From the IMG/VR virus record IMGVR_UViG_3300047195_000798: a DNA stretch of 64,000 nt; one strand, given 5' to 3'. This document shows, in pieces, positions 1 through 64,000 of this stretch. This DNA comes from an uncultured virus (IMG/VR IMGVR_UViG_3300047195_000798) (Duplodnaviria > Heunggongvirae > Uroviricota > Caudoviricetes). The position numbers and the translations under genes were made by a program. The notes beneath the pieces are model-generated. The model did not search any database, had not been told where the DNA came from, and saw only the letters and a program-made list of their open reading frames with translations. Position 1 is the stretch's first letter, and every line of letters starts with the position of its first letter.

Positions 1-1
1 T

Positions 2-1144
2 GCATTTACAAACGGCATAAGCGTGACAATCCACGATGACAACACGAGCCAATCCATAAAGACAACGACGATCCAGGGGGCACAGCATGCCGGCTTCTAT
101 CAAGTGAATCTTGGCAACATGGCCACTCAATGGAATCGAGGGCACAGCATCAGTGTCTATGCAGAATATTGGAGCAATTCAATTCGATATTACGGTACAG
201 CGCACTTCAACATTCCCCGAGAAGGATATATTTATTTGTTGAATATGACAACAAATATGGTCGAATTCAACCCAGGTGGTGGTGGGGAGCATCTTCCGCC
301 GGCCCCATTGGGGAATCATATGCCTATCCTTTCCGACGGAAAGGTTTCTCCAGGCATGGGAGTTCTGAATGCGACATTCTGGTTCAATGTAACATATATC
401 GATGCGGACAATGAAAAGCCGCATATCATATCCGCTATCATAGATAGTGTGTCCCATAGCATGTCGTTCGTCTCATTTTTATCAGGGAATTACACGACAG
501 GCGCAAAATATTCATATCGCATGAACTTCCTCGTCGGGGGGGATCACACATATTGGTTTTATTGCAATGACGGATATGCAAACAGTTCAGATTATACGAC
601 TGCAACAGTGGGTCCTCATGTGATCTATGAGCCGATATTGTTCGGCTGGAGAGTATCTCCTTTGTCAGGAACTCCGGACACGAACTTCACGTACACAGTG
701 ACGTACACGGACCGGGATGGGAACGAGCCGATATATATCTATGTGAGCATAAACGGGCAGCACTATAATATGAGCAAAACGTCTGGTACTGTGAAGACGG
801 GTGAAACATTCGAATGCATCCTGAACCATCATCCGATGTCCCCGAGCATCTACGAGATCGTTGCATCCGATGGGTACTACCGGATTGCAACAAACAAGTA
901 CGATGGACCGCTCGTGATAAACGAATCGGAACCCGATATCATCGTGCCGCCAGACAATACCATATTAAAGGTTATCATAATCATACTGATAGCAATTATT
1001 GCCATTGTTACATTTGTCATTCTGAGAAGAAGGAAATTGAAAAAAAGGGAAAGAGAACAACCGGGGAAAGAACAACCTCGGCGAGTGGGGGTACAAGAAC
1101 TGAAAAGAAGACCGTCCATCATGGTGGTTAGAAAGGCAAAATAA
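2..1144 (+). CDS. Surface/membrane-anchored protein with two beta-sandwich-like repeats and a C-terminal TM helix (5' truncated by window)
   Basis: Frame is open to position 2. Internal repeat GKVSPGMG..ATFWFNVTYIDADNEKP / GWRVSPLSG..TNFTYTVTYTDRDGNEP. Hydrophobic VIIIILIAIIAIVTFVIL is followed by an RRRKLKK stop-transfer. Several N-x-S/T sequons. Confidence 0.75.
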   Translation, partial: AFTNGISVTIHDDNTSQSIKTTTIQGAQHAGFYQVNLGNMATQWNRGHSISVYAEYWSNSIRYYGTAHFNIPREGYIYLLNMTTNMVEFNPGGGGEHLPPAPLGNHMPILSDGKVSPGMGVLNATFWFNVTYIDADNEKPHIISAIIDSVSHSMSFVSFLSGNYTTGAKYSYRMNFLVGGDHTYWFYCNDGYANSSDYTTATVGPHVIYEPILFGWRVSPLSGTPDTNFTYTVTYTDRDGNEPIYIYVSINGQHYNMSKTSGTVKTGETFECILNHHPMSPSIYEIVASDGYYRIATNKYDGPLVINESEPDIIVPPDNTILKVIIIILIAIIAIVTFVILRRRKLKKREREQPGKEQPRRVGVQELKRRPSIMVVRKAK

Positions 1145-1896
1145 TGAAAAGAATCGCGCTGGCAATGTTATTTATGCTCGTACTCTTGGTCACGCCAGCG
1201 CAATCCGAAATCGTCAAGGATAACTTTCATCTGTATGCACCGATCGACATGTTCGAGAACACCGGCGGGATGCTGGTCATAAAACTCGTGAATAGGAACC
1301 TCGGGTCGCCGATGACAGGAATGGCGAATAACATCTCCTGTTACATAAAATATCCGGACGGAACGTTTCTTATAGATGGCACTCATCCGATCCAAGAAGT
1401 ACCGGGGATCTATCTTCTCTATTTTTCTGTTGGGGAAATAACAGGAATCTATCACTGCTGGACTACATGCAGCTACAACGCGAATCTCACGCTAATGGAT
1501 GCGGGACTGTTCACGGTGAAATGGGACGTTTATGAAAATGTGTCCCGTTTATATGAACGAATAGGTGGCATCATATATCTTGAACACTGGGAGAATTATA
1601 ACATGACTCAGCAGTTTGCCTATGCCTTGAGCCTGCAGGATATCAAACTCCAGAACATCTCACGGACGGTACAGAAGACGGACTTCTTCAGCAACCTGCA
1701 GCAGATAGCCATGAACCAGGCGATAGGTGTATTGTTCTGGACCGTAGCATTGACCGCATTCAGCATTCTCAGTGCGATACTGTACACGCGCAGAAGAAGC
1801 AGACGAAAGCAGCTGGAAGCACTTGCTGCAAGCACAAGCGTTCCGCAAGCATTCGTCGGCGGATTGGCAGGCAATTTAAGAAGGAGGAAACTGTGA
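1144..1896 (+). CDS. Secreted, C-terminally membrane-anchored protein, paralog 1 of 3
   Basis: Signal peptide MKRIALAMLFMLVLLVTPAQS, C-terminal TM plus basic tail, aligns with the next two ORFs. Confidence 0.8.
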   Translation: MKRIALAMLFMLVLLVTPAQSEIVKDNFHLYAPIDMFENTGGMLVIKLVNRNLGSPMTGMANNISCYIKYPDGTFLIDGTHPIQEVPGIYLLYFSVGEITGIYHCWTTCSYNANLTLMDAGLFTVKWDVYENVSRLYERIGGIIYLEHWENYNMTQQFAYALSLQDIKLQNISRTVQKTDFFSNLQQIAMNQAIGVLFWTVALTAFSILSAILYTRRRSRRKQLEALAASTSVPQAFVGGLAGNLRRRKL

Positions 1897-2543
1897 GGGG
1901 GGCGTTCGCTATTTTGTTATTGATGATCATCATAATAGTTCCCAGCGTGCAACCCATGGAGGTTCGTTTGCACACCCCGATGAACGTGCAAGAGAACAGC
2001 AACGGATATCTTCTCATTGAAGTGACAAATGAGACGGGCTCCCCGCTGACTGGGAAAGCAAACAACGTTTCCTGTTACATACAATGCCCAGATGGGACAA
2101 TGCTCGTGAACGGAGCACATCCCACAGAGGACATCCAGCCAGGTGCCTATTATCTTGAATTCAGAGGCGCCATTGCAGGATGTTATCCATGCTGGATCTA
2201 CAGCAACGATTCGATGGACGCGGGCCTGTTCCAAGTGAACTCAGATGTCACGGACAATGCCACTCGATCGCTGTCCGAATGGATCGGAGCGGAATACGAT
2301 GCCGGACGAAACGACCGCTATGCCACACAGCAGCAGATGTCGTTCCTGATCACCATACAAAAGGCAAAGGCCCAGAATGTAACCTTCAAGACAGAGAAGC
2401 GCAGCTTCTTGGGGCTGTTGCAAGACGTAGCGATAGGGCAATCCTTTCAGGTATTATTCTGGACGATACTCATGTCGGTAATGGGCATAGTCAGCATGCT
2501 CATAGCGACAAGGCATCGGGTGAGAAAGGTGGTCATCATATGA
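1893..2543 (+). CDS. Secreted, C-terminally membrane-anchored protein, paralog 2 of 3
   Basis: GSPLTGKANNVSCYIQCPDGT vs GSPMTGMANNISCYIKYPDGT in paralog 1, shared DAGLF motif, GTGA overlap. Confidence 0.8.
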   Translation: MRGAFAILLLMIIIIVPSVQPMEVRLHTPMNVQENSNGYLLIEVTNETGSPLTGKANNVSCYIQCPDGTMLVNGAHPTEDIQPGAYYLEFRGAIAGCYPCWIYSNDSMDAGLFQVNSDVTDNATRSLSEWIGAEYDAGRNDRYATQQQMSFLITIQKAKAQNVTFKTEKRSFLGLLQDVAIGQSFQVLFWTILMSVMGIVSMLIATRHRVRKVVII

Positions 2544-3208
2544 AGATTCATATGATTCTTGTTCTTATTCTATTGTCTTCTCCAATGGTGCTTGCAGACG
2601 TCCAGGGCAATGGTCGTTTGAAGATAATCGCACCAGGGGGCGTCTATGTGAACGAGAATGCAAGCCTGATGATCCAGCTGCTGGATGGGGATTCAAATTT
2701 CTTGCCGGGTATGGAAAACAGCATCAATATCACGATCAGACGGAACCTGACCTACCTTGTTCACGATGCCCATCCACACGAATTGAATTTAGGACAAGCA
2801 ATCTATGAATACAACTTCACAGCGCATCAGGTCGGAGAATATACCGTCTATGTTTCATATCAGGGACTTGTAGATATGACCGTGTTCCTTTCGAAGTTCG
2901 ATGTACCAGACAACCTGACGGAGCAGCAGGCAAGGATAGAACGGACGCTTTGGGTGGAACACGATGAGCGAGAGGGCATGCTGAGGCAGACTGTATACCA
3001 GATAGCATCACTGGGCGACACCTATCAGAATCTGACGACGAGGCAGGAAGAATTCTCTGTAGCGGTGGCACTGAACGATGAAATACAAAACAGTGCGATG
3101 CAGCTCCTGTTCTATTGCTTGCTGTTCGGTGCAATCCTCACTATATCATCGATTGCATATACGAGGCCGAAGACGGTCTTGGTGAAGAGAAAAGCTTTCA
3201 AAAAATAA
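2540..3208 (+). CDS. Secreted, C-terminally membrane-anchored protein, paralog 3 of 3
   Basis: ATGA overlap at 2540 gives signal peptide MKIHMILVLILLSSPMVLA (ORF-track start 2180 is an over-extension). Shares the HP and DV.DN.T motifs and a C-terminal TM. Confidence 0.75.
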   Translation: MKIHMILVLILLSSPMVLADVQGNGRLKIIAPGGVYVNENASLMIQLLDGDSNFLPGMENSINITIRRNLTYLVHDAHPHELNLGQAIYEYNFTAHQVGEYTVYVSYQGLVDMTVFLSKFDVPDNLTEQQARIERTLWVEHDEREGMLRQTVYQIASLGDTYQNLTTRQEEFSVAVALNDEIQNSAMQLLFYCLLFGAILTISSIAYTRPKTVLVKRKAFKK

Positions 3209-3328
3209 CAAAAACTTTATGTAAGACGAGCGCATACTTAGACTGTTTAGCCGAGAGGGATTTAGTGAGGAAAGAGGCATTTAAACAAAAAAACAACTAC
3301 CAGCCCAACTCTGTTTGAGATAAAAAGC

Positions 3329-3366
3329 AGTGTTGAGCGGTGGAAGGATTTTAACCCCTCAACACT
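3329..3366. terminator. Hairpin, possible bidirectional terminator
   Basis: 9-bp perfect stem AGTGTTGAG (3329-3337) / CTCAACACT (3358-3366), A-tract on the left and T-rich tract on the right, located between convergent ORFs. Confidence 0.5.
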
Positions 3367-3575
3367 TCTCTTTTGCTAGCATATATATATTTATAAAAGC
3401 CCTTTATAAAGATTTTGGAAACAATTTAAATACACCTGCACTTCACATTAGAATGTTAGCAAGTATCAGCGCAGTGCTGACGACTACGAATATCGCTAAA
3501 AACAGTCTCGTTTTATCGCCCATGAGAAACGTAAATGTAAATATGCTTAAAGTGCGTTTTGGTACAAAATTCTGA

Positions 3576-3692
3576 TTATTCGTCCAATGCAAAAAGCAGC
3601 CCCTGCTTCATAGGTTTCTTTTGGTTTCCCGGCATATTCCTTTTGAGTATTTCTTCATAGTTCTGTGGAGTGTGTTTCTTTCTTTGAATCAT
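3576..3692 (-). CDS. Small 38-aa basic peptide MIQRKKHTPQNYEEILKRNMPGNQKKPMKQGLLFALDE
   Basis: AGGTGA RBS 5 nt before ATG on the minus strand, below the ORF-track size cutoff. Confidence 0.4.
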   Translation of the reverse strand: MIQRKKHTPQNYEEILKRNMPGNQKKPMKQGLLFALDE

Positions 3693-3716
3693 AGTTTTCA
3701 CCTAATTTAAGGGATG

Positions 3717-4033
3717 GGATGGAAGGCAGAAGGTTTGTTGGATGATCTCAATAGCACTCTCAAAATTAAAACATCCCTGCCTGTGCCATCCAAAGTTATA
3801 GAATGCTACAAAGTTTAAAAGCTTTGTGTTTTCTTCTGTTCAACAGGAGAAAATAAACGCTTGAAAATTTGAAAACATATATAACGAACAAAACCATATC
3901 AAATCGTCCCGGTCGGTGAGGGGTCGGTGAGTGAGGGATTGAGAGTGATTGGGACAATTGTAACAGGAGGGTTTTAATCTGGTTGCTCCTGTTGTGTCAG
4001 GTTCATCTAAATCTACTTCCGTTGTGTCAGGTT
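3717..4033. promoter_or_regulatory. Divergent promoter / possible origin region with clustered inverted and direct repeats
   Basis: Imperfect hairpin 3717-3791; ACAAAG-TTTAAAAG-CTTTGT 3808-3827; TTCTTCTGTT-C-AACAGGAGAA 3831-3851; GGTCGGTGAG x2 (3911, 3922); AACAGGAG/CTCCTGTT 3962-3993; GTTGTGTCAGGTT x2 (3991, 4021). Confidence 0.45.
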
Positions 4034-5205
4034 TTAAAAAAAATAAACCTGACGCAGATACTGCTAGAACGATAGTCTTGTCTCAAAAAAAATATCAAAT
4101 TTACTACTTTCTAATCAAAGAAAAAATGTGTCAAGAACAAGTCGCAGAAAAATTAAAAATAAGGAGGCAGACAGTAAACGAACATGTGAAGGCACTTGAG
4201 ATTCTTGGGCTCGTAAAAGCAATCGATCCAGATGGAAATCCAAAATTTTACAAGCCGACATATGTCACTCCTGTAACTACTTGGCAGTCAGGTAAATCAT
4301 CCACCTCTGTCATTTCGAGGTCTGCGAAAGAAATCGGACGGCGGGTAGGTAAACCTCTTAAAACGGTGAGAGACCACAAAACCGGTCAATTTAAGGGAAA
4401 AAGAGAAGGCCCGCGTAGGGAGTTTCACCGAGACTATGATACCATCATTTCAGTCGACGGAAAAAGAGTTCCTGTATTGCGATTACACAGTCTGGCCTAT
4501 TCATGTAATATTGTTCGGGAGCCAGTTGAAAAGGTTCCATGGGAAAAAAAAGATGGGCCGAATGGGATGGAACAATGGGTTCTGCATCATAAGTTCCCAA
4601 ACAAGAAATCAGAGATTGATGCACTGAGAGAAATGGAAATAACATTCGTCCGTCAGAAAACACAGACATACGACGAGCTGGTCATGTATCTCCCGGAAAA
4701 ATATCTTTTTGAACATGAGTTGAAGAAGGCAGAAGCGGTAATGGATCAATATGCCTTGATTGCAAGAAAATGGTTCCAGAATAAGTTCAAGACTTGGCTA
4801 GGATTACCACTGATGTATAGGCCGATGGAAATAGCTCATGAGATATTTGAACCGGGTTTGAAGCAGTATGTGTCGGAAAATGGGATGGTGAAGGTGAAGA
4901 CGGAGGGTGGCTATGCGATGGTCGACGAATCACAGAAAGGCTTCCCTGAGAAGGAATTCACATCGATTGATGAGGTCGAAGTGGATCTGCATGCAGCAGA
5001 ACGGATACTTTCCCTGGAAGCACAGCAGATACAGTTCCAACAGCAGGTGAGAACGATAATGGATATGATGGGAACGCAGCAGGCTCAGTATAAGCAGATA
5101 GGTGACCTGTTGTCAAAGCAGGCCGAGAACATTTCAGAACTGATGGGTTTCAAGAAGAAGATAGATGCGCAAAAAGAAAAAGAAAATAAGGAGATGTATC
5201 AGTAG
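3994..5205 (+). CDS. N-terminal winged-HTH protein with C-terminal coiled coil, possible replication initiator or regulator
   Basis: MCQEQVAEKLKIRRQTVNEHVKALEILGLVK is a wHTH pattern. Central RLHSL and VDES.KG.PE.E motifs. Heptad-like C-terminus. Confidence 0.65.
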   Translation: MSGSSKSTSVVSGFKKNKPDADTARTIVLSQKKYQIYYFLIKEKMCQEQVAEKLKIRRQTVNEHVKALEILGLVKAIDPDGNPKFYKPTYVTPVTTWQSGKSSTSVISRSAKEIGRRVGKPLKTVRDHKTGQFKGKREGPRREFHRDYDTIISVDGKRVPVLRLHSLAYSCNIVREPVEKVPWEKKDGPNGMEQWVLHHKFPNKKSEIDALREMEITFVRQKTQTYDELVMYLPEKYLFEHELKKAEAVMDQYALIARKWFQNKFKTWLGLPLMYRPMEIAHEIFEPGLKQYVSENGMVKVKTEGGYAMVDESQKGFPEKEFTSIDEVEVDLHAAERILSLEAQQIQFQQQVRTIMDMMGTQQAQYKQIGDLLSKQAENISELMGFKKKIDAQKEKENKEMYQ

Positions 5206-5213
5206 GTGTTTTT

Positions 5214-5405
5214 ATGTTGAGTGTAGGGGGTGGAAAGCCAAGTTTAAATGAACATCTCGTATGCGCACTCTGCGGAAAATACATCTGCAGATCAGAGGAG
5301 GGCTTTGGGCTGATGGTGATACATTACAGATTCAAGCATTTTGGAATAACATTGAAAGAAGAGTCGAAAAGAAAAAGTATGAATAACATAAAAGGGTATC
5401 CCTAA
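5214..5405 (+). CDS. Small C2H2-type zinc-finger protein
   Basis: CALC...HYRFKH. Confidence 0.5.
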   Translation: MLSVGGGKPSLNEHLVCALCGKYICRSEEGFGLMVIHYRFKHFGITLKEESKRKSMNNIKGYP

Positions 5406-5871
5406 CGAGAGTGATGCAAAAATGCCAATGCCAATTGGAGTGAAACTGTGCCAGGGGTGTAGAAAGATGTTTCCGAAAAAAGAAGTAAGATTTTATCCAA
5501 AGGCACAGATGAAATTATGTAGAGGTTGTATTGACGGGCGGGGGGCCGAAAAATGACAAAGAGAAGAAGCAAGGTGTACCAAATCTGTTCACGGACTGTA
5601 GCAGTTGTAAAGGAAGAGACGAAACCGATGGTGAACTTCTGCATTGCTGCAGCACGGGTTCCGGCAGAAGTCCTTGGTGAAAAGAAAAAAAGAAAAGGAG
5701 CGAGATAAAAATGGTTAATAAATGTGAATGTCCGGATTCAGCAGCAAGTCATGAACCGAATAAATGTAAAAACACAAACACGAGAAAATACAAGCGCTTT
5801 GAGGTGGTAATCTGGCTCTGTCGTAGTTGTATTCAGCCCGGTGATGAAGAGTGCGACTGAGGTGGAGCTAT

Positions 5872-6450
5872 ATGCAAAAAACAAAGATGGCGTTTGTCCT
5901 TATGGTTCTTTTGATTGGAGTGGTTGCCTGTTCCGGGTGCTTTGAGAAAGAAACAGATTTTGTTGAAGTTACAGGGATCGTTAGAGAGTATATGCGGGGG
6001 CCTAGATATAATTGGGAATCAGAAAATTTCATATGGTTGAGAATAGATGGAGCCGTGGACGGATGGTATCTTGTTCAGAATCTGCCGATGTCAGAACGGT
6101 ATGGGTTTGGTGGTGGGGTCACATATACGCCGGAGATGTTTGCGATGGCTCTCATTGGAATGAACATTACTTTTTCGTTCATTCATCATCCAGACTCGGT
6201 TGTTGACAGTTGGGGAACGGAAGTGGCGAAGGAATATTATACCTTCGTGGGGATTCACGCTGATGTGCCGATAAAAATGTCATTGGGTCTGAGCAATCTG
6301 AGCAACAACACTAAGAGCAATGAAACAAAAGTAACCGTTCTGACAAAAGAGCAGCAATCGATATTGGATTTCAATGGCTGGCTCAAATCAAAATTTGTAA
6401 TAAGATACAAGATATGGATGAAAATGTATTTGGCGGGCGTTGGGCGTTGA
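5872..6450 (+). CDS. Archaeal lipoprotein
   Basis: Signal peptide with lipobox-like VACSGC, GAGGTG RBS upstream of ATG 5872. Confidence 0.65.
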   Translation: MQKTKMAFVLMVLLIGVVACSGCFEKETDFVEVTGIVREYMRGPRYNWESENFIWLRIDGAVDGWYLVQNLPMSERYGFGGGVTYTPEMFAMALIGMNITFSFIHHPDSVVDSWGTEVAKEYYTFVGIHADVPIKMSLGLSNLSNNTKSNETKVTVLTKEQQSILDFNGWLKSKFVIRYKIWMKMYLAGVGR

Positions 6451-6780
6451 TTGATTATGGGGCTGGAAAAAGAGATCGAAGAACTGAAAAAGACCATCGA
6501 AGGATTTTGGACGGCCGTCACAGATCTGAAAAAATCCATCGACGAGATGCAGAAGGGGGAGCTGATGTTCGCAGATGCAACAAAAGAGGCACTGGAAGCA
6601 TCTTTGGCGGTTCAAGAAAGAATATCGAAGGACGCAGTGAACAATGCAATATCAATAACGAATCTGTCGATAAGCGTAGCGAGATTGGAGACGCTGTCAA
6701 ACCGACTGATTATGAAACCAGAAGCTTTGGAAAAGAAATTGGTTGAACAGGCTGCAGAAGATCAAAAGATGTATGGCTAA
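6451..6780 (+). CDS. Coiled-coil hypothetical protein
   Basis: Heptad pattern LEKEIEELKKTIE, ends KMYG. Confidence 0.6.
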   Translation: MIMGLEKEIEELKKTIEGFWTAVTDLKKSIDEMQKGELMFADATKEALEASLAVQERISKDAVNNAISITNLSISVARLETLSNRLIMKPEALEKKLVEQAAEDQKMYG

Positions 6781-7079
6781 AATGTTATTTCTGAAATGGT
6801 TTACAGGTGATTGAATGAAAGAAGAAATCTGTTTTCATCCAAGTCTACAAAAGAAAAATTATCGTGGAACCCGAGTACCCATTCCTGCAAGTGAAATAAA
6901 CCATAATAAAGATTGCAACCTCTTTGAAAATGGAACTTGGTTAGATAGATTACTCGTAAGGTGATTTAAAATGATTAGTATGCAAATTGGAATAATTGCA
7001 GTTACAATAGTAGGAATATTTGCAGTAGCAGTTTTCTTATATATAGTCATATCTGATTCATTAACTGCAACAAGTGACG

Positions 7080-7428
7080 GGATGGATTGAAATGAAGAAA
7101 GTTATAATTGATAAAGATGGTGGAGTATCTGGAATTAAAGTATTAACTGAAAAAGAGTTTGCTTCTAATGTAACTGAATTAAAGAAGGCGTGGAAAGATA
7201 GACCACGACTAAAGTTTGGATGCCGACATAGTATAACCGCTGACTGGAATTTTCCAGTATACATAAAAGCGAAAGTTCAACATAAATATGGTGTAACTGA
7301 AGACTGGGCTGTAGCTACATTTTTTCATGACCCTCTATCTCAATTCTTACACGCTGAAAGATGTTTGAAATGTGGTGGATATATCCTATATTGGTGTGAT
7401 AAAGCAGATTAGGATGGATTGAAATGAA
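7080..7428 (+). repeat. 17-bp perfect direct repeat GGATGGATTGAAATGAA flanking an AT-rich gene
   Basis: Copies at 7080-7096 and 7412-7428. Confidence 0.85.
7092..7412 (+). CDS. Hypothetical protein with Cys motifs
   Basis: ATG lies inside the first direct repeat; GCRH ... CLKCG. Confidence 0.6.
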   Translation: MKKVIIDKDGGVSGIKVLTEKEFASNVTELKKAWKDRPRLKFGCRHSITADWNFPVYIKAKVQHKYGVTEDWAVATFFHDPLSQFLHAERCLKCGGYILYWCDKAD

Positions 7429-7431
7429 ACT

Positions 7432-7806
7432 ATGAACGAAAAGAAAGAGCCGCTGGAAATAGGGGACCTCGTAGTTCTGGAAGACAATTCGACCGTCTTC
7501 GGTCCTATGAGTGTGGATGAAGGTTCAACGGGGATGGTCAGGAACGTCTATTATGAATATGAAAGTTATCTGAATAAAAGATATGAGAAGATAGCCGTCG
7601 AATGGCTGACCGGCAATATGAAAGGGACGACAGACGAGCATCTGTTCGCAAACAGATTCAAAAAAGTGTCGAGACCGAGTTTGGATTTATTGCCGAGATA
7701 TGCACACTTAGAAGGAAAGATAGACTCTGTCCAACGGAATAGTTTGAGCCGGATTTGGATGCGATTAAGAGGATGGATGTCTTCAAACCGAGATATGCGC
7801 ATTTGA
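7432..7806 (+). CDS. Hypothetical protein, SH3/KOW-like beta N-terminus
   Basis: LEIGDLVVL...GSTGMV...IAVEW pattern. Confidence 0.5.
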   Translation: MNEKKEPLEIGDLVVLEDNSTVFGPMSVDEGSTGMVRNVYYEYESYLNKRYEKIAVEWLTGNMKGTTDEHLFANRFKKVSRPSLDLLPRYAHLEGKIDSVQRNSLSRIWMRLRGWMSSNRDMRI

Positions 7807-7995
7807 AGGAGAAAAACGATGGAAGATAAACTTTATCCAAGAAGCGTATTTGAGCAAGATTTGCAGATCGTCCGAGATTTAGATATCACCATGGATCTGA
7901 AAATAGAAAAGGGAGAAGCGCACATCTTTTCTATCATCAGAACGACGAGTGGATGATCGACCATCTCAGCATCGCAGATCATCGTGAGAACATAA

Positions 7996-8400
7996 TTGGT
8001 GTTCATCTCAATGATAAAAAACTTTCTTAAAGGATTCTTTAGTCTCGTGTTCATAAGCCTGGCAACAACTGGCCTGATTTATCCTGCCACGGTATTCGTG
8101 CATGAGGGGACTCATTACATAATGTATACGATGGAAGGCATCACTGTGACATCTATCCATGTGCTAGACGGAGCATCGCTGGAAAAAGGGTACCACGGAT
8201 TCGTGACTCCTTTAAAGGAGTCAAGATATGGCGGTGCATTTCAGGAGATAATCGCATATTCTGTCGAATTTTTCTTTATGGGAACAATGGTAATTCTCTG
8301 TCTCGTCACGGTGTTCAAACGATTCACGATTCGCCAGATGGAACTGATGAGTGTGAAGAAAGAAGAGAAGATGCACATGATCGTTAGACATAAACCCTAA
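7996..8400 (+). CDS. Small membrane protein with HExxH motif (metallopeptidase-like)
   Basis: FVHEGTH next to a TM helix, two hydrophobic segments. Confidence 0.55.
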   Translation: MVFISMIKNFLKGFFSLVFISLATTGLIYPATVFVHEGTHYIMYTMEGITVTSIHVLDGASLEKGYHGFVTPLKESRYGGAFQEIIAYSVEFFFMGTMVILCLVTVFKRFTIRQMELMSVKKEEKMHMIVRHKP

Positions 8401-8468
8401 AGAAGGAAATCTAAATGTTTATCAACATAAGCCGGATTACGGAAAGAGGTTCGTATTGAGGTGGAAAA

Positions 8469-9464
8469 ATGAATCGGATGGAAGAAATACAATTCAAGGC
8501 ATTTGTCCTGAAAGAGATTAGGAATTTTTTTGATCTGAAGCGCATACCCGAGGTGAGATATAACCAATTCTCGTTCGCAGGGTCGTGCGAGAGTGCACCG
8601 ACAACGTACTGGTTGGACAAACCAGGGCAGGCGCTAATGCTCCCCCAAACGAGGCAGATACTGGCTGAAGAGGATCTCATACGCAACGGCGTCGATGCCG
8701 TGTGGATGATGCAGACGAGCTTCCGCGACGAGCCGAAGGTGGGCGATGGGCGCCACTGCAACCAATTCCTGTTGTGCGAGCTGGAACAGCAGAAGATGTC
8801 ATTGAAAGAGCTGGTGGACTTCGAAGAGGAAATGACCAAATACATGATTACGAAAGCATTGGTCTATTTCGAAATACATCCAATAGCAACGAAAGCGAAC
8901 ATTGCGCGGCTGAAGGCAACGCTTGGACTGAAAAGCTGGCCGAGGGCAACGTACACGGACGTCATAAAGATGTTGAATGAACATGGTGTATCCGTGAATT
9001 GGGGAGAGGATTTCAGCAGCGTCGAGGAGCAGTTCATCTGCGGGATGTTCGAAGATATCCCTATCCCTGTGGCGGTCACCGAATATCCGGAGTCGTTGAA
9101 ATATTTCAACATGTACGAGAAGCGTGACCAAAATATGTATTCGAAGAAGGCCGTGGTCGAATGCTGCGATCTTCTGCTTCCATTTGCCGGAGAGACCTTC
9201 GGGTCATCGAGAAGGGAAGTGGATGGGAACCGGATACGGAAGCGGTTCAGGGATGGTTCCATGTCCCGGCAGCTGAAGGAGCGCCTCATGGCCAGACCGG
9301 ATGTGGAGACCGAAGAGGCAGCTGACAAGATCATGAAAGATGCGTTTGAACCATACTTCCAATTGTTCGATGGCGGGAGGACACACGACCGGGCCGGGTT
9401 CGGGATGGGTGTCGGAAGATTGGGTCAGTTCCTGCTCGGTTCAACAAGGATCGTGGAGATATAG
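8469..9464 (+). CDS. Class II aaRS catalytic-domain-only protein (AsnRS2 / archaeal asparagine synthetase A-like)
   Basis: Motif 2 TSFRDEP...DGRHCNQF..CELE, DLLLPFAGETFGS..RE, motif 3 AGFGMGVGRL; no N-terminal OB-fold anticodon-binding domain (331 aa). Confidence 0.8.
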   Translation: MNRMEEIQFKAFVLKEIRNFFDLKRIPEVRYNQFSFAGSCESAPTTYWLDKPGQALMLPQTRQILAEEDLIRNGVDAVWMMQTSFRDEPKVGDGRHCNQFLLCELEQQKMSLKELVDFEEEMTKYMITKALVYFEIHPIATKANIARLKATLGLKSWPRATYTDVIKMLNEHGVSVNWGEDFSSVEEQFICGMFEDIPIPVAVTEYPESLKYFNMYEKRDQNMYSKKAVVECCDLLLPFAGETFGSSRREVDGNRIRKRFRDGSMSRQLKERLMARPDVETEEAADKIMKDAFEPYFQLFDGGRTHDRAGFGMGVGRLGQFLLGSTRIVEI

Positions 9465-10017
9465 ATGATGATGAAAAAAGTAAAGTTAGAAGTTAAATGC
9501 CCTTTTTGTGATAAGGGGCATATAATCCATTTAGAAATCAAAATAACTGATTTTTGGGGAATGGAGAAATAAGATGTATTGCTTTGAATGTAAAGTCAAT
9601 CACAATCCAAATCAGAAATGTATGCGGGACATAAAGGCAGTTGAAGGAGGTGAATGAAATGTTGCCATTGTGGTTAAAACTATTAGCATTAGGATATCTA
9701 ATTAAAATTGTATATTACACTTGCTATCTACTCAAGCATTGGAAACCATATTAAAAAAGCCTGGAATAGATATATGAAAGTAGTACACATGAATCTCAGC
9801 AGTGAAGAGCTCGACGAACTTTCAAATGGAGAAGTTTTGAATAAACATGTTGGCGAGCTGTTCATTCAGGTACATCACACATCCAATATTATTGAAAAGA
9901 AAAGCGAAACCTGTGAGATAGAAGGGTGCGAGAGCGTGGCAACGTGTTTTATATACACCGATAAAGGGATTGGAAGTTTTTGTTTTGAGCATTATCAGAA
10001 GACAAAATGGGAGTGAC

Positions 10018-10359
10018 ATGAGCGAATACTCAAAAAATTATTACCAAACTCATAAAGAGCAGATAAAACGCAATGTTGGCAAATATCGCAAGAAGCATCG
10101 TGCAGAGATATTGAAGCAAAAAGCAGAATATAATCGGAGCGCAAGTGCAAAGGCAATTCGGAAACAGTATAGAAAAAGACGAAGGATCCTTGAAAAGCTT
10201 GGCGACCCGGACAAGATAATAGAATTGTGCAAACAGCACGGATTCTCCAACAAGGCTGCCGAAGCCATTGCACTCGATGGGGACCTTTTAAATGATAGGC
10301 TGGGATTGAGGAGAGCGATGAATGATGAAAAAATTTTGGAAGTTCAAAGTAAGGAATAA
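10018..10359 (+). CDS. Basic helical hypothetical protein (resembles the N-terminal arm of phage HNH proteins)
   Basis: YSKNYYQTHKEQIK...KYRKKHRAEILKQKAEY repeats. Confidence 0.5.
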   Translation: MSEYSKNYYQTHKEQIKRNVGKYRKKHRAEILKQKAEYNRSASAKAIRKQYRKRRRILEKLGDPDKIIELCKQHGFSNKAAEAIALDGDLLNDRLGLRRAMNDEKILEVQSKE

Positions 10360-10529
10360 AGATGCAATGGGCTGGTTCATCTGGACGCCGGTATTTATCA
10401 CTGTAACTCAGGTGCTAACTTTTATCGCACCGCGCCAGAACCGCGACCGGGTGTCCTTGAACCGACAGATATCCTCGTTGAGGATACATACCCATCTGGT
10501 GAAATAGCAGAATTGATTTTGGGGGAAAA

Positions 10530-10736
10530 ATGTTCAGATCGTGGCCTGGTTCAAAAAGCAGGCGGGATTGTGATTGTAACAAGGGGGCGACATGCAGCAC
10601 CCCCGGTTGTGGCCGTATTGCGAAGGTAAAAGGATTGTGCATACGATGTTACGAGCATAAAAGAAAGGGATGCAAAGAATACAGGGAGAATTTGAAAATG
10701 AGAAATGGGGTGGTGGAATCATGCAATTGCAAATAG
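10530..10736 (+). CDS. Small zinc-finger protein
   Basis: CSTPGC...KGLCIRCY. Confidence 0.5.
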   Translation: MFRSWPGSKSRRDCDCNKGATCSTPGCGRIAKVKGLCIRCYEHKRKGCKEYRENLKMRNGVVESCNCK

Positions 10737-10978
10737 GTCATATCTACATCATTCGTGGCATGGGTGAGATGAAATTACTTAAACAACCAGTGAAGAGACG
10801 AATAGAGATTTTTGTGTTGGAACAACCATCTGGTTCGAAGTATTATGCTGCCGCTGAACAGTTCGTCAAAGAAGCGACGGAAGCAGATATCGAAGCACGG
10901 AAAAAGGAATTGATATCACGAGACTTGCACAACGAAGCAAAACTGTTGCAAGTGTTGTGGGCTGGAAGGAGCGTGTAA
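10721..10978 (+). CDS. Hypothetical protein, paralog of 12259-12516
   Basis: MQLQIGHIY...EATEADI..RK..LI.R..H.EA.LLQ.LW.GR shared with the paralog. Confidence 0.75.
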   Translation: MQLQIGHIYIIRGMGEMKLLKQPVKRRIEIFVLEQPSGSKYYAAAEQFVKEATEADIEARKKELISRDLHNEAKLLQVLWAGRSV

Positions 10979-10979
10979 A

Positions 10980-11663
10980 ATGAAAGAAATAGAATTTTCG
11001 GAATCGGTTAAACGATTAAAATATTTCACAAAGAAGGGGCCAAACAGCTGGTATGTACAATCACAAAAAGACAGATATCTCGAATCGTTTTATGTCTCGA
11101 TAGTTCCACCAGGTGGCATCATCGTGATGACCGGCGACTACGATGGTGTGATGGTCAATCCATATTGCAGTGATGCGAAGGAAGCAATCCGTTGGATGGC
11201 AGGTGCAACGACTCTTTCATATTTTGCCGAGAAAGTGGGACTTGCTAATCAGTATCATCGGAAAACGGAATACAACTCGGAGAAGGCCGCGGAAGAACTA
11301 GCAGACCGGATATGCGGTTATTTCGATATGGAACTAATAAGCGATTATGTAAAAACGATATTCAACAAATACGAATACGACGGGCAGGATCTTGAAAAGA
11401 AATTACTAGCTATCGAAGATTTTGATGTGGGGGCAAATATAAAAAAGATAAAAGATGCATTAGATTGTGTAATCGATAATGGCCTTGAGATGATTGACAA
11501 TTTCCACGAAGTCTGCTCGGATTTAGAGCGTCTCGGAATTCATGACACTTGGGAACTGAATCCAGATATATATACCGACCAGCTGAAATGGCAACATCAA
11601 TTGCTTCTCTGGTGGGCGAACAACGTCATCGACAAACAAGACGTAGAATATTTCGAGGTGTAA
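10980..11663 (+). CDS. Phage-type hypothetical protein
   Basis: 227-aa ORF in a tightly packed operon, IVMTGDY...YFAEKV motif. Confidence 0.65.
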   Translation: MKEIEFSESVKRLKYFTKKGPNSWYVQSQKDRYLESFYVSIVPPGGIIVMTGDYDGVMVNPYCSDAKEAIRWMAGATTLSYFAEKVGLANQYHRKTEYNSEKAAEELADRICGYFDMELISDYVKTIFNKYEYDGQDLEKKLLAIEDFDVGANIKKIKDALDCVIDNGLEMIDNFHEVCSDLERLGIHDTWELNPDIYTDQLKWQHQLLLWWANNVIDKQDVEYFEV

Positions 11664-11666
11664 GAT

Positions 11667-11885
11667 ATGGAAAAGAAACACTATGGACGGCGAGAAGATC
11701 CTACGCCAATCTTGTGTGCCAGATGTGGTTGGAAAGGGCGAGTGAAGGATTCGGTCCATACATATCATGGATTTGTAGTTGGAGTGGACGGCGATGGCAA
11801 CGTTGAAGAAGATGTGGAGGCAGTGGATGAATGTCCTGGTTGTGGAAGCGACCAGCTCATCGAGGTGAAACATGAAAAGATTTAG
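11667..11885 (+). CDS. Zinc-ribbon protein
   Basis: CARCGW...CPGCGS. Confidence 0.65.
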   Translation: MEKKHYGRREDPTPILCARCGWKGRVKDSVHTYHGFVVGVDGDGNVEEDVEAVDECPGCGSDQLIEVKHEKI

Positions 11886-12020
11886 CGAACTGGATGTATG
11901 GGAATTATTAAACGAACTTGAAGAAAAGCTTAAAGAGGGCATGGGCCGAGAATGCCATGGTATAAAGATTTCTGAAATCTTTGATGCATTCAAAGAGGAA
12001 AAAGGACTGTTGGATTTGAG

Positions 12021-12248
12021 TTGATGACGATGACGACATTCAAAGGCATCTTAGCGATGGGTGAGGCGTTGAGAAAGATTGGCAAGCAGTATCTTACGCT
12101 GAACGAGTTGACCGGCTTGCTACAGTCGTACAGCGGATCATTCCGCAATGATACGATAAAGAATTATATGGTGGTGCTCCAGAGCCATGGCTACATAAAA
12201 TCGGTCACGGTGAACGGAGCTCCCATGTGGGAGATATTGAAAAAATAG
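12021..12248 (+). CDS. Small winged-helix-like protein
   Basis: TIKNYMVVLQSHGYIK followed by a beta hairpin. Confidence 0.5.
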   Translation: MMTMTTFKGILAMGEALRKIGKQYLTLNELTGLLQSYSGSFRNDTIKNYMVVLQSHGYIKSVTVNGAPMWEILKK

Positions 12249-12258
12249 GGGGCACACT

Positions 12259-12516
12259 ATGGAATTACAAATAGGGCACATCTATCTTATCAATGGAGGT
12301 GATTATCTGAAACTGGCGAACATACCAAAGTCAAAAGAACTGAACATCGAATGCAGAACGCCGGGGGGCTCTCGATATTATGTTGCTGAAGAAGACATGA
12401 TCAGAGAGGCCACTGAAGAAGACATCAAAATAAGAAAGGAAGCATTGATTGCCCGCAACATGCATAAGGAAGCAGAGTTGCTGCAGACACTGTGGGATGG
12501 ACGGGAGGTCTCATAA
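12259..12516 (+). CDS. Hypothetical protein, paralog of 10721-10978
   Basis: Direct alignment over the full length. Confidence 0.75.
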   Translation: MELQIGHIYLINGGDYLKLANIPKSKELNIECRTPGGSRYYVAEEDMIREATEEDIKIRKEALIARNMHKEAELLQTLWDGREVS

Positions 12517-13379
12517 TGGAAAAAGATACAATCGAGGGATCGCGTACTTTGGAACGAGAATTGAAAAAGGAAGGTATAACCGTCGAAGTGAAGATGGAAG
12601 AGGTGCATTGGAGCGTCTACAATATGGACCACATCTACGAGATGCTCCACTTTGTCTCTGAAAGATTTTATAATGTCGGCTGTTCGCAATGCAAGACGAT
12701 GTGCTGCGCGAACCAGGCCCTGGAAATTCAAAAAGACGAACAGAAGGAACTGGCAAAACATTTGAAGATGAAACCTATTGAATTTCGAAAAAAATACACG
12801 AAGACGAAAGAAAACTATCTGCGGGGGATGTGCCATGGTGAGGGAGGCAAAGTGGTTAGCAAAGCAGGACAATCTATGATGAATGCTCCCGGCCGGATTC
12901 TCGTGTTCGAAGAATCGGAAGATAAGATACAACTGGACCGCCCGATAACTATCGACGGGAAGACCCATACGGAGTGCGGCGTGATGTACTGTCCCTTCTA
13001 TGCCAAGGAAACCCATCGGTGCAAGGTGCATGATGCAAGACCGTCGGCCTGCAGGATTTATCCCTTCCTGAGGGTGAATTTCGATACGATGGAAGTGAGG
13101 AAGGCGACAGCATGCCTCATCACCGACAGGTTCCTTGAGCGATTCATTGAAATGTTCTCCACTTCTGAGATCAAATCGGTACAGACGATAATCAAAGACA
13201 TCAAAGAGGCATTGGCAACGAAAGAGTATTACAATCATTTCTATCTACCATGGCATCTGGTGTTAATGTATCTTGGATTGGAGTTCTATAATCACGGCTG
13301 GTTACAGCTGTCCGTAGACCTGCTGAAGAGATTGGAGCGCGAAGCAGCGATGACGAAGACGGAAGCAAGAGGGAAATGA
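12516..13379 (+). CDS. YkgJ-family (CxxCxxCC) cysteine cluster protein
   Basis: CSQCKTMCC ... CPFY...CKVHDARPSACRIYPF; TAATG overlap start. Confidence 0.85.
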   Translation: MEKDTIEGSRTLERELKKEGITVEVKMEEVHWSVYNMDHIYEMLHFVSERFYNVGCSQCKTMCCANQALEIQKDEQKELAKHLKMKPIEFRKKYTKTKENYLRGMCHGEGGKVVSKAGQSMMNAPGRILVFEESEDKIQLDRPITIDGKTHTECGVMYCPFYAKETHRCKVHDARPSACRIYPFLRVNFDTMEVRKATACLITDRFLERFIEMFSTSEIKSVQTIIKDIKEALATKEYYNHFYLPWHLVLMYLGLEFYNHGWLQLSVDLLKRLEREAAMTKTEARGK

Positions 13380-13801
13380 TGGAAGAAGAGTTGACTACAT
13401 CTCGAAAAGTGAATATACAGATGGATCGGTTGAAAGGGCTGCTTGAGGGGCGATATGAGTTCAAACTGGACGAATATTACAATCTAACCATTTATGTAGT
13501 AAAAAAGACGGAAGTAGAAAAAAAGACGCTGTTCAAGAAATTAATGGTCATGACTTGGGATAAGAAGGAAGTTGTAGAAATAAGGCATATGTACGAACTG
13601 AACATGATAACGGTCTACGATGAAAAGGTATATCCTCTCATAAAACAGTTCGGAGATGAGTTCGGATACCGATGCCTACAGAAGGATTGGCCTGGTGCAG
13701 AAGATCAAGAGGGCACCCATGCACCGTCAAAGAAACAAAAGCGGAAAATGGAAGAGGAGACCCTGGGGCCAAGATATGAAAGGATGGTGAAGGAAAAATG
13801 A
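13376..13801 (+). CDS. Hypothetical protein
   Basis: ATGA-coupled ORF in operon, ends GPRYERMVKEK. Confidence 0.6.
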   Translation: MMEEELTTSRKVNIQMDRLKGLLEGRYEFKLDEYYNLTIYVVKKTEVEKKTLFKKLMVMTWDKKEVVEIRHMYELNMITVYDEKVYPLIKQFGDEFGYRCLQKDWPGAEDQEGTHAPSKKQKRKMEEETLGPRYERMVKEK

Positions 13802-14283
13802 AAGATAATATTGTAAAAAAAGCATTTTGGTGGCTGTATAAAAAGCCAAAATGGAAAAAGAGCGGTATCGGATTGGTAGCGGAGATGATACTGAGCCTCT
13901 GTGTTGGAGGGCTGGCTGGATGGGCCATCATATTTGCTGCGACAGGGAACCCGCTGTATTTGCTATTTGTGGCACCGGTATGTTTCCATTTGTTTATGAT
14001 CGGTATGAGTCTGCGGAGATTAAATCGTGAACACAAAGAACGGGAAAAGGAGTTCTTCAAAGAGCACGGGATGGATATGATGACATATATCAAGAACGCT
14101 GGAGTAGAAATAGAAGCACTCAAGAAAAAAGTGGAGGCTTCGCTGGACGAGCTCGTGCGACGTGGGCTGATAAAAGAAGAGTTCGACAAGGATGGAAAGC
14201 AGTGCTGGTACATCCCGGATGACAAGGTGAAGGACGTCGAAGCGTTCTTAAAGGAATTGGATGAAAAGGAAAAGGGAGTGTGA
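13798..14283 (+). CDS. Two-TM membrane protein with C-terminal wHTH-like segment
   Basis: Two hydrophobic segments; LDELVRRGLIKEE...WY. Confidence 0.6.
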   Translation: MKDNIVKKAFWWLYKKPKWKKSGIGLVAEMILSLCVGGLAGWAIIFAATGNPLYLLFVAPVCFHLFMIGMSLRRLNREHKEREKEFFKEHGMDMMTYIKNAGVEIEALKKKVEASLDELVRRGLIKEEFDKDGKQCWYIPDDKVKDVEAFLKELDEKEKGV

Positions 14284-14286
14284 TTA

Positions 14287-14580
14287 ATGAATAAGATAAA
14301 AGATGTCATTGGTTGGATACTTTCTGCAATGCTGTTTATTGTTATCCCAATGATCGTCATCACAATACTGGATAATAGCATTCCTTTATTTTTCGGAACT
14401 ATAACATTAGTCATCGCTATCATATTGATAGGGCTGTTCTGCGAACAATCACCATATGCCGATGATGTATACTGTAAAAAATGTAGCAAAGTAACAAAAC
14501 AGCGTGTCGTTGTTCCTGGCCTTCGGTTCATGCCAAAGTTTGAATGCAAAGAATGCTCAACTTTAAACGATACGGGGTGA
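14287..14580 (+). CDS. Two-TM protein with zinc ribbon
   Basis: Two TM segments; CKKC...CKEC. Confidence 0.6.
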   Translation: MNKIKDVIGWILSAMLFIVIPMIVITILDNSIPLFFGTITLVIAIILIGLFCEQSPYADDVYCKKCSKVTKQRVVVPGLRFMPKFECKECSTLNDTG

Positions 14581-15440
14581 ATGACCATGAATCATTTGTT
14601 CATCCCGCGACCGGAACTGTGTCAGATATCGAACGAAACGGTGATGCCGTGAGGAACAAAGGAAAAAGTTCTTGTACCTTGTGCCGGAAATTTTTCAAAA
14701 GGAAAGAATTGACGGTCTGCAGAGGTGGACGACTGTGTAAGAATTGCGAGGAAAAATATGGGGAAGTTCATCTGATTGGGCCTCGTTGGGGGGAATGATG
14801 TGAAGGACGTCTACAGCCCAAATAGTCACATATGGAGGGCGATGAAGCGACCGAAGCCGGGAACGCACTGTGAAATATGCGGTTCAACAGAAAAGCTACA
14901 AGCGTACCGGCTGTCGTGTATGAAGCAGACGGTATGCAAGAAATGTTTGGATAAAGCAAAAAGGAGGAAAAAATGAAAAAGGGGAGACCAAGTTACGGTG
15001 AATCCGGGCGGGAATATGAACGATGAAAAAGATATGACCGTGGCAATGAGCTGCTATTGGTACGAACAGTGGTATCTGAAGGAGATATCGCCACATCTGG
15101 ATTGGGAACAAAAAGTGAGCCTGGCAAAGCGCATTGGCAACTTGTCGGAAGAAATACCAATCTTCGAGCCAGGATTTAAGTTCCCGAAAAAGGATTTCCC
15201 AGAGATTGAAAAATACGTGAGGACAGATGAGCTGACAGGCATCCAACTATATGCGACACTAATGATGATCGCAACGGAGCTACCAGAGATGCCACCGGGG
15301 CGAAAGAGAGCATCTGAGATTGCAGGCAAGCCAATATTACCAGATCTACCGAGGTGAAAGATTTTTTAGGAATAATTAAAAGGAATTAATTGATTAGCAG
15401 GACGGGAAAGAGATATGACACCAATTAAAGAAGGGATGAA

Positions 15441-15749
15441 ATGATCTGCCCGGTATGCGGTAATTCTTTTCAGGATGATAGCAACGAAGAATCGAAGGAG
15501 CCGTGCCCAGGTTGTAAAGGGAAGATACATCATATTATGAAGATTGAATGTACGATAGACTGCGGGATGAATGGAATAACAAGGCACGATGGCGTGTTCC
15601 TTCTTGATAATATCACAAAGCTTATCCTGGGTAGGGGATTCACCCCACTAGATGTAGATTTTCTTGAGGATTATAGTTGGAGAGAGATGCCATTGAAAAA
15701 AGATGAACTGAAGGTTCTTCAGTTAATGAAGGACGGGAAAGAAGAATAA
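15441..15749 (+). CDS. Zinc-ribbon hypothetical protein
   Basis: CPVCG...CPGC; preceded by a degenerate copy of the 18-bp junction motif. Confidence 0.6.
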   Translation: MICPVCGNSFQDDSNEESKEPCPGCKGKIHHIMKIECTIDCGMNGITRHDGVFLLDNITKLILGRGFTPLDVDFLEDYSWREMPLKKDELKVLQLMKDGKEE

Positions 15750-15750
15750 T

Positions 15751-16020
15751 ATGACAGACATCTTGATACGGACGAAAAAAGAGAACATAGCGCATAAGAT
15801 GGAATCGCAAGGAATAATACATGCATGGTGGACAATACCTGGTGTACCGAAGAAAGAGATAGATTCTGTGATGTTCACCGACGGAAAGAGAGTAATCGCG
15901 GAAGGGAAAGCGATAGGATTCGATCAGAAGAAGAAGGCAATCGTATTCCGTCCATTGAAGAAAGTAAATGAGCCCTTGCCAAAGAAAGCTCCTGCGAGGG
16001 GATTCACATATGTTGACTAA
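15751..16020 (+). CDS. Hypothetical protein (ASCH/PUA-like ending RGFTY)
   Basis: Coupled ORF, PARGFTYV C-terminus. Confidence 0.5.
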   Translation: MTDILIRTKKENIAHKMESQGIIHAWWTIPGVPKKEIDSVMFTDGKRVIAEGKAIGFDQKKKAIVFRPLKKVNEPLPKKAPARGFTYVD

Positions 16021-16227
16021 AGCAAGAAAACTACTTAAAGTTGAGGCAGTTCATCCATAAAAAACACAATTAAGGAGGTACAAAATGAAGCAAGGATTCT
16101 GTGCCAAATGTAATATGCCCGTTGAAGATTGCATCTGTTTGACGATAGAAGAGAGTTGACGAATGGAGAGGACAATCAACAATTATCGTGAGTTCAATCA
16201 ACTGATATCAATGTTGGATGTTTTGAA

Positions 16228-16617
16228 ATGAAGTATCAAGACGCATTGAAGAAGATAGAAAAGTGGCTCGAAGAAAAAGGAATCAGGGAACATTGCCGTA
16301 CGGTATGCAAGGGAAACTGCTGCTTTCATGTCTGCGGTGACAAGAGGTGCTCACGTCCGCCATTGCCATGTGCGATATATCTCTGTAAGGAAATGAAAGA
16401 AAAGCTGTTCGGCTTTCACAATGGAGAGAAATATCATGCCAAGTATCTCATAGTGACCAGCATCGTATTTGGATCAGATGCATGGGACCTATGCGACATG
16501 GGGAAAATAGCAGAGGACATCGATGTCGATATACCTAACAGATTGATAGAATCGCTTGTTACCATGAAATACGCTCCGGATATTCACGGATGGCCTGAGA
16601 ATGTGGCGAACGGCTGA
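16228..16617 (+). CDS. Cysteine-rich hypothetical protein
   Basis: HCRTVCKGNCCFHVC...PLPCAIYLC. Confidence 0.6.
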   Translation: MKYQDALKKIEKWLEEKGIREHCRTVCKGNCCFHVCGDKRCSRPPLPCAIYLCKEMKEKLFGFHNGEKYHAKYLIVTSIVFGSDAWDLCDMGKIAEDIDVDIPNRLIESLVTMKYAPDIHGWPENVANG

Positions 16618-16956
16618 AATGGAAAAGGTGAAGAATGTAATCCTCAAATCGATGATAGCCGATGGATTAGATCCAGAATTCGTCTATTCAATCGAATACA
16701 GGTCCTTTTCCGAACTAGAGCCAAAGTTGAGGAAGCAATACGAGATTCGTAAAGCAAGAGAGAACATCCGAAAAATTAAGATTATTGCAATAAGGATGCC
16801 GCCAATACGATATGAATTCATTGGTCAGCATCGCCAAGTATTTTTGATGGGAGGATATGAATGAAAGACAGATATCTGCTCTGGTTTGCATTGTACGGCA
16901 TCATCCAAGGTTGTTATTACAGTGCCGTGGTCAATGCTATTTGTGTGGGGTAGAAA

Positions 16957-17364
16957 ATGCGAACCCGTCTGAAAGAAAAGAATCGGCAGAGATCCATCTT
17001 TTCAGGGGTATTTGTGAGATATGGGAAAAAGAACGGATGGAAGGGAAAGACCGAGCAGACAATATTGCTCAAGAATATTCGAGATGCCCATGGTATTCTT
17101 GTTTCAGACCACCTCTGGTTCAATCAGACGAAAGGGTTTGCAGCTCTCGAACTGAAAGACGGGGATGTTGTTCAATTTAAGGCGCGGGTGAAAGAATACG
17201 AAAAGGGATATAAAGGCCGCAGGGAAGATGAATTATTTGAAGAACATCCGATGGAGACGGATTACAAATTGAGCAATCCGACCGACATCAAAAAGAAGGT
17301 AGAAAAAAGGATAGTGAGATTGCCAAAATTGCCAAAGGGGCAGATGGTATTGGAGGGAATATGA
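16957..17364 (+). CDS. Phage-type OB-fold-like hypothetical protein
   Basis: TILLKNI...DHLWF...GDVVQFKARVKEYEKGY...DYKLSNPT. Confidence 0.7.
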   Translation: MRTRLKEKNRQRSIFSGVFVRYGKKNGWKGKTEQTILLKNIRDAHGILVSDHLWFNQTKGFAALELKDGDVVQFKARVKEYEKGYKGRREDELFEEHPMETDYKLSNPTDIKKKVEKRIVRLPKLPKGQMVLEGI

Positions 17365-17455
17365 CCATTCGTTGTAGGGCGCCATGTTGGCATAGGAAAA
17401 AAACTGATACGTATGCAGGTCGTGTTTGGGCAAAAATAGAATCGGAGGTAGTAAT

Positions 17456-17797
17456 ATGACACTCACCGTGCGCTTCTCAAACGACTATTACAAATTGCCA
17501 GAATCCTGGAATGGCATGGAAGCAGTCTTGATTGGAGTAAGCCATTGTAGCGATATTCAGAAACTGAAAAAGGACTATCCGCATTTCATCGACTACGATT
17601 CAACGATACGAAGCGAAGATCCATGGAAGCAGGACAAATATCCATTGGATTTCAAAGAAGGCATCATCCTGATATTCGTTATGAAAGAGACGGGCGTACC
17701 TTTTACGACCATCCGGCGATGTTATCCGGACAAGCTAAAATATTATGAAGGGCGCCTATGGGAGACGTTCAAGCTGGAACACAGCGAGCAAGGGTGA
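17456..17797 (+). CDS. ASCH/PUA-like hypothetical protein, paralog of 60018-60338
   Basis: FSNDYYKLP...AVLIGV...TGVPFTTIRR...KYY; GGAGGT RBS. Confidence 0.7.
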   Translation: MTLTVRFSNDYYKLPESWNGMEAVLIGVSHCSDIQKLKKDYPHFIDYDSTIRSEDPWKQDKYPLDFKEGIILIFVMKETGVPFTTIRRCYPDKLKYYEGRLWETFKLEHSEQG

Positions 17798-17801
17798 GAG
17801 G

Positions 17802-18350
17802 ATGATCCGTAGTTGGGAAATAGCGAGCTTAAAAAAAGCAAATGCAACACGAAAGATGATATCAATTGCGCTATTAAGTGTAATAGTAGCATTCTCTCTG
17901 ACAAGTGCATACAAGACAGTGGAGATACAAATGAAGCTGACTGAAGTGGATGCACGGAACAAAATTTCCGAAGGGACAGTAAACAAACTGATGAATTCAT
18001 ATAATCACAAATTGAAGGATCCGAATGCTACCGAACTGTTACAGTTTTTGGCTTTGGATAGAACGAACGAGTGCACATATTCGGGACAATTCAACTGTGT
18101 AGAATTTTCTGCGATGATGATATCAAATGCGATAGAGCAAGGATGGAACTGCGGCCTCGTGCAGATATGGTATTCTCTTTACTTTCTGCCCGTTCCGGGG
18201 GGAGGACATGCAATGGTTGCATTCGATATAAGGAATCTGGGGATCGTTTTCGTGGAGCCGCAGAATGACGAGATAATACCCGCATTGAAACCAGGGGACA
18301 ATTGTTTCAATGCTACCATTCTGTCGGTAGAAGTACACTGGTGTGGCTGA
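17802..18350 (+). CDS. Membrane-anchored transglutaminase/papain-like cysteine peptidase domain protein
   Basis: FNCVEFS ... GHAMVAF ... VFVEPQND gives a Cys-His-Glu triad order; N-terminal hydrophobic segment. Confidence 0.7.
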   Translation: MIRSWEIASLKKANATRKMISIALLSVIVAFSLTSAYKTVEIQMKLTEVDARNKISEGTVNKLMNSYNHKLKDPNATELLQFLALDRTNECTYSGQFNCVEFSAMMISNAIEQGWNCGLVQIWYSLYFLPVPGGGHAMVAFDIRNLGIVFVEPQNDEIIPALKPGDNCFNATILSVEVHWCG

Positions 18351-18747
18351 GATGGACGAACACATCCCGAGAAAAGAGATCGCAGAGGATATTCTTGAAT
18401 TCTGCAAAAAGAATAAGAAGAGATTTTTCGTTGTAAGATATGCAGTTGGAAAGATAATGTGCGCAAAGAGGAAAGAACCGTACACTCCGTGCGAGTTGGC
18501 GCAAGGAATACGGTACGTCAGGGAAAGAAGAGCGATGGTACGAGTGAGCAATTATCGCTGGCGCATAGAGTCATACGAACTAAAAGATTCATGGGAAGAT
18601 GTACTGAAGGCCGCAGGTAGAACTGACGAGCAGATACGTGCAATAAAGGATTTCGGAAGATTGGCGAAAGCAATGGAAAATGGAAAACCTATCGATCAAT
18701 TAATAGAAAAACTAGCAGATAAATACAGAGCGGAGGGTGAGAAATGA
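18343..18747 (+). CDS. Hypothetical protein
   Basis: Overlap-coupled ORF in operon. Confidence 0.55.
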   Translation: MAEMDEHIPRKEIAEDILEFCKKNKKRFFVVRYAVGKIMCAKRKEPYTPCELAQGIRYVRERRAMVRVSNYRWRIESYELKDSWEDVLKAAGRTDEQIRAIKDFGRLAKAMENGKPIDQLIEKLADKYRAEGEK

Positions 18748-19640
18748 GCCTATTTGAAGAGTTGGAGAAAAATGCAAGGAAGACCCTGGAAGACATCGGC
18801 AATCATGTGCCAATGATCTATATGAATAAGAAAGGGATCTTGATCTCTTACCTGTTGATATTCGATCAATACACGAAAGCGCAGGCGATGAGACATTTCA
18901 GGGAGATGGTCATGAAAGAGAACATCCCGATATACTGGACGGTCACCGAATCGTGGATATCGCAGACGCGGGGGATATTGCCGGAAGACGATGTGAACCG
19001 GAGGGAGATGCTGATCATATCAGAGTACGATGGAGAAACGATGGAAAACAGAAAGATTTTGCTGCCGTTCGAAAGGGAATTTGACGAAGAAGAACTTCTG
19101 GCCATGTCTGAAAGGCAGCGAGAACTGGCATTGAATGATGGATTTGAACTTCCAAAACTGACACAGGATGACTTAAAAGATCCAGAGATGAGGAATATAC
19201 TCCACAGAGTTAATCCAGATAAAAACTGGGCTGGAAAGATAGCATGGGGTCAGAAAGAGGCGTTCACCATTGGTCTCGATTCTGGAGAAATACATTGGGT
19301 GGATGGATGGGATTTCTATCGGGAAGACGTTTCTGCGGAGATAGATGAAAAGATGGAGAAGCAGAGAATCGAAGAACTCGTCAGAGAAATCCAGGAGATG
19401 GATCTGACGGAAGGACTCAGATTTGCCGAGCGGATGCGCGATGCAATAATGAGTGATGGCATCGAACTGCCACCGATACCGCCCGAAGATGTGATGCGGG
19501 AGATACTCATCGGAATGGCGGAGAGTGGGAGCCTGATAAAGATAGAAGGGCCTGTCGACATACACGAGGCAGTGAAACAAATGAAAGAGAGCGACCCGAA
19601 CATACCGGCGAGCCAGATACATGCAATGGGGGACGAATGA
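18744..19640 (+). CDS. Acidic hypothetical protein
   Basis: 298 aa, GGAGGGTGA RBS, ATGA overlap. Confidence 0.7.
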   Translation: MSLFEELEKNARKTLEDIGNHVPMIYMNKKGILISYLLIFDQYTKAQAMRHFREMVMKENIPIYWTVTESWISQTRGILPEDDVNRREMLIISEYDGETMENRKILLPFEREFDEEELLAMSERQRELALNDGFELPKLTQDDLKDPEMRNILHRVNPDKNWAGKIAWGQKEAFTIGLDSGEIHWVDGWDFYREDVSAEIDEKMEKQRIEELVREIQEMDLTEGLRFAERMRDAIMSDGIELPPIPPEDVMREILIGMAESGSLIKIEGPVDIHEAVKQMKESDPNIPASQIHAMGDE

Positions 19641-19758
19641 CGGAGACTCTAAAACATATTGCGAAATGCAAGATGTGTGGTAATGAAACCGAAGAAGAAG
19701 ATTTATCTGAAGATGGATTGTGTGATGCTTGTATAACTAAACGCTATGCGGAGGGTGA

Positions 19759-20067
19759 ATGATAGCTGAAAAAGAAAGTGCGGATAATATTATATATATC
19801 TGTGGAGACTGCTCAAAGATGCGAAAGCTGGATTGGCAAGACCATAACAAAGAAACAATCATAAGGAAAGACGATTTCGTAAAAACATTGTTGATGGAGG
19901 GAAATGAGCGGGAACACTGTTGGATAAAAGTGGTGGGGGTCAGCCAGGATGGAAAGATACTATGGGGTATATTGGACAACATCCCCATAGTACTCAAGAA
20001 ATATTCGCTGGGTTCTGCCGTAGTTGTCCAACGGGGCGAGATTGAAGACCACAAATCAACGGAGTAG
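19759..20067 (+). CDS. DUF2314/YegJ-like protein
   Basis: EHCWIKV...GILDNIP motif. Confidence 0.55.
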   Translation: MIAEKESADNIIYICGDCSKMRKLDWQDHNKETIIRKDDFVKTLLMEGNEREHCWIKVVGVSQDGKILWGILDNIPIVLKKYSLGSAVVVQRGEIEDHKSTE

Positions 20068-20072
20068 AAAAA

Positions 20073-20552
20073 ATGAAGAAAGAGAAAGATATTAAAAAAC
20101 TATTCAAGGAAGAATATGCAAGCTTGAGCGACCTATTAGAATCAATCCCCGGGGATATGTTGTTCTTCAAAAGGAACGTAGAGATACGGGAACGCAGGAC
20201 GGAGAATATGCATAATCTCCTTGTGATTATCTATCAGATGGTCACCAAAGAGAACGCAGGAACTCATTACAGCCAGAGGTGTGTGGCCTTCATGCGGGAA
20301 AGGGTCAGTGGGGTCATGCGTCTGGTCGATCAGGAACGATTGCGCAAAGAACTGGCAGAAATACTTGTGAAGCACCTGGAACCCAAAGCATTCATGGATG
20401 ATTACGTCATGACGCTGGATCCAATGGAGCTGCTCGAAGCATATGACCGAGCGGTCATAAAGGAGGGTAAGATAAAAGCAGTAGAGGGTTGCTACAAGTT
20501 CCTAATCTACGGCCAGAAGGGAAAACCGCAAGAGCTCATGGTAAGGCAATAA
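20073..20552 (+). CDS. Hypothetical protein
   Basis: Coupled ORF in operon. Confidence 0.6.
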   Translation: MKKEKDIKKLFKEEYASLSDLLESIPGDMLFFKRNVEIRERRTENMHNLLVIIYQMVTKENAGTHYSQRCVAFMRERVSGVMRLVDQERLRKELAEILVKHLEPKAFMDDYVMTLDPMELLEAYDRAVIKEGKIKAVEGCYKFLIYGQKGKPQELMVRQ

Positions 20553-20553
20553 G

Positions 20554-20907
20554 ATGAAAAAGAAATTATATTTGCAAGATATAGTCGATGGATCGATGAG
20601 AGGCGTCCTGTCTCTATTTACGGCAGAGATACAAGATGTATTCTCAAGCGACAAACTATCGGATGAGGTGAAAATAATCGAAGCAAAAAAAGTTATGCAA
20701 GAATGGATAGATGGCTGCAAACTCACTCCGGAAAAAGTCAAGACTGCTCCGAAAGAGCTTTCAGAGAGACTTATGCGGGGGGAAGTAGGCATCGAATACA
20801 TCTTAGAATGGATGGAAGAACAATCAGAGATTCCCGAGATGAAACCAACAAGAGAACTAATGGGAAGAACCATTGCCGATGATTTGAAAACAAAGATCCG
20901 AAAATAG
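20554..20907 (+). CDS. Hypothetical protein
   Basis: Coupled ORF in operon. Confidence 0.6.
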   Translation: MKKKLYLQDIVDGSMRGVLSLFTAEIQDVFSSDKLSDEVKIIEAKKVMQEWIDGCKLTPEKVKTAPKELSERLMRGEVGIEYILEWMEEQSEIPEMKPTRELMGRTIADDLKTKIRK

Positions 20908-20914
20908 TGGAGGT

Positions 20915-21439
20915 GTGGCTATGAAAGTAGCAATACAAAAGATATTTCTGGCTTCTCTCTTTGTAATGGTCTTTGTCTTTCTTGGAACAAGCGCTCTTAT
21001 AATAGGGACGGGCATGGACAAGATCCTTGCAATCCCATTTTTTGGAGGGATGCTGATATGTCTGGTTATTGTAATGTTATGGCGTCTGCCTGAAGAACAT
21101 TACACCCAGGAAACGACCATTCAGCAAGCTGAAACTGAAGCGAAACGAGGGGCAGTCAAAAGGTTCTTCTTTGGAAAGCCACGGACCTGCGAGATCTGCG
21201 GGAAGCCGACATTCGAAAGGGCACCATTATGCCCTGAAGATGAGAAGCAACTGACCTGCCCGAATTGTAATTCAACGAAGATGTATTATTGCAAGCCGAC
21301 ATGGCCATCAAAGGGCCAGTACAACTGTGCAGCTTGCGAGTTCCCGTACGCGACCTTCAATCTGTTCATATCCATAAAGAATGATGAGGCCGTGCAAAGA
21401 GTAAAGGAGAAGATGAACTATGACTCTATCAAATCTTGA
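20915..21439 (+). CDS. Two-TM protein with double zinc ribbon
   Basis: Two TM segments; CEIC, CPNC, CAAC. Confidence 0.65.
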   Translation: MAMKVAIQKIFLASLFVMVFVFLGTSALIIGTGMDKILAIPFFGGMLICLVIVMLWRLPEEHYTQETTIQQAETEAKRGAVKRFFFGKPRTCEICGKPTFERAPLCPEDEKQLTCPNCNSTKMYYCKPTWPSKGQYNCAACEFPYATFNLFISIKNDEAVQRVKEKMNYDSIKS

Positions 21440-21492
21440 AGAAAGACCACATAATGGAAATGACCATATGCAAAATATAAGAAATCGAGGAG

Positions 21493-22251
21493 TTGAGAAA
21501 AATGTCAAAACTAGGCGAACTATACATACCAACTGGAAAAGCTAGAGAGACAGCAGCGCAAGTTTTAGAGGTGAGCCATCCAATGGCGGTCAACATCGCC
21601 TATGGCTGCACGAACTGCTGCGCCTATCCATGCTACATTCCATATATCGAGCCTGGAAAGATGCGATTCCCAAAGATATCGCCACAAGTACAGATATTAA
21701 AACAATTGGATGAAATGAAGGAAAGACCTGAAGGGGTATTTCTCAGTTTCGCCACAGATCCATTCCTAAAAGAAAATTGGGAAGAAACGGTCAAAGTTCT
21801 GCATATGCTTACAATGGAACAGAATATTCCAGCGGCGACTCTTTCGAAGAAAGCAATGTCATCGTATAAAGGTGTGAGGCACGGGATGACCATTGTATCG
21901 CTAGATAACCAGTTCGCAGCAAAGTACGAGAAGAATGCAGCCATGCCAACTGAAAGATTGAATCTGCTGCGGATAGCAAATAGAAATGATGAATACACCT
22001 GGATAAGCATGGAACCATATCCCACGCCAGAAAAGGTACGTCAGAACATCTGTCACTTCTTGGAGGCACTGAACTTTGTCGATTTCATGATATTCGGGAA
22101 ATGGAACTATGATGCAACAACCAGCACACCAGAGGCAAAAGCATTCTATCAAGATGCAGTAGCGGAGTTCAGAGATTTCTGCAAGTCTCATGGCATCCGG
22201 CACTACGTCAAAAAGGAAACTTTAAATTTTATCCAGGAGAAAGTATCTTGA
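21493..22251 (+). CDS. Radical SAM protein, SPL/Rv2578c-like
   Basis: NIAYGCTNCCAYPCY; FLSFATDPF; TLSK; TWISMEP; FGKWNY. Confidence 0.8.
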   Translation: MRKMSKLGELYIPTGKARETAAQVLEVSHPMAVNIAYGCTNCCAYPCYIPYIEPGKMRFPKISPQVQILKQLDEMKERPEGVFLSFATDPFLKENWEETVKVLHMLTMEQNIPAATLSKKAMSSYKGVRHGMTIVSLDNQFAAKYEKNAAMPTERLNLLRIANRNDEYTWISMEPYPTPEKVRQNICHFLEALNFVDFMIFGKWNYDATTSTPEAKAFYQDAVAEFRDFCKSHGIRHYVKKETLNFIQEKVS

Positions 22252-22300
22252 GAAGACGGGAAAGGGATATAAACCAAAAATCAGATATCTGTCTCCAAGC

Positions 22301-23050
22301 ATGGAGAGAAAGGAAGAGCGCTTTATCGAGATAGATTTGCTCAGAGGAATCGCTATTGCATTGATGGTATGTTTTCATCTTCTGTGGGATTTGGATTATT
22401 ACGGACTGAATCCCCTTGACAAGCACATCTATTGGTACTCTCAAATATGTCCAGTGGTTTTCTTTTCGTTGGTTGGAATGTGTCTGGTACTTTCGGCACG
22501 GAACAAAACAACAAAACAGATAGTGCAGCGGGGGGCAATAATATTGGCGATAGGCTGCATCATATCGCTGATATCGATGCTTATAATTCCAGACAAGCCA
22601 GTATCATTTGGGGTGCTGCACTGCATCGGCCTGTCGATAATCATCGGCGCATTCTTTATGAAGATGAGAACGAAGACGCTTATCTGCATTGCAGTGCCGA
22701 TCATGGGGTTAGGTGCGTTCGTGAACAATTGGCATATGTCAGCACCGAATATCATACAGCTGGTAATCGGTATCCATCAAGCCGACCTGTCGAAGTTCAC
22801 GGTGGATTACTTTCCGATGCTCCCGTGGTTTGGCATCGTCCTGTTCGGGATGGCCTTGTGCGGCGTAATGTACAAAGACGGGAAGCGGCAGTTCCCATTC
22901 CCAGACTTGTCCAGATTCGTTCCGGTACAAATGATATCCTGGCTCGGAAAACACTCGCTGACGATATATTTGGCGCACCAGCCGATAATCGCAGGTACGC
23001 TCATCTATGTGGTACCATATGTGATGCCAATTGTGACAAAATACATCTGA
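22301..23050 (+). CDS. DUF1624 / HGSNAT-like membrane acyltransferase
   Basis: RFIEIDLLRGIAIALMVCFHLLWDL; FGVLHCIG; DYFPMLPW; LGKHSLTIYLAHQP. Confidence 0.9.
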   Translation: MERKEERFIEIDLLRGIAIALMVCFHLLWDLDYYGLNPLDKHIYWYSQICPVVFFSLVGMCLVLSARNKTTKQIVQRGAIILAIGCIISLISMLIIPDKPVSFGVLHCIGLSIIIGAFFMKMRTKTLICIAVPIMGLGAFVNNWHMSAPNIIQLVIGIHQADLSKFTVDYFPMLPWFGIVLFGMALCGVMYKDGKRQFPFPDLSRFVPVQMISWLGKHSLTIYLAHQPIIAGTLIYVVPYVMPIVTKYI

Positions 23051-23293
23051 GGAGAGAAACGTAATGAGTGATAAAGATAAAGAAACCAAGAGGGGAAAAG
23101 AAGAACGAAAACAGAGAAAAGAGCAGAGGAAACGAAAGGAGCAGGGATTGTAATGGTAAACTTCAGCAAGGATTTCAGGTTGAAGTTTTCCGAGATATTT
23201 TTGGAAAACGATTAAACCTTAAAAAAAACGAAACTCTTTAATACAAACGTACAGATACCTTTGGTAGCGTTATCGCAGGAGAGAAAAAGAAAA

Positions 23294-24727
23294 ATGAAAA
23301 AAAAGATAGTAGCAATAGGGGTTGTATTTTTATTGGCACAGATCGGGTTTCTTGACATCGCATCTGCTGCTTATCCGACTAAATACATCATCACCCCGAA
23401 AGATGGTGCAACTAATGTCAACTTGCAACCAAAAGTCAGAATCTGGGCAAACGATACGGATGGCGGTACTATTACGGTTGAATGGTATCGTAGTTATGAT
23501 GATAAAACATATATTCCCGGACAAACAAATTCCTCGGTCCCAGCCAATTCCATTGTCCAGTGGAACTACAGCCAGGCAACTTCTTACAACACTAAATACT
23601 ATTGGAAAGTACAGCTGACCGATAATACAAATAACAGCATGTTTTTTGGTGCATACACTTTCACGACCAAAGTAGCACCTCCGTCTCACATTCCAACTAC
23701 TTATCTTATCACCCCAAAGAATCAATCAATCAATGTCAACAAGAAGCCTAAATGCAGAATATGGGCCAACGATACCGCGGGTGGAACACTCACCGTAAAC
23801 TTTTATTCAAACTCGACAGGCAGCTGGATCAAAAGGCAGAAGAACTCCTCAGTCGTAGCCAACTCGATTGTCCAATGGAACTACAGCCAAGCATCTTACT
23901 ACAGCAAAAAATACTGGTGGAAGGTGACAATCTACGATGGTACGACAAACATCTCCCGGCTCTATTACTTCACAACCAAATCAGGACCGCACGTTCCAAC
24001 AACGTATCTTATCACTCCGAAGAACCAATCAACAAATCTCAATAAGAAACCTAACTGCAAAATATGGGCGAATGATTCCAATGGTGAAACATTGATAGTA
24101 AACTTCTACGAGAACTCAACAGGGGTCCCAGTGCCAGTATGGGCTCGTCGACAGAAGAACATCGTAGAACCAAATTCAAGAGTCCAATGGAACTTCAGCC
24201 AAGCATCTTCCTATAGTAAAAAATACTGGTGGAAGGTGACGATTTACGATGGCACAACAAATATCTCCCGGCTCTATTACTTCACAACCAAAGCAGAACC
24301 AGATACAGTAGTCTATGTCAACCCAGTTAGCAAAACCGTATTGCACACTGAAACATTTACGTTGAACATCTCAGGCATTCCAAAACAGCCGATAAAAGGA
24401 TATGAATTCAAAGTGTCGTTTGACCCATCGTTGCTGCAGGCAAATGCGGTCACAGAAGGAAACATTTTCGCTGGTTATGAAACATTTTTCAATGACGGAA
24501 TCATCAACAACACTGCAGGCACCATCATAAACATTTATGGAGTGATATTGGGGCTCCATAATGTAACTGCTCCAGGAAGTTTTGTCTCGATTTCATTCAC
24601 AGCAAAAACCACAAATGGGATATCAGCGATAGGACTGTCTGACGTAGGAGTGGTAAATGAATCAGTGTACGTCCCGATATCGGTTGGAAATGGAAGCGTA
24701 AGAGTAACTACAGCTGGTTCTCCATAA
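23294..24727 (+). CDS. Secreted surface protein: three ~100-aa tandem repeats plus C-terminal cohesin domain
   Basis: Signal peptide; three repeats PT.Y.ITPK...P.CRIWAND...QWNYSQA...KYWWKV; cohesin-like GYEFKVSFDPSLLQANAVTEG; about 20 N-x-S/T sequons. Confidence 0.85.
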   Translation: MKKKIVAIGVVFLLAQIGFLDIASAAYPTKYIITPKDGATNVNLQPKVRIWANDTDGGTITVEWYRSYDDKTYIPGQTNSSVPANSIVQWNYSQATSYNTKYYWKVQLTDNTNNSMFFGAYTFTTKVAPPSHIPTTYLITPKNQSINVNKKPKCRIWANDTAGGTLTVNFYSNSTGSWIKRQKNSSVVANSIVQWNYSQASYYSKKYWWKVTIYDGTTNISRLYYFTTKSGPHVPTTYLITPKNQSTNLNKKPNCKIWANDSNGETLIVNFYENSTGVPVPVWARRQKNIVEPNSRVQWNFSQASSYSKKYWWKVTIYDGTTNISRLYYFTTKAEPDTVVYVNPVSKTVLHTETFTLNISGIPKQPIKGYEFKVSFDPSLLQANAVTEGNIFAGYETFFNDGIINNTAGTIINIYGVILGLHNVTAPGSFVSISFTAKTTNGISAIGLSDVGVVNESVYVPISVGNGSVRVTTAGSP

Positions 24728-24740
24728 GGGGGACGACGGC

Positions 24741-24762
24741 TTCTTTCTCTTTTTTCTTTTTT
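24741..24762 (+). terminator. Archaeal oligo(T) terminator
   Basis: TTCTTTCTCTTTTTTCTTTTTT directly after the stop codon. Confidence 0.55.
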
Positions 24763-24828
24763 GAAAAATGATTTATAGTCCATAGTTTATTCATAGTTTG
24801 AAACTAATAGTATACATAGGAGATATAC

Positions 24829-25068
24829 ATGGATGAAACTAAAAACATACATAAAATATATCTGAAACTAGGGGTAATCGTCAGTGGGACTGTTGACGAC
24901 ATTGAACGTTTTTTAGCAGACATCAACTCTCATAAAAATCTCAAAGTGATCTATACAAAAACATCTCCCTACAGATTGAGGATCGAGGAAGACATGCCAC
25001 AGGATTACTATCCTGATGACAAAAGTATTGCTGGAAAAGGAAACAAGAAGGAACGGGGGGTACGATAA
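24829..25068 (+). CDS. Small hypothetical protein heading the plus-strand glycan operon
   Basis: AGGAG RBS; upstream CATAGTTT direct repeats (24781, 24792). Confidence 0.6.
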   Translation: MDETKNIHKIYLKLGVIVSGTVDDIERFLADINSHKNLKVIYTKTSPYRLRIEEDMPQDYYPDDKSIAGKGNKKERGVR

Positions 25069-26054
25069 TTACCATATGTATAACGGGATCGGCGGGATTC
25101 ATCGGTTCACACTTAGCCAGAAAACTGGAAGAGAACATGAGAACCAGGTTAATCTTGACTGATAACTTTTCCAGGGGGAAGCAATCGTATTTAGATTATC
25201 TCGGAGTAAAGACGCATTGCGATGAACTGGATCTCAGAAACTACGACTCAGCCAAGATAATAACTAAGAACGCGGACATAGTTTATCATACGGCTTGCAG
25301 GATAGGCGGCATGCAGTTCTTGCATGGTTCTCCAGATGCAGAACTAAGGGCGTTGCAGGAAAACTTGATCATAGATACAAATGTATTTAGAGCATGCATC
25401 GAGAATAAGGTAAAGAAAATCATTTACACATCAAGCATATCGATATACAACACAACAAGGCAATTGGAGGATTATGCGGTGTTCAGAGAAGATGACTTCG
25501 AATCCGATAGGTACGAACCAGAAGGTGGATACGGGGCTAGCAAAGCAATGGCTGAAAAACAACTTAATTACATGTCGAAGATGGGGATACAGACCGGCAT
25601 CGCCCGCATTTTCAAATCGTATGGGCCGTGCGACGACCACAGCGAACAATCGGGGCAGGTGGTGTGTTCCCTGTTCAGGAAGGCTCTGACGCAGGATAAG
25701 CTCGTTGTTTGGGGCTCGGGCGAAGTGAAGAGATGCCTGCTTTATATAGACGATCTTATCGATGGGTTGATCAGATTGGCAAAATGGGACGGTTCGCTCA
25801 CCGTAAACCTGGGGGCCAGCAAGCCGACATCGATACGAACGCTCGCAGAAAAGGTAGCGGAGATGGTAGGAGAAACGACAGGAACGAAGATACCTGTCGT
25901 ATTTGATACATCGAAGCCGGAAGGCCCGATGAGCCGAATACCGGATCTGACGAAAGCGAAGGAGCTGCTCGGGTGGGAACCGACGACATCATTGAATGAA
26001 GGATTGAAAAAGACATATATTTTCATGAAAGGAGATGGAAAAAAAGGGGAGTAA
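25065..26054 (+). CDS. NAD-dependent epimerase/dehydratase (GDP-mannose 3,5-epimerase-like), non-AUG start
   Basis: ITGSAGFIGSHL lies upstream of the first ATG (25137); ACRIGGM; TSS; YGASK; VVWGSG. Confidence 0.9.
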   Translation: MITICITGSAGFIGSHLARKLEENMRTRLILTDNFSRGKQSYLDYLGVKTHCDELDLRNYDSAKIITKNADIVYHTACRIGGMQFLHGSPDAELRALQENLIIDTNVFRACIENKVKKIIYTSSISIYNTTRQLEDYAVFREDDFESDRYEPEGGYGASKAMAEKQLNYMSKMGIQTGIARIFKSYGPCDDHSEQSGQVVCSLFRKALTQDKLVVWGSGEVKRCLLYIDDLIDGLIRLAKWDGSLTVNLGASKPTSIRTLAEKVAEMVGETTGTKIPVVFDTSKPEGPMSRIPDLTKAKELLGWEPTTSLNEGLKKTYIFMKGDGKKGE

Positions 26055-26059
26055 GTCAA

Positions 26060-26650
26060 GTGCATGAAATAATCATCAACGAAAGGGCAACAGTATTGGA
26101 GAGGATGGCTGCTGCAGCAATCAATTCATTATCGGGGGCAACCATGCATCTCTTTCCGAACCTGTTTGTGCGCCCATCGACGTTGTTCGTGAAAGGATTG
26201 AACAGGATAAATCTGGTAGTTGTCGAAATAGGAACCGACAAAGGGTACAATGCCAAAACGATATTGGACAATCTCAATGTCAAGAGGATGTATCTGATCG
26301 ACCCGTATCTAGAGACCGGACTGCAGGGCTCAGATGTCGCAATGATGCTCGCAAAAAGGAGGCTCTATTATTATCGGAACAAGATACGGTTCGTAAAGGA
26401 GAAATCAGAGAACGCTATTGACCTCATTCCAAAAGGAATAGATTTCCTGTATATCGATGGGTATCATGCGAAGAGACAGGTAGCAAAGGAATTGCGGATG
26501 TTTTATCCGAAGATGAATCCGGGTGGAGTGATGGCGGGACATGATTTTGTTGCCACACACATAGATTTAGCTGAGGCAGTAATCGAGTTCAAACAAAAAT
26601 ACAATCTGAAATTGTACGGAAGGAGTTACGATTGGTGGTTTATCGTATAG
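26060..26650 (+). CDS. Class I SAM methyltransferase (Methyltransf_24-like), paralog 1
   Basis: VEIGTDKG; IDPY; DFLYIDGYH; GGVMAGHD; DWW. Confidence 0.85.
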   Translation: MHEIIINERATVLERMAAAAINSLSGATMHLFPNLFVRPSTLFVKGLNRINLVVVEIGTDKGYNAKTILDNLNVKRMYLIDPYLETGLQGSDVAMMLAKRRLYYYRNKIRFVKEKSENAIDLIPKGIDFLYIDGYHAKRQVAKELRMFYPKMNPGGVMAGHDFVATHIDLAEAVIEFKQKYNLKLYGRSYDWWFIV

Positions 26651-26677
26651 CGCATTGAAAGGAGAAGGGGAACGAAG

Positions 26678-27043
26678 ATGGAAAACAAGCAATGGAGTGA
26701 CCGTTCGATATTGAAGGACTATAGGAACACATGCAAGAACCATGAACACCAGATGGAAACGAACGAACTGACATTCTTCGGTTTCCCGGAACAGCCGGAC
26801 TTCGGCCACATAACGATAGACATCGAACCGAAAGAGAAGATGGTCGACCTGAAATCGGTGAAGAAGTATCTGTTGCAGTTCAGGAACATGGGGATTTCTT
26901 ACGAGAGGCTGTTGAATACAGTGTTCGAGGACTTCATAACGGTATTTGAGCCTGCGAATCTGACAATCATCTTAAAGATGAACCCGCGTGGCGGAATCGG
27001 TTCGACATTGAGAAAATCGACAAAGGACAAGGAATTGGAATGA
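26678..27043 (+). CDS. QueF-like T-fold protein lacking the catalytic Cys
   Basis: ELTFFGFPEQPDF...VDLKSVKKYL..FRN..ISYE...PRGGI; the canonical CPxTGQPDF cysteine is absent. Confidence 0.8.
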   Translation: MENKQWSDRSILKDYRNTCKNHEHQMETNELTFFGFPEQPDFGHITIDIEPKEKMVDLKSVKKYLLQFRNMGISYERLLNTVFEDFITVFEPANLTIILKMNPRGGIGSTLRKSTKDKELE

Positions 27044-27642
27044 CGTTGTTCGGAAAGATGTTCATCAACGCGATGCAGCTCGCATCAGGCCTTGCAGTGC
27101 ATATATTTCCAAGGCTGTACATTCGCCCTTCTACACAGTTCGTGAAGAAGCACACCAGGGGGATGATGCTAACGGTCGTCGAACTGGGGACGGACCGTGG
27201 TTACAATGCTCGTTCTATCCTCGACAATCTCAATGTTGAGAACATCTATCTCGTAGATCCATATTTGTCGAAAGAGAAGATAGGGAAGCATACGGGGTTC
27301 GGGTTTGTGAGAACCGGTTCGGAGCTGGCATTCAAAGAAGCGCAAAGGCAGGTGAAGAAACATAGTGAGAAGGTGCTTTTCATCAGGAAGTTATCGACAG
27401 AAGCAATCGACGAAATTCCTGACGATATCGACTTCCTTTACATTGACGCCGTCCATGAGAAAGAGTGGGTTGAAAAGGAATTGGAACTCTACTATCCAAA
27501 GATGAAAAAAGGTGGTGTAATTGGCGGGCATGATGCATATGCGGACTTCATCGGAGTTATGCAGGCGGCAATAGAATTCGCAAACAAGAAAGGATTGGAA
27601 CTTCAGGGAAAAGATGTCGATTGGTGGTTTGTTGTAAAATGA
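27040..27642 (+). CDS. Class I SAM methyltransferase (Methyltransf_24-like), paralog 2
   Basis: VELGTDRG; VDPY; DFLYIDAVH; GGVIGGHD; DWW. Confidence 0.85.
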   Translation: MTLFGKMFINAMQLASGLAVHIFPRLYIRPSTQFVKKHTRGMMLTVVELGTDRGYNARSILDNLNVENIYLVDPYLSKEKIGKHTGFGFVRTGSELAFKEAQRQVKKHSEKVLFIRKLSTEAIDEIPDDIDFLYIDAVHEKEWVEKELELYYPKMKKGGVIGGHDAYADFIGVMQAAIEFANKKGLELQGKDVDWWFVVK

Positions 27643-27787
27643 CAAGACTGTGCATAATACATAAGTGGGACAATGATGAACGAGTTTGGGACAACAAACG
27701 AAAGTGCAAAGTGTGTGGCAAGGTCCAGCAGTATAGACTTACGGGGAGTGAAGGAGATTTTGGCTGGGTAACTGTAAGAGGAAAAAA

Positions 27788-28675
27788 ATGCAAGTGACCG
27801 TCATCATCACTTCGTTCAACGACCTTCGCATTCTGAAGACGTTAGATTCTTTGTTGCAGCAGACGAGAAAACCAGACTTCGTTGTCATAGCCGACGGCGG
27901 CTCTTCGGAACATTTCAAAAGGGAAGTATGGGATTATTTGATGCCGCATAAGAACATCATGTTCTATCATCTTCCCGGGCGGTGTATTGATACGAGACGG
28001 AAGGTGATCGATCTATTGGTTCTCAGGTCAAACTCTCCATTCAAATCGGATATCCTGGCTTGGATAGATGCAGATGAAATAGCAATGGAAGAATGGCTGG
28101 GATTGTTGATAGCTCCGATTGAGGCCGGGGAGGTAGATTTCACTGGCGGGCCCTGGAAACCGACGAAGGAAAAATCGAAACCGGAGAAGATACTGAACGC
28201 CATCCAGACGAAGAACCAGGAGTTTGCTGCAATCGATCAGACGTACATGGCGATGGGGAACAGCGCATGGCATACGGACATATTCAGAAAGATCGGGAAC
28301 TTCGACGATTCATCAGATTCGCAGACCGCAGATCCTTTACTCGCAAAGGAAGGCATCGTGGCCGGTCATTATGTTTCGGAAGACTTCGATCTCAATATTA
28401 GGGCGAAGGCCGCAGGGTTCAGGAGCCGATACATTCCAGGGGCGATAGTCTATCACGATCAATCCCATGTGAATACCTATCGGAAGCTGACCAAGTATTT
28501 CTACAACAACTACGTGAGGGCGGGGATGGCCTATTTCAAGAACAAGAGTGGCATGGGAAAGTTCGTGAAAGCATCGAGGCAGCCGCTCGTCCATCCATAT
28601 GAAGGATTTCTCTTGATGTTGAAACCGGTGGCATTTGTAAACGCATGGAGGGAATACAATAAGCTTGTTAAGTAA
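27788..28675 (+). CDS. GT2-family glycosyltransferase
   Basis: VTVIITSFN; ADGGS; DAD; SEDFDL; VYH. Confidence 0.9.
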   Translation: MQVTVIITSFNDLRILKTLDSLLQQTRKPDFVVIADGGSSEHFKREVWDYLMPHKNIMFYHLPGRCIDTRRKVIDLLVLRSNSPFKSDILAWIDADEIAMEEWLGLLIAPIEAGEVDFTGGPWKPTKEKSKPEKILNAIQTKNQEFAAIDQTYMAMGNSAWHTDIFRKIGNFDDSSDSQTADPLLAKEGIVAGHYVSEDFDLNIRAKAAGFRSRYIPGAIVYHDQSHVNTYRKLTKYFYNNYVRAGMAYFKNKSGMGKFVKASRQPLVHPYEGFLLMLKPVAFVNAWREYNKLVK

Positions 28676-29228
28676 ATATTGGAAATACAATCGGCGGGTG
28701 TTCGACATCATGAACACCGCTCTCAACCTGTCGCCACGGCCTGCGACTCTGGCGATGAAGAGGACCGGTAAAAAGAACATCGTCGCGGTGGAGGTCGGAG
28801 TGTTCTATGGGGACAATGCCCGTTCGATTCTCAGGACACTCGACATAGAACATCTGTATCTGGTGGACCCATACAAGACGTATACATGCGGCGGGTTCGA
28901 AGTGAAGATGGACAGCAAGATACTGAAGGAAGCGAAGAGGAAGCTGAAACCGTGGGAAGACAAAATATCGTGGGTACATAAGTATTCAGACATAGCGATT
29001 TACGAAATACCGGATGCGGACTTCATCTATCTGGATGCGAACCACGATTACGAGTTCATAAAGGAAGATCTGCGGAGATATTACCACAAGATGAAGTTGG
29101 GTGGGATATTCGGGGGACATGATTTCAAAACGCATCATTTGGGGACGATACGCGCCGTCGTAGAATTCACGAACGAATATGGATTGAAACTACAGGCAGA
29201 ACCAGATGATTGGTTTGTAGAGGTCTGA
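28665..29228 (+). CDS. Class I SAM methyltransferase (Methyltransf_24-like), paralog 3
   Basis: VEVGVFYG; VDPY; DFIYLDANH; GGIFGGHD. Confidence 0.85.
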   Translation: MLSKYWKYNRRVFDIMNTALNLSPRPATLAMKRTGKKNIVAVEVGVFYGDNARSILRTLDIEHLYLVDPYKTYTCGGFEVKMDSKILKEAKRKLKPWEDKISWVHKYSDIAIYEIPDADFIYLDANHDYEFIKEDLRRYYHKMKLGGIFGGHDFKTHHLGTIRAVVEFTNEYGLKLQAEPDDWFVEV

Positions 29229-29515
29229 TGTGCAAAAAAAGAAGTTCGGTGAATTGTTTTACAACTGAAAGAGATCAAGAGACGTTCAGGGTTGACCCAT
29301 GTATACGACATTTCATAAGAATAATGCGTGACATAGGGTTCAAAACGGTGGGAGCTTGTTGCGGTCACGGAGTATATCCCTTGACGGTCATCTGCCAGAC
29401 GAGTGAAGGAAAATATTTTGAATTGATTTCCGGGATAGACATATCGCGGACGAGGAAGTTCTATAAGATGGATTCAAATGGATACTATTATATTCCGGAA
29501 TTGGTGAAACAATGA
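29228..29515 (+). CDS. Small phage-type protein with VDxCI...CCGHG motif
   Basis: VDPCIRHFI...TVGACCGHG. Confidence 0.6.
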   Translation: MCKKRSSVNCFTTERDQETFRVDPCIRHFIRIMRDIGFKTVGACCGHGVYPLTVICQTSEGKYFELISGIDISRTRKFYKMDSNGYYYIPELVKQ

Positions 29516-29838
29516 AAAAAAAAACTATATTGCTAATAGCAATCATGATGATGATATCTGGTTTAAACAGTTATCTCGTTTTTTCTTTTTTGCAAGATGA
29601 TTCTAATGGTTGCATTGGCGGGACGGTCGACGGTCATGGCTATATGAGATTAGCGTCATGGTATAATGATTCAGCAGGATATCATCTCAATTTTTCTGTC
29701 GATGGTTTCAATAACTATTACAAGAACTTCTCGCAAAGCAGAGTTGCAAATCTTGATCAATATGTGGGGCAGTATGTTGAGGTCGGATACAATTCTTATG
29801 ATGACCGTTTAAATTGGGTTCATAAATTGGAGGGTTAA
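29512..29838 (+). CDS. Membrane-anchored/secreted small protein
   Basis: N-terminal hydrophobic helix, three sequons (NDS, NFS, NFS). Confidence 0.6.
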   Translation: MKKKTILLIAIMMMISGLNSYLVFSFLQDDSNGCIGGTVDGHGYMRLASWYNDSAGYHLNFSVDGFNNYYKNFSQSRVANLDQYVGQYVEVGYNSYDDRLNWVHKLEG

Positions 29839-30809
29839 TGATACTAAAAAACCATGAAGGATTAGAAGAATTCAATATCCCTGAGGATTGGTATAAACAT
29901 CGGGAATCAGGGATATCCGCGGTATTAAGAATCGGGAATGAGGAGCGCTGGATTGGCCCATGCATTGAGAGTGCCCTGCCGTTCTTCGACGAGATGGTGA
30001 TAGGCATCGAATGCACGGATCGGACGAAAGAGATCATACAGACGTTCGATTCTCCAAAGATAAAGATGTTTGATTATCCATTCAAGCTCGGGCATTTCTA
30101 CGATCAAGTCTATCCGGATACGGTACATACGACCGCCTATTTCTGCAACTGGACGATGTCAAAGACGACGAAGCAGATCATCTCGAAATGGGACGGCGAC
30201 ATGGTGATGCTACCCGACTTCTACAAGGCGCATGATCTCATCATGAAGAAGAACGCAGTGCGCAGTTGCGGATACCAACCGGTGAGTCTTAAACCGTTCA
30301 CACTATCGAATGGCGACCCATATGCATCATATCAATTGCGCTTTTCACGAGTCCATAGTTTCATGTATTGGAATCTTTGTCCACTGAAGAACTGGCGCAT
30401 CGAGACTGCAGCAAAAGAGAAATATGAGACATTCACTTATTCGGAAGCAAGTCTAAAAAGAAGCCTGACGCCATTCATAAAACGGGAAGGTGTCCCGACG
30501 ATGGCATATCTCTACCGGCTCTATAACTTTCTTTTCAACAAGGACATCTACTATGGATCGAAGGTGCGTTACTTCCTGAAGAACCAGAGGGAATGCTACA
30601 AGAAGATGTTCGAGCCGACCTACGTCCACACGAACATGCTGAAGATCAAGAACAACGACATCCACGGGACGAGCAAGGAATGGAACGAAGCTGTAAAGAC
30701 AGACCCAAAATACAAGAGCTGGTTGGAACCAGGCATCGTATTATTGGAGGGGAGCGACATCAGATTGCCGGAGTGTATCTTCAAGTTACCGGAAGATTAT
30801 TTGAGGTGA
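29838..30809 (+). CDS. GT-A fold glycosyltransferase, CgtA-like, paralog 1
   Basis: GISAVLR..NEERWIGPCIES; YPF; YFCNWTMSKT; KWDGD (DxD). Confidence 0.75.
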   Translation: MILKNHEGLEEFNIPEDWYKHRESGISAVLRIGNEERWIGPCIESALPFFDEMVIGIECTDRTKEIIQTFDSPKIKMFDYPFKLGHFYDQVYPDTVHTTAYFCNWTMSKTTKQIISKWDGDMVMLPDFYKAHDLIMKKNAVRSCGYQPVSLKPFTLSNGDPYASYQLRFSRVHSFMYWNLCPLKNWRIETAAKEKYETFTYSEASLKRSLTPFIKREGVPTMAYLYRLYNFLFNKDIYYGSKVRYFLKNQRECYKKMFEPTYVHTNMLKIKNNDIHGTSKEWNEAVKTDPKYKSWLEPGIVLLEGSDIRLPECIFKLPEDYLR

Positions 30810-31135
30810 ATAAAATGGAATATGATATTTGGAAAAATAAGCACAAGATATTGAATAGAATATTGCGCTGGATGTTCTTAGCAGATGTTAACGAACAAGA
30901 TCTTCATTTGAGAGAAGGTTGGACAATAGATGATTATGTCAAGTACAGGATTTATGTTATCATAGTCTGTTCGATACTTGGTTTGATGGCATTGGGACTT
31001 GTATTAACTACAATTCTGTAGCGGAGGGAAAATGTATTCCGATGAATTTGGTTTTATATTGGAAACAAAAACGGAAGTAGTGCTATTTTGGAGTAGCATT
31101 GCGCTGTTATTGATTCTACTCTAAAGAGGGCATTT

Positions 31136-32026
31136 ATGAAAGTGATGCTGGAAAATCGAGAGGGCCATAAAGAATTCAATGTCCACCCCGATTGGTACAA
31201 AAATCGCAAGCCGGGAATCAGTGCGATGATCCGCTGCGGAAACGAAGAGAAATGGATAGTGCCATGCCTCGAAAGCATCATGCCGTTCTTCGATGAAGTC
31301 ATAGTGACCGTTGGTCCAGTGGGAACGTCGAGGGACGGGACACTTAACGTGCTTGCAGAATATCAGCAAGGATTGCCAGAGGGCTCCTATTTCTATCATT
31401 ACAAGGATCGGAGGAAATTGCTCGTCTTGGAATATCCATTTTCTTTGAGGGAAAAAGATCCGCCGCCGGACAGCGTAAATGACAAATCATATTATTACAA
31501 CTGGACGCTCTCGAAGACGACGCATCAGATTGTCGCAAAGTGGGACGTTGATATGCAGATGATAGATGTTCCGAGATTGTATGCCGCCGTGATACGGAAG
31601 AACATCGTGCGTTTGAGGGGATATAACATCGTCGAAACAGATCCATATTATCTTTCGAAAACAAATCCGATGGAGCACTACGAGCCACGGTTCATGCGGA
31701 TAAACAAGCACATGCACTATGTCCAGGCACCGAGTTACATGCCAAAGCCGGTTCATGGTCGTGAGCTATTCACGTATGATGCTGCATCATTGATACCGAA
31801 TCCAAAGCTATGGCATGCGACAGACATGCCGCTATGGCTGTATCTATACAGGGTTTATAATGCACTAACAAAAAAAGACCTGTACTTCAAAACGCCGGCA
31901 TTCATCCATACGAAATATCTAAAGCTAAAGGAGAATCCAGAGGCATCGTGGGCGCCGAACTGGAAAGAAGAAATCGAAAAGGGGGAAAAATTATATATTG
32001 AAACAAATGAAAAAGATCATAGATAA
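31136..32026 (+). CDS. GT-A fold glycosyltransferase, CgtA-like, paralog 2
   Basis: GISAMIR..NEEKWI.PCLES; YYNWTLSKT; KWDVD. Confidence 0.75.
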   Translation: MKVMLENREGHKEFNVHPDWYKNRKPGISAMIRCGNEEKWIVPCLESIMPFFDEVIVTVGPVGTSRDGTLNVLAEYQQGLPEGSYFYHYKDRRKLLVLEYPFSLREKDPPPDSVNDKSYYYNWTLSKTTHQIVAKWDVDMQMIDVPRLYAAVIRKNIVRLRGYNIVETDPYYLSKTNPMEHYEPRFMRINKHMHYVQAPSYMPKPVHGRELFTYDAASLIPNPKLWHATDMPLWLYLYRVYNALTKKDLYFKTPAFIHTKYLKLKENPEASWAPNWKEEIEKGEKLYIETNEKDHR

Positions 32027-32900
32027 AATAGAGATGTTCATCTGGTATTGGCGAGCAACGGGAAACATCGAGACGATGGTATGGATCACCATACTTGCGA
32101 TAATCCGGTTGCCGAGGAAATACGCGCCCGGCATAGACCGAGCGAAGCTGTTGAGCGACATCACGACGAAGATATGCCGAAAGGAAACAATCATGAGGAC
32201 AAGATACGGGACGTTCTACGGGAATCTATCGATGGTTGCGAATATCAGCTCGAATTACGAAAAGAACATTCACCGGCTGCTCGTCGAAAATTATTATCGC
32301 AATAAAGACAGAAAGCGGATATTCATCAACATAGGTGCGCACGTAGGAAAATACCTGATAGACCTGACGAAGAACTACGGCTACGAATCATACGGATTCG
32401 AACCGACACCAACGACGGCCAAATATCTAAAGATCAATACAATACTATCTGGTGTCGAAGACAGAACAAAGGTATTCAATTTCGGGCTTGGACACAAAGA
32501 AGATGTTCTGGATTTCTACCAATCGACCGTGAGTGGATTCAATACATTCTGCCCTGACGAACAGATACTCGGCATGGAAAAGATACAGGCACCGGTAAAG
32601 AAGTTTGATGATCTTGATCTAGGAATAACTGAAGAAGACGTCTCCCTGATACTTATCGATGCCGAGGGGTTCGAATATAATGTATTGAGGGGGATGAAGC
32701 AATTCCTAAGCAGATTAGTTGACGTGGACATTATTGTAGAGATCCACGAGAATAGCAGGAACAAGAGATATATAACAAGATTGATGAAGGCATTGGGATA
32801 TGAAATACGCCCGATAGATACAGCGAACTGGCTGTATAGAAAAGAGCGAAAGGAGAGAAACAATGAAATTGACAGAGGATATGTTATCGTTGGGTATTGA
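31998..32900 (+). CDS. FkbM-family methyltransferase
   Basis: INIGAHVG; FEP; LIDAEGFEYNVLRG; IVEIH. Confidence 0.9.
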   Translation: MKQMKKIIDKIEMFIWYWRATGNIETMVWITILAIIRLPRKYAPGIDRAKLLSDITTKICRKETIMRTRYGTFYGNLSMVANISSNYEKNIHRLLVENYYRNKDRKRIFINIGAHVGKYLIDLTKNYGYESYGFEPTPTTAKYLKINTILSGVEDRTKVFNFGLGHKEDVLDFYQSTVSGFNTFCPDEQILGMEKIQAPVKKFDDLDLGITEEDVSLILIDAEGFEYNVLRGMKQFLSRLVDVDIIVEIHENSRNKRYITRLMKALGYEIRPIDTANWLYRKERKERNNEIDRGYVIVGY

Positions 32901-34176
32901 TGAAGTGCGGCCGAATCCACATCAACCAAGATCGTATTTCGATGAAGGAAAGATTCGCATCATGGCACAGAGCATTCAGGAGCATGGATTGGAGACCCCG
33001 ATGCAATTTGTTTGGAAGCCAGGTGATGATGGCAAGAAAGCCAGCATAAAAGACGGAGAACTGCGTTACCGTGCCCTCAAGATGGCAGGGATAACGAAAT
33101 TGATTTTCGGAACGCATTATCTGTACAAGGAAGTGGACAGCGACGAGGAGATGGAGCTGGGGGCTCTTATTGCCAATTGCATGCGTGAAGATTTATCGCC
33201 TGTCGAGAAAGGCAAGGCAATAATGAGCCTGATGAAACGAAAAGGTATCAAATCGAGGAAAGTTGCAATCTGTTCGTTGAACCGGGCGAAAGAATACATA
33301 GACAATGATTTTCTTTCCGAGCCGACCGCAAGGAACTTTTTCATCCAAGCAGATACTATCAAAGACATTGCACGGTACATGAAGGCGATTGGCATCAGCG
33401 GAACGAATGCAGTGGATCTTCTGCAGATATTGGAACTTCCCGTGGATATCCAGGAAAAAGTATATTTCGCCACGCCAAATACGAAAATATCAAGAGACGC
33501 AATGAAAATAAGTCGCTTTGGAAAGCTAGTGAAGCGAGAGAAGAACGACCAGGGGCGAAAAATACCGATTGCCCATGCAAATGAATTGTCCCGGCTTGAC
33601 AGCGATCAGATGGTCAGGTTCTTCCTGAAAAAAGCCTACGAACAGCAATGGTCATCGAAGCGGCTGAACATCATGGTGACGGACTACCTAGATAGTAAAA
33701 TGACGCCTGACGCATATATCATGGCATATGGGGCGCGAAGAGTCTCGGCCAGTGAGAAAGCAGCGAGGCATGATCTCAATTCTTTGACGACGAGCATGGA
33801 CCACATGGCTTCGACATTGACATCTTTCAGGACGATAAATCTGGTGGCATTGGCGCCAGAGTTCAACAAGAAGAGCATTGCGATATCGGCAACCGGATTG
33901 CGGAAGGCAACAGAAAGATTGCAGCAGGCCCTGGACGAAGTGCTTTGCAATGCAGTGCAGTTACAGAAGATTAAAACTGAGAAGAGGGTAACGGTTATCG
34001 ACAAGTCATTTACGGTGAGCCTGGGAACTTCACCACACATCGATGGGCCAGCATATCGTTTTAGCCTCCCGACCGATTTGGGGCGGGCCCTGCAAGAACA
34101 ACACGAACTGGAACAAGGAGACAGCCTTGAACTAAAGGTAATGACTGTCATTAAGAAAGGAGTGGCCTGTAATTGA
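32863..34176 (+). CDS. ParB/Sulfiredoxin N-terminal domain protein
   Basis: PNPHQPRSYF; SIQEHGLETP; DGELRYRA; NCMREDLSPVE. Confidence 0.85.
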   Translation: MKLTEDMLSLGIDEVRPNPHQPRSYFDEGKIRIMAQSIQEHGLETPMQFVWKPGDDGKKASIKDGELRYRALKMAGITKLIFGTHYLYKEVDSDEEMELGALIANCMREDLSPVEKGKAIMSLMKRKGIKSRKVAICSLNRAKEYIDNDFLSEPTARNFFIQADTIKDIARYMKAIGISGTNAVDLLQILELPVDIQEKVYFATPNTKISRDAMKISRFGKLVKREKNDQGRKIPIAHANELSRLDSDQMVRFFLKKAYEQQWSSKRLNIMVTDYLDSKMTPDAYIMAYGARRVSASEKAARHDLNSLTTSMDHMASTLTSFRTINLVALAPEFNKKSIAISATGLRKATERLQQALDEVLCNAVQLQKIKTEKRVTVIDKSFTVSLGTSPHIDGPAYRFSLPTDLGRALQEQHELEQGDSLELKVMTVIKKGVACN

Positions 34177-34325
34177 AGAAAAAACTGTGCCCACTCTGCA
34201 CAAAAACATTTCAAAGTATAAGAGACTGGGAAGGTCATCTCAGAAAGATACACGGGTTGAGTGAAGCGCACATAAAACTTTATTCGGAAGAGCAAAAAAC
34301 GGAGTTTGCAAAGAATATTGAATGA
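34173..34325 (+). CDS. C2H2 zinc-finger protein (50 aa, TTG start)
   Basis: LKKKLCPLCTKTFQSIRDWEGHLRKIH; below the ORF-track cutoff. Confidence 0.6.
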   Translation: MKKKLCPLCTKTFQSIRDWEGHLRKIHGLSEAHIKLYSEEQKTEFAKNIE

Positions 34326-34568
34326 ACTGACGGAGGGAAAAAATGGACGTCTATGACATTGATGTCTGTCCAAGAGCATCCGATGACAATCGAGTTGTCC
34401 TTGTCAGGCAGTTGGAAGAAGAACTAAAGAGATTGAAGCGGGAAATGCGGGATATGCCTAAGAAGAAAGATTACGATTGGGACAACATCGGAGCACCCGA
34501 TTTCATCGCATTGGTGAATGACCGTTTTAAGAAGATATTGAAAGTGAAAAACAGATTCGAGGTTTAGC

Positions 34569-35477
34569 ATGCGAGGCGATTGGAGATACGACCTGAAAAG
34601 ACTTACACCTAAATTCATCCATCCCGCAATCGACAAAATGCGGCCGATGTATGATAACTTCTGTGACATGTTCTATTCAAACTCGATTGTACAGGCATTC
34701 CCACGCGCAGTTATGCAAACAAGGCATGGCGAACGGATGAAATATGCGCTTGTCACAGAATACCCGCTAGCGTTTGAAAGTCCCGATCATATCAAGCCAC
34801 GGGGGACGATGTTGGACAACAGCAAGAACAACCGATTCAACGAGACGTTCTATAAGGTTGCGAACGAGCTGAAGTTCAAAGAGCCGTACTCAATATTAGA
34901 TCTTGGATGCGCTGGTGGCGGCATGGTCAGGACATTCATCAAGGATAGCCACAACGCGATAGGGCTAGAGGGATCCAACTATTGCAAGAAACGAGGGAAG
35001 TACGAATGGGGCGTGATACCAGAGAGCCTTTTTACCTGTGATATCACGAAACCATTCGAGATATTCTTAGCACCGCCACCGAATATGCAGCAAACAAACA
35101 AGAAGAGTGCACGGGAATGGCTGAAGGAATATGAGCGGACTGGTGGATATACGGCCAAGTTCGATCTCATCACGATGTGGGAAGTCCTGGAACATTTGAA
35201 GAAGAACGATCTCACAGTTTTATTCCAGAACATTAAGAGACACTTGGCACCAAATGGGTTGTTCATCTGTTCCATCTCACACATTCCAGACATCAACGAG
35301 GGGATGGTGCTGCATCAGACAGTGGAGCCGATTGAGTGGTGGGACGATATATTCATGCTACACGGGTTCGAAAGAAGGCAAGATTTTGAAAAGACATTTA
35401 AAGGAAAATATTTGAGGCATGAGGAGAATAGCTCATATCGGGTCTTTCAAAATTTAAATCATTCAAAGAAGGGATAA
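34569..35477 (+). CDS. Class I SAM-dependent methyltransferase
   Basis: ILDLGCAGG; GLEGS; CDITKPF; FDLITMWEVLEH. Confidence 0.9.
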   Translation: MRGDWRYDLKRLTPKFIHPAIDKMRPMYDNFCDMFYSNSIVQAFPRAVMQTRHGERMKYALVTEYPLAFESPDHIKPRGTMLDNSKNNRFNETFYKVANELKFKEPYSILDLGCAGGGMVRTFIKDSHNAIGLEGSNYCKKRGKYEWGVIPESLFTCDITKPFEIFLAPPPNMQQTNKKSAREWLKEYERTGGYTAKFDLITMWEVLEHLKKNDLTVLFQNIKRHLAPNGLFICSISHIPDINEGMVLHQTVEPIEWWDDIFMLHGFERRQDFEKTFKGKYLRHEENSSYRVFQNLNHSKKG

Positions 35478-35712
35478 ATATGGCTATATGTCTATGTTGC
35501 GGAAAACAAACAGGTGATGAATTAGATGAACTTGAGGGATAGGTGATAATAAAATGAGGCGAAGAGTTCCAGATGTGAAATGTCCTGTTTGTGGGCAATT
35601 GTTTCATCACCTTGGATATGCAAGACATAGAGCGATGCATCGTGACAGGTCGAAAGAACTTAGCAAGGTTGGTGCTGGATGCGGAAAATAAACCATTCAA
35701 AGCAGGGATAAA

Positions 35713-35949
35713 ATGAATAGAAGATATTATCCATGTGAAATATGCAAACAACCTATTGATTTCAAAACAGCGAAAGGAGAAGAACTCATGTGGGAGTTTG
35801 AAGGTGAAGGAGTTGCTCATACTGGTTGTGTTCCAGATGATTCCGAGAAATGGGAAACAACTGCTGATGTAATGATGGCGTGTGACATTGACGATGAACT
35901 GATGGAAAAGATTAGGCGTTATCGAGAAAAACATTCACAGAAGGGATAA
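35713..35949 (+). CDS. Small zinc-binding protein (cassette gene)
   Basis: CEIC...HTGC; bounded by junction repeats. Confidence 0.65.
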   Translation: MNRRYYPCEICKQPIDFKTAKGEELMWEFEGEGVAHTGCVPDDSEKWETTADVMMACDIDDELMEKIRRYREKHSQKG

Positions 35950-35951
35950 TC

Positions 35952-36323
35952 GTGAACGACAATATAAAAGCAACAAAAGATATTTATGAAGAAATAGAGG
36001 AATTAAAAGAAGAACTTGGAATACCAATAACATTATTGTTATTAACAGTAATTATTACTTTCTCTCTTATATTTTTTAAAAATCCAATGTTGACTTTTAT
36101 TATTTCTCTTATATCGATATGCGTCATAGTGATTTTTTCACCGAGGTCTTGGTGGATAAATGAAACGGAAGATGCAAAAAGTACAATGAAGAAAGTTCAT
36201 AGTATTTTTCCATTTATCGAAATAGTAGATACAAATGATAAAAAAAGACTGGCTGAAATTGATGCTGAAAGTAAAAGAGATGAAGAAGAATGGTATAGAA
36301 AAACAAGAGGTTCACCATTCTAA
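35952..36323 (+). CDS. Two-TM membrane protein (cassette gene)
   Basis: Two hydrophobic helices; bounded by junction repeats. Confidence 0.65.
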   Translation: MNDNIKATKDIYEEIEELKEELGIPITLLLLTVIITFSLIFFKNPMLTFIISLISICVIVIFSPRSWWINETEDAKSTMKKVHSIFPFIEIVDTNDKKRLAEIDAESKRDEEEWYRKTRGSPF

Positions 36324-36504
36324 GAAAGACCATTCAAGGAAGGAAGGTAAGATGATAAATGAATTGCATTGTATTGGATTGATTAATAAAATAGATGACG
36401 TAGCCAAAAATGAGGGAATGGAATACTACCATAGAATTGTTGTTATAAAGCAGTTGATAGAAGATTATAGGAAAAAGGAATGAAATTGAGAATCAGGAGG
36501 CACA

Positions 36505-36831
36505 ATGAAAAACAAAGCAGTATCGGCAATTATAGGTGTGATTTTGATGGTGGCAATCACCATAGCGATTGCAGCAACCATATTTATTTACGTACAAGGT
36601 TATTATGACGTTAAAGTAGATGCGTTTAAATCGGCGCATAACTTCATCAAGACAAAATTAAACTCTTCGGACATACAATTCTCAAAAGATGCAGGAACAC
36701 GCACCAATGCCGATGTATGGGTCGTAACCGGTGGAGGAGAATGCGAAAACGCATCACATTTTTCGTATACCGTCTCGATGACTCATGATTTTGGTTGGAG
36801 TCTTAAAGATTGTGAAATAAGCTGGGAATAA
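36505..36831 (+). CDS. Archaeal type IV pilin-like protein (class III signal peptide)
   Basis: MKNKA|VSAIIGVILMVAITIAIAATIFIYV; sequons NSS and NAS. Confidence 0.85.
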   Translation: MKNKAVSAIIGVILMVAITIAIAATIFIYVQGYYDVKVDAFKSAHNFIKTKLNSSDIQFSKDAGTRTNADVWVVTGGGECENASHFSYTVSMTHDFGWSLKDCEISWE

Positions 36832-36833
36832 AG

Positions 36834-37985
36834 ATGCGCATAGCAGTGATACATCCGAACATAATGTGTGCCGGTGGCGCAGAGGTAACGGGGCTGATGG
36901 TCCTCGAATACTGCCAAGATCTAGGGGATGTATATTTCATTACGGACAACAAGGTCGATTTTAACGTACTGAATGAGAAGTTCAGCACACACATCGTATC
37001 GGGAAAGATTGTCGTAGAGCGCCCCTACCTGTGCCGTTTAATCGGAAAATTGGAGCCGCGCATCCATCTCTTCGCGAAGCTGCAGCTCACGCTCTTCAGC
37101 CGGTATGTGAAGAAGCACAAAGACGAATACGACCTGATTATATCGACGAAGCAGGAAGCGGACTTCGGAAAGCCCGGAATCCAGTTTCTGCACCACCCAC
37201 CAGATGGATACAAAATGAAATTCTATGATGGCATGTATCTGTGGGTACTTGCCCGCCTTGGAAGGAAGAGCGAGGGGATAGCACAGAACATAACGATATC
37301 TCCTTCAAAATATATCGATGAGATGTACCATAGCATCTACGGAGGTTTGCATCATCATATTGAATCATTTGTTCTTTATCCGGCAATCAGAAAATGTTCA
37401 ACGGAGGTCGATTGGGACAAACGAGAGAATGGATTCGTGATGACGGGAGCCATAGATAAACTGAAGAGGACCGACAAGGCGATAGAGGTGATGGACGGCA
37501 TCCATGAATCGACAGGGGCGCATCTGCACATCATTGGAAAGGGAACGGGAGACTACTATCGGATGGTGCAGAGGATGGCGAAGAATCGGGATTACGTACA
37601 TCTTGAAGGTTTCGTATCGACGGAGAGATATTTTGAGCTATTGACAGCACACAAGTACGGCATCCATATGAGGGAAAACGAACCATCTGCAGTGACGGTC
37701 CGGGAGCTTGTTGACTGTGGAATGATCGTCTTTGCCCACGAGTCTGGCGGGACGCCAGAGATATTAAATTACAATAAGCATCTATTGTTTAAGGATATTG
37801 CAGACGCGAACTATAAGATATTGAGGGTGATGTTGGAAGAATACAAACATACGACGCCCGGAGAAAGAATGGAAGAGAAGCTATTGAAGGAACTGAAGAT
37901 GATAAAATTCAATACGAGAGAAGACTGGAAGAAGGAATTTGAGAAGCTCCTATATGAGAAACTTTGGTGGCCCAAAGGTGAATGA
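36834..37985 (+). CDS. GT4-family (ALG11-like) glycosyltransferase
   Basis: IHPN...GGAE; YGIHMRENEP...HESGGTPEI. Confidence 0.85.
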   Translation: MRIAVIHPNIMCAGGAEVTGLMVLEYCQDLGDVYFITDNKVDFNVLNEKFSTHIVSGKIVVERPYLCRLIGKLEPRIHLFAKLQLTLFSRYVKKHKDEYDLIISTKQEADFGKPGIQFLHHPPDGYKMKFYDGMYLWVLARLGRKSEGIAQNITISPSKYIDEMYHSIYGGLHHHIESFVLYPAIRKCSTEVDWDKRENGFVMTGAIDKLKRTDKAIEVMDGIHESTGAHLHIIGKGTGDYYRMVQRMAKNRDYVHLEGFVSTERYFELLTAHKYGIHMRENEPSAVTVRELVDCGMIVFAHESGGTPEILNYNKHLLFKDIADANYKILRVMLEEYKHTTPGERMEEKLLKELKMIKFNTREDWKKEFEKLLYEKLWWPKGE

Positions 37986-38285
37986 ATGACTGAGAAGATG
38001 AAGTATTTCTTGTTTTGCGTAATAAGCTATTTTGGTATGGAACTCCTGACAATCATCATAGTCAATGCCGACATCGTTCTGATTGAAATGCTTACAATTG
38101 GTGGTATTGTGTTTTTAGCATATCTATGGGTTATCATTCCAAAAGAGGATACTGAAGAACCACCAGAAGAAGAACCGCCGGAATTGGAGTCGAGGGATGA
38201 GAAACGTCATGAAAGTGTCGAATTGAGGCCTCGTTACGAAAGAATTGAGCCAGGGCAGAAGAGACTCTCTAACCAGCTCTTTTGA
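37986..38285 (+). CDS. Two-TM small membrane protein
   Basis: Two hydrophobic segments, acidic tail. Confidence 0.6.
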   Translation: MTEKMKYFLFCVISYFGMELLTIIIVNADIVLIEMLTIGGIVFLAYLWVIIPKEDTEEPPEEEPPELESRDEKRHESVELRPRYERIEPGQKRLSNQLF

Positions 38286-38293
38286 CAACGCCA

Positions 38294-39802
38294 TCATTTT
38301 TTAATTTCATCTTTAACATATCGGAAAAGCTGTCTAACATTCAACATCTGCAGGATGAGTGTTATATCCTTTTTCGTGAACTCTTTCAATAATGTAAGAA
38401 GACCGATATATCCTGCAAAGTACAGCAAAGTGATAGCAACAAGAGAGTACCAGTTCACTATACTAAGGGCGGTGCTGAGACAATAGATGATGATGGCCAT
38501 GGATGCCGCAGAAGCAAAATGCACAAGCAGATGCTTGTTGAACTTTATCCCGGGGAGTGTTTTCTGTGATACTATCCTGCAGTAGAGCCATCCCGCGAAA
38601 GATGATGCGACCAAAGCGATGGCTGCACCGTATCCGCCAAGCCCCGGCAATGGTACACCAAAAAGCTTCTCAGGAACGAGAAGGATATTCAATCCTACGC
38701 ATATGCAGGCCGCCATAAACATTCTGTTTCTTATGGCCTCTGGATTATCAGAACCAAGAAGATGCCCAGCATATGGCTGCTCTATTGCAGCAAACAGCAA
38801 GTAAAGCGGGAGTATTTGCAGGATGATTGCAGCAGGCATCCAACCGGCGAGCATGATGTAGACGATGGGAGTTGCCAATGCCATCGTACCGAAGACCAAT
38901 GGAAAAGAGATCATGCCAAGGTATCGTTCTGATTCAGAGATGAGGCTGCGCATCCCATTAACATCGCCATTGGCATGAAGTGACGAGAGGGTAGGAAATA
39001 GAAGCGTCCCTAATGCACCAGTAAATATGCCGATGACACCGACGATTCGCAATGCAGCAGAGTAATAGCCGACATCGGCGGAACTGAAGCACAACTGTAT
39101 AATCACAGGACCAAAGCTGGATATTGCAACAGAGAAGATGCCGACAAACGCCATCGGATAGGCATAAGAGACATATAACTTGAAATATCGTTTTGACGGG
39201 CGCGTAAGTGCATGATTGCGAAAGAAGAAGAATCCCGAAAGAGAGAGTATTACAACTGATTCAGCTACGAAAACCAAGGCGAATGCAATGAGGCCAAGAT
39301 GCATCAGCCCGACATAGACAATTCCGATGAGTCGAGCGACAGTCCCAAGCAAAATTGCAATCTTGTATTTCGCCATTTCACGAAGTGCTGTAAACACTCC
39401 AAGAAACGGGCCAGCAAGTCCTTTTACCATCGTGCTGATCAGGATGACATAGATGATTAGCTCGTTCTCAGATGATTCAAATCCTTTGGTAAGCGCAAAC
39501 TTCCAAACGAAAACAGAAAGCAGAACGGAGACGATGCCTGCAACAGTAAGCAATACTTTTGCAGTAAAATAGACACTGGTGCACTGTGCCTGATTCTCTC
39601 CGGATGAAATGTACTTGACATGTGCAGAATCAAAACCAAGATCTCCGTAGATGGTCAATAGGGCGATATAGCCCGTGGCGAATGCAATGACTCCATATGC
39701 TCCTGGGCTCATATATCGTGCGATTATGTAAAGGGCGATATAGCTCAGGATGGCATTCGAAATGTCCGAAACAAGGATAAAGGTTGATTTTCTTGCAAGC
39801 AT
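38294..39802 (-). CDS. Wzx/MOP-family polysaccharide flippase
   Basis: About 14 TM segments; IARYMSPGAYG; GDLG; VGYYSAA; LFPTLS; GAAIA. Confidence 0.92.
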   Translation of the reverse strand: MLARKSTFILVSDISNAILSYIALYIIARYMSPGAYGVIAFATGYIALLTIYGDLGFDSAHVKYISSGENQAQCTSVYFTAKVLLTVAGIVSVLLSVFVWKFALTKGFESSENELIIYVILISTMVKGLAGPFLGVFTALREMAKYKIAILLGTVARLIGIVYVGLMHLGLIAFALVFVAESVVILSLSGFFFFRNHALTRPSKRYFKLYVSYAYPMAFVGIFSVAISSFGPVIIQLCFSSADVGYYSAALRIVGVIGIFTGALGTLLFPTLSSLHANGDVNGMRSLISESERYLGMISFPLVFGTMALATPIVYIMLAGWMPAAIILQILPLYLLFAAIEQPYAGHLLGSDNPEAIRNRMFMAACICVGLNILLVPEKLFGVPLPGLGGYGAAIALVASSFAGWLYCRIVSQKTLPGIKFNKHLLVHFASAASMAIIIYCLSTALSIVNWYSLVAITLLYFAGYIGLLTLLKEFTKKDITLILQMLNVRQLFRYVKDEIKK

Positions 39803-40639
39803 TCAAGACTTCCATTTTTCTAGTGAGAGGTTCGTAAGCCTTCCAAATTCTTCATTATATGGATTGAAATAATCCTCAAGATATTTTCTCGTCTTCGGAT
39901 TGATTTTGGGATATTCTCCTCTTTTGAAATTGAGCAACCTATCGACGGCATCATGAAATATCTTTATGTTCTCGAAACGCCTGGTGGACTTTGTCAGCCA
40001 TGTGCTACGGGGGCTTCCGCCAACGTTGAACTTCTTCAGCTCCCCAAATGAAAAATTATCATCAACATCCAGGAATCGCAGTATATTGTGCAATACGACA
40101 TGACTGATGTCTTCAAGGACGACATGGAACATCTGCGAATTGTCAAAGTATTCCCTCCAGCGTTTTATGTGTTCAGCATATCTTCCGATAGCAACATATG
40201 AGAACAGACCGGGTTCTTTGTCATAGAAGGATTGGACACGATCATCAAGAACGCGTTTGTCTCCAGTTATCTCCCTCTTCACAGCCTCTTCAAAAGACAT
40301 ATCTTCAACAGCTCTCCGAACGTTGTGCCAGTATTGGGAATAAGCCCTGTCGATGGGATTGCGATAGATGAATAACAGTTTCACATTCGGAATATGACTT
40401 TTGATTCGTTTTGGGATTTCAGGTTTATAGAAATAGCAAGGGGTTTTTTCACCGATGGCTTTCTGTCCAGACCATTTCTTAAAAAAGTCGGCATAATAAC
40501 TAATCTCGTTATAATGTTCGCAGAAGAAATGTGCTTCTCCATCCGGGATGAATATCTCGGGATGAACATCGATATAATGCTGCAATGATGATGTGCCTGC
40601 CTTGGGCGGTCCTGCGATGATGAACGTGGGCTTTATCAT
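39803..40639 (-). CDS. Sulfotransferase
   Basis: PAPS-binding IIAGPPKAGTSSL; GEKTPCY; RNPIDRAYSQYWH. Confidence 0.92.
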   Translation of the reverse strand: MIKPTFIIAGPPKAGTSSLQHYIDVHPEIFIPDGEAHFFCEHYNEISYYADFFKKWSGQKAIGEKTPCYFYKPEIPKRIKSHIPNVKLLFIYRNPIDRAYSQYWHNVRRAVEDMSFEEAVKREITGDKRVLDDRVQSFYDKEPGLFSYVAIGRYAEHIKRWREYFDNSQMFHVVLEDISHVVLHNILRFLDVDDNFSFGELKKFNVGGSPRSTWLTKSTRRFENIKIFHDAVDRLLNFKRGEYPKINPKTRKYLEDYFNPYNEEFGRLTNLSLEKWKS

Positions 40640-41268
40640 TCCTTTTTAACCACCCACCAATCAATCTTTCCACCGTGGAGTTCAAATCCCTTTTTATCGG
40701 CAAATTCGATTGCAGCTCTGCAGACGCCTTTGTTGGAACCATCGAAATCGTGCCCACCGATAACACCACCGTTCTTTACCTTTGGGTAATAGAGTTCGAT
40801 ATCCTCGACGACGTTCTCATAGGTGTGGTTACCGTCGATATAGACAAAGTCGACATCATCGGGAACTCTGTCAGCTGCCAATCCGGAATAGTCTTGTATC
40901 CAGGTGATTTTGTCTCCGAACCGTTTCATCCGCTTGTGTGCAGTCCGTTCGATGAACTTCGTGTCGGTGTTTGAGTTTGCAGCAGAACCCTCTTGATCAT
41001 ATTTCGTGTAGGGGTCGATACAGTATAGATGTTTGATGGGGAGCATTGTCATAATGTTGTAGGAGTTGCGAGCGACATGGACGCCAATCTCGACACCGAC
41101 TAGGGAACGTCCATTGAGATTGGTGCGGACGAAATGGGTCATGGACCGTTCTGCCATGCGGGGGAAGAACTTCTCCTTTGGCATCGTCACGAGATAGTAT
41201 TTCAGTTGTGCATAGATTGCATCGAAGTCGAGGGGGACGGTCGTCCCCGCCCAGTTTTGTATCTTCAT
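40636..41268 (-). CDS. Class I SAM methyltransferase (Methyltransf_24-like), paralog 4
   Basis: VEIGV; IDPY; DFVYIDGNH; GGVIGGHD; DWW; ATGA overlap with the SDR gene. Confidence 0.85.
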   Translation of the reverse strand: MKIQNWAGTTVPLDFDAIYAQLKYYLVTMPKEKFFPRMAERSMTHFVRTNLNGRSLVGVEIGVHVARNSYNIMTMLPIKHLYCIDPYTKYDQEGSAANSNTDTKFIERTAHKRMKRFGDKITWIQDYSGLAADRVPDDVDFVYIDGNHTYENVVEDIELYYPKVKNGGVIGGHDFDGSNKGVCRAAIEFADKKGFELHGGKIDWWVVKKE

Positions 41269-42011
41269 TCGACAACCCTCCGGAGCATGAACAGATTGGG
41301 ATTCTTGATATAGTTCGTCTCCCGATAATCGTCCCACTTCGCGCTGATGACCTTCCCATTGATCTTCTTGTTTGCTGTTGCCAGGAATGTAATGAGCTCG
41401 ATGACTTTGTCCGGTTTGTCGCCTTTCACCCAGCGTTGCCGTGCCATGTCTGTGTCGATGGCGCCAGGGGACACTGCATTGATGGTGATGTCGAAAAAGC
41501 AGAGCTCTTTGGACATTGCTTCGGTAAATCCAGCGACAGCGAACTTGGATGTCGTATAAGATGAAAAGCCCGGGCCGATGTCATTGCCTCCGACACCGCC
41601 GCCACAGAAAGTGACGATGCGCCCGTAGTTCTGGGCACGCATGATGGGGATGGCCTCATGGACGCAATTGACGGTACCTATAAGATTGACATCGATGGCA
41701 TCTTTCCACTCCACCAGAGAATTATCCTCAAGGTGTCCGTGCGGTCCGAGGATGCCTGCGCAATTGACAAGGACGTCGATACGGCCAAAACGCTTCATGA
41801 CGGCCCCGAAGAGCTTCTTGACATGGTCGGGACATCTGACATCGCAGAACACGGCAAAACAGCCAGTGGCTGTAACGACATTATCAATCTCATCTTTCGT
41901 CTTTGCACATATCGCAACGCGGTATCCAAGTTCGGTGAATTTGATTGCAGCTGCTTTCCCTATCCCTTTACTTCCTCCGGTTATTAAAACTACTTTATCC
42001 ATTTGTTTCAT
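41265..42011 (-). CDS. Short-chain dehydrogenase/reductase
   Basis: TGGSKGIG; NCAG; YTTSK; VSPG. Confidence 0.92.
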   Translation of the reverse strand: MKQMDKVVLITGGSKGIGKAAAIKFTELGYRVAICAKTKDEIDNVVTATGCFAVFCDVRCPDHVKKLFGAVMKRFGRIDVLVNCAGILGPHGHLEDNSLVEWKDAIDVNLIGTVNCVHEAIPIMRAQNYGRIVTFCGGGVGGNDIGPGFSSYTTSKFAVAGFTEAMSKELCFFDITINAVSPGAIDTDMARQRWVKGDKPDKVIELITFLATANKKINGKVISAKWDDYRETNYIKNPNLFMLRRVVE

Positions 42012-43332
42012 CTCCTATTTGGTGACCTACGCCAATCTCATAATGTTTGATGTGTTCTGGCAGGATCCCCTTCGTATCCAAGATGACCGTTGGATTGAGG
42101 GAAGCATAATCGATATTCTTCCAGCCCTCCCAATCGGTCATTATCACGATGGCATCGGAATTTTTTGCATCATTGATATCATCGATGATACCAGCGATGC
42201 CCGTTTTGACAAGCGGGTCGAACACCTTGATGGTGACGCCGCTGTGTTTTAGCATCTCCATCTCTTTCAATGTAGGGGAATCGCGCAACGTGTCGGTGCC
42301 AGCTTTGTATGTGGCACCAAAGAAAGTGATGGTCTTTCCCTTCAAGTTCGGATCCCATTTCACACCCAGTAACTGTTTAAGCCGGTTCTTGATGTAATTT
42401 CTTCTATGAAGATTGACAGACTCAACAGCATCGAGCACCGGGGTAGAGCCAAGGGCGATGATTGCAGCAAGGTCCCGTCCGATGGTGCCGCCACTGAATC
42501 CAGTGCCTGGACGAATCGGTGCATGCGGGCTCACTCGCTTATCCAATTTCAATGTCGACATGACCGTTCTTGCATCGACCGCATATCTCTCGCAGAGATT
42601 CGATATCTCGCCAGAGAACGATATCATAGTCGCAAGATAACAGTTCATCGTAAGTTTGATCATCTCTGCTTCTCGAAGACCGGTAAATACTCTGGTCGCC
42701 TGGATCGGTGAAAACAGTTCATCGATGCGTTCTTTGAGAGCGGGGGATGAAAGACCGAATACCATCCATCCCGGAGCTAAGAAGTTTGTGATGGCGGTTC
42801 CGAGTCTGAGATTTTCAGGGAAATAGCAGACCTCGCATTCTAATGCTTTCTTTAATCTGTCGCAGAACCCAAGGATGACTTGACTTCTTATAATGATCGT
42901 CTTTCCCTTTACAAAAGGCTTGAGCTCTTTGGTGAGCTTGTTGAGCAATGATTCGATGCCGATTCTTGTGCCGTCGGTCCCTTTCTCTTCTATATCATAT
43001 GTGATGAATATGTAATCGTAGTCCGAAGCATCGGAGATGTCTTTCGTGAGTATTATGTCGTCGGTGAAAAACTCCCGCAACCCTTCCTCGTGCACAGGCA
43101 GTTTACCCGCAGAGATGTCATCGATGACGTTCGGGTTGAAATCGAAGCATGCGACGTTATTGCCAAAATATTTCATGCATGCTGCATTGACGCAACCAAG
43201 GTGCCACATGCCTATCATGAATATTTTATTTTTTTTCATTTCAATTGATAATACTTCTTCTAGTGCGCACCGCGGACAATAGGGTCCAAGGCTTGTTTTT
43301 CGCATTTCACATCCGTGTGTATCACATTTCAT
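41995..43332 (-). CDS. UDP-glucose/GDP-mannose dehydrogenase-family protein (Cys-less variant) with N-terminal zinc-ribbon extension
   Basis: IGMWHLG; PENLRLG; AEMIKLTMN; PGTGFSGGTIGRD; YKAGTDTLRDSP. Confidence 0.88.
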   Translation of the reverse strand: MKCDTHGCEMRKTSLGPYCPRCALEEVLSIEMKKNKIFMIGMWHLGCVNAACMKYFGNNVACFDFNPNVIDDISAGKLPVHEEGLREFFTDDIILTKDISDASDYDYIFITYDIEEKGTDGTRIGIESLLNKLTKELKPFVKGKTIIIRSQVILGFCDRLKKALECEVCYFPENLRLGTAITNFLAPGWMVFGLSSPALKERIDELFSPIQATRVFTGLREAEMIKLTMNCYLATMISFSGEISNLCERYAVDARTVMSTLKLDKRVSPHAPIRPGTGFSGGTIGRDLAAIIALGSTPVLDAVESVNLHRRNYIKNRLKQLLGVKWDPNLKGKTITFFGATYKAGTDTLRDSPTLKEMEMLKHSGVTIKVFDPLVKTGIAGIIDDINDAKNSDAIVIMTDWEGWKNIDYASLNPTVILDTKGILPEHIKHYEIGVGHQIGDETNG

Positions 43333-44195
43333 AAATAGTCCTCCGGTAGCTTATAGGTGCATTCGGGGATATCAGTGCATATCTCATCTCCCCTGTCGCC
43401 CATTGATGAAAGTTCTTTGTAGAACGGTGCATCCCAGTCTGCCTTTTCATTCTTTGCATATTTATTCTTCCAATCCTTGAGAAACTTCATATGAAGGAAG
43501 GCCGGCTCTTGCATCTTAATGTCCGTTCTTACGAAGAAGTTGACGATGCGTTGCATCTGTAGATTGGGAAATTCCTTCCACCGATTCAGATAAAAAAGTT
43601 GCTTGAGACCCTGGTAGTTGAGTCCTTCCATCAGTGGCATCTGATAGTAGAATATGTGCTTGTCTATTTTGTGGATGCGCGGCTCGGGGCCTGCAAACGG
43701 GTGATGCTTAGACATATATTTGAAATCGGGAGTAACAACATCGTATCCTTTGAATCTGACGATGTTCTTGCGCAGGATGAGGTCCCTGTTCTTCTTGAAC
43801 GAGGGCAGCATGATCATGTCTCCATCCCATCGGCAGACATGAGAATAAATCGTCTTGCTAACACTCCAATTCGTATAATGAGCAAAGCTGTGGACTGAAT
43901 TCATCGGACAGTTATCATATCCGTGTCCAAACGGTTTCAGTTCAAAAGGGTAGTCGAATATCTTTATCTTTGGGGATCTGAATTCTTTGAGAATCTCTTT
44001 CGTTCTGTCGATGTTGTCCAGCGTCACGACTATCTCGTCGAAGAAGTCCAGGATGCTCTCGATGGTGGGTCCTATCCATCGCTCTTCTCCCTTCGTCCGT
44101 ATGTACGCCGAGATCCCTTTAAGTCTATGTTCATGCCAATCTGGCGCGATATTGAATTCACTATGTCCTTCGATATTCCTAAGAGGCATTTCCAT
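43329..44195 (-). CDS. GT-A fold glycosyltransferase, CgtA-like, paralog 3
   Basis: GISAYIRTKGEERWIGP; NWSVSKT; RWDGD; GGAGGA RBS before ATG 44195. Confidence 0.75.
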   Translation of the reverse strand: MEMPLRNIEGHSEFNIAPDWHEHRLKGISAYIRTKGEERWIGPTIESILDFFDEIVVTLDNIDRTKEILKEFRSPKIKIFDYPFELKPFGHGYDNCPMNSVHSFAHYTNWSVSKTIYSHVCRWDGDMIMLPSFKKNRDLILRKNIVRFKGYDVVTPDFKYMSKHHPFAGPEPRIHKIDKHIFYYQMPLMEGLNYQGLKQLFYLNRWKEFPNLQMQRIVNFFVRTDIKMQEPAFLHMKFLKDWKNKYAKNEKADWDAPFYKELSSMGDRGDEICTDIPECTYKLPEDYL

Positions 44196-45093
44196 TGAGA
44201 TATTCCTCCGGTAGTTTGAAGACAAAGAACGGAACTTCGATCGGCATCTTCTTGCCCTTCTCGGAACCAGGATCTACAGCATGTTCACTGATATCAGAAA
44301 CATATTTCCCCTTCCAATCCTTGAGATACTTGACATGCAGATAGACGGGTTCTGTGAATGCGAAGTCTCTTCGTGCAATGAGATTGTAGAGGTGTTGCGC
44401 CTGTGAGTTCAGATGTTTTTTCCAGATGCGCAGATCAAGGAGTTCGACGGGCTTTCCATAGTAATTGAAACGGTCCATGATGGCATTGAAAAAGTATTTG
44501 CCCGGGTTCTGCTTATCCTTCAAATATAGTTTTTTATTCCATTCATAGAAGAGATGTTCGTTCACCCGGTAAATCCGAACATCTGCAAGAGAACGGATGA
44601 GGCGACTGTCCGATCGGTCGGACTTCGAGATGTATTTGAAATCAGGGGTCGCGACATCATATCCAGCAAATCTGACGATGTTCTTGCGCAGGATGAGGTC
44701 CCTGTTCTTCTTGAACGAGGGCAGCATGATCATGTCGGCATCCCAATGGCAGACATGGGTATACATCGTCTTGCTGACCGTCCAGTTGGTGTAGTAGGCG
44801 CCAGAGGATACAGAATCTTCCGGGGCAGCAGCATCGAGCTTGAAAGGATAATAGAACATCTTGATCTTCGAGGATCCAAAACTGTTGAGGATGCTCTTCG
44901 TCCTGTCGACTGTCGCTTTGTCGATGGTGACGATTATCTCATCAAAGAAATCGAGGATGCTTTCGACACAGGGTCCAATCCAGCGTTCATCTCCTTTTGT
45001 ACGGATGAAAGCCGAGATGCCTGGTAGCCTTCCAAAATACCAGTCATCCGGGATGTCGTACTGACGATATCCTTCCTGATTATGAAGCGGCAT
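44179..45093 (-). CDS. GT-A fold glycosyltransferase, CgtA-like, paralog 4
   Basis: GISAFIRTKGDERWIGP; NWTVSKT; HWDAD. Confidence 0.75.
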   Translation of the reverse strand: MPLHNQEGYRQYDIPDDWYFGRLPGISAFIRTKGDERWIGPCVESILDFFDEIIVTIDKATVDRTKSILNSFGSSKIKMFYYPFKLDAAAPEDSVSSGAYYTNWTVSKTMYTHVCHWDADMIMLPSFKKNRDLILRKNIVRFAGYDVATPDFKYISKSDRSDSRLIRSLADVRIYRVNEHLFYEWNKKLYLKDKQNPGKYFFNAIMDRFNYYGKPVELLDLRIWKKHLNSQAQHLYNLIARRDFAFTEPVYLHVKYLKDWKGKYVSDISEHAVDPGSEKGKKMPIEVPFFVFKLPEEYLNGNAS

Positions 45094-48000
45094 GGATGTC
45101 AAACTCTTTAGCTCCTGGTGAAACATTCATCGTCAAATTATATACTGGAACTGCAGCAGTTTCATTCACATAGATGCCAAGCGGATAGACGCCAATGGGC
45201 AACAGGGGGGTCTCGTAATGTCGTGTTGTCTCGTTGAAGCTGATCCGATACAGCCCCCCGTTCATTTCGAATTTCAAGGTCTTGTTGCCGATGGACTCAT
45301 CGACATAGCCATAGAGCATTCCTTGATTTATTGAAATGTTGTGGGTCTGGTTTCCAGGGGCAACAAAGAAATTCTCCGTCTGTATTGAATAACCATTGCT
45401 ATAGACGGCAATCGTATATTCACTCGGTAAGAGGTATTGAACTGAATAGTTGCCATTTGAATCAACCTGGACGCTCTGTTCTCCGCCCAAATCGAAATAG
45501 TTGTTCGTGAACCCAAGTGACATGTTACCAGCAATATGTCCCATGACATTGCCGTAATCAATGGATGCATTTATCTCTCTCGTATACGACACAGCACGGT
45601 CGGCTTCAGCTTCGGATATCGCATCGGTTCCATTGTATGAAATTTCCTTGAGCACATGTGTCCCTAAATAATAGCGTAGCGTGAAATTGCCAGGGAGACT
45701 CACGAGCGAATATGTGCCAGAGTTAGCATAGTACATGTCGTGCGGAATGTCATTCTTATCAACGAAAGAGACGGTAATGCCAGGGAAAGGAGTACTGCCA
45801 ATTGTAACAGACCCATTGATGCATCCGCCAGGATAATATTTAAGGATGATGACCGCAGGGTTTCGGGTTCCCGGATATGGATAGGGTGAAATGTACTCCG
45901 CCATGAAATGCTTCAAGAGATAACCGGGGACAAAGACATCTTTGGTTCCGCGATATGCACGGACGATCATGGTCTCGTAGTACTTGTCCTTTGTTATTTG
46001 GTGCGGGGTGAAAGGCGCTCTTGCTTGTTGTTCGTCTTGAGAAAGATTCTGCAACTGCTCATAGGTATATGTTGCATTATATGCATCCGTGTAGGTGAGC
46101 TGGAAATAAGGATCGTCCATGGTTGAATATCCGAACGTTCCTTTGTTGGCGAGGAACGTGAAGACGTTGAAGATTTCCATGTCATATCCTTCTGTACCAT
46201 AATAGCGGACTGAGAATCCGGTGAGCTTCTGCACGGCCTCGTATAGCTGAACCATCCGTTCGTCGTCGAGTGTGGAGTTCAATATGGCAATGCTGTCTTG
46301 GTACAAGGCATTCATGGCAGTGATCTTGAAACCGCCAACCTGTTTGTTGAACGAGGGGGCAAAATGCTCCGGATCGTAGATGATATTTTCCAAGTCATTG
46401 GCTGGATGATGGGTGATGGTTACATTCGTCTTCGTCTCATTGTCCCATTGCGTTTCATTGGTGTTGGGCAGATATGTCTGCAGAAGGGCATCAGTGGCAT
46501 TCGAGAACTTTCCGTTGAAAGCATCAGCTCTCAGCAGAAGAACGATGAGGTCTGCAATCGCTTCCTTTTCGCTTCCAGCGGTCTGGAAGTTAGCAGCACA
46601 TTCGATGCCTCTCTGATAGTTATCCGCTACCGTCGGATGATCGCCGATGGCAACCTCTTGAAATCCATAGTCCCACCATGAAATGAATCCCGGACGCTTT
46701 ATAAAATCATTTATCTGCATGTCCTGGTTCGCCAGCCAGCTCAGTGCCAATGTCCAGTACATCTCTTTATAGGTCGAAAGCCCGAAGACCGAGTCAGCTT
46801 TACCGAACTTCTCTAGATCGTTCACAGGGATGGCAGCATCCAAGGCCATGTATGCATTTGGCATTATGATGAGAAAAGCGACAAAAAGCACGCCAAAAAC
46901 ATGATAGACATGCACCCCTTTGCGGATGCCATGGAACCCTCCGCCGGCATTATGTATCGTCTTCACCATTTTTTTATAATCGATCTTCTCTATCACCATA
47001 TAAACGACGAACCCTGACAAGATGGCAACCAGGGGAACGTAGTCGTTGATGAAACGCCCTGCAACGGTATTAAGCCAAGATGTCACTATAAACCAGACGG
47101 CAATAAAGAGGAAGTCATATCGTTTGGTCCGAATCCATTTGTATAGTACATATGGAAGGCCGCAGATTGCCGCGATGAGAAACAGCGAAGGGCCAAAGGA
47201 CATGATCCAGCGGCTCATATCGAAAGATTTTGCTTCTGCGATGGTAAGCGCAGTTTGAGATCCATAGAGACCATTGCCGAATATCATATTATTTATGTCG
47301 CCCAATCCCGCTGTAAACGTAGTGTGCGGAGCAAAATGAATGACGGCAGCACCAAAGGCTCCAAGCCCGATGAAAAGCGGTATGGAGATGATCCATGGCA
47401 TATTTAGTTTCTTGATTGTCAGACAGTACAGCCCAAGAGCAACGGCAATTCCTATGAGAACGACCATGGTATCGATACGGTATACATATCCCCATCCGAT
47501 GAAAAGCATGGGGAATGCAAGCAAGTAACCAAAAGACCACGAGATAATTGTATTGCGGATGAACTTCATATCGTGTTTTTTTAGGAACATATTGACGAGC
47601 ACTTGAATCACGAAGAAGAGCATGAGTACAGCATACGTGTAGCGCGCCTCGACCCAAAGCATGATCATTGCTGCAATAACCACGCCGGTAAGCAATGAAT
47701 AAAGGATTCCAACAGTATTTGATTTGGCCTTGATGGAACGTATATAAAACAGATAGATGAGGGCAAAAAGCAGAAGCACCAATGCATCATGGTCAAAGAG
47801 CGTGAACGCAGAGCCATGACCAGAAGCGAGATGGACCGGGATGAGTGGAATAAAGAACGCTGCGATAAGTCCCACCTTCCAGTTGAAGAACCCTTTCCCC
47901 AAGTAATATACCGGGATGACCAGCAATGCACCGAAGAGTGCCGGGAGAAATTGTATTGAAAGCCCAAGAGCATCCGTCTCGGGCATGACTGCTGTCAGCG

Positions 48001-48391
48001 GTAAATGGAAAACGACAGCCATCATATTCATCAAAGGGGGACGAGCACCGCTACCGGCATTCCTGACGATGTTTATCGGATATTCGAGAAGTTTGTCGGG
48101 GTTTGCCCAGGGATAATGACCGGATTCGATGGTCCATCGTATGGTGCGTAGATTGTAATAGGGATCAGGACCAGAGAGTAGGTATTTTGTCTGCATGGTC
48201 GTACCATCGAGATTTATGCCAACACCAGACGTATAGTTGAAATAGAAATTGAACAACAGCACGAGTGCAAAAATCGAGACGAGCAGGATTGCTACAGTCG
48301 CTCTGCCTTTTGGTATCTTCCACTTCTTTACCGGTTCAACTTGTGGTTTATGGTGTGGAATATCTTTAATTGGGTTGCTTCTTTTTCTCAT
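45080..48391 (-). CDS. aglB: Archaeal oligosaccharyltransferase (STT3/AglB)
   Basis: About 13 TM segments in the N-terminal half; GPDPYY; FDHD; TIAE; SWWDYG; HPTVADNYQ; large C-terminal extracellular domain; GAGGG RBS before ATG 48391. Confidence 0.95.
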   Translation of the reverse strand: MRKRSNPIKDIPHHKPQVEPVKKWKIPKGRATVAILLVSIFALVLLFNFYFNYTSGVGINLDGTTMQTKYLLSGPDPYYNLRTIRWTIESGHYPWANPDKLLEYPINIVRNAGSGARPPLMNMMAVVFHLPLTAVMPETDALGLSIQFLPALFGALLVIPVYYLGKGFFNWKVGLIAAFFIPLIPVHLASGHGSAFTLFDHDALVLLLFALIYLFYIRSIKAKSNTVGILYSLLTGVVIAAMIMLWVEARYTYAVLMLFFVIQVLVNMFLKKHDMKFIRNTIISWSFGYLLAFPMLFIGWGYVYRIDTMVVLIGIAVALGLYCLTIKKLNMPWIISIPLFIGLGAFGAAVIHFAPHTTFTAGLGDINNMIFGNGLYGSQTALTIAEAKSFDMSRWIMSFGPSLFLIAAICGLPYVLYKWIRTKRYDFLFIAVWFIVTSWLNTVAGRFINDYVPLVAILSGFVVYMVIEKIDYKKMVKTIHNAGGGFHGIRKGVHVYHVFGVLFVAFLIIMPNAYMALDAAIPVNDLEKFGKADSVFGLSTYKEMYWTLALSWLANQDMQINDFIKRPGFISWWDYGFQEVAIGDHPTVADNYQRGIECAANFQTAGSEKEAIADLIVLLLRADAFNGKFSNATDALLQTYLPNTNETQWDNETKTNVTITHHPANDLENIIYDPEHFAPSFNKQVGGFKITAMNALYQDSIAILNSTLDDERMVQLYEAVQKLTGFSVRYYGTEGYDMEIFNVFTFLANKGTFGYSTMDDPYFQLTYTDAYNATYTYEQLQNLSQDEQQARAPFTPHQITKDKYYETMIVRAYRGTKDVFVPGYLLKHFMAEYISPYPYPGTRNPAVIILKYYPGGCINGSVTIGSTPFPGITVSFVDKNDIPHDMYYANSGTYSLVSLPGNFTLRYYLGTHVLKEISYNGTDAISEAEADRAVSYTREINASIDYGNVMGHIAGNMSLGFTNNYFDLGGEQSVQVDSNGNYSVQYLLPSEYTIAVYSNGYSIQTENFFVAPGNQTHNISINQGMLYGYVDESIGNKTLKFEMNGGLYRISFNETTRHYETPLLPIGVYPLGIYVNETAAVPVYNLTMNVSPGAKEFDIHAAS

Positions 48392-48410
48392 GTTTTCCCT
48401 CTTACAAGAT

Positions 48411-49454
48411 TTAATTATCGTAAATCTTTTCAAGCAATGTCATGACCATCAATGCATCATCTATGGAGCCATTTTTTGGCTGGATGTTTTTCCCAGCATT
48501 ATGTTGCTTTATTATATGATAGAATTCTTTCATTTCGCATCGCCAGCTGACATCTTCTCCACTGTAGAAAATAGACTCATTCGGATTGCCTGTAAATGTG
48601 ACATTGTCTTTAAGAGCGAAACGGACTTGTTCAGGATATCCAAATGTACGTGAAGTTGTAGACAAGCCGTTGGTTGAAATATAACCATTTTCGAATCCCA
48701 TTTCTATCGTAAATGTACGTTTCCACAAAAGGGACGATGAATGAAAAGACGCAGTGACACCTCTCTGTGATTTCAATATTGCAAAGGTATTGTCGTCGAT
48801 GGGTGGTTTGTAGGTATGATGTGAAACAAAGGATTTGGCTTGAGTGAACTTGTCGAGAGCTAAATGACCATCAGCTTTGCTCTTCACTTTCAGAAGATAG
48901 ATTAGAAGATCAAGAAGATGTATTCCTTGGCCAAGAAGTATCCCTCTGCTGGATTCTTTCGGATCTGGCCGCCAGTTCTCCATTCCGTCTTTTCCATAGA
49001 CGCCTCTGATCCAAAGGAGTTTTCCAAGTTCATCCCATTGCAAGAGTTCGACAATCTTCTGGATGTTCTGATAGTAGCGATGATTGAAACCGAACATCAA
49101 GACGGAATCTTTTTTCATCGCCTTCTTTATCTTCTTCGTATCATCAAGAGAGATTCCAGGTGGTTTCTCTGCAAAAACAGGAAGTCCTTTTTTCAGGTAT
49201 TCGATGGTGATCGGAGCTGTTTTAACGTGAGGGACACTGACGAAGACGCTGTCAAGTTCGTCGATGATATCTTTGTGATCGTGATAGAAATTCACAGAAT
49301 CATTATAGAGGTTGCTGCATCGAACCATGTTTATATTGGGATCTGCAACCGCTCTCAATTGAAATCCGCAAGCCGGCATTTCCTTGGCACGAATTTGCCC
49401 TTGTTTGCCAAAGCCGATTATTCCAGCACGAAACGTCTTCATTTCCATTTCCAC
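48411..49454 (-). CDS. Gfo/Idh/MocA-family oxidoreductase
   Basis: GIIGFGKQG; EKPPG; GFNHRY; GILLGQGIHLLD. Confidence 0.92.
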   Translation of the reverse strand: MEMEMKTFRAGIIGFGKQGQIRAKEMPACGFQLRAVADPNINMVRCSNLYNDSVNFYHDHKDIIDELDSVFVSVPHVKTAPITIEYLKKGLPVFAEKPPGISLDDTKKIKKAMKKDSVLMFGFNHRYYQNIQKIVELLQWDELGKLLWIRGVYGKDGMENWRPDPKESSRGILLGQGIHLLDLLIYLLKVKSKADGHLALDKFTQAKSFVSHHTYKPPIDDNTFAILKSQRGVTASFHSSSLLWKRTFTIEMGFENGYISTNGLSTTSRTFGYPEQVRFALKDNVTFTGNPNESIFYSGEDVSWRCEMKEFYHIIKQHNAGKNIQPKNGSIDDALMVMTLLEKIYDN

Positions 49455-50011
49455 CCGTTCAATTCAAAAGTTATGTAGTGACTCAGAAGAGAATGGAATG
49501 ATTCTACAATCGGAGTGGAATCTGAAGGGATCACTATGCAAACATCGCACATATCTTTCATGGCCCCTCCATCAAAACCAGAGATGCCTATCGTCTTGCA
49601 TCCTCTACTCTTCGCCAGCTGGATTGCTCCGATGAGGTTCTGGGACCACAGCCCAGAATGATATTCTCCCTTTCCACCATGGACGCTGAATGTGACGAGC
49701 ACATCTCCTTTTTCCATGAACCTCTCAAGCTGCTCTGTAAAAAGTTTTGCCCATCCTTCGTCGTTTGTAATGGCCGTCATGAGTGAAGCATTATCACAGA
49801 GACAAACCGAACGAAGGCCACCGAGCTTGAAGAAATCGCTAGATGAATGGGAAGCAGTTCCAGCGCTACCGCCAATCCCAGCAAAATAGACATGCTTCTT
49901 CTCATCTCGTGCTGTCTTGAGAATTTTCATTATCTCTTGAATGCTTTTGTCATAATCTGACAGTTTCAAAGAAACTCGGCTGCTTTCGTTCATATAGTCC
50001 TTTAGATTCAT
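49439..50011 (-). CDS. gmhA: SIS-domain phosphosugar isomerase (GmhA-like)
   Basis: GIGGSAGTASH; TAITND; GDVLVTFSVHGG; GFDGG; ESFH; start MNLKDY. Confidence 0.85.
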   Translation of the reverse strand: MNLKDYMNESSRVSLKLSDYDKSIQEIMKILKTARDEKKHVYFAGIGGSAGTASHSSSDFFKLGGLRSVCLCDNASLMTAITNDEGWAKLFTEQLERFMEKGDVLVTFSVHGGKGEYHSGLWSQNLIGAIQLAKSRGCKTIGISGFDGGAMKDMCDVCIVIPSDSTPIVESFHSLLSHYITFELNGWKWK

Positions 50012-50027
50012 TTTTTTCCTTCCTATT

Positions 50028-50174
50028 TTATTTTGCAAATATCCCGGCTTTTGCATTGACAGGAACAACCTGTGCCTGCTTTCCGCATGTCGGACAATTC
50101 GTATCTTCGGCACCGCCTCTATAATAACCGCCAGTGCCAGATTCATCGCAAGATTTACAGTAATATCTAATCAT
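50028..50174 (-). CDS. Small zinc-ribbon protein
   Basis: MIRYYCKSC...CPTCG. Confidence 0.6.
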   Translation of the reverse strand: MIRYYCKSCDESGTGGYYRGGAEDTNCPTCGKQAQVVPVNAKAGIFAK

Positions 50175-51189
50175 TGTCGATCTTCTCCGCCACCAAGGTT
50201 GAAACGCCTTCCTGATCAAAGGCAAAAGGAATATTGATGAGCCCTTTCTTGGTCATAGCATCAACGAAATGCCATTGCTCGGTTGGAGTCTCGCAGGGAT
50301 GATAGAACATGAAGAACCCCCCTCCACCACCAGAGCCCATGATCTTCCCGCCTAATGCTCCATTGTCGATAGCGAGGTCATACCAGTCATCTATCTGTGG
50401 GCTTGTCGAATGTGGCGAATAGTGCTTCTTGATTTTCCAATGCTCGTCCAGAAGATAGCCAAACTTATCGAGCTCAAGATGCTCAAAAGCGTCTTTCGTC
50501 TTCAGTCCAATCTCCTTTATCTTGTGAAGCGATTGAGTCTTGTCCATGTTGTCCTTCTTTAGATTCTCATCTAGATCTTTCAGGGCGGACGATGCAGTGC
50601 CCTGTCGCATCTGTCCAGTGAAGAAAAGAAAGAGCTTCTGTTCAAGTTCTCGGTAAAGCAGGTCCTCATTTGTCAGGGGCCGGACATCGACGAAACCGCC
50701 TTTGCGGAAAGTGTATGCATTTATCGCTCCAAAGGCTGTAGCATACTTGTCCTGCTTTCCCTCGTGCTCTTTCAGCACCTCAATTTCGATGTGGCACGCC
50801 ATCTCTGCAAGCTGCCGTTTTGAGGCAGGTTTCCCGTACTTGTAGAGATAAAGCGTATTGAGCAGAGCAACAAGAAATGCACCAGATGAACCAAGTCCTG
50901 TTCCGCTAGGAACATCTGCGATAGAATGAATCTCGATGCCGGACAGTATGTTCATCTGTTTCAATGCCTCTCTGAAAAGATTGTGTTTGATATCATCGAC
51001 GGTATTGACCGTCTCTCGTTCCGCATAGCTCAATTTAATCTGTCCGGTGAACAGCTTGTTTGCGGCGACGATGCAGTATTTATTGATGGCACCAGAAATG
51101 AGGAATCCTTCATATTTTTCATAATAGGATGGAAGATCTGTTCCACCCCCTCCTAGAGGTATCCTGCACGGACTTCGCGTAATATACAT
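50167..51189 (-). CDS. hddA: GHMP-family sugar kinase (HddA-like heptose/octose phosphate 1-kinase)
   Basis: RIPLGGGGTDLPSYY; PSGTGLGSSG; GKQD; GGKIMGSGGGGF. Confidence 0.9.
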   Translation of the reverse strand: MYITRSPCRIPLGGGGTDLPSYYEKYEGFLISGAINKYCIVAANKLFTGQIKLSYAERETVNTVDDIKHNLFREALKQMNILSGIEIHSIADVPSGTGLGSSGAFLVALLNTLYLYKYGKPASKRQLAEMACHIEIEVLKEHEGKQDKYATAFGAINAYTFRKGGFVDVRPLTNEDLLYRELEQKLFLFFTGQMRQGTASSALKDLDENLKKDNMDKTQSLHKIKEIGLKTKDAFEHLELDKFGYLLDEHWKIKKHYSPHSTSPQIDDWYDLAIDNGALGGKIMGSGGGGGFFMFYHPCETPTEQWHFVDAMTKKGLINIPFAFDQEGVSTLVAEKIDND

Positions 51190-51247
51190 TTTCAACACTC
51201 CTTTAGGCTGTCTCGCCCGCATTTAGGACAATTTCCCATGCAGACCT

Positions 51248-52591
51248 TCAGCTCTTCCGCTGTGAGTTTATGGCCACAGCTCCCACATTCGTATTGCATC
51301 CATTCCCTCCATCAATAATATATGTAACGGCATTGAGAAGATTGTCGAAAGTGTAATCCGGTTTGCTGTCTTTCCACTCGCTGTCTCCTTGGAGCAAAGC
51401 GACTGTTTTGACACCGGCTGCTTTTCCACATTCGATATCTCGCCAGGTGTCTCCAATCATGAACGATTTAGATGGATCAATGTTGTATCTGACAAAAGCT
51501 TCTCTTATGAGACCAGTCTTCGGCTTGCGGCAGTCGCAGTCGATTTTGTAAAGTGGATTCTCATCAGGATGTCCTTTCTCGGGATGGTGCGGGCAGAAGA
51601 AGATGTCATCGAGCTTTGCCCCGCCTCGTCCAAGAAGTGTTTCCATCTTTTTATGGATGTTCGCAAGATCTTTCATCGAAAAGAAGCTCTTGGCGATGCC
51701 TGGCTGGTTTGTGATGACGATGGCAAGATATCCTGAATTATTTATTTTTTTGATTGCATCGATGGTATCTGGGAACAGTTCAAAATCTTCAGGCCTTGTT
51801 ATGTCGCGTCCTTCGCCTTTCGTACCATCGCATCTTCGGATGATCACACCATCGCGGTCCAGGAAGATCGCTTTGCTTTGCGTCTCGTAGTTCATTATGC
51901 GGCCTGCAGCATAGTCTTTGTTGACCTCATCGAGCCGTTCCGGAGTCCCGATGTCGCGCATATATTCAGCGGTTCGATATCCATAGACTTGTTTCTTCTG
52001 GATGAGTGTCGGCAGAATATCTTTAGCGAAATCGGAAAAGATTCCGCTCTTGATATATTGAAAGACTTTTGGCGTAAGAATGTAAACGCTGATGTTCGTG
52101 AGATTGCGATAATATTTGTTATTGTCATGTGGCTTTGGGAAGACTTCGACGATGCGTTCGTTCTCATCGATATCAATGAGGTCGCTATCATCCATGTGTG
52201 TAGTTGGATGAATTCCGATGGTGCAGATGCTTTGCTTGTTGCAATGGAGCGAAAACATGCGTTCGAGCGAGATGTTATGCATCTTGTCCCCATAAACGAC
52301 GACGAATGTATCGTCAAGCATCGGTTCAGCTGATTTCAATGCACCAGCCGTCCCAAGCGGGAACGTCTCCTGCAAAACGATGACATTGTCATAATGATTG
52401 CTTTTAACGAATCTGTCGATTTGTTTTGACAGATGTCCCGCTAGAACAACGATATCAGTGATCCCATACTTTTCGAACCACTCTATCTGATGTTGTAAGA
52501 GGGATTTCTCTCCGACCTTTAGCAGTGCTTTCGGAACCGAGATATCGCCCATCCGGGTCCCTTTGCCACCGCAAACTATGGCTCCTTTCAT
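51248..52591 (-). CDS. Bifunctional sugar-1-phosphate nucleotidyltransferase (HddC-like) / GmhB-like HAD phosphatase
   Basis: GGKGTR..PK; PLGTAG; DIGTPERL; IFLDRDG; TNQPG; CPHHP...CDCRKP; GDTWRD. Confidence 0.92.
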   Translation of the reverse strand: MKGAIVCGGKGTRMGDISVPKALLKVGEKSLLQHQIEWFEKYGITDIVVLAGHLSKQIDRFVKSNHYDNVIVLQETFPLGTAGALKSAEPMLDDTFVVVYGDKMHNISLERMFSLHCNKQSICTIGIHPTTHMDDSDLIDIDENERIVEVFPKPHDNNKYYRNLTNISVYILTPKVFQYIKSGIFSDFAKDILPTLIQKKQVYGYRTAEYMRDIGTPERLDEVNKDYAAGRIMNYETQSKAIFLDRDGVIIRRCDGTKGEGRDITRPEDFELFPDTIDAIKKINNSGYLAIVITNQPGIAKSFFSMKDLANIHKKMETLLGRGGAKLDDIFFCPHHPEKGHPDENPLYKIDCDCRKPKTGLIREAFVRYNIDPSKSFMIGDTWRDIECGKAAGVKTVALLQGDSEWKDSKPDYTFDNLLNAVTYIIDGGNGCNTNVGAVAINSQRKS

Positions 52592-53055
52592 GTTTCTGAC
52601 AATGTCAATAAATCCGGATCTTCCACCGGTTTGGATTTGGTCTTGTATTTTACTTCGTAATAGACAATAAACGTCTTGAAAAGTTTAGGCAAGACGAGGA
52701 CAAGAAAAAAGCCAGTGAGCCCCAATCCCGCAATCAGACCAAGGCCGATGTGGGTCGGTATGAGTTTCATGACGGCCCAACTGCTGAAGAGAAAGATCGC
52801 AGCTCCAACGAGGGAAGATGCAATTAATCTTCCGATGGTGGAAACGATGATGTGGCGTTCTTTCTCTTTCAGCACTTTAGCAATGCGGTCGCATTCTTCA
52901 TCCGTTGTGGATGAATGCCCATTCACGCAAACGTTCTGTGTCACTTCTAATTTGATGACATTATAGAACGTAAGCGTCTCTCTTTCCTCTTTCATTGCCT
53001 CATTGCATGTTGGGCAGTGTGTGATTTCCCTTTCCCCTTCCATAGTGAGCGTCAT
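52588..53055 (-). CDS. YgiT-like zinc finger plus two TM helices
   Basis: CPTC...CVNGH; two hydrophobic segments. Confidence 0.6.
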   Translation of the reverse strand: MTLTMEGEREITHCPTCNEAMKEERETLTFYNVIKLEVTQNVCVNGHSSTTDEECDRIAKVLKEKERHIIVSTIGRLIASSLVGAAIFLFSSWAVMKLIPTHIGLGLIAGLGLTGFFLVLVLPKLFKTFIVYYEVKYKTKSKPVEDPDLLTLSET

Positions 53056-53084
53056 TTTTTCTCTCCTGCAAATTGATTATTCTG

Positions 53085-53849
53085 TTACTTTTTTTTCTCC
53101 TCCCTGCAAAATTCTTCCCAGGCTTTTTCAAAGTCCTTGAGTGCTTCTTCCGTCTTTGAGTGGTATGGCATCTGGTCAAGAATGGAAGTCGGTATAGTGA
53201 TGATATCAGGCTCAACAGTCAAGATGTCTTCAATATCTTGGGGAGACCGAATGCTTCCAATAATCAGTTCAGTGTCACTGTTCTCAAGGATGCCCATTGT
53301 AATATTGATTGTAGTAAGAGCATAGTCGGTTGCAGCAGCAAGGCTTTTTTTATCGAGTTTAGGATTGCCTGGTATCCAGTTGGGAGAAAGTTGAGAATAT
53401 TTCCAATCAATCATCCGATTGTAAAAGAGACTGACATAGGTTGCTTTGGCACATTTGACGAGGTAGGTCTGATTCGTAGTCATGCAGGCAGTGACATTCG
53501 TCTTAATGCCTTTCTCTCTAAGTATTGCAACAGCACGAAGCCCATCGCCATTGCCGAGCATAGGCACTTTGACAACAATATTTTTGTAAGCATGCTTGGC
53601 ACCATTCATAATCCAATGATCATATTGCTCTGCTGCATCCAAGATGCCTTGATAGTTATTTGGTCCTTCAAGGCTAACTGGCATCGGATAGACGAGCTCA
53701 AGGATTTCTTTCGCTCGTTGTTCAAAGTTGCATCCTCTGGCCTTATCGAGGAAAATCTTAGGATTCGTAGTAATTCCGGAAAAAATATCCCATTCAAGAA
53801 TCCTTTTTATTTCCTCCAAATTTGCTGTGTCCAAAAATAGTTTAGTAAT
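53085..53849 (-). CDS. tal: Transaldolase family protein (TalC/FSA type), apparent ATT start
   Basis: KLFLDTAN; GITTNP; VSLE; VVKVP (Schiff-base Lys); TNVT; YVSLFYNR; GSIR. GAGGTGA RBS 4 nt upstream of ATT. Confidence 0.88.
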   Translation of the reverse strand: MTKLFLDTANLEEIKRILEWDIFSGITTNPKIFLDKARGCNFEQRAKEILELVYPMPVSLEGPNNYQGILDAAEQYDHWIMNGAKHAYKNIVVKVPMLGNGDGLRAVAILREKGIKTNVTACMTTNQTYLVKCAKATYVSLFYNRMIDWKYSQLSPNWIPGNPKLDKKSLAAATDYALTTINITMGILENSDTELIIGSIRSPQDIEDILTVEPDIITIPTSILDQMPYHSKTEEALKDFEKAWEEFCREEKKK

Positions 53850-54608
53850 ATTATCACCTCTGACCAATAATTTTTGAAAATACGCCTTCCATTGTTCCCT
53901 GTTGGCATTTACTTCAACATTGCAAGGGCGACAAAGAGAAATGAGATTTCGAGAATCGCAGTTCAATGGATTGTAGTCTATGTGATGAATGTCCAGTCGC
54001 TTGAAAAATCCAGCAAGTTCTCTCTGAGACAACTTGCATTTTCTGCAAATATAATTATCCCGTGATCTAATCTGCTCTTTCAATTGTTCATCGAACTCAA
54101 TTGGATATTTCGGAGGACCGCCATGCCACAATCCACTAATTACTTTATTTCGATATTCAGGATCTTGCCATTTCAATTTGACTGCATCACTTTGTTTTTT
54201 ACGAGTTATTTCAGAGTATTTTCTGCCACGATAAACTTGACATGATTCTTTATGCATCTGCACATATTTGGGATCGCTATATTTTGCCAGCATTGTAACC
54301 TTCTTTTTATTTCTAAGTTCCAATGACTGCATCTTTCCGAGATGTGCAATCCTGTCTTTTTCTTTTGTTTTTATAGAATGATGTCGCCCATAAAATGGAT
54401 TGTTAGTTCCAGAATATCTTTTACTAAGATTACATTTTAATCCAAGCCTATATGCTTTAGCAATAATGCTACCCCGTTTATGATTGGAAAGCAGCAGAGG
54501 TATATTTGAACCAACTTCAGGATATTGTTCTCTGAGTATGGCTATCTCACTATTATCCCAAGGGCCGCCTATGTTTTTCCCCTCCAACTTTCTCTTCCTT
54601 GTTTTCAT
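53850..54608 (-). mobile_element. NUMOD3/HNH homing-endonuclease-like ORF, reading in frame into transaldolase
   Basis: NNPFYGRHHS..TKEK; RGRKYSEITRKKQS; IRSRDNYICRKC...LDIHHIDYNPLNCDSRNLISLCRPCN; no stop codon before tal; AT-richer than its flanks. Confidence 0.85.
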
Positions 54609-54855
54609 TTCTTGGTCGTTTTGATGCATCCCCCAAGAACAATTGTTTTCGACTCGCATATAGAAGCAATCGCCCAATCTGGGCATAACGAGAATCTGGA
54701 AAAGTTTCCAATATCTTTTTACAGCAATCGCGGCAAATCCCAAATTCCTGGAGCAGCATCGTCTCATCGTCATCTTTGTCGCAAATTATGCAAAAGCAAT
54801 ATTGATATTCTGCCCCTTCAGGCTTGAACAACCTTAATCTTTCATCTGCTGCCAT
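54553..54855 (-). CDS. Cysteine-rich zinc-finger protein
   Basis: CFCIIC...CRDCC...CFYMR region; coupled in operon. Confidence 0.45.
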   Translation of the reverse strand: MAADERLRLFKPEGAEYQYCFCIICDKDDDETMLLQEFGICRDCCKKILETFPDSRYAQIGRLLLYASRKQLFLGDASKRPRNENKEEKVGGEKHRRPLG

Positions 54856-55613
54856 TGTACTTTCTCTCCAGGTCTCCGGTAGAATCTTCCGAAGATATAT
54901 CCTAATGCCCCAAATCCGAGACGAAGCAAGTTCTTGAATGAGAGGCCATGCTGGTGTTTTCCTGAAAGCTCACGGTGGATGTTGTTGAGTTCGTATCGCG
55001 CTTCCCCGTTCCAGAATGCCTGTTTGAGAAACCCCTTCTTGGTCGTTCGCTGGTGGTGGATGAGCTTCATCTTCGGGTTGTAGACGATGGCATATCCATT
55101 GAGGACGCACCGGTAGTTCAGTTCGATGTCTTCGGCCTGACCTTGCGTCTCATCAAAGAGCCCTACCTTATCAAATACCTTTCTTTTGTAAGCGATGTTG
55201 CAGCAAGGATATGTGATATCCTGCCCAGTGACAAAAACGGAAACACGCGGTAGCGACGTGTCATTGGGAATGCATGCATAGCCAGCGACAATGTCGGCAT
55301 ACTGCATCGTGTTCACAAGCTCTTCGTACCAGCCATCGAGGAGTTCGGTATCGGCATCAAGTTCGGCAACGATGTCTCCTGTGGAATTCCAGAACCCGAT
55401 GTTCCTTGCCTTGCCTTTCGATACAATTTCTTTCAAAGGAACCACGGTAACATTGTATTCTTTCAGTATGACTAGTGTATTGTCCCTGCTGCACGAATCA
55501 ACAAAGATGAACTCGGCCTTTTTATCAAGGCTAAGTCTCTTTATAGATTCGCATAGGACGCGCACGTCCCTTTCGCTGTTGATCGTTGGAATGATTACAG
55601 ACACCTTCTTCAT
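54834..55613 (-). CDS. GT2-family glycosyltransferase
   Basis: VSVIIPT; VDSCSRDNT; ARNIG; DAD; EDIEL. Confidence 0.9.
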   Translation of the reverse strand: MKKVSVIIPTINSERDVRVLCESIKRLSLDKKAEFIFVDSCSRDNTLVILKEYNVTVVPLKEIVSKGKARNIGFWNSTGDIVAELDADTELLDGWYEELVNTMQYADIVAGYACIPNDTSLPRVSVFVTGQDITYPCCNIAYKRKVFDKVGLFDETQGQAEDIELNYRCVLNGYAIVYNPKMKLIHHQRTTKKGFLKQAFWNGEARYELNNIHRELSGKHQHGLSFKNLLRLGFGALGYIFGRFYRRPGEKVQWQQMKD

Positions 55614-56581
55614 ACTATCTTTATTTTTTCCCTTTCGCAAATGTCATATACGGTTCGGTGGATTCCATCAAAGCAGTCATAGGTCGGGCTCCATCCTGCA
55701 TTCATTGCTTTATCGATGGAAAGGACGGTATACGGCGTATCGCCGTTCCATCCTCTGTCTCCACCAGTGAACGTGTAAACCGGTTTAACACCAAGATCCT
55801 CGCAGATGGTATCCGCAATCCTACGGACGGTTATTGTAGTGGTATTCCCAAGATTGTAGATGTTGACAGGATTGTCTCCGTCTGATTTTGATATCTCGAC
55901 AAAACCGCGGATGCAGTCAGTAACATCAAAAAGGCTTTTCTTCTGCCTTCCATCGCCAAGTATTACCAGTTCTTTAGGGTTCATCTGAAGTTTGTGGATG
56001 AAATCCCAGATGACGCCGCGCTGCATGTTCTTTCCGACAACATTGGCGAAACGGTAGATCCTCGCACGCATGCCGTAAAGACTACAGTACGCATTAATGA
56101 AAGCCTCGCAGGCAAGTTTGCTGGCACCGTATTGAGAAATAGGACGGATGTCCGCCATATCTTCCGGTGTTGGAATGATAGGTGCAATTCCATAGAGGCT
56201 TGAGGTAGATGAAAATACAAGATTCTTTATATCGCGCTTTCTCATGAATTCTAATATAGTATGTGTTCCAACTGTATTTTCTTGGATATCAGCATTCGTG
56301 TTTTTCAGGCTCGCCCGGATGTCCGCAGCTGCGGCAAGATGGTAGATGGTATCGACATTGGTCAGCTTGCCCCCGTGGTCTTCAATGTTCTTGATGTCAT
56401 CCCATATCATAGTGAACTGTTTTGATTTCAGGCATTGCGAAAGGAACGGCTTTCGGGATTTATCCCGGTCAATTCCAATAAGTTCGATTTCATTACCATG
56501 TACGAGATTCTCGCCAAGCAGATGCTCACAGAGGTTCGATCCGATAAAACCTGCATTTCCCGTAATCAAAATGTGTTTCAT
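55610..56581 (-). CDS. NAD-dependent epimerase/dehydratase (UDP-glucose 4-epimerase-like)
   Basis: TGNAGFIGS; HLAA; FSSTS; YGASK; RFANVVG; GDRGWNGD. Confidence 0.92.
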   Translation of the reverse strand: MKHILITGNAGFIGSNLCEHLLGENLVHGNEIELIGIDRDKSRKPFLSQCLKSKQFTMIWDDIKNIEDHGGKLTNVDTIYHLAAAADIRASLKNTNADIQENTVGTHTILEFMRKRDIKNLVFSSTSSLYGIAPIIPTPEDMADIRPISQYGASKLACEAFINAYCSLYGMRARIYRFANVVGKNMQRGVIWDFIHKLQMNPKELVILGDGRQKKSLFDVTDCIRGFVEISKSDGDNPVNIYNLGNTTTITVRRIADTICEDLGVKPVYTFTGGDRGWNGDTPYTVLSIDKAMNAGWSPTYDCFDGIHRTVYDICEREKIKIV

Positions 56582-56760
56582 TTTTTCTTAGCTCCTAAAT
56601 CTTCCAAGATGGGTGTGATGACTATCTTCTCCATATCTTCGGAGAAGCGGACATTAACCTCGCTGAAACTCTTTCCTTTTCCTTTCCAATGGTCAAAAAA
56701 ATCCTTTGATATCACAACAGCCTTAGAGGTTCCGCAACTGTTTATTTTTTGGATAGTCAT
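56578..56760 (-). CDS. AbrB/MazE-like swapped-hairpin transcription regulator
   Basis: IQKINSCGTSKAVVISK...VNVRFS...IVITP; first gene of the minus-strand operon. Confidence 0.7.
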   Translation of the reverse strand: MTIQKINSCGTSKAVVISKDFFDHWKGKGKSFSEVNVRFSEDMEKIVITPILEDLGAKKK

Positions 56761-56776
56761 AAAGTGCAGCCCGAAT

Positions 56777-56886
56777 ATACGAATAGAATTCGTATTTATG
56801 AAGTTTGTTAAAAGAGTTCAATAGTGAGGTAGAAAAAAATGAAAGGGTTATTAAAGTACATTTTCATACTAATTATATTCGTATTT
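56777..56886. promoter_or_regulatory. Divergent promoter with operator-like repeats
   Basis: ATACGAAT-aga-ATTCGTAT inverted repeat 56777-56795; ATTCGTATTT repeated at 56788 and 56877. Confidence 0.55.
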
Positions 56887-57027
56887 GAGGATGGATGCAA
56901 AAATGCACATCGTGCAGAAAGGGAAGATGTGCCAAGCCCCTAATTGCGGGAGCAAGGCACGGATAAAAGGCTTTTGTTTGAACCATTATCAACTGTTGAA
57001 GTATCATGAAGCGAAGAAATTGAGAGC

Positions 57028-57921
57028 GTGAGCGAAATGTCAAATGGAAAACCGATAGTTGTAATAAACGAACCATCTTTCAGCATGGAGATACTGGAGT
57101 TCGATCCAGTATCGAAGGAACTGTTCAATGTATGGCTCGACAGAAAAAAAATAACGAAGGGGGCTGAAAAAGAAAAGGCAGTAAAAAAGATAGCGGATTC
57201 GACTAAGAAACAGATTAAAAAACCAAAGAAACAAAAGTCGAAAGAGCTAGATATGAAATCAATCGCAGATTACATTTATGATAATGCTGAAGAAGAGTTC
57301 ACGACAATCGATTCGCAGGCTCTGATAAGCAAATATTATAAAGAACACAATAAAGAGCTGACTCGAAAGTCAATAGAATGCTATAGCTCAAAATGCACGA
57401 AACTTCTGATTGCAGAAAAGCGCATCCATAGAAAAAGTCGATTGGAATTCACCAAGCACAAACCAGATGAAACAAAATCCGATGAAGGTGCGATCAGAAC
57501 AGATTCGCTTGAGATAATAAACGAAAAAGTAAAAGAAGTAGAGAACGACACACCGAGCGAACCAGGAAGGCGAGGGAGGCATAAAAAGAACAAGGGAGTT
57601 ACAGACAACCTGCATGACATCGTATTGCGCAGGAAAAAGGAATTGCCTATTGTAGAAGAAAAACTACCAGCAGAGGAATCAGTAGAACAAGTTGCAGAAA
57701 AAAATGAACCAATTCAACTGGGTGAAACGGTCAAGGCACCAAACAACACTGCATTGTTCCTAAACTGGCTTCATGACAAGCAATGTAAAAGCTTTGACAT
57801 CCGCGACTTTGTAAACGCACATCCTGAGATTACATTGGACGACGCAAAGTTGATAGCCGCTCATCAGATAAAGAAAAACAAATGTATTCAACTGTCGACG
57901 TTTAATTTCAAGGTTGTATAG
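57028..57921 (+). CDS. Lys/Glu-rich hypothetical protein
   Basis: 297-aa ORF opening the divergent plus-strand block. Confidence 0.65.
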   Translation: MSEMSNGKPIVVINEPSFSMEILEFDPVSKELFNVWLDRKKITKGAEKEKAVKKIADSTKKQIKKPKKQKSKELDMKSIADYIYDNAEEEFTTIDSQALISKYYKEHNKELTRKSIECYSSKCTKLLIAEKRIHRKSRLEFTKHKPDETKSDEGAIRTDSLEIINEKVKEVENDTPSEPGRRGRHKKNKGVTDNLHDIVLRRKKELPIVEEKLPAEESVEQVAEKNEPIQLGETVKAPNNTALFLNWLHDKQCKSFDIRDFVNAHPEITLDDAKLIAAHQIKKNKCIQLSTFNFKVV

Positions 57922-58099
57922 GTGAATTTATGGACCGAAGGATGTTAATGATATTTGCATTTGCAGCAGCAATCGTTGCATGGATATGGATGGCTTGGCA
58001 GCATGGAGATTTTATCGGAATTTTCATCTCCATAATTGCTGGAGGGGGTATAGCATGGGGTATAACATATCTGGAAAGCAAGATTGAATTGAGGCGGAG

Positions 58100-58564
58100 A
58101 TGATGAAAGACAAATTGGGGATCATAGTGTTAATCATATGTATTGTTGTCGTAGAGGCGAGCGTCGCATATATTTGGACGAACATCACCGTGGAGAACAC
58201 GAAGCAAGAAATGGAGAGCAAATTGCTCGTGAATATATCCAGCATCAACATCTCCAGCAGGAACGGAACGCTGATGTTCAAGATAGTGGAAACGAACGAA
58301 TCGATGATAAAGGAAATTGGGCCTGTTGTGTACATCGGGCTTTTCAATAAGAACGATGTGGAGATTCGGGGCGAACAGCCAGAGTTCAACAACATTTGGA
58401 AGATAATGGTTGCGAATGCAACAGAGCATGATGTACAGCTTATACAGGAACTTACTATCGGACAGAACTATACGATTTGGTACATCGATTACACTGGCTT
58501 TGCCAAGGCAGAGGGGCATGTATCACTGAGAACAAACGTCTTGGTGGATGTAGAACATGACTGA
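58100..58564 (+). CDS. Membrane-anchored, sequon-rich protein
   Basis: N-terminal TM; NIT, NIS, NIS, NGT, NES, NAT, NYT. Confidence 0.7.
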   Translation: MMKDKLGIIVLIICIVVVEASVAYIWTNITVENTKQEMESKLLVNISSINISSRNGTLMFKIVETNESMIKEIGPVVYIGLFNKNDVEIRGEQPEFNNIWKIMVANATEHDVQLIQELTIGQNYTIWYIDYTGFAKAEGHVSLRTNVLVDVEHD

Positions 58565-58910
58565 AATGGTTGGAATGTATGGAAGTAAAATACACGTCTG
58601 CACCAACGAAGATTTTGTCGTTCAAGAGATCCCGTCATGGACGGGTAAGTGTCTCGTCTGCTGCAAAGAGACGACCTTGCGGGCAACGTGGTTCGGAGCC
58701 TTGTGCGGATCTTGCAAGCATGTGTTCGGGCCGGACAACACGGTCGGGGACATCGCAAAGCAACGCAGGGAGCTTATCGGACTGACGAGAAGGCAGCTTG
58801 GCGAAATCGTCGGGCTGAAACCGAGCACGATTAAGACGTACGAGTGGGGAGTTTGCCCAGAAGGTTATTTTAAGAAGACAGAAGAAGTAGTTGTAAGAAT
58901 GTTGAAATGA
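58557..58910 (+). CDS. Zinc ribbon plus XRE-family HTH regulator
   Basis: CLVC...CGSC; RRELIGLTRRQLGEIVGLKPSTIKTYEWG. Confidence 0.8.
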   Translation: MTEMVGMYGSKIHVCTNEDFVVQEIPSWTGKCLVCCKETTLRATWFGALCGSCKHVFGPDNTVGDIAKQRRELIGLTRRQLGEIVGLKPSTIKTYEWGVCPEGYFKKTEEVVVRMLK

Positions 58911-58922
58911 GGGGGTGAATTT

Positions 58923-59654
58923 ATGAAAATGGAAGAAGGCAAACATATAAAGTGGAAGATGGAAAACGGAGAATTGGTTCAGGTGAAAGTAGGAGATGAC
59001 ATATTCGAAAAAGTCACAGACCGGAAGGTGTGTGCCACCTGTCGTGAGTTGAGACCAAGGGCAGAATTTTCAAACTGTAGAAAATGTCACTATGAAGAGG
59101 CATTGAAAAACAAACAACAATATGCAGAACGGTGTCGAGAAAAAGAGGAACAGAAAGAATGCACGGAATGCCACAAGGCACAGCCGATAACAGAATTCTA
59201 TTTGAAAAAGAAAACAGGAAAACGGTACCAAAAATGCAAGACATGCCATGCAAAAAAATCAAAAGCTGCATATGTTCAAAGACAGACAAAAAAGGATCAG
59301 TTGAAAGAATTGAAAGAATGCACGCAATGCCATGAGACAAAACCAGTATCGGAATACTATATTTTGAAAAAGACCGGGAAGCTGATGGCCGATTGCAAGG
59401 TATGCCATAAGAAAAAAGCACATGACACCACAGACAAGCATCCACTCACAGAGCGTCTCGTAGAGTCGGCGGAAAGGGGATTTTCAGCTTCAGGACAAAA
59501 GATAGTGACTGAGATGACTCAGAAACCAGAGCGGAGCATAAGCGACGGTACAAGCCCAGATGCACTGCCATTGGTCGACAGCGGTTCTGTAATAGATGAT
59601 CAAGCGGATGAAAAGACAAAAAAGAAATGGAGTTTATTTCATCATATTAATTAA
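58923..59654 (+). CDS. Protein with three tandem CxxC..CxxC zinc-finger repeats
   Basis: KVCATC..RP..EF; KECTEC...QPITEFY...CKTC; KECTQC..KPVSEYY...CKVC. Confidence 0.75.
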   Translation: MKMEEGKHIKWKMENGELVQVKVGDDIFEKVTDRKVCATCRELRPRAEFSNCRKCHYEEALKNKQQYAERCREKEEQKECTECHKAQPITEFYLKKKTGKRYQKCKTCHAKKSKAAYVQRQTKKDQLKELKECTQCHETKPVSEYYILKKTGKLMADCKVCHKKKAHDTTDKHPLTERLVESAERGFSASGQKIVTEMTQKPERSISDGTSPDALPLVDSGSVIDDQADEKTKKKWSLFHHIN

Positions 59655-59663
59655 GGAATTTTT

Positions 59664-59990
59664 ATGAATGGTAAATCAAAGGTAGCGGAAGCCATATTGA
59701 AAGAATTGAGAGGAATAGAACCAATACATAAAGACGATCTGCCCGGGAAATATATAGAGTACCGTGACCGAAAAGGGATGTTTAGGATCAGCAAGGTCGT
59801 AAAAGTGAATGGCCTGTCAGGTGTGTCAGTGCACAAGCCAGGGCGCAAGAAAGCGATACCGGTGAAGAAAGAAGACATCGTCTGTAACGTCCACCATGGT
59901 CATTGCAGAAGACCGATAGAATGGAGCATACGGAGAAAGAAGAATGAAAGTAAAGCCGAGAGAAGGGACAGTCCTGAAGGATGGATTTAA
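59664..59990 (+). CDS. Basic hypothetical protein
   Basis: Coupled ORF. Confidence 0.55.
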   Translation: MNGKSKVAEAILKELRGIEPIHKDDLPGKYIEYRDRKGMFRISKVVKVNGLSGVSVHKPGRKKAIPVKKEDIVCNVHHGHCRRPIEWSIRRKKNESKAERRDSPEGWI

Positions 59991-60017
59991 CGATTTTAAA
60001 TTACAAGGAGAGAAACC

Positions 60018-60338
60018 ATGAATATAATAAAATTCAGTAGTGATTATTTGAAACTACCGAGAAATTCTAATGGAACACAAGCGGTTTTAATAGGGGTGAC
60101 AACAGCGAATCTGAAGTATCTAAAAAATGCTATGCCTCAATTTATCAGATATGATACAACGAAATTTGATGGAACAAAATATGATTTTACTTTCGATGGT
60201 AATGCCATTATACTTACTTTTATCCATATGAATACTGGTATTCCTTTTACAACGATTCGGAGATATACAAAAGAGAAATACAAATATTATAAGGGGTTGG
60301 AATGGAAAACATTAATGATAGAAATATTACACTTATAA
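60018..60338 (+). CDS. ASCH/PUA-like hypothetical protein, paralog of 17456-17797
   Basis: FSSDYLKLP...AVLIGV...TGIPFTTIRR..KYKYY. Confidence 0.7.
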   Translation: MNIIKFSSDYLKLPRNSNGTQAVLIGVTTANLKYLKNAMPQFIRYDTTKFDGTKYDFTFDGNAIILTFIHMNTGIPFTTIRRYTKEKYKYYKGLEWKTLMIEILHL

Positions 60339-60353
60339 ATTATCAGAGGGAAA

Positions 60354-60695
60354 ATGAAAATAAAAGTGTTCAAACCGTCTAAAGAAGATAAAGAAAGGAA
60401 TTTACATTTTGTTACTGCTACAAAATGCTATAAGTCTGCGGATGGAATATACCTGATTTTTCTAATTGAAGGAAAAATATACAGACATTTAAAAGTAACG
60501 AGAGAAGATGGTAAACCAATTCATAATTTTATGGATATTCAGGAAATAAAAAACCTTGTTTTTGGAACTGATTGTATTGCTGTTGAAATATATCCAAAGC
60601 AACGAGATTTTATCAATGGAAGCAATACTTATCATCTATGGACGTGGGATGGAATTATTGTTCCAAATCTAAAAGAATTGCCGAGGTATCATTAA
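60354..60695 (+). CDS. Phage-type conserved protein
   Basis: RHLKV...IQEIKN..FG...AVEIYP...N.YHLW. Confidence 0.7.
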   Translation: MKIKVFKPSKEDKERNLHFVTATKCYKSADGIYLIFLIEGKIYRHLKVTREDGKPIHNFMDIQEIKNLVFGTDCIAVEIYPKQRDFINGSNTYHLWTWDGIIVPNLKELPRYH

Positions 60696-60741
60696 TGAAA
60701 TTTTACAGTCTTAAATTACTTCAATCAAAGGAGAAAAAAGA

Positions 60742-61011
60742 ATGACCGAAGATGAAAAAGTTATTATGTGCGGTGGGGAGATATTTGATTATTTGCATTG
60801 CCCAGGATTTTTAGTTAATTCACGAAGGAAAAAACAATGGGTATCGCTCGATTGGTTGAAACAACAAATAGAGGGAAAACTTAGGATGCATGATGGTTGC
60901 ACTGTTGCCGATTGCGAAGGAAAGTTCATACTTACTTGGTTTTTATCTTTATTAGAAGAAAAACCTTTCGATTTTAAATTAGGTGAGAAAAATGAGTTAT
61001 CTAAAGATTGA
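60742..61011 (+). CDS. Hypothetical protein
   Basis: AGGAG RBS; lies within the AT-rich block. Confidence 0.55.
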   Translation: MTEDEKVIMCGGEIFDYLHCPGFLVNSRRKKQWVSLDWLKQQIEGKLRMHDGCTVADCEGKFILTWFLSLLEEKPFDFKLGEKNELSKD

Positions 61012-61330
61012 ATACTATGAGAACGAAGATTGTGAAGACTATGATGAAAAAGAGGACTTGTGCAAAAATGAGCAATGTCCTATTGTGAGGGAGCATAATA
61101 TGGAGAAAATACAAGCAAAGGAAATAGCAAGACCAAATGCGACTGAGCTGGCGAAACTCAGTGGAGATACCGTGATGTTTGGAGATGGGACCGGTTGCCA
61201 GGTGTACAAAGGCGCAGTGAACCTGTATGTCTATCTCATCAACAGCGACAAATGGTTTTTGATAACCCACGCCGAGACGCACGGGACTTTGAAGGAATCG
61301 AAGAAGAAAGACAGTAGGAATCCATTCTGA
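60992..61330 (+). CDS. Hypothetical protein
   Basis: AGGTGA RBS. Confidence 0.55.
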   Translation: MSYLKIEYYENEDCEDYDEKEDLCKNEQCPIVREHNMEKIQAKEIARPNATELAKLSGDTVMFGDGTGCQVYKGAVNLYVYLINSDKWFLITHAETHGTLKESKKKDSRNPF

Positions 61331-61780
61331 GGTGAAATCCAATGAGCAAAGATTGTTACAAGCAATGTGGGGACTGTTACCATAAAGATGAGAAATCGCC
61401 ATGCGCATGTGATTCGTGCGAGCAGCCAGTGCCAACAAACTATGGAGAGGTTCCGCCACCAGCATGGAGTGATAGAGGTCGAGAGTTATTAGATGAGTTT
61501 CTGCTGAATTGTGCGGATATCTCGCAGGAAGAACGAGAAGCGGTGATGGAATTTATAGGAGGTCGATAAAATGGATAGCTTCAAACACAAGGAGAATTTG
61601 AGTAAGATTGCGACCAGATGTCTGCAAGCAGAGATAAAGCGACAGATCGATTTAGCAAAACAACACGCCATAGAAAAGTTCACACCAGAGGAACAGGACA
61701 AATATGCGCGCATCATCATCGGATCATATCACCAAGGCCGGCTCGAAGCGCTTGAGAGCATAATGGACTACGTGATCTGA

Positions 61781-62038
61781 ATGCCACAAAAGATAACGTC
61801 GTTGGAAGAATTAAAAGAAGTAGCCGGTGACGGTGCAGATTTTTTCATCCTGCTTGGCGGCGGTTTCGTCCGCAGCAGTAAATATATCTCGTACGACCCA
61901 GCGGAAGATAGGTTCTGGATACTGAACTTGATAGACGATTCAGAGCAGAACCTGAAGGCATCGAACATCATGCAGAAGCGGCATACGAACATCGGAGAAG
62001 CGATTCAGAAAGGTGCATTCTTCAAAGACGACGCATGA
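61781..62038 (+). CDS. Phage-type hypothetical protein
   Basis: DFFILLGGGFVRSSKYI...TNIGEAIQKGAF. Confidence 0.6.
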   Translation: MPQKITSLEELKEVAGDGADFFILLGGGFVRSSKYISYDPAEDRFWILNLIDDSEQNLKASNIMQKRHTNIGEAIQKGAFFKDDA

Positions 62039-62150
62039 AAGAAAGCATACGTGTCGATGGTGAAAGTGAAACACAGCTTTATGTGGAGATTGAACGGGAT
62101 GGAAAATTCTACAAAGGCTTTGTTTCAACAGAGTGGAGTTGAGTGAAAGA

Positions 62151-62810
62151 ATGTCAAAAGAACTGTGGACGGAAAGACACAGACCGAAGACTCTGAGTGC
62201 CATTAAGGGTCAGAGCTCGGTCATCCAACAGATAGGGGCAAAGCTCAAACAGGGGGAGATTACGAATTTGATTTTGAAAGGGCCGCCCGGCGTCGGTAAG
62301 ACAACTACGGCAAAGGTGATAGCAAAAGTGCTCTATCTGGAAAATGGGGAGATGATAAACTTTAAGGAACTGAATGCTGGCGATAAGCGGAAGCTCGAAG
62401 ACATCAGGAAACTTGTCGGGGATTTCATGCGATACCGGCCATGGGGAAAAGCCAAATTCAAGTTGCTTTTGCTGGACAAAGCGGAATCGATTACAAAGGA
62501 TGCGCAGGAGGCGCTTGAGCGAATGATGGAAGAGTGTGGGAACAACTGCAGGACGATACTCTGCGTCAATGACATAGAGCGGATAGAGCCGACAATTCGA
62601 TCACGTTGCACTGAATACCAGTTCCAGCCGTTGACTGAAAAAGATATTGCAGAACGTTTGAAGGAGATAGCGATTGCACAAAATATCCATATCTCTGATG
62701 CAGATATCATGAAGATAGCTGAAAAGGCCCACGGTGACGCAAGAAAAGCAATCAATAACATGCAAATGGGAAACTATCCGCGGGATGAAGTCGAGGATTT
62801 GTTCAACTAA
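62151..62810 (+). CDS. Replication factor C small subunit-like AAA+ ATPase (short, Walker B altered)
   Basis: LWTERHRP; GPPGVGKTT; ELNAGD; LLLLDKAE; AQEALERMME; SRC; GDARKAINNMQ; ends without the collar domain. Confidence 0.88.
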   Translation: MSKELWTERHRPKTLSAIKGQSSVIQQIGAKLKQGEITNLILKGPPGVGKTTTAKVIAKVLYLENGEMINFKELNAGDKRKLEDIRKLVGDFMRYRPWGKAKFKLLLLDKAESITKDAQEALERMMEECGNNCRTILCVNDIERIEPTIRSRCTEYQFQPLTEKDIAERLKEIAIAQNIHISDADIMKIAEKAHGDARKAINNMQMGNYPRDEVEDLFN

Positions 62811-62820
62811 AAGGAGGAAG

Positions 62821-63117
62821 ATGAGCCAGAAAAAATCACCCAAGAGGAAACTGTTGAACGGAACGAAGAAATTGATGAGGCCAACAAAGAAGCAGAACGG
62901 TGAGCATAGGATAACCATCATCGCCAAGCTGAAGAAATCATTCAATGCCGAAGATAGGATGGAACCGTTTGAAAACAGAGAATATGCAGATGAGACAAAC
63001 AGATTGTATGATATGCTCATGGAAGAATATCCTTATGATCCTCCAGACCAAAAAGACAAGGCAGTCTTCGATATCGTCACGGACATTCTAAAAGAATGCG
63101 GGAAGGAAGTGGAATAA
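62821..63117 (+). CDS. Hypothetical protein
   Basis: AGGAGG RBS before ATG 62821. Confidence 0.55.
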   Translation: MSQKKSPKRKLLNGTKKLMRPTKKQNGEHRITIIAKLKKSFNAEDRMEPFENREYADETNRLYDMLMEEYPYDPPDQKDKAVFDIVTDILKECGKEVE

Positions 63118-63220
63118 TGGGAACGCAGCAAATTGAACAAGACGAGCTGAAAGAGTGTTATGGAACATAGAGTGCGAGGAAAATCTGATGTATTTGAACA
63201 TAAAAAAGTGAGGAAGAATC

Positions 63221-64000
63221 ATGGAGAAAATACTACGCGTTGCGACATTCAATAATTTTTGCTTCCAAGATTCTGAATTTGAACAACTGGATGAAATAAC
63301 AGATAGATATCCAGAATACAATATCTTCGTGAACACGAATTCTCATCCAAAGCTCCGCGGCAAATATCCTGCCGTGGTGACAACAAATCCAGAGCTCATA
63401 AAATTCACTGCCCCGAAAGGCGACCTCAGCATCATCAAGGCCGTACGGGTGAAATACATCGCGGATGCCAAACCGATAGTTGAAGAGAACTTCAACAAGG
63501 CTATTAATTGGGCCTACAAACTCGATATCCCGATACTCATTACCTATATGCGTTTCAGGAGCCTTCCGATGATGAAGAAGTTCACGAAGACGTATGGGAA
63601 TCAGAATGCGAACTATCTGTGGGAACACAACTACTTCAGGCAGATAAAGAAGAAGACGTGGGAACTTGAGTTGTTCCATTACTGTGATCTCAAGGACATG
63701 GGCTGCCCATCGTGCAACAACTGCGCGAAGCTGCCCTTTGGCATCATGAAGGCGAAGTTCTACAGCATCAATCTGAGCACATCGGGGAAATGCCCGTACA
63801 ATTGCCCGGATTGTTTTGCCAAGCATCTGCAGAAATGGCAGAACGGCATCTGTTACGATCGCATCATCCAGAACTCGAAGCAGGAAGGGCACGATCCGTT
63901 CCACAAGGATTTCGCGAAGATACATTCGCTGGAAGACTTCTTGTCCCTGAAGAACAACGAAGCATCATTAGACAATTCCCAGCAGAAGCTGACAATCCGT
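63221..64000 (+). CDS. Fe-S/radical SAM-like protein with a late CxxxCxxC motif (3' truncated by window; absent from the ORF track)
   Basis: Open frame MEKILRVATFNN... to the window end; YCDLKDMGCPSCNNC; INLSTSGKCPYNCPDCFAK. Confidence 0.7.
   Translation, partial: MEKILRVATFNNFCFQDSEFEQLDEITDRYPEYNIFVNTNSHPKLRGKYPAVVTTNPELIKFTAPKGDLSIIKAVRVKYIADAKPIVEENFNKAINWAYKLDIPILITYMRFRSLPMMKKFTKTYGNQNANYLWEHNYFRQIKKKTWELELFHYCDLKDMGCPSCNNCAKLPFGIMKAKFYSINLSTSGKCPYNCPDCFAKHLQKWQNGICYDRIIQNSKQEGHDPFHKDFAKIHSLEDFLSLKNNEASLDNSQQKLTIR

Follow-up and report, generated by a model that had tools for sequence, protein, structure and literature searches.

An N-glycan module with its own AglB on a probable mobile or extrachromosomal element of uncultured sediment Thermoplasmatota

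The AglB pathway of Haloferax volcanii is constituted by AglJ, AglG, AglI, AglE and AglD together with AglM, AglF, AglP and AglR. In bacteria, seroconverting phages with Gtr-type modules modify the O-antigen by means of two or three genes. The Methanosarcina-associated orc-type plasmid P2 has been described as carrying a second AglB/STT3 copy, distinct from the chromosomal one, for which a cell-surface role was proposed (bioRxiv 10.64898/2026.10.06.756670). Here we analyze a 64-kb stretch of DNA (the window, to which all window-wide counts refer) from a contig of 99,923 bp (~100 kb). It probably belongs to a mobile or extrachromosomal element of ~100 kb, be it a virus, a plasmid or another type, of an uncultured sediment member of the Thermoplasmatota, with a self-contained N-glycan module.

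Two convergent blocks of glycan genes

The glycan island (24829-56760) comprises one block running from 24829 to 38285 on the + strand and another from 56760 to 38294 on the - strand, separated by 8 bases, which corresponds to the two convergent operons of ~32 kb in the original prediction. The remaining 32 kb of the window are for the most part occupied by orphan ORFs. In the + strand block, delineated by Pfam, NCBIfam and paralogy, Pfam profiles recovered an SDR reductase/epimerase (25137-26054), three Methyltransf_24 proteins (26060-26650, 27040-27642 and 28665-29228), a GT2 (27788-28675), an FkbM methyltransferase (31998-32900), a Methyltransf_23 protein (34569-35477), an archaeal type IV pilin (36505-36831; PF07790, E 4e-10) and a GT4-type transferase of the Glycos_transf_1 family (36834-37985). 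Interspersed with these on the same strand are a QueF-like gene (26678-27043), GT-A-like paralogs 1 and 2 (29838-30809 and 31136-32026), recognized by paralogy, and a ParB-like gene (32863-34176; NCBIfam ParB domain TIGR00180, 73.4 bits against a cut-off of 58.45). Small Cys-rich ORFs occur inside the island at 27621, 29210 and 34173, as expected of the predicted tiny zinc-finger ORFs; their supposed phage-like character was not borne out, with none of the three matching any PHROG family.

The - strand block encodes a 502-aa Wzx/MOP flippase with 13 hydrophobic segments by hydropathy (38294-39802; Polysacc_synt_3, E 3e-21; Polysacc_synt, E 2e-18), which might have an AglR-like role. It is accompanied by a sulfotransferase (39803-40639), a Methyltransf_24 protein (40636-41337) and a short-chain dehydrogenase (41265-42011), all three from Pfam, an NDP-sugar dehydrogenase (41995-43332; NCBIfam TIGR03026, 229 bits against a cut-off of 189.8), GT-A-like paralogs 3 and 4 (43329-44225 and 44179-45126) and AglB (45080-48433). 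The adjoining segment (48411-56581) is, on Pfam, NCBIfam and synteny with the related contig L001, likely to supply and modify an NDP-heptose. It encodes a MocA oxidoreductase (48411-49454), a GmhA-like isomerase (49439-50146), an HddA-like kinase (50167-51222), an HddC-like nucleotidyltransferase fused to a GmhB-like phosphatase (51248-52591), a 155-aa membrane ORF (52588-53055), an HNH/NUMOD3 domain fused to a transaldolase (53085-54773; Pfam, NCBIfam) and, from Pfam, a GT2 (54834-55640) and an SDR dehydratase/epimerase (55610-56581). The GmhA-, HddA- and HddC/GmhB-like assignments come from NCBIfam, and all heptose-pathway enzymes score under its curated equivalog cut-offs, making these family-level matches. 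AglM- and AglF-like NCBIfam matches are also present among the nucleotide-sugar enzymes of the island.

Thus, the predicted inventory of a Wzx-type flippase, two GT2s, one GT4, six methyltransferases, a sulfotransferase and two epimerases was recovered by Pfam, and the nucleotide-sugar pathway could be narrowed to a heptose pathway. The four GT-A-like proteins are genuine paralogs, 31-48% identical among themselves, with paralogs 3 and 4 being mutually 48% identical and displaying an invariant W-D-x-D motif. Their profile matched GmaR, a GT-A/GT2-like transferase, in the PDB (E 2e-6) and gave no CgtA, so that the identity originally proposed for all four is not supported; an AlphaFold model was too poor for use (pLDDT 36.3).

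Consistent with the original prediction, Pfam detected no PF00953-type priming glycosyltransferase and no PAPS-synthesis domain among 89 ORFs. PAPS would have to be supplied by the host, an APS kinase being above cut-off in 175 of 197 candidate host-class genomes; this qualifies the predicted near-autonomy of what is a nearly complete pathway. The AglH-type primer family was found in just 4 of 31 genomes sampled from this class, making its absence from the window uninformative, and given this rarity one of the island GT2s may perform the priming step.

The AglB lineage and its archaeal affinities

The window AglB (1117 aa; PF02516, E 1.6e-16) is full-length as predicted, and alignment to A. 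fulgidus AglB-L (3WAJ) reveals intact motifs, namely WWDYG (586-590), D90, D214-x-D216 and TIAE with E400. It has 12 hydrophobic segments by hydropathy, and 20 of its 21 sequons lie within the C-terminal β-sandwich part. Its nearest relatives are seven metagenome-only proteins (61-71% identity), after which there is a drop to 44% or less; the best genome-derived match shows 45-49% identity, and matches are found in 255 of 401 genomes sampled from the phylum Thermoplasmatota, none at 50% identity. In both trees of the AglB phylogeny, an analysis suggested along with the original prediction, all 15 genome-derived Thermoplasmatota AglBs form one clade (SH-aLRT 95), which leaves out the window clade (8 rows, support 100), that of L038 and those of L045, L047 and L048; a 13-row group uniting the window clade with L038 has a support of only 84. 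These sequence relationships support the window AglB as a distinct non-genomic lineage, akin to Thermoplasmatota AglBs. Fast evolution could partly account for its separate position in the tree.

One AglB relative with 44% identity (P0010) is from a public bin labelled Atribacterota, which might point to a bacterial element with a borrowed archaeal-type AglB. We consider this very improbable: the closest cellular AglBs are all from Thermoplasmatota, the pilin is of an archaeal type and the window encodes an archaeal-type RFC small-subunit AAA+ module of 225 aa without the collar domain (62133-62810, + strand; PDB, PHROG and reading frames), a replication-type backbone gene. This module is much nearer to archaeal RFC (1IQP, E 7e-46) than to bacterial γ/τ (1e-19) or T4 gp44 (E 3e-10). 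Moreover, the nearest counterparts of the AsnRS-like and TrmB-like genes are in Thermoplasmatota genomes. Of 197 class genomes, three have genes 67-68% identical to the AsnRS-like one, in one case amid ordinary chromosomal surroundings, and two class genomes have genes 49-55% identical to the TrmB-like one. Weighing against the element reading, a search for CRISPR spacers gave no short match inside arrays (0 of 20), and a second search gave none.

Flanks, backbone genes and the nature of the DNA

In the 64 kb, tRNA, Rfam and Pfam searches recovered no tRNA, rRNA, ribosomal or other housekeeping genes, with no Rfam match at gathering score, and in the left flank (1-17.4 kb) just 3 of 29 ORFs are above the curated Pfam cut-offs, in line with the predicted orphan flanks. 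No integrase was found in the window, nor did Pfam and PHROG searches of it detect a replication initiator, ParA, capsid, portal, terminase or conjugation genes. The other ~36 kb of the contig could contain housekeeping genes, an integrase or chromosomal flanks.

At the right end is a backbone protein with a C-x3-C-x2-C motif (63221-64000, + strand), 57-60% identical to its counterpart in L038, a contig with three backbone genes in common with the window. Its 23 homologs all come from sources other than NCBI and lie on unbinned contigs of up to 92-107 kb (longest 106,975 bp). Elsewhere, L001 displays the heptose-AglB gene order of the window beside a 71%-identical AglB, with LAGLIDADG and HNH genes inside the corresponding operon, and in L045 and L047 a module of exonuclease, helicase, primase-like and ERCC4 genes precedes another non-genomic AglB. 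The designation "element-like" is backed by context for the window, L001, L038, L045, L047 and L048, and does not extend to the P-numbered proteins. In sequencing runs from two additional studies, near-identical DNA spans the island as well as the right backbone.

These orphan flanks without housekeeping genes, the position of AglB outside the genome-derived clade and the repetition of the pattern in related contigs support the reading as an element, to which the ParB domain, the RFC module, the HNH-transaldolase fusion and an Ea47-like ORF may be added. Of the predicted Thermoplasmatota virus or plasmid, element-like DNA with a Thermoplasmatota-related AglB thus stands; its viral nature is more tentative. 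A large tailed or enveloped archaeal virus, glycosylating its own virion proteins or converting the host surface, with its structural genes in the rest of the contig, is a possibility to which we give limited weight. The size class and the RFC gene (PHROG clamp loader, E 5e-48) are shared with the haloarchaeal tailed viruses HVTV-1, HCTV-1 and HCTV-5 (102-103 kb), with 34% identity to the RFC of HVTV-1 and HCTV-1; 14 of 83 window ORFs match PHROG families, the closest Atlas clusters of the Ea47-like ORF are mainly viral (score 0.90), homing endonucleases are present in the window and L001, the small orphan genes are unidirectional and read depth in the likely source run is very high (216-277). 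Viral records also contain distant homologs (33%) of the 63221 protein, one of them in a complete genome of 175 kb that has terminal repeats. However, that genome has just this one protein in common with the window, and no element relative beyond such homologs was found in the viral collection searched, from which the contigs of the window, L038 and L045 are themselves absent by exact-pattern scans. Furthermore, none of the 83 ORFs matches a PHROG for capsid, portal, terminase or tail proteins, no structural genes were seen in common with the haloarchaeal viruses and no AglB was detected among 50,697 phage and virus records. The suggested search for capsid, terminase and ribosomal genes, run on the 64 kb, was thus negative on all counts.

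Surface-glycan islands are often strain-variable and lost in binning. Absence from binned genomes is equally expected for a hypervariable chromosomal island. The window might hence be such an island or an integrated element of a Thermoplasmatota chromosome that fails to bin, with its AglB being a second, chromosomal paralog, a scenario we regard as unlikely. It would accord with the lack of a replication initiator, with the class-genome homologs of the AsnRS-like and TrmB-like proteins, a 134-aa membrane protein and a zinc ribbon, and with a 28-base stretch (3284-3311, + strand), a possible attachment-site remnant, which matches at 26 of 28 positions the 3' part of an unannotated, RNA-like element of ~80 bases near-invariant in the candidate host class. 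Against it, the full ~80-base element is absent from the window, as are housekeeping genes and an integrase, ParB and RFC genes are present, and the 63221 family is confined to unbinned contigs, with no representative in the 197 class genomes.

Proposed pathway and comparison with known systems

If the DNA is a mobile or extrachromosomal element, sedoheptulose-7-phosphate from the transaldolase would be converted by the GmhA-, HddA-, GmhB- and HddC-like enzymes to an NDP-heptose, and sugars would be remodelled by the SDR, MocA and NDP-sugar dehydrogenase enzymes. Up to seven glycosyltransferases might then assemble an oligosaccharide on dolichol phosphate, to be decorated by the six methyltransferases and, with host PAPS, by the sulfotransferase, flipped over the membrane by the Wzx-type protein and moved to N-x-S/T sites by the AglB of the element. 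The targets would be its anchored or secreted sequon-rich proteins and probably host surface proteins. As had been predicted, candidates are encoded in the window itself: besides the pilin, there are a secreted cohesin-domain protein of 488 aa (23261-24727, + strand; Pfam), four sequon-rich proteins, each with a hydrophobic anchor at its C terminus by hydropathy (23-1144, 1144-1896, 1893-2543 and 2180-3208, + strand), the last three being paralogous membrane proteins, and a 154-aa protein with an N-terminal hydrophobic segment (58100-58564, + strand). Compared with 2000 shuffles per protein, the cohesin protein has 20 N-x-S/T sequons against 8.2 ± 2.5, and the 154-aa protein 7 against 1.5, with no shuffle reaching either count. 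We infer the identity of the sugar, the order of the steps, the targets and the benefit, which might be receptor masking, exclusion or adhesion. With its own AglB and nearly all genes to build, decorate and flip a glycan, the element could re-dress the cell surface, and were this pathway true the carrying cell, or particle, would obtain an element-specific glycan coat.

This is reminiscent of the seroconverting phages, where a mobile element changes the host surface glycan via lipid-linked sugars and a flippase, plausibly blocking superinfection; unlike these, the window has about 30 genes, including an oligosaccharyltransferase. The GmhA, HddA, GmhB and HddC steps are matched at the family level and collinear with those of bacterial GDP-D-glycero-α-D-manno-heptose pathways, which are likewise adjoined by SDR dehydratase/reductase and O-methyltransferase genes. 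The window genes differ in scoring under the equivalog cut-offs, in the HddC-GmhB fusion and in the inclusion of a transaldolase, and the product, an NDP-heptose, would feed an archaeal N-glycan instead of a capsule or S-layer O-glycan. Plasmid P2, as described, similarly places an AglB on an archaeal extrachromosomal element, but that description gives it AglB and a disaggregatase-related protein only, without a glycan-building pathway, and a different host phylum and an orc replication protein, of which none was seen in the window. As in the agl clusters of Haloferax volcanii, aglB lies amid glycosyltransferase, methyltransferase, nucleotide-sugar enzyme and Wzx-type flippase genes, and the same logic of transferring a lipid-linked glycan to N-x-S/T would apply. 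In contrast to those clusters, the system of the window is on element-like DNA devoid of housekeeping genes, appears to be heptose-based, has six methyltransferases and a sulfotransferase and includes an AglB outside the genome-derived clade.

Glycan assembly and transfer genes of the island

A search of the 1117-aa AglB protein (45080-48433) against Pfam recovered the STT3 membrane domain (PF02516) across residues 85-478 with 61.3 bits against a cut-off of 24.5, and the protein contains 12 hydrophobic segments. The WWDYG motif occupies residues 586-590, within the stretch ISWWDYGFQ (584-592), and is invariant in the eight-member clade to which this AglB belongs. In an alignment with A. fulgidus AglB-L (3WAJ), D90, D214-H-D216 and the TIAE motif (E400) pair with the matching motifs of that enzyme, and D90, D214-x-D216 and TIAE are likewise unvaried across the eight-member clade. 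The AglB of the element is a predicted oligosaccharyltransferase of the GT66 family with its catalytic motifs intact. Of its 21 sequons, 20 are located in the C-terminal extracellular part.

The gene list of the original prediction for the region 24,829-56,760 was borne out for almost every item by scans with Pfam (89 window ORFs) and NCBIfam (30 ORFs). These scans support a flippase of the Wzx/MOP type, two GT2 and one GT4-type glycosyltransferases and a sulfotransferase, and the island further contains six methyltransferases (four Methyltransf_24 paralogs, one FkbM and one Methyltransf_23) and a set of sugar-modifying enzymes, namely two SDR epimerase/dehydratases, a MocA oxidoreductase, a short-chain dehydrogenase and an NDP-sugar dehydrogenase. 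AglB is hence co-encoded with a flippase, elongating transferases and sugar-nucleotide supply. Four other proteins had been described as CgtA-like, a label that was not upheld: the profile of these four paralogs gave 8 matches in the PDB at E-values up to 1, all of them GT-A/GT2-like and none CgtA, with GmaR as the best (E 2e-6), and Pfam returned only a weak GT2 match. They are true paralogs, 31-48% identical, with an invariant W-D-x-D motif; their AlphaFold model was too poor for use (pLDDT 36.3), and that of the TrmB-like 403-aa protein reached pLDDT 48.9. The small Cys-rich ORFs of the island, earlier taken for phage-like zinc fingers, match no PHROG family, so that the phage-like label has no support (the PHROG search covered 83 window ORFs).

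The proposed nucleotide-sugar pathway stands and can be given a more specific reading, at the family level of the NCBIfam assignments, as one for NDP-D-glycero-D-manno-heptose. Its genes encode a transaldolase (53085-54773, minus strand), which would supply sedoheptulose-7-phosphate to the NDP-heptose route, a GmhA-like isomerase, an HddA-like kinase (E 1.4e-44) and an HddC-like nucleotidyltransferase fused to a GmhB-like phosphatase. The NCBIfam models with the correct names were recovered in each case, but all scores lie below the equivalog cut-offs (in bits, 76 against 209 for GmhA, 153 against 600 for HddA, 153 against 178 for GmhB and 70 against 300 for HddC), so that the assignment holds only at the level of families. 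The gene order is kept in L001, a metagenome contig with a 71% identical AglB, where transaldolase, an unknown ORF, HddC/GmhB, a GHMP kinase, a SIS protein and AglB follow one another. In the window an HNH/NUMOD3 domain is joined in frame to the transaldolase (within 53085-54773, minus strand), whereas the operon of L001 instead has LAGLIDADG and free HNH genes (L001:9-875 and L001:3499-4335); the heptose operon is invaded by homing endonucleases. A lower-depth variant in the sediment run X1 skips 53441-54593, by which most of the HNH part and the start of the transaldolase part are gone, and this fits the insertion of a mobile endonuclease.

A gene for a QueF-like (preQ1-synthase-like) protein, scoring 81 bits against an 87-bit cut-off, is found in the glycan clusters of two unrelated elements (26678-27043, plus strand, in the window and L045:15700-16041 in a 116.6-kb metagenome contig). 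Its occurrence in such clusters suggests a role in sugar modification rather than in queuosine synthesis.

The AglH-type primer family PF00953 is absent from the 89 window ORFs scanned with Pfam. In the candidate host class within Thermoplasmatota, only 4 of the 31 sampled genomes were found to have it, and the genomes with the closest AglBs are not among them. A GT2 is therefore the probable priming enzyme of this lineage. The two GT2 proteins of the island itself may be candidate primers; both are without a hydrophobic segment, and their sole resemblance in the PDB to a polyprenyl-phosphate transferase is a weak match of the ArnC type (E 4e-4). The PAPS used by the sulfotransferase can come from the host, since APS kinase scores above its cut-off in 175 of the 197 class genomes.

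The expectation of sequon-rich candidate substrates encoded alongside the pathway was confirmed: the cohesin protein has 20 sequons against 8.2 in composition-matched shuffles, none of 2000 shuffles reaching 20. A 154-aa protein at 58100 has 7 against 1.5, again with 0 of 2000 shuffles reaching the observed count. The excess is weaker in four anchored proteins (23-3208), whose counts were reached in 8 to 36 of 2000 shuffles.

Backbone genes and the nature of the element

The window has a G+C content of about 44% over its 64 kb, and a greedy non-overlapping set comprises 108 ORFs of at least 40 aa, 73 of them on the plus strand. Nearly all genes from 1 to 38.3 kb lie on the plus strand, the block from 56,760 down to 38,294 on the minus strand and those from 57 to 64 kb on the plus strand again; no inverted repeats bounding the minus strand block were found. 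Two pairs of orphan paralogs are present in the backbone (10670-10978 with 12259-12516, and 17426-17797 with 60018-60338; 51% and 45% identity), and one of these pairs spans the glycan island.

Among the backbone genes is an archaeal-type AAA+ module of the RFC small subunit (225 aa; 62133-63117, plus strand, including the next ORF), for which comparison with the PDB yielded 1IQP at E 7e-46, bacterial gamma/tau at 1e-19 and T4 gp44 at 3e-10. The RFC ORF stops after the lid domain, without a collar domain, and is followed by a separate 127-aa ORF; a frameshift was considered and rejected, as the second ORF has a GGAGG of its own. The flanks also hold many tiny ORFs and a truncated AsnRS-like protein, and only 3 of the 29 ORFs between 1 and 17.4 kb exceed a Pfam cut-off. 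One flank ORF has lambda-Ea47-like clusters, the majority of them viral, as its nearest neighbours in the Atlas (score 0.90), and for 57028-57921 all Atlas scores were 0.81 or less. A 243-aa cytoplasmic protein (58923-59654, plus strand) has five CxxCH motifs in repeated units, its cytochrome match in Pfam being by motif only. The reading as a multihaem cytochrome was rejected, as the protein has no signal peptide and the PHROG families recovered with its paired CxxCH units are those of zinc ribbons and endonuclease VII; it more likely consists of zinc-ribbon repeats (Lar-like and endonuclease VII matches).

The gene at 63221 (63221-64000, plus strand), which typifies a family with a C-x3-C-x2-C motif near the C-terminus, has 23 homologs, none of them NCBI-sourced, on contigs that reach 65, 92 and 107 kb; it was found in none of the 197 genomes of the class holding the nearest cellular AglBs. 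The 37-kb contig L038, with a 39% identical AglB, has backbone genes in common with the window, namely 63221 (57-60%), 12492 (37%) and part of 59664, and the two also share GT2, epimerase and methyltransferase genes. The contigs L045 and L047 carry a different glycan set with NeuB, cytidylyltransferases, an aminotransferase and again a QueF-like gene, and here AglB directly follows genes for an exonuclease, phrog_16 helicase, primase-like protein and ERCC4 nuclease on the same strand. Together with L048 these make up a second family of one-strand elements, in which a basal AglB adjoins a helicase/primase/ERCC4 module and the glycan set (NeuB, CMP-transferases) is of the nonulosonic-acid type. 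Taken together, the contexts in L001, L038, L045 and L047 and the distribution of 63221 point to families of elements, ~100 kb in size, that stay outside genome bins and in which an element-borne AglB recurs.

The flanks had been said to be without housekeeping operons, and this proved correct: the 64-kb window contains no tRNA, no Rfam match at gathering score and, among its 89 ORFs, no ribosomal, RNA-polymerase or other core family. The original prediction of a virus or plasmid with its own N-glycosylation holds insofar as a mobile element with a nearly complete system of this kind is well supported and is the probable reading. The viral half of the prediction fared less well. No capsid, portal, terminase or tail gene was found in 83 ORFs of the window (64 kb of the 99,923-bp contig), of which 14 matched PHROG families, and a virus is a possible reading, rated slightly below a plasmid or other extrachromosomal element. 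A profile of the 63221 family recovered homologs of 33-39% identity in four viral records, one of them a complete 175-kb genome with terminal repeats. None of the four encodes an AglB, and in the three that were fully compared nothing else is common to the window (121 ORF translations). The 33% homologs L212 and L213 are located in the complete 175-kb virus and in a provirus record. Scans of a viral contig collection with AglB, RFC, the 63221 pair, the L045/L047 helicase and the CxxCxxCC pair revealed no relative there, and by exact-pattern scans the contigs of the window, L038 and L045 are themselves absent from that collection. More broadly, no AglB was detected among 50,697 phage and virus records.

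That the element is a plasmid or another extrachromosomal element is a possible reading and draws on a ParB/RepB/Spo0J domain (TIGR00180) that scores 73.4 bits against the NCBIfam cut-off of 58.45. ParA was not found in the window, nor were Orc/Cdc6, Rep, MCM, primase or polymerase families by Pfam and PHROG, the RFC-like module being the only replication-type gene recovered; among 72,556 plasmids, AglB was found only in a 578-kb Haloferax replicon. An integrated island is improbable, and no integrase was found in the window. A stretch of 28 bases (3284-3311) matches, at 26 of 28 positions, the 3' portion of a nearly unvarying sequence of ~80 bases in the class genomes (L185-L191), with a per-genome E-value of ~0.005. 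The longer sequence, present in some 35 of the 197 genomes, matches neither an Rfam family nor a tRNA and folds as an extended hairpin; the seven copies fetched are almost identical, and covariation is accordingly uninformative. An unknown small RNA is one possibility for this sequence, and the copy in the window may be the remnant of an attachment site.

Descent of the AglB, host and occurrence

Seven relatives of the window AglB with 61-71% identity were recovered among 5.8 billion proteins, all of them metagenome-sourced and on contigs of 3.6-32 kb, after which there is a gap to 44% or less. The nearest cellular AglBs are labelled Thermoplasmata, Thermoplasmatales or Thermoplasmatota (among the matches listed). 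Of 401 genomes sampled from the phylum, 255 have an AglB match, the best being 45-49% identical and none reaching 50%. Profile scans of metagenome and genome collections with the alignment of the AglB clade returned mostly relatives of 23-41% identity, with L001 the only close one among the matches listed. Trees computed with FastTree (84 rows) and IQ-TREE (LG+G4, 48 rows) and rooted on seven Thermoplasmata AglBs gave the same picture, the gene context of the 'non-genomic' rows having been seen for some of them only. All 15 genome-derived AglBs fall in a single clade (SH-aLRT 95), and the clade of the window (support 100) lies outside it. With L038 and the proteins P0010-P0013 the latter forms a 13-row group (support 84), and a distinct basal clade (support 100) unites L045, L047 and L048. 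The distance from the genome-derived AglBs could be overstated if the gene evolves rapidly on a mobile element.

DNA from 1-20 kb of the window matches the class genomes at three genes: the TrmB-like gene (68% nucleotide and 49-55% protein identity), the AsnRS-like gene and a 44-codon zinc-ribbon ORF with a double CxxC (5422-5556, plus strand), which is 77-84% identical at the nucleotide level to sequences in the genomes G360 and G300; at this position the ORF chosen in the greedy set was on the other strand. The AsnRS-like protein (8469-9464, plus strand) has counterparts of 67-68% identity in only 3 of the 197 genomes, and one of these counterparts sits among ordinary metabolic genes in a chromosomal context. 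It comprises a catalytic core without the anticodon-binding domain and is asparagine-synthetase-A-like. The pilin is of the archaeal type according to Pfam, and a bacterial host is unlikely for this element. None of 20 short DNA matches in the class genomes falls in a CRISPR repeat array, and a low-sensitivity CRISPR search with 56.8-64 kb, in which two candidates were scored per genome, gave no match above 93% identity.

Near-identical DNA is present in X1, a freshwater-sediment run of 1.8 billion letters, at a word depth of 216-277 (window 44001-64000), and X1 may be the source run. In that sample the element ranks with the most abundant sequences, and a Logan contig of X1 extends ~20.8 kb beyond the end of the window. 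Sediment runs of two other studies cover the island and right backbone at low depth, 99% alike in X2 and X4 and 90-95% in X3, with parts of the window without cover; no RNA holder for the stretch was found.

Relation to known glycosylation systems and mobile elements

The most far-reaching reading, which we put forward tentatively, is that of a ~100-kb virus or virus-like lineage of sediment Thermoplasmatota, whose own oligosaccharyltransferase would predate the diversification of AglB in the host class and whose complete element-encoded pathway would equip its own surface proteins and those of the host with an N-glycan based on heptose and bearing methyl and sulfate groups. N-glycans of archaea are found on S-layers, pili and archaella and serve as receptors for viruses. 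If such an ancient lineage with a complete pathway exists, it would be the first known case of a mobile element of prokaryotes carrying out N-glycosylation from start to finish, and would have a means of re-dressing the surface of its host. If a mobile element supplies both transferase and glycan, archaeal surface identity becomes a transferable trait, with consequences for resistance to viruses, for adhesion and for the diversity of strains in sediments. The island would also offer, in compact form, the genes for an archaeal N-glycan that contains heptose and is methylated and sulfated, and the AglB lineage of the element may differ in donor or acceptor preference.

A full-text literature search of limited coverage turned up no paper on an entire N-glycosylation pathway, transferase included, carried by a virus or plasmid of prokaryotes. 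The available text of a Lake Cadagno paper mentions viruses and plasmids of Thermoplasmatota and not glycosylation (PMC13502194). Multicopy dolichyl-phosphate-mannose synthases are discussed in a Borg paper, in which a term search found no AglB, STT3 or oligosaccharyl- words (PMC12660748). A 2026 preprint describes an orc-type plasmid of Methanosarcina with an AglB/STT3 copy that differs from the one on the chromosome (10.64898/2026.10.06.756670). Both archaeal agl clusters and mobile elements that convert surface glycans are already known kinds of system.
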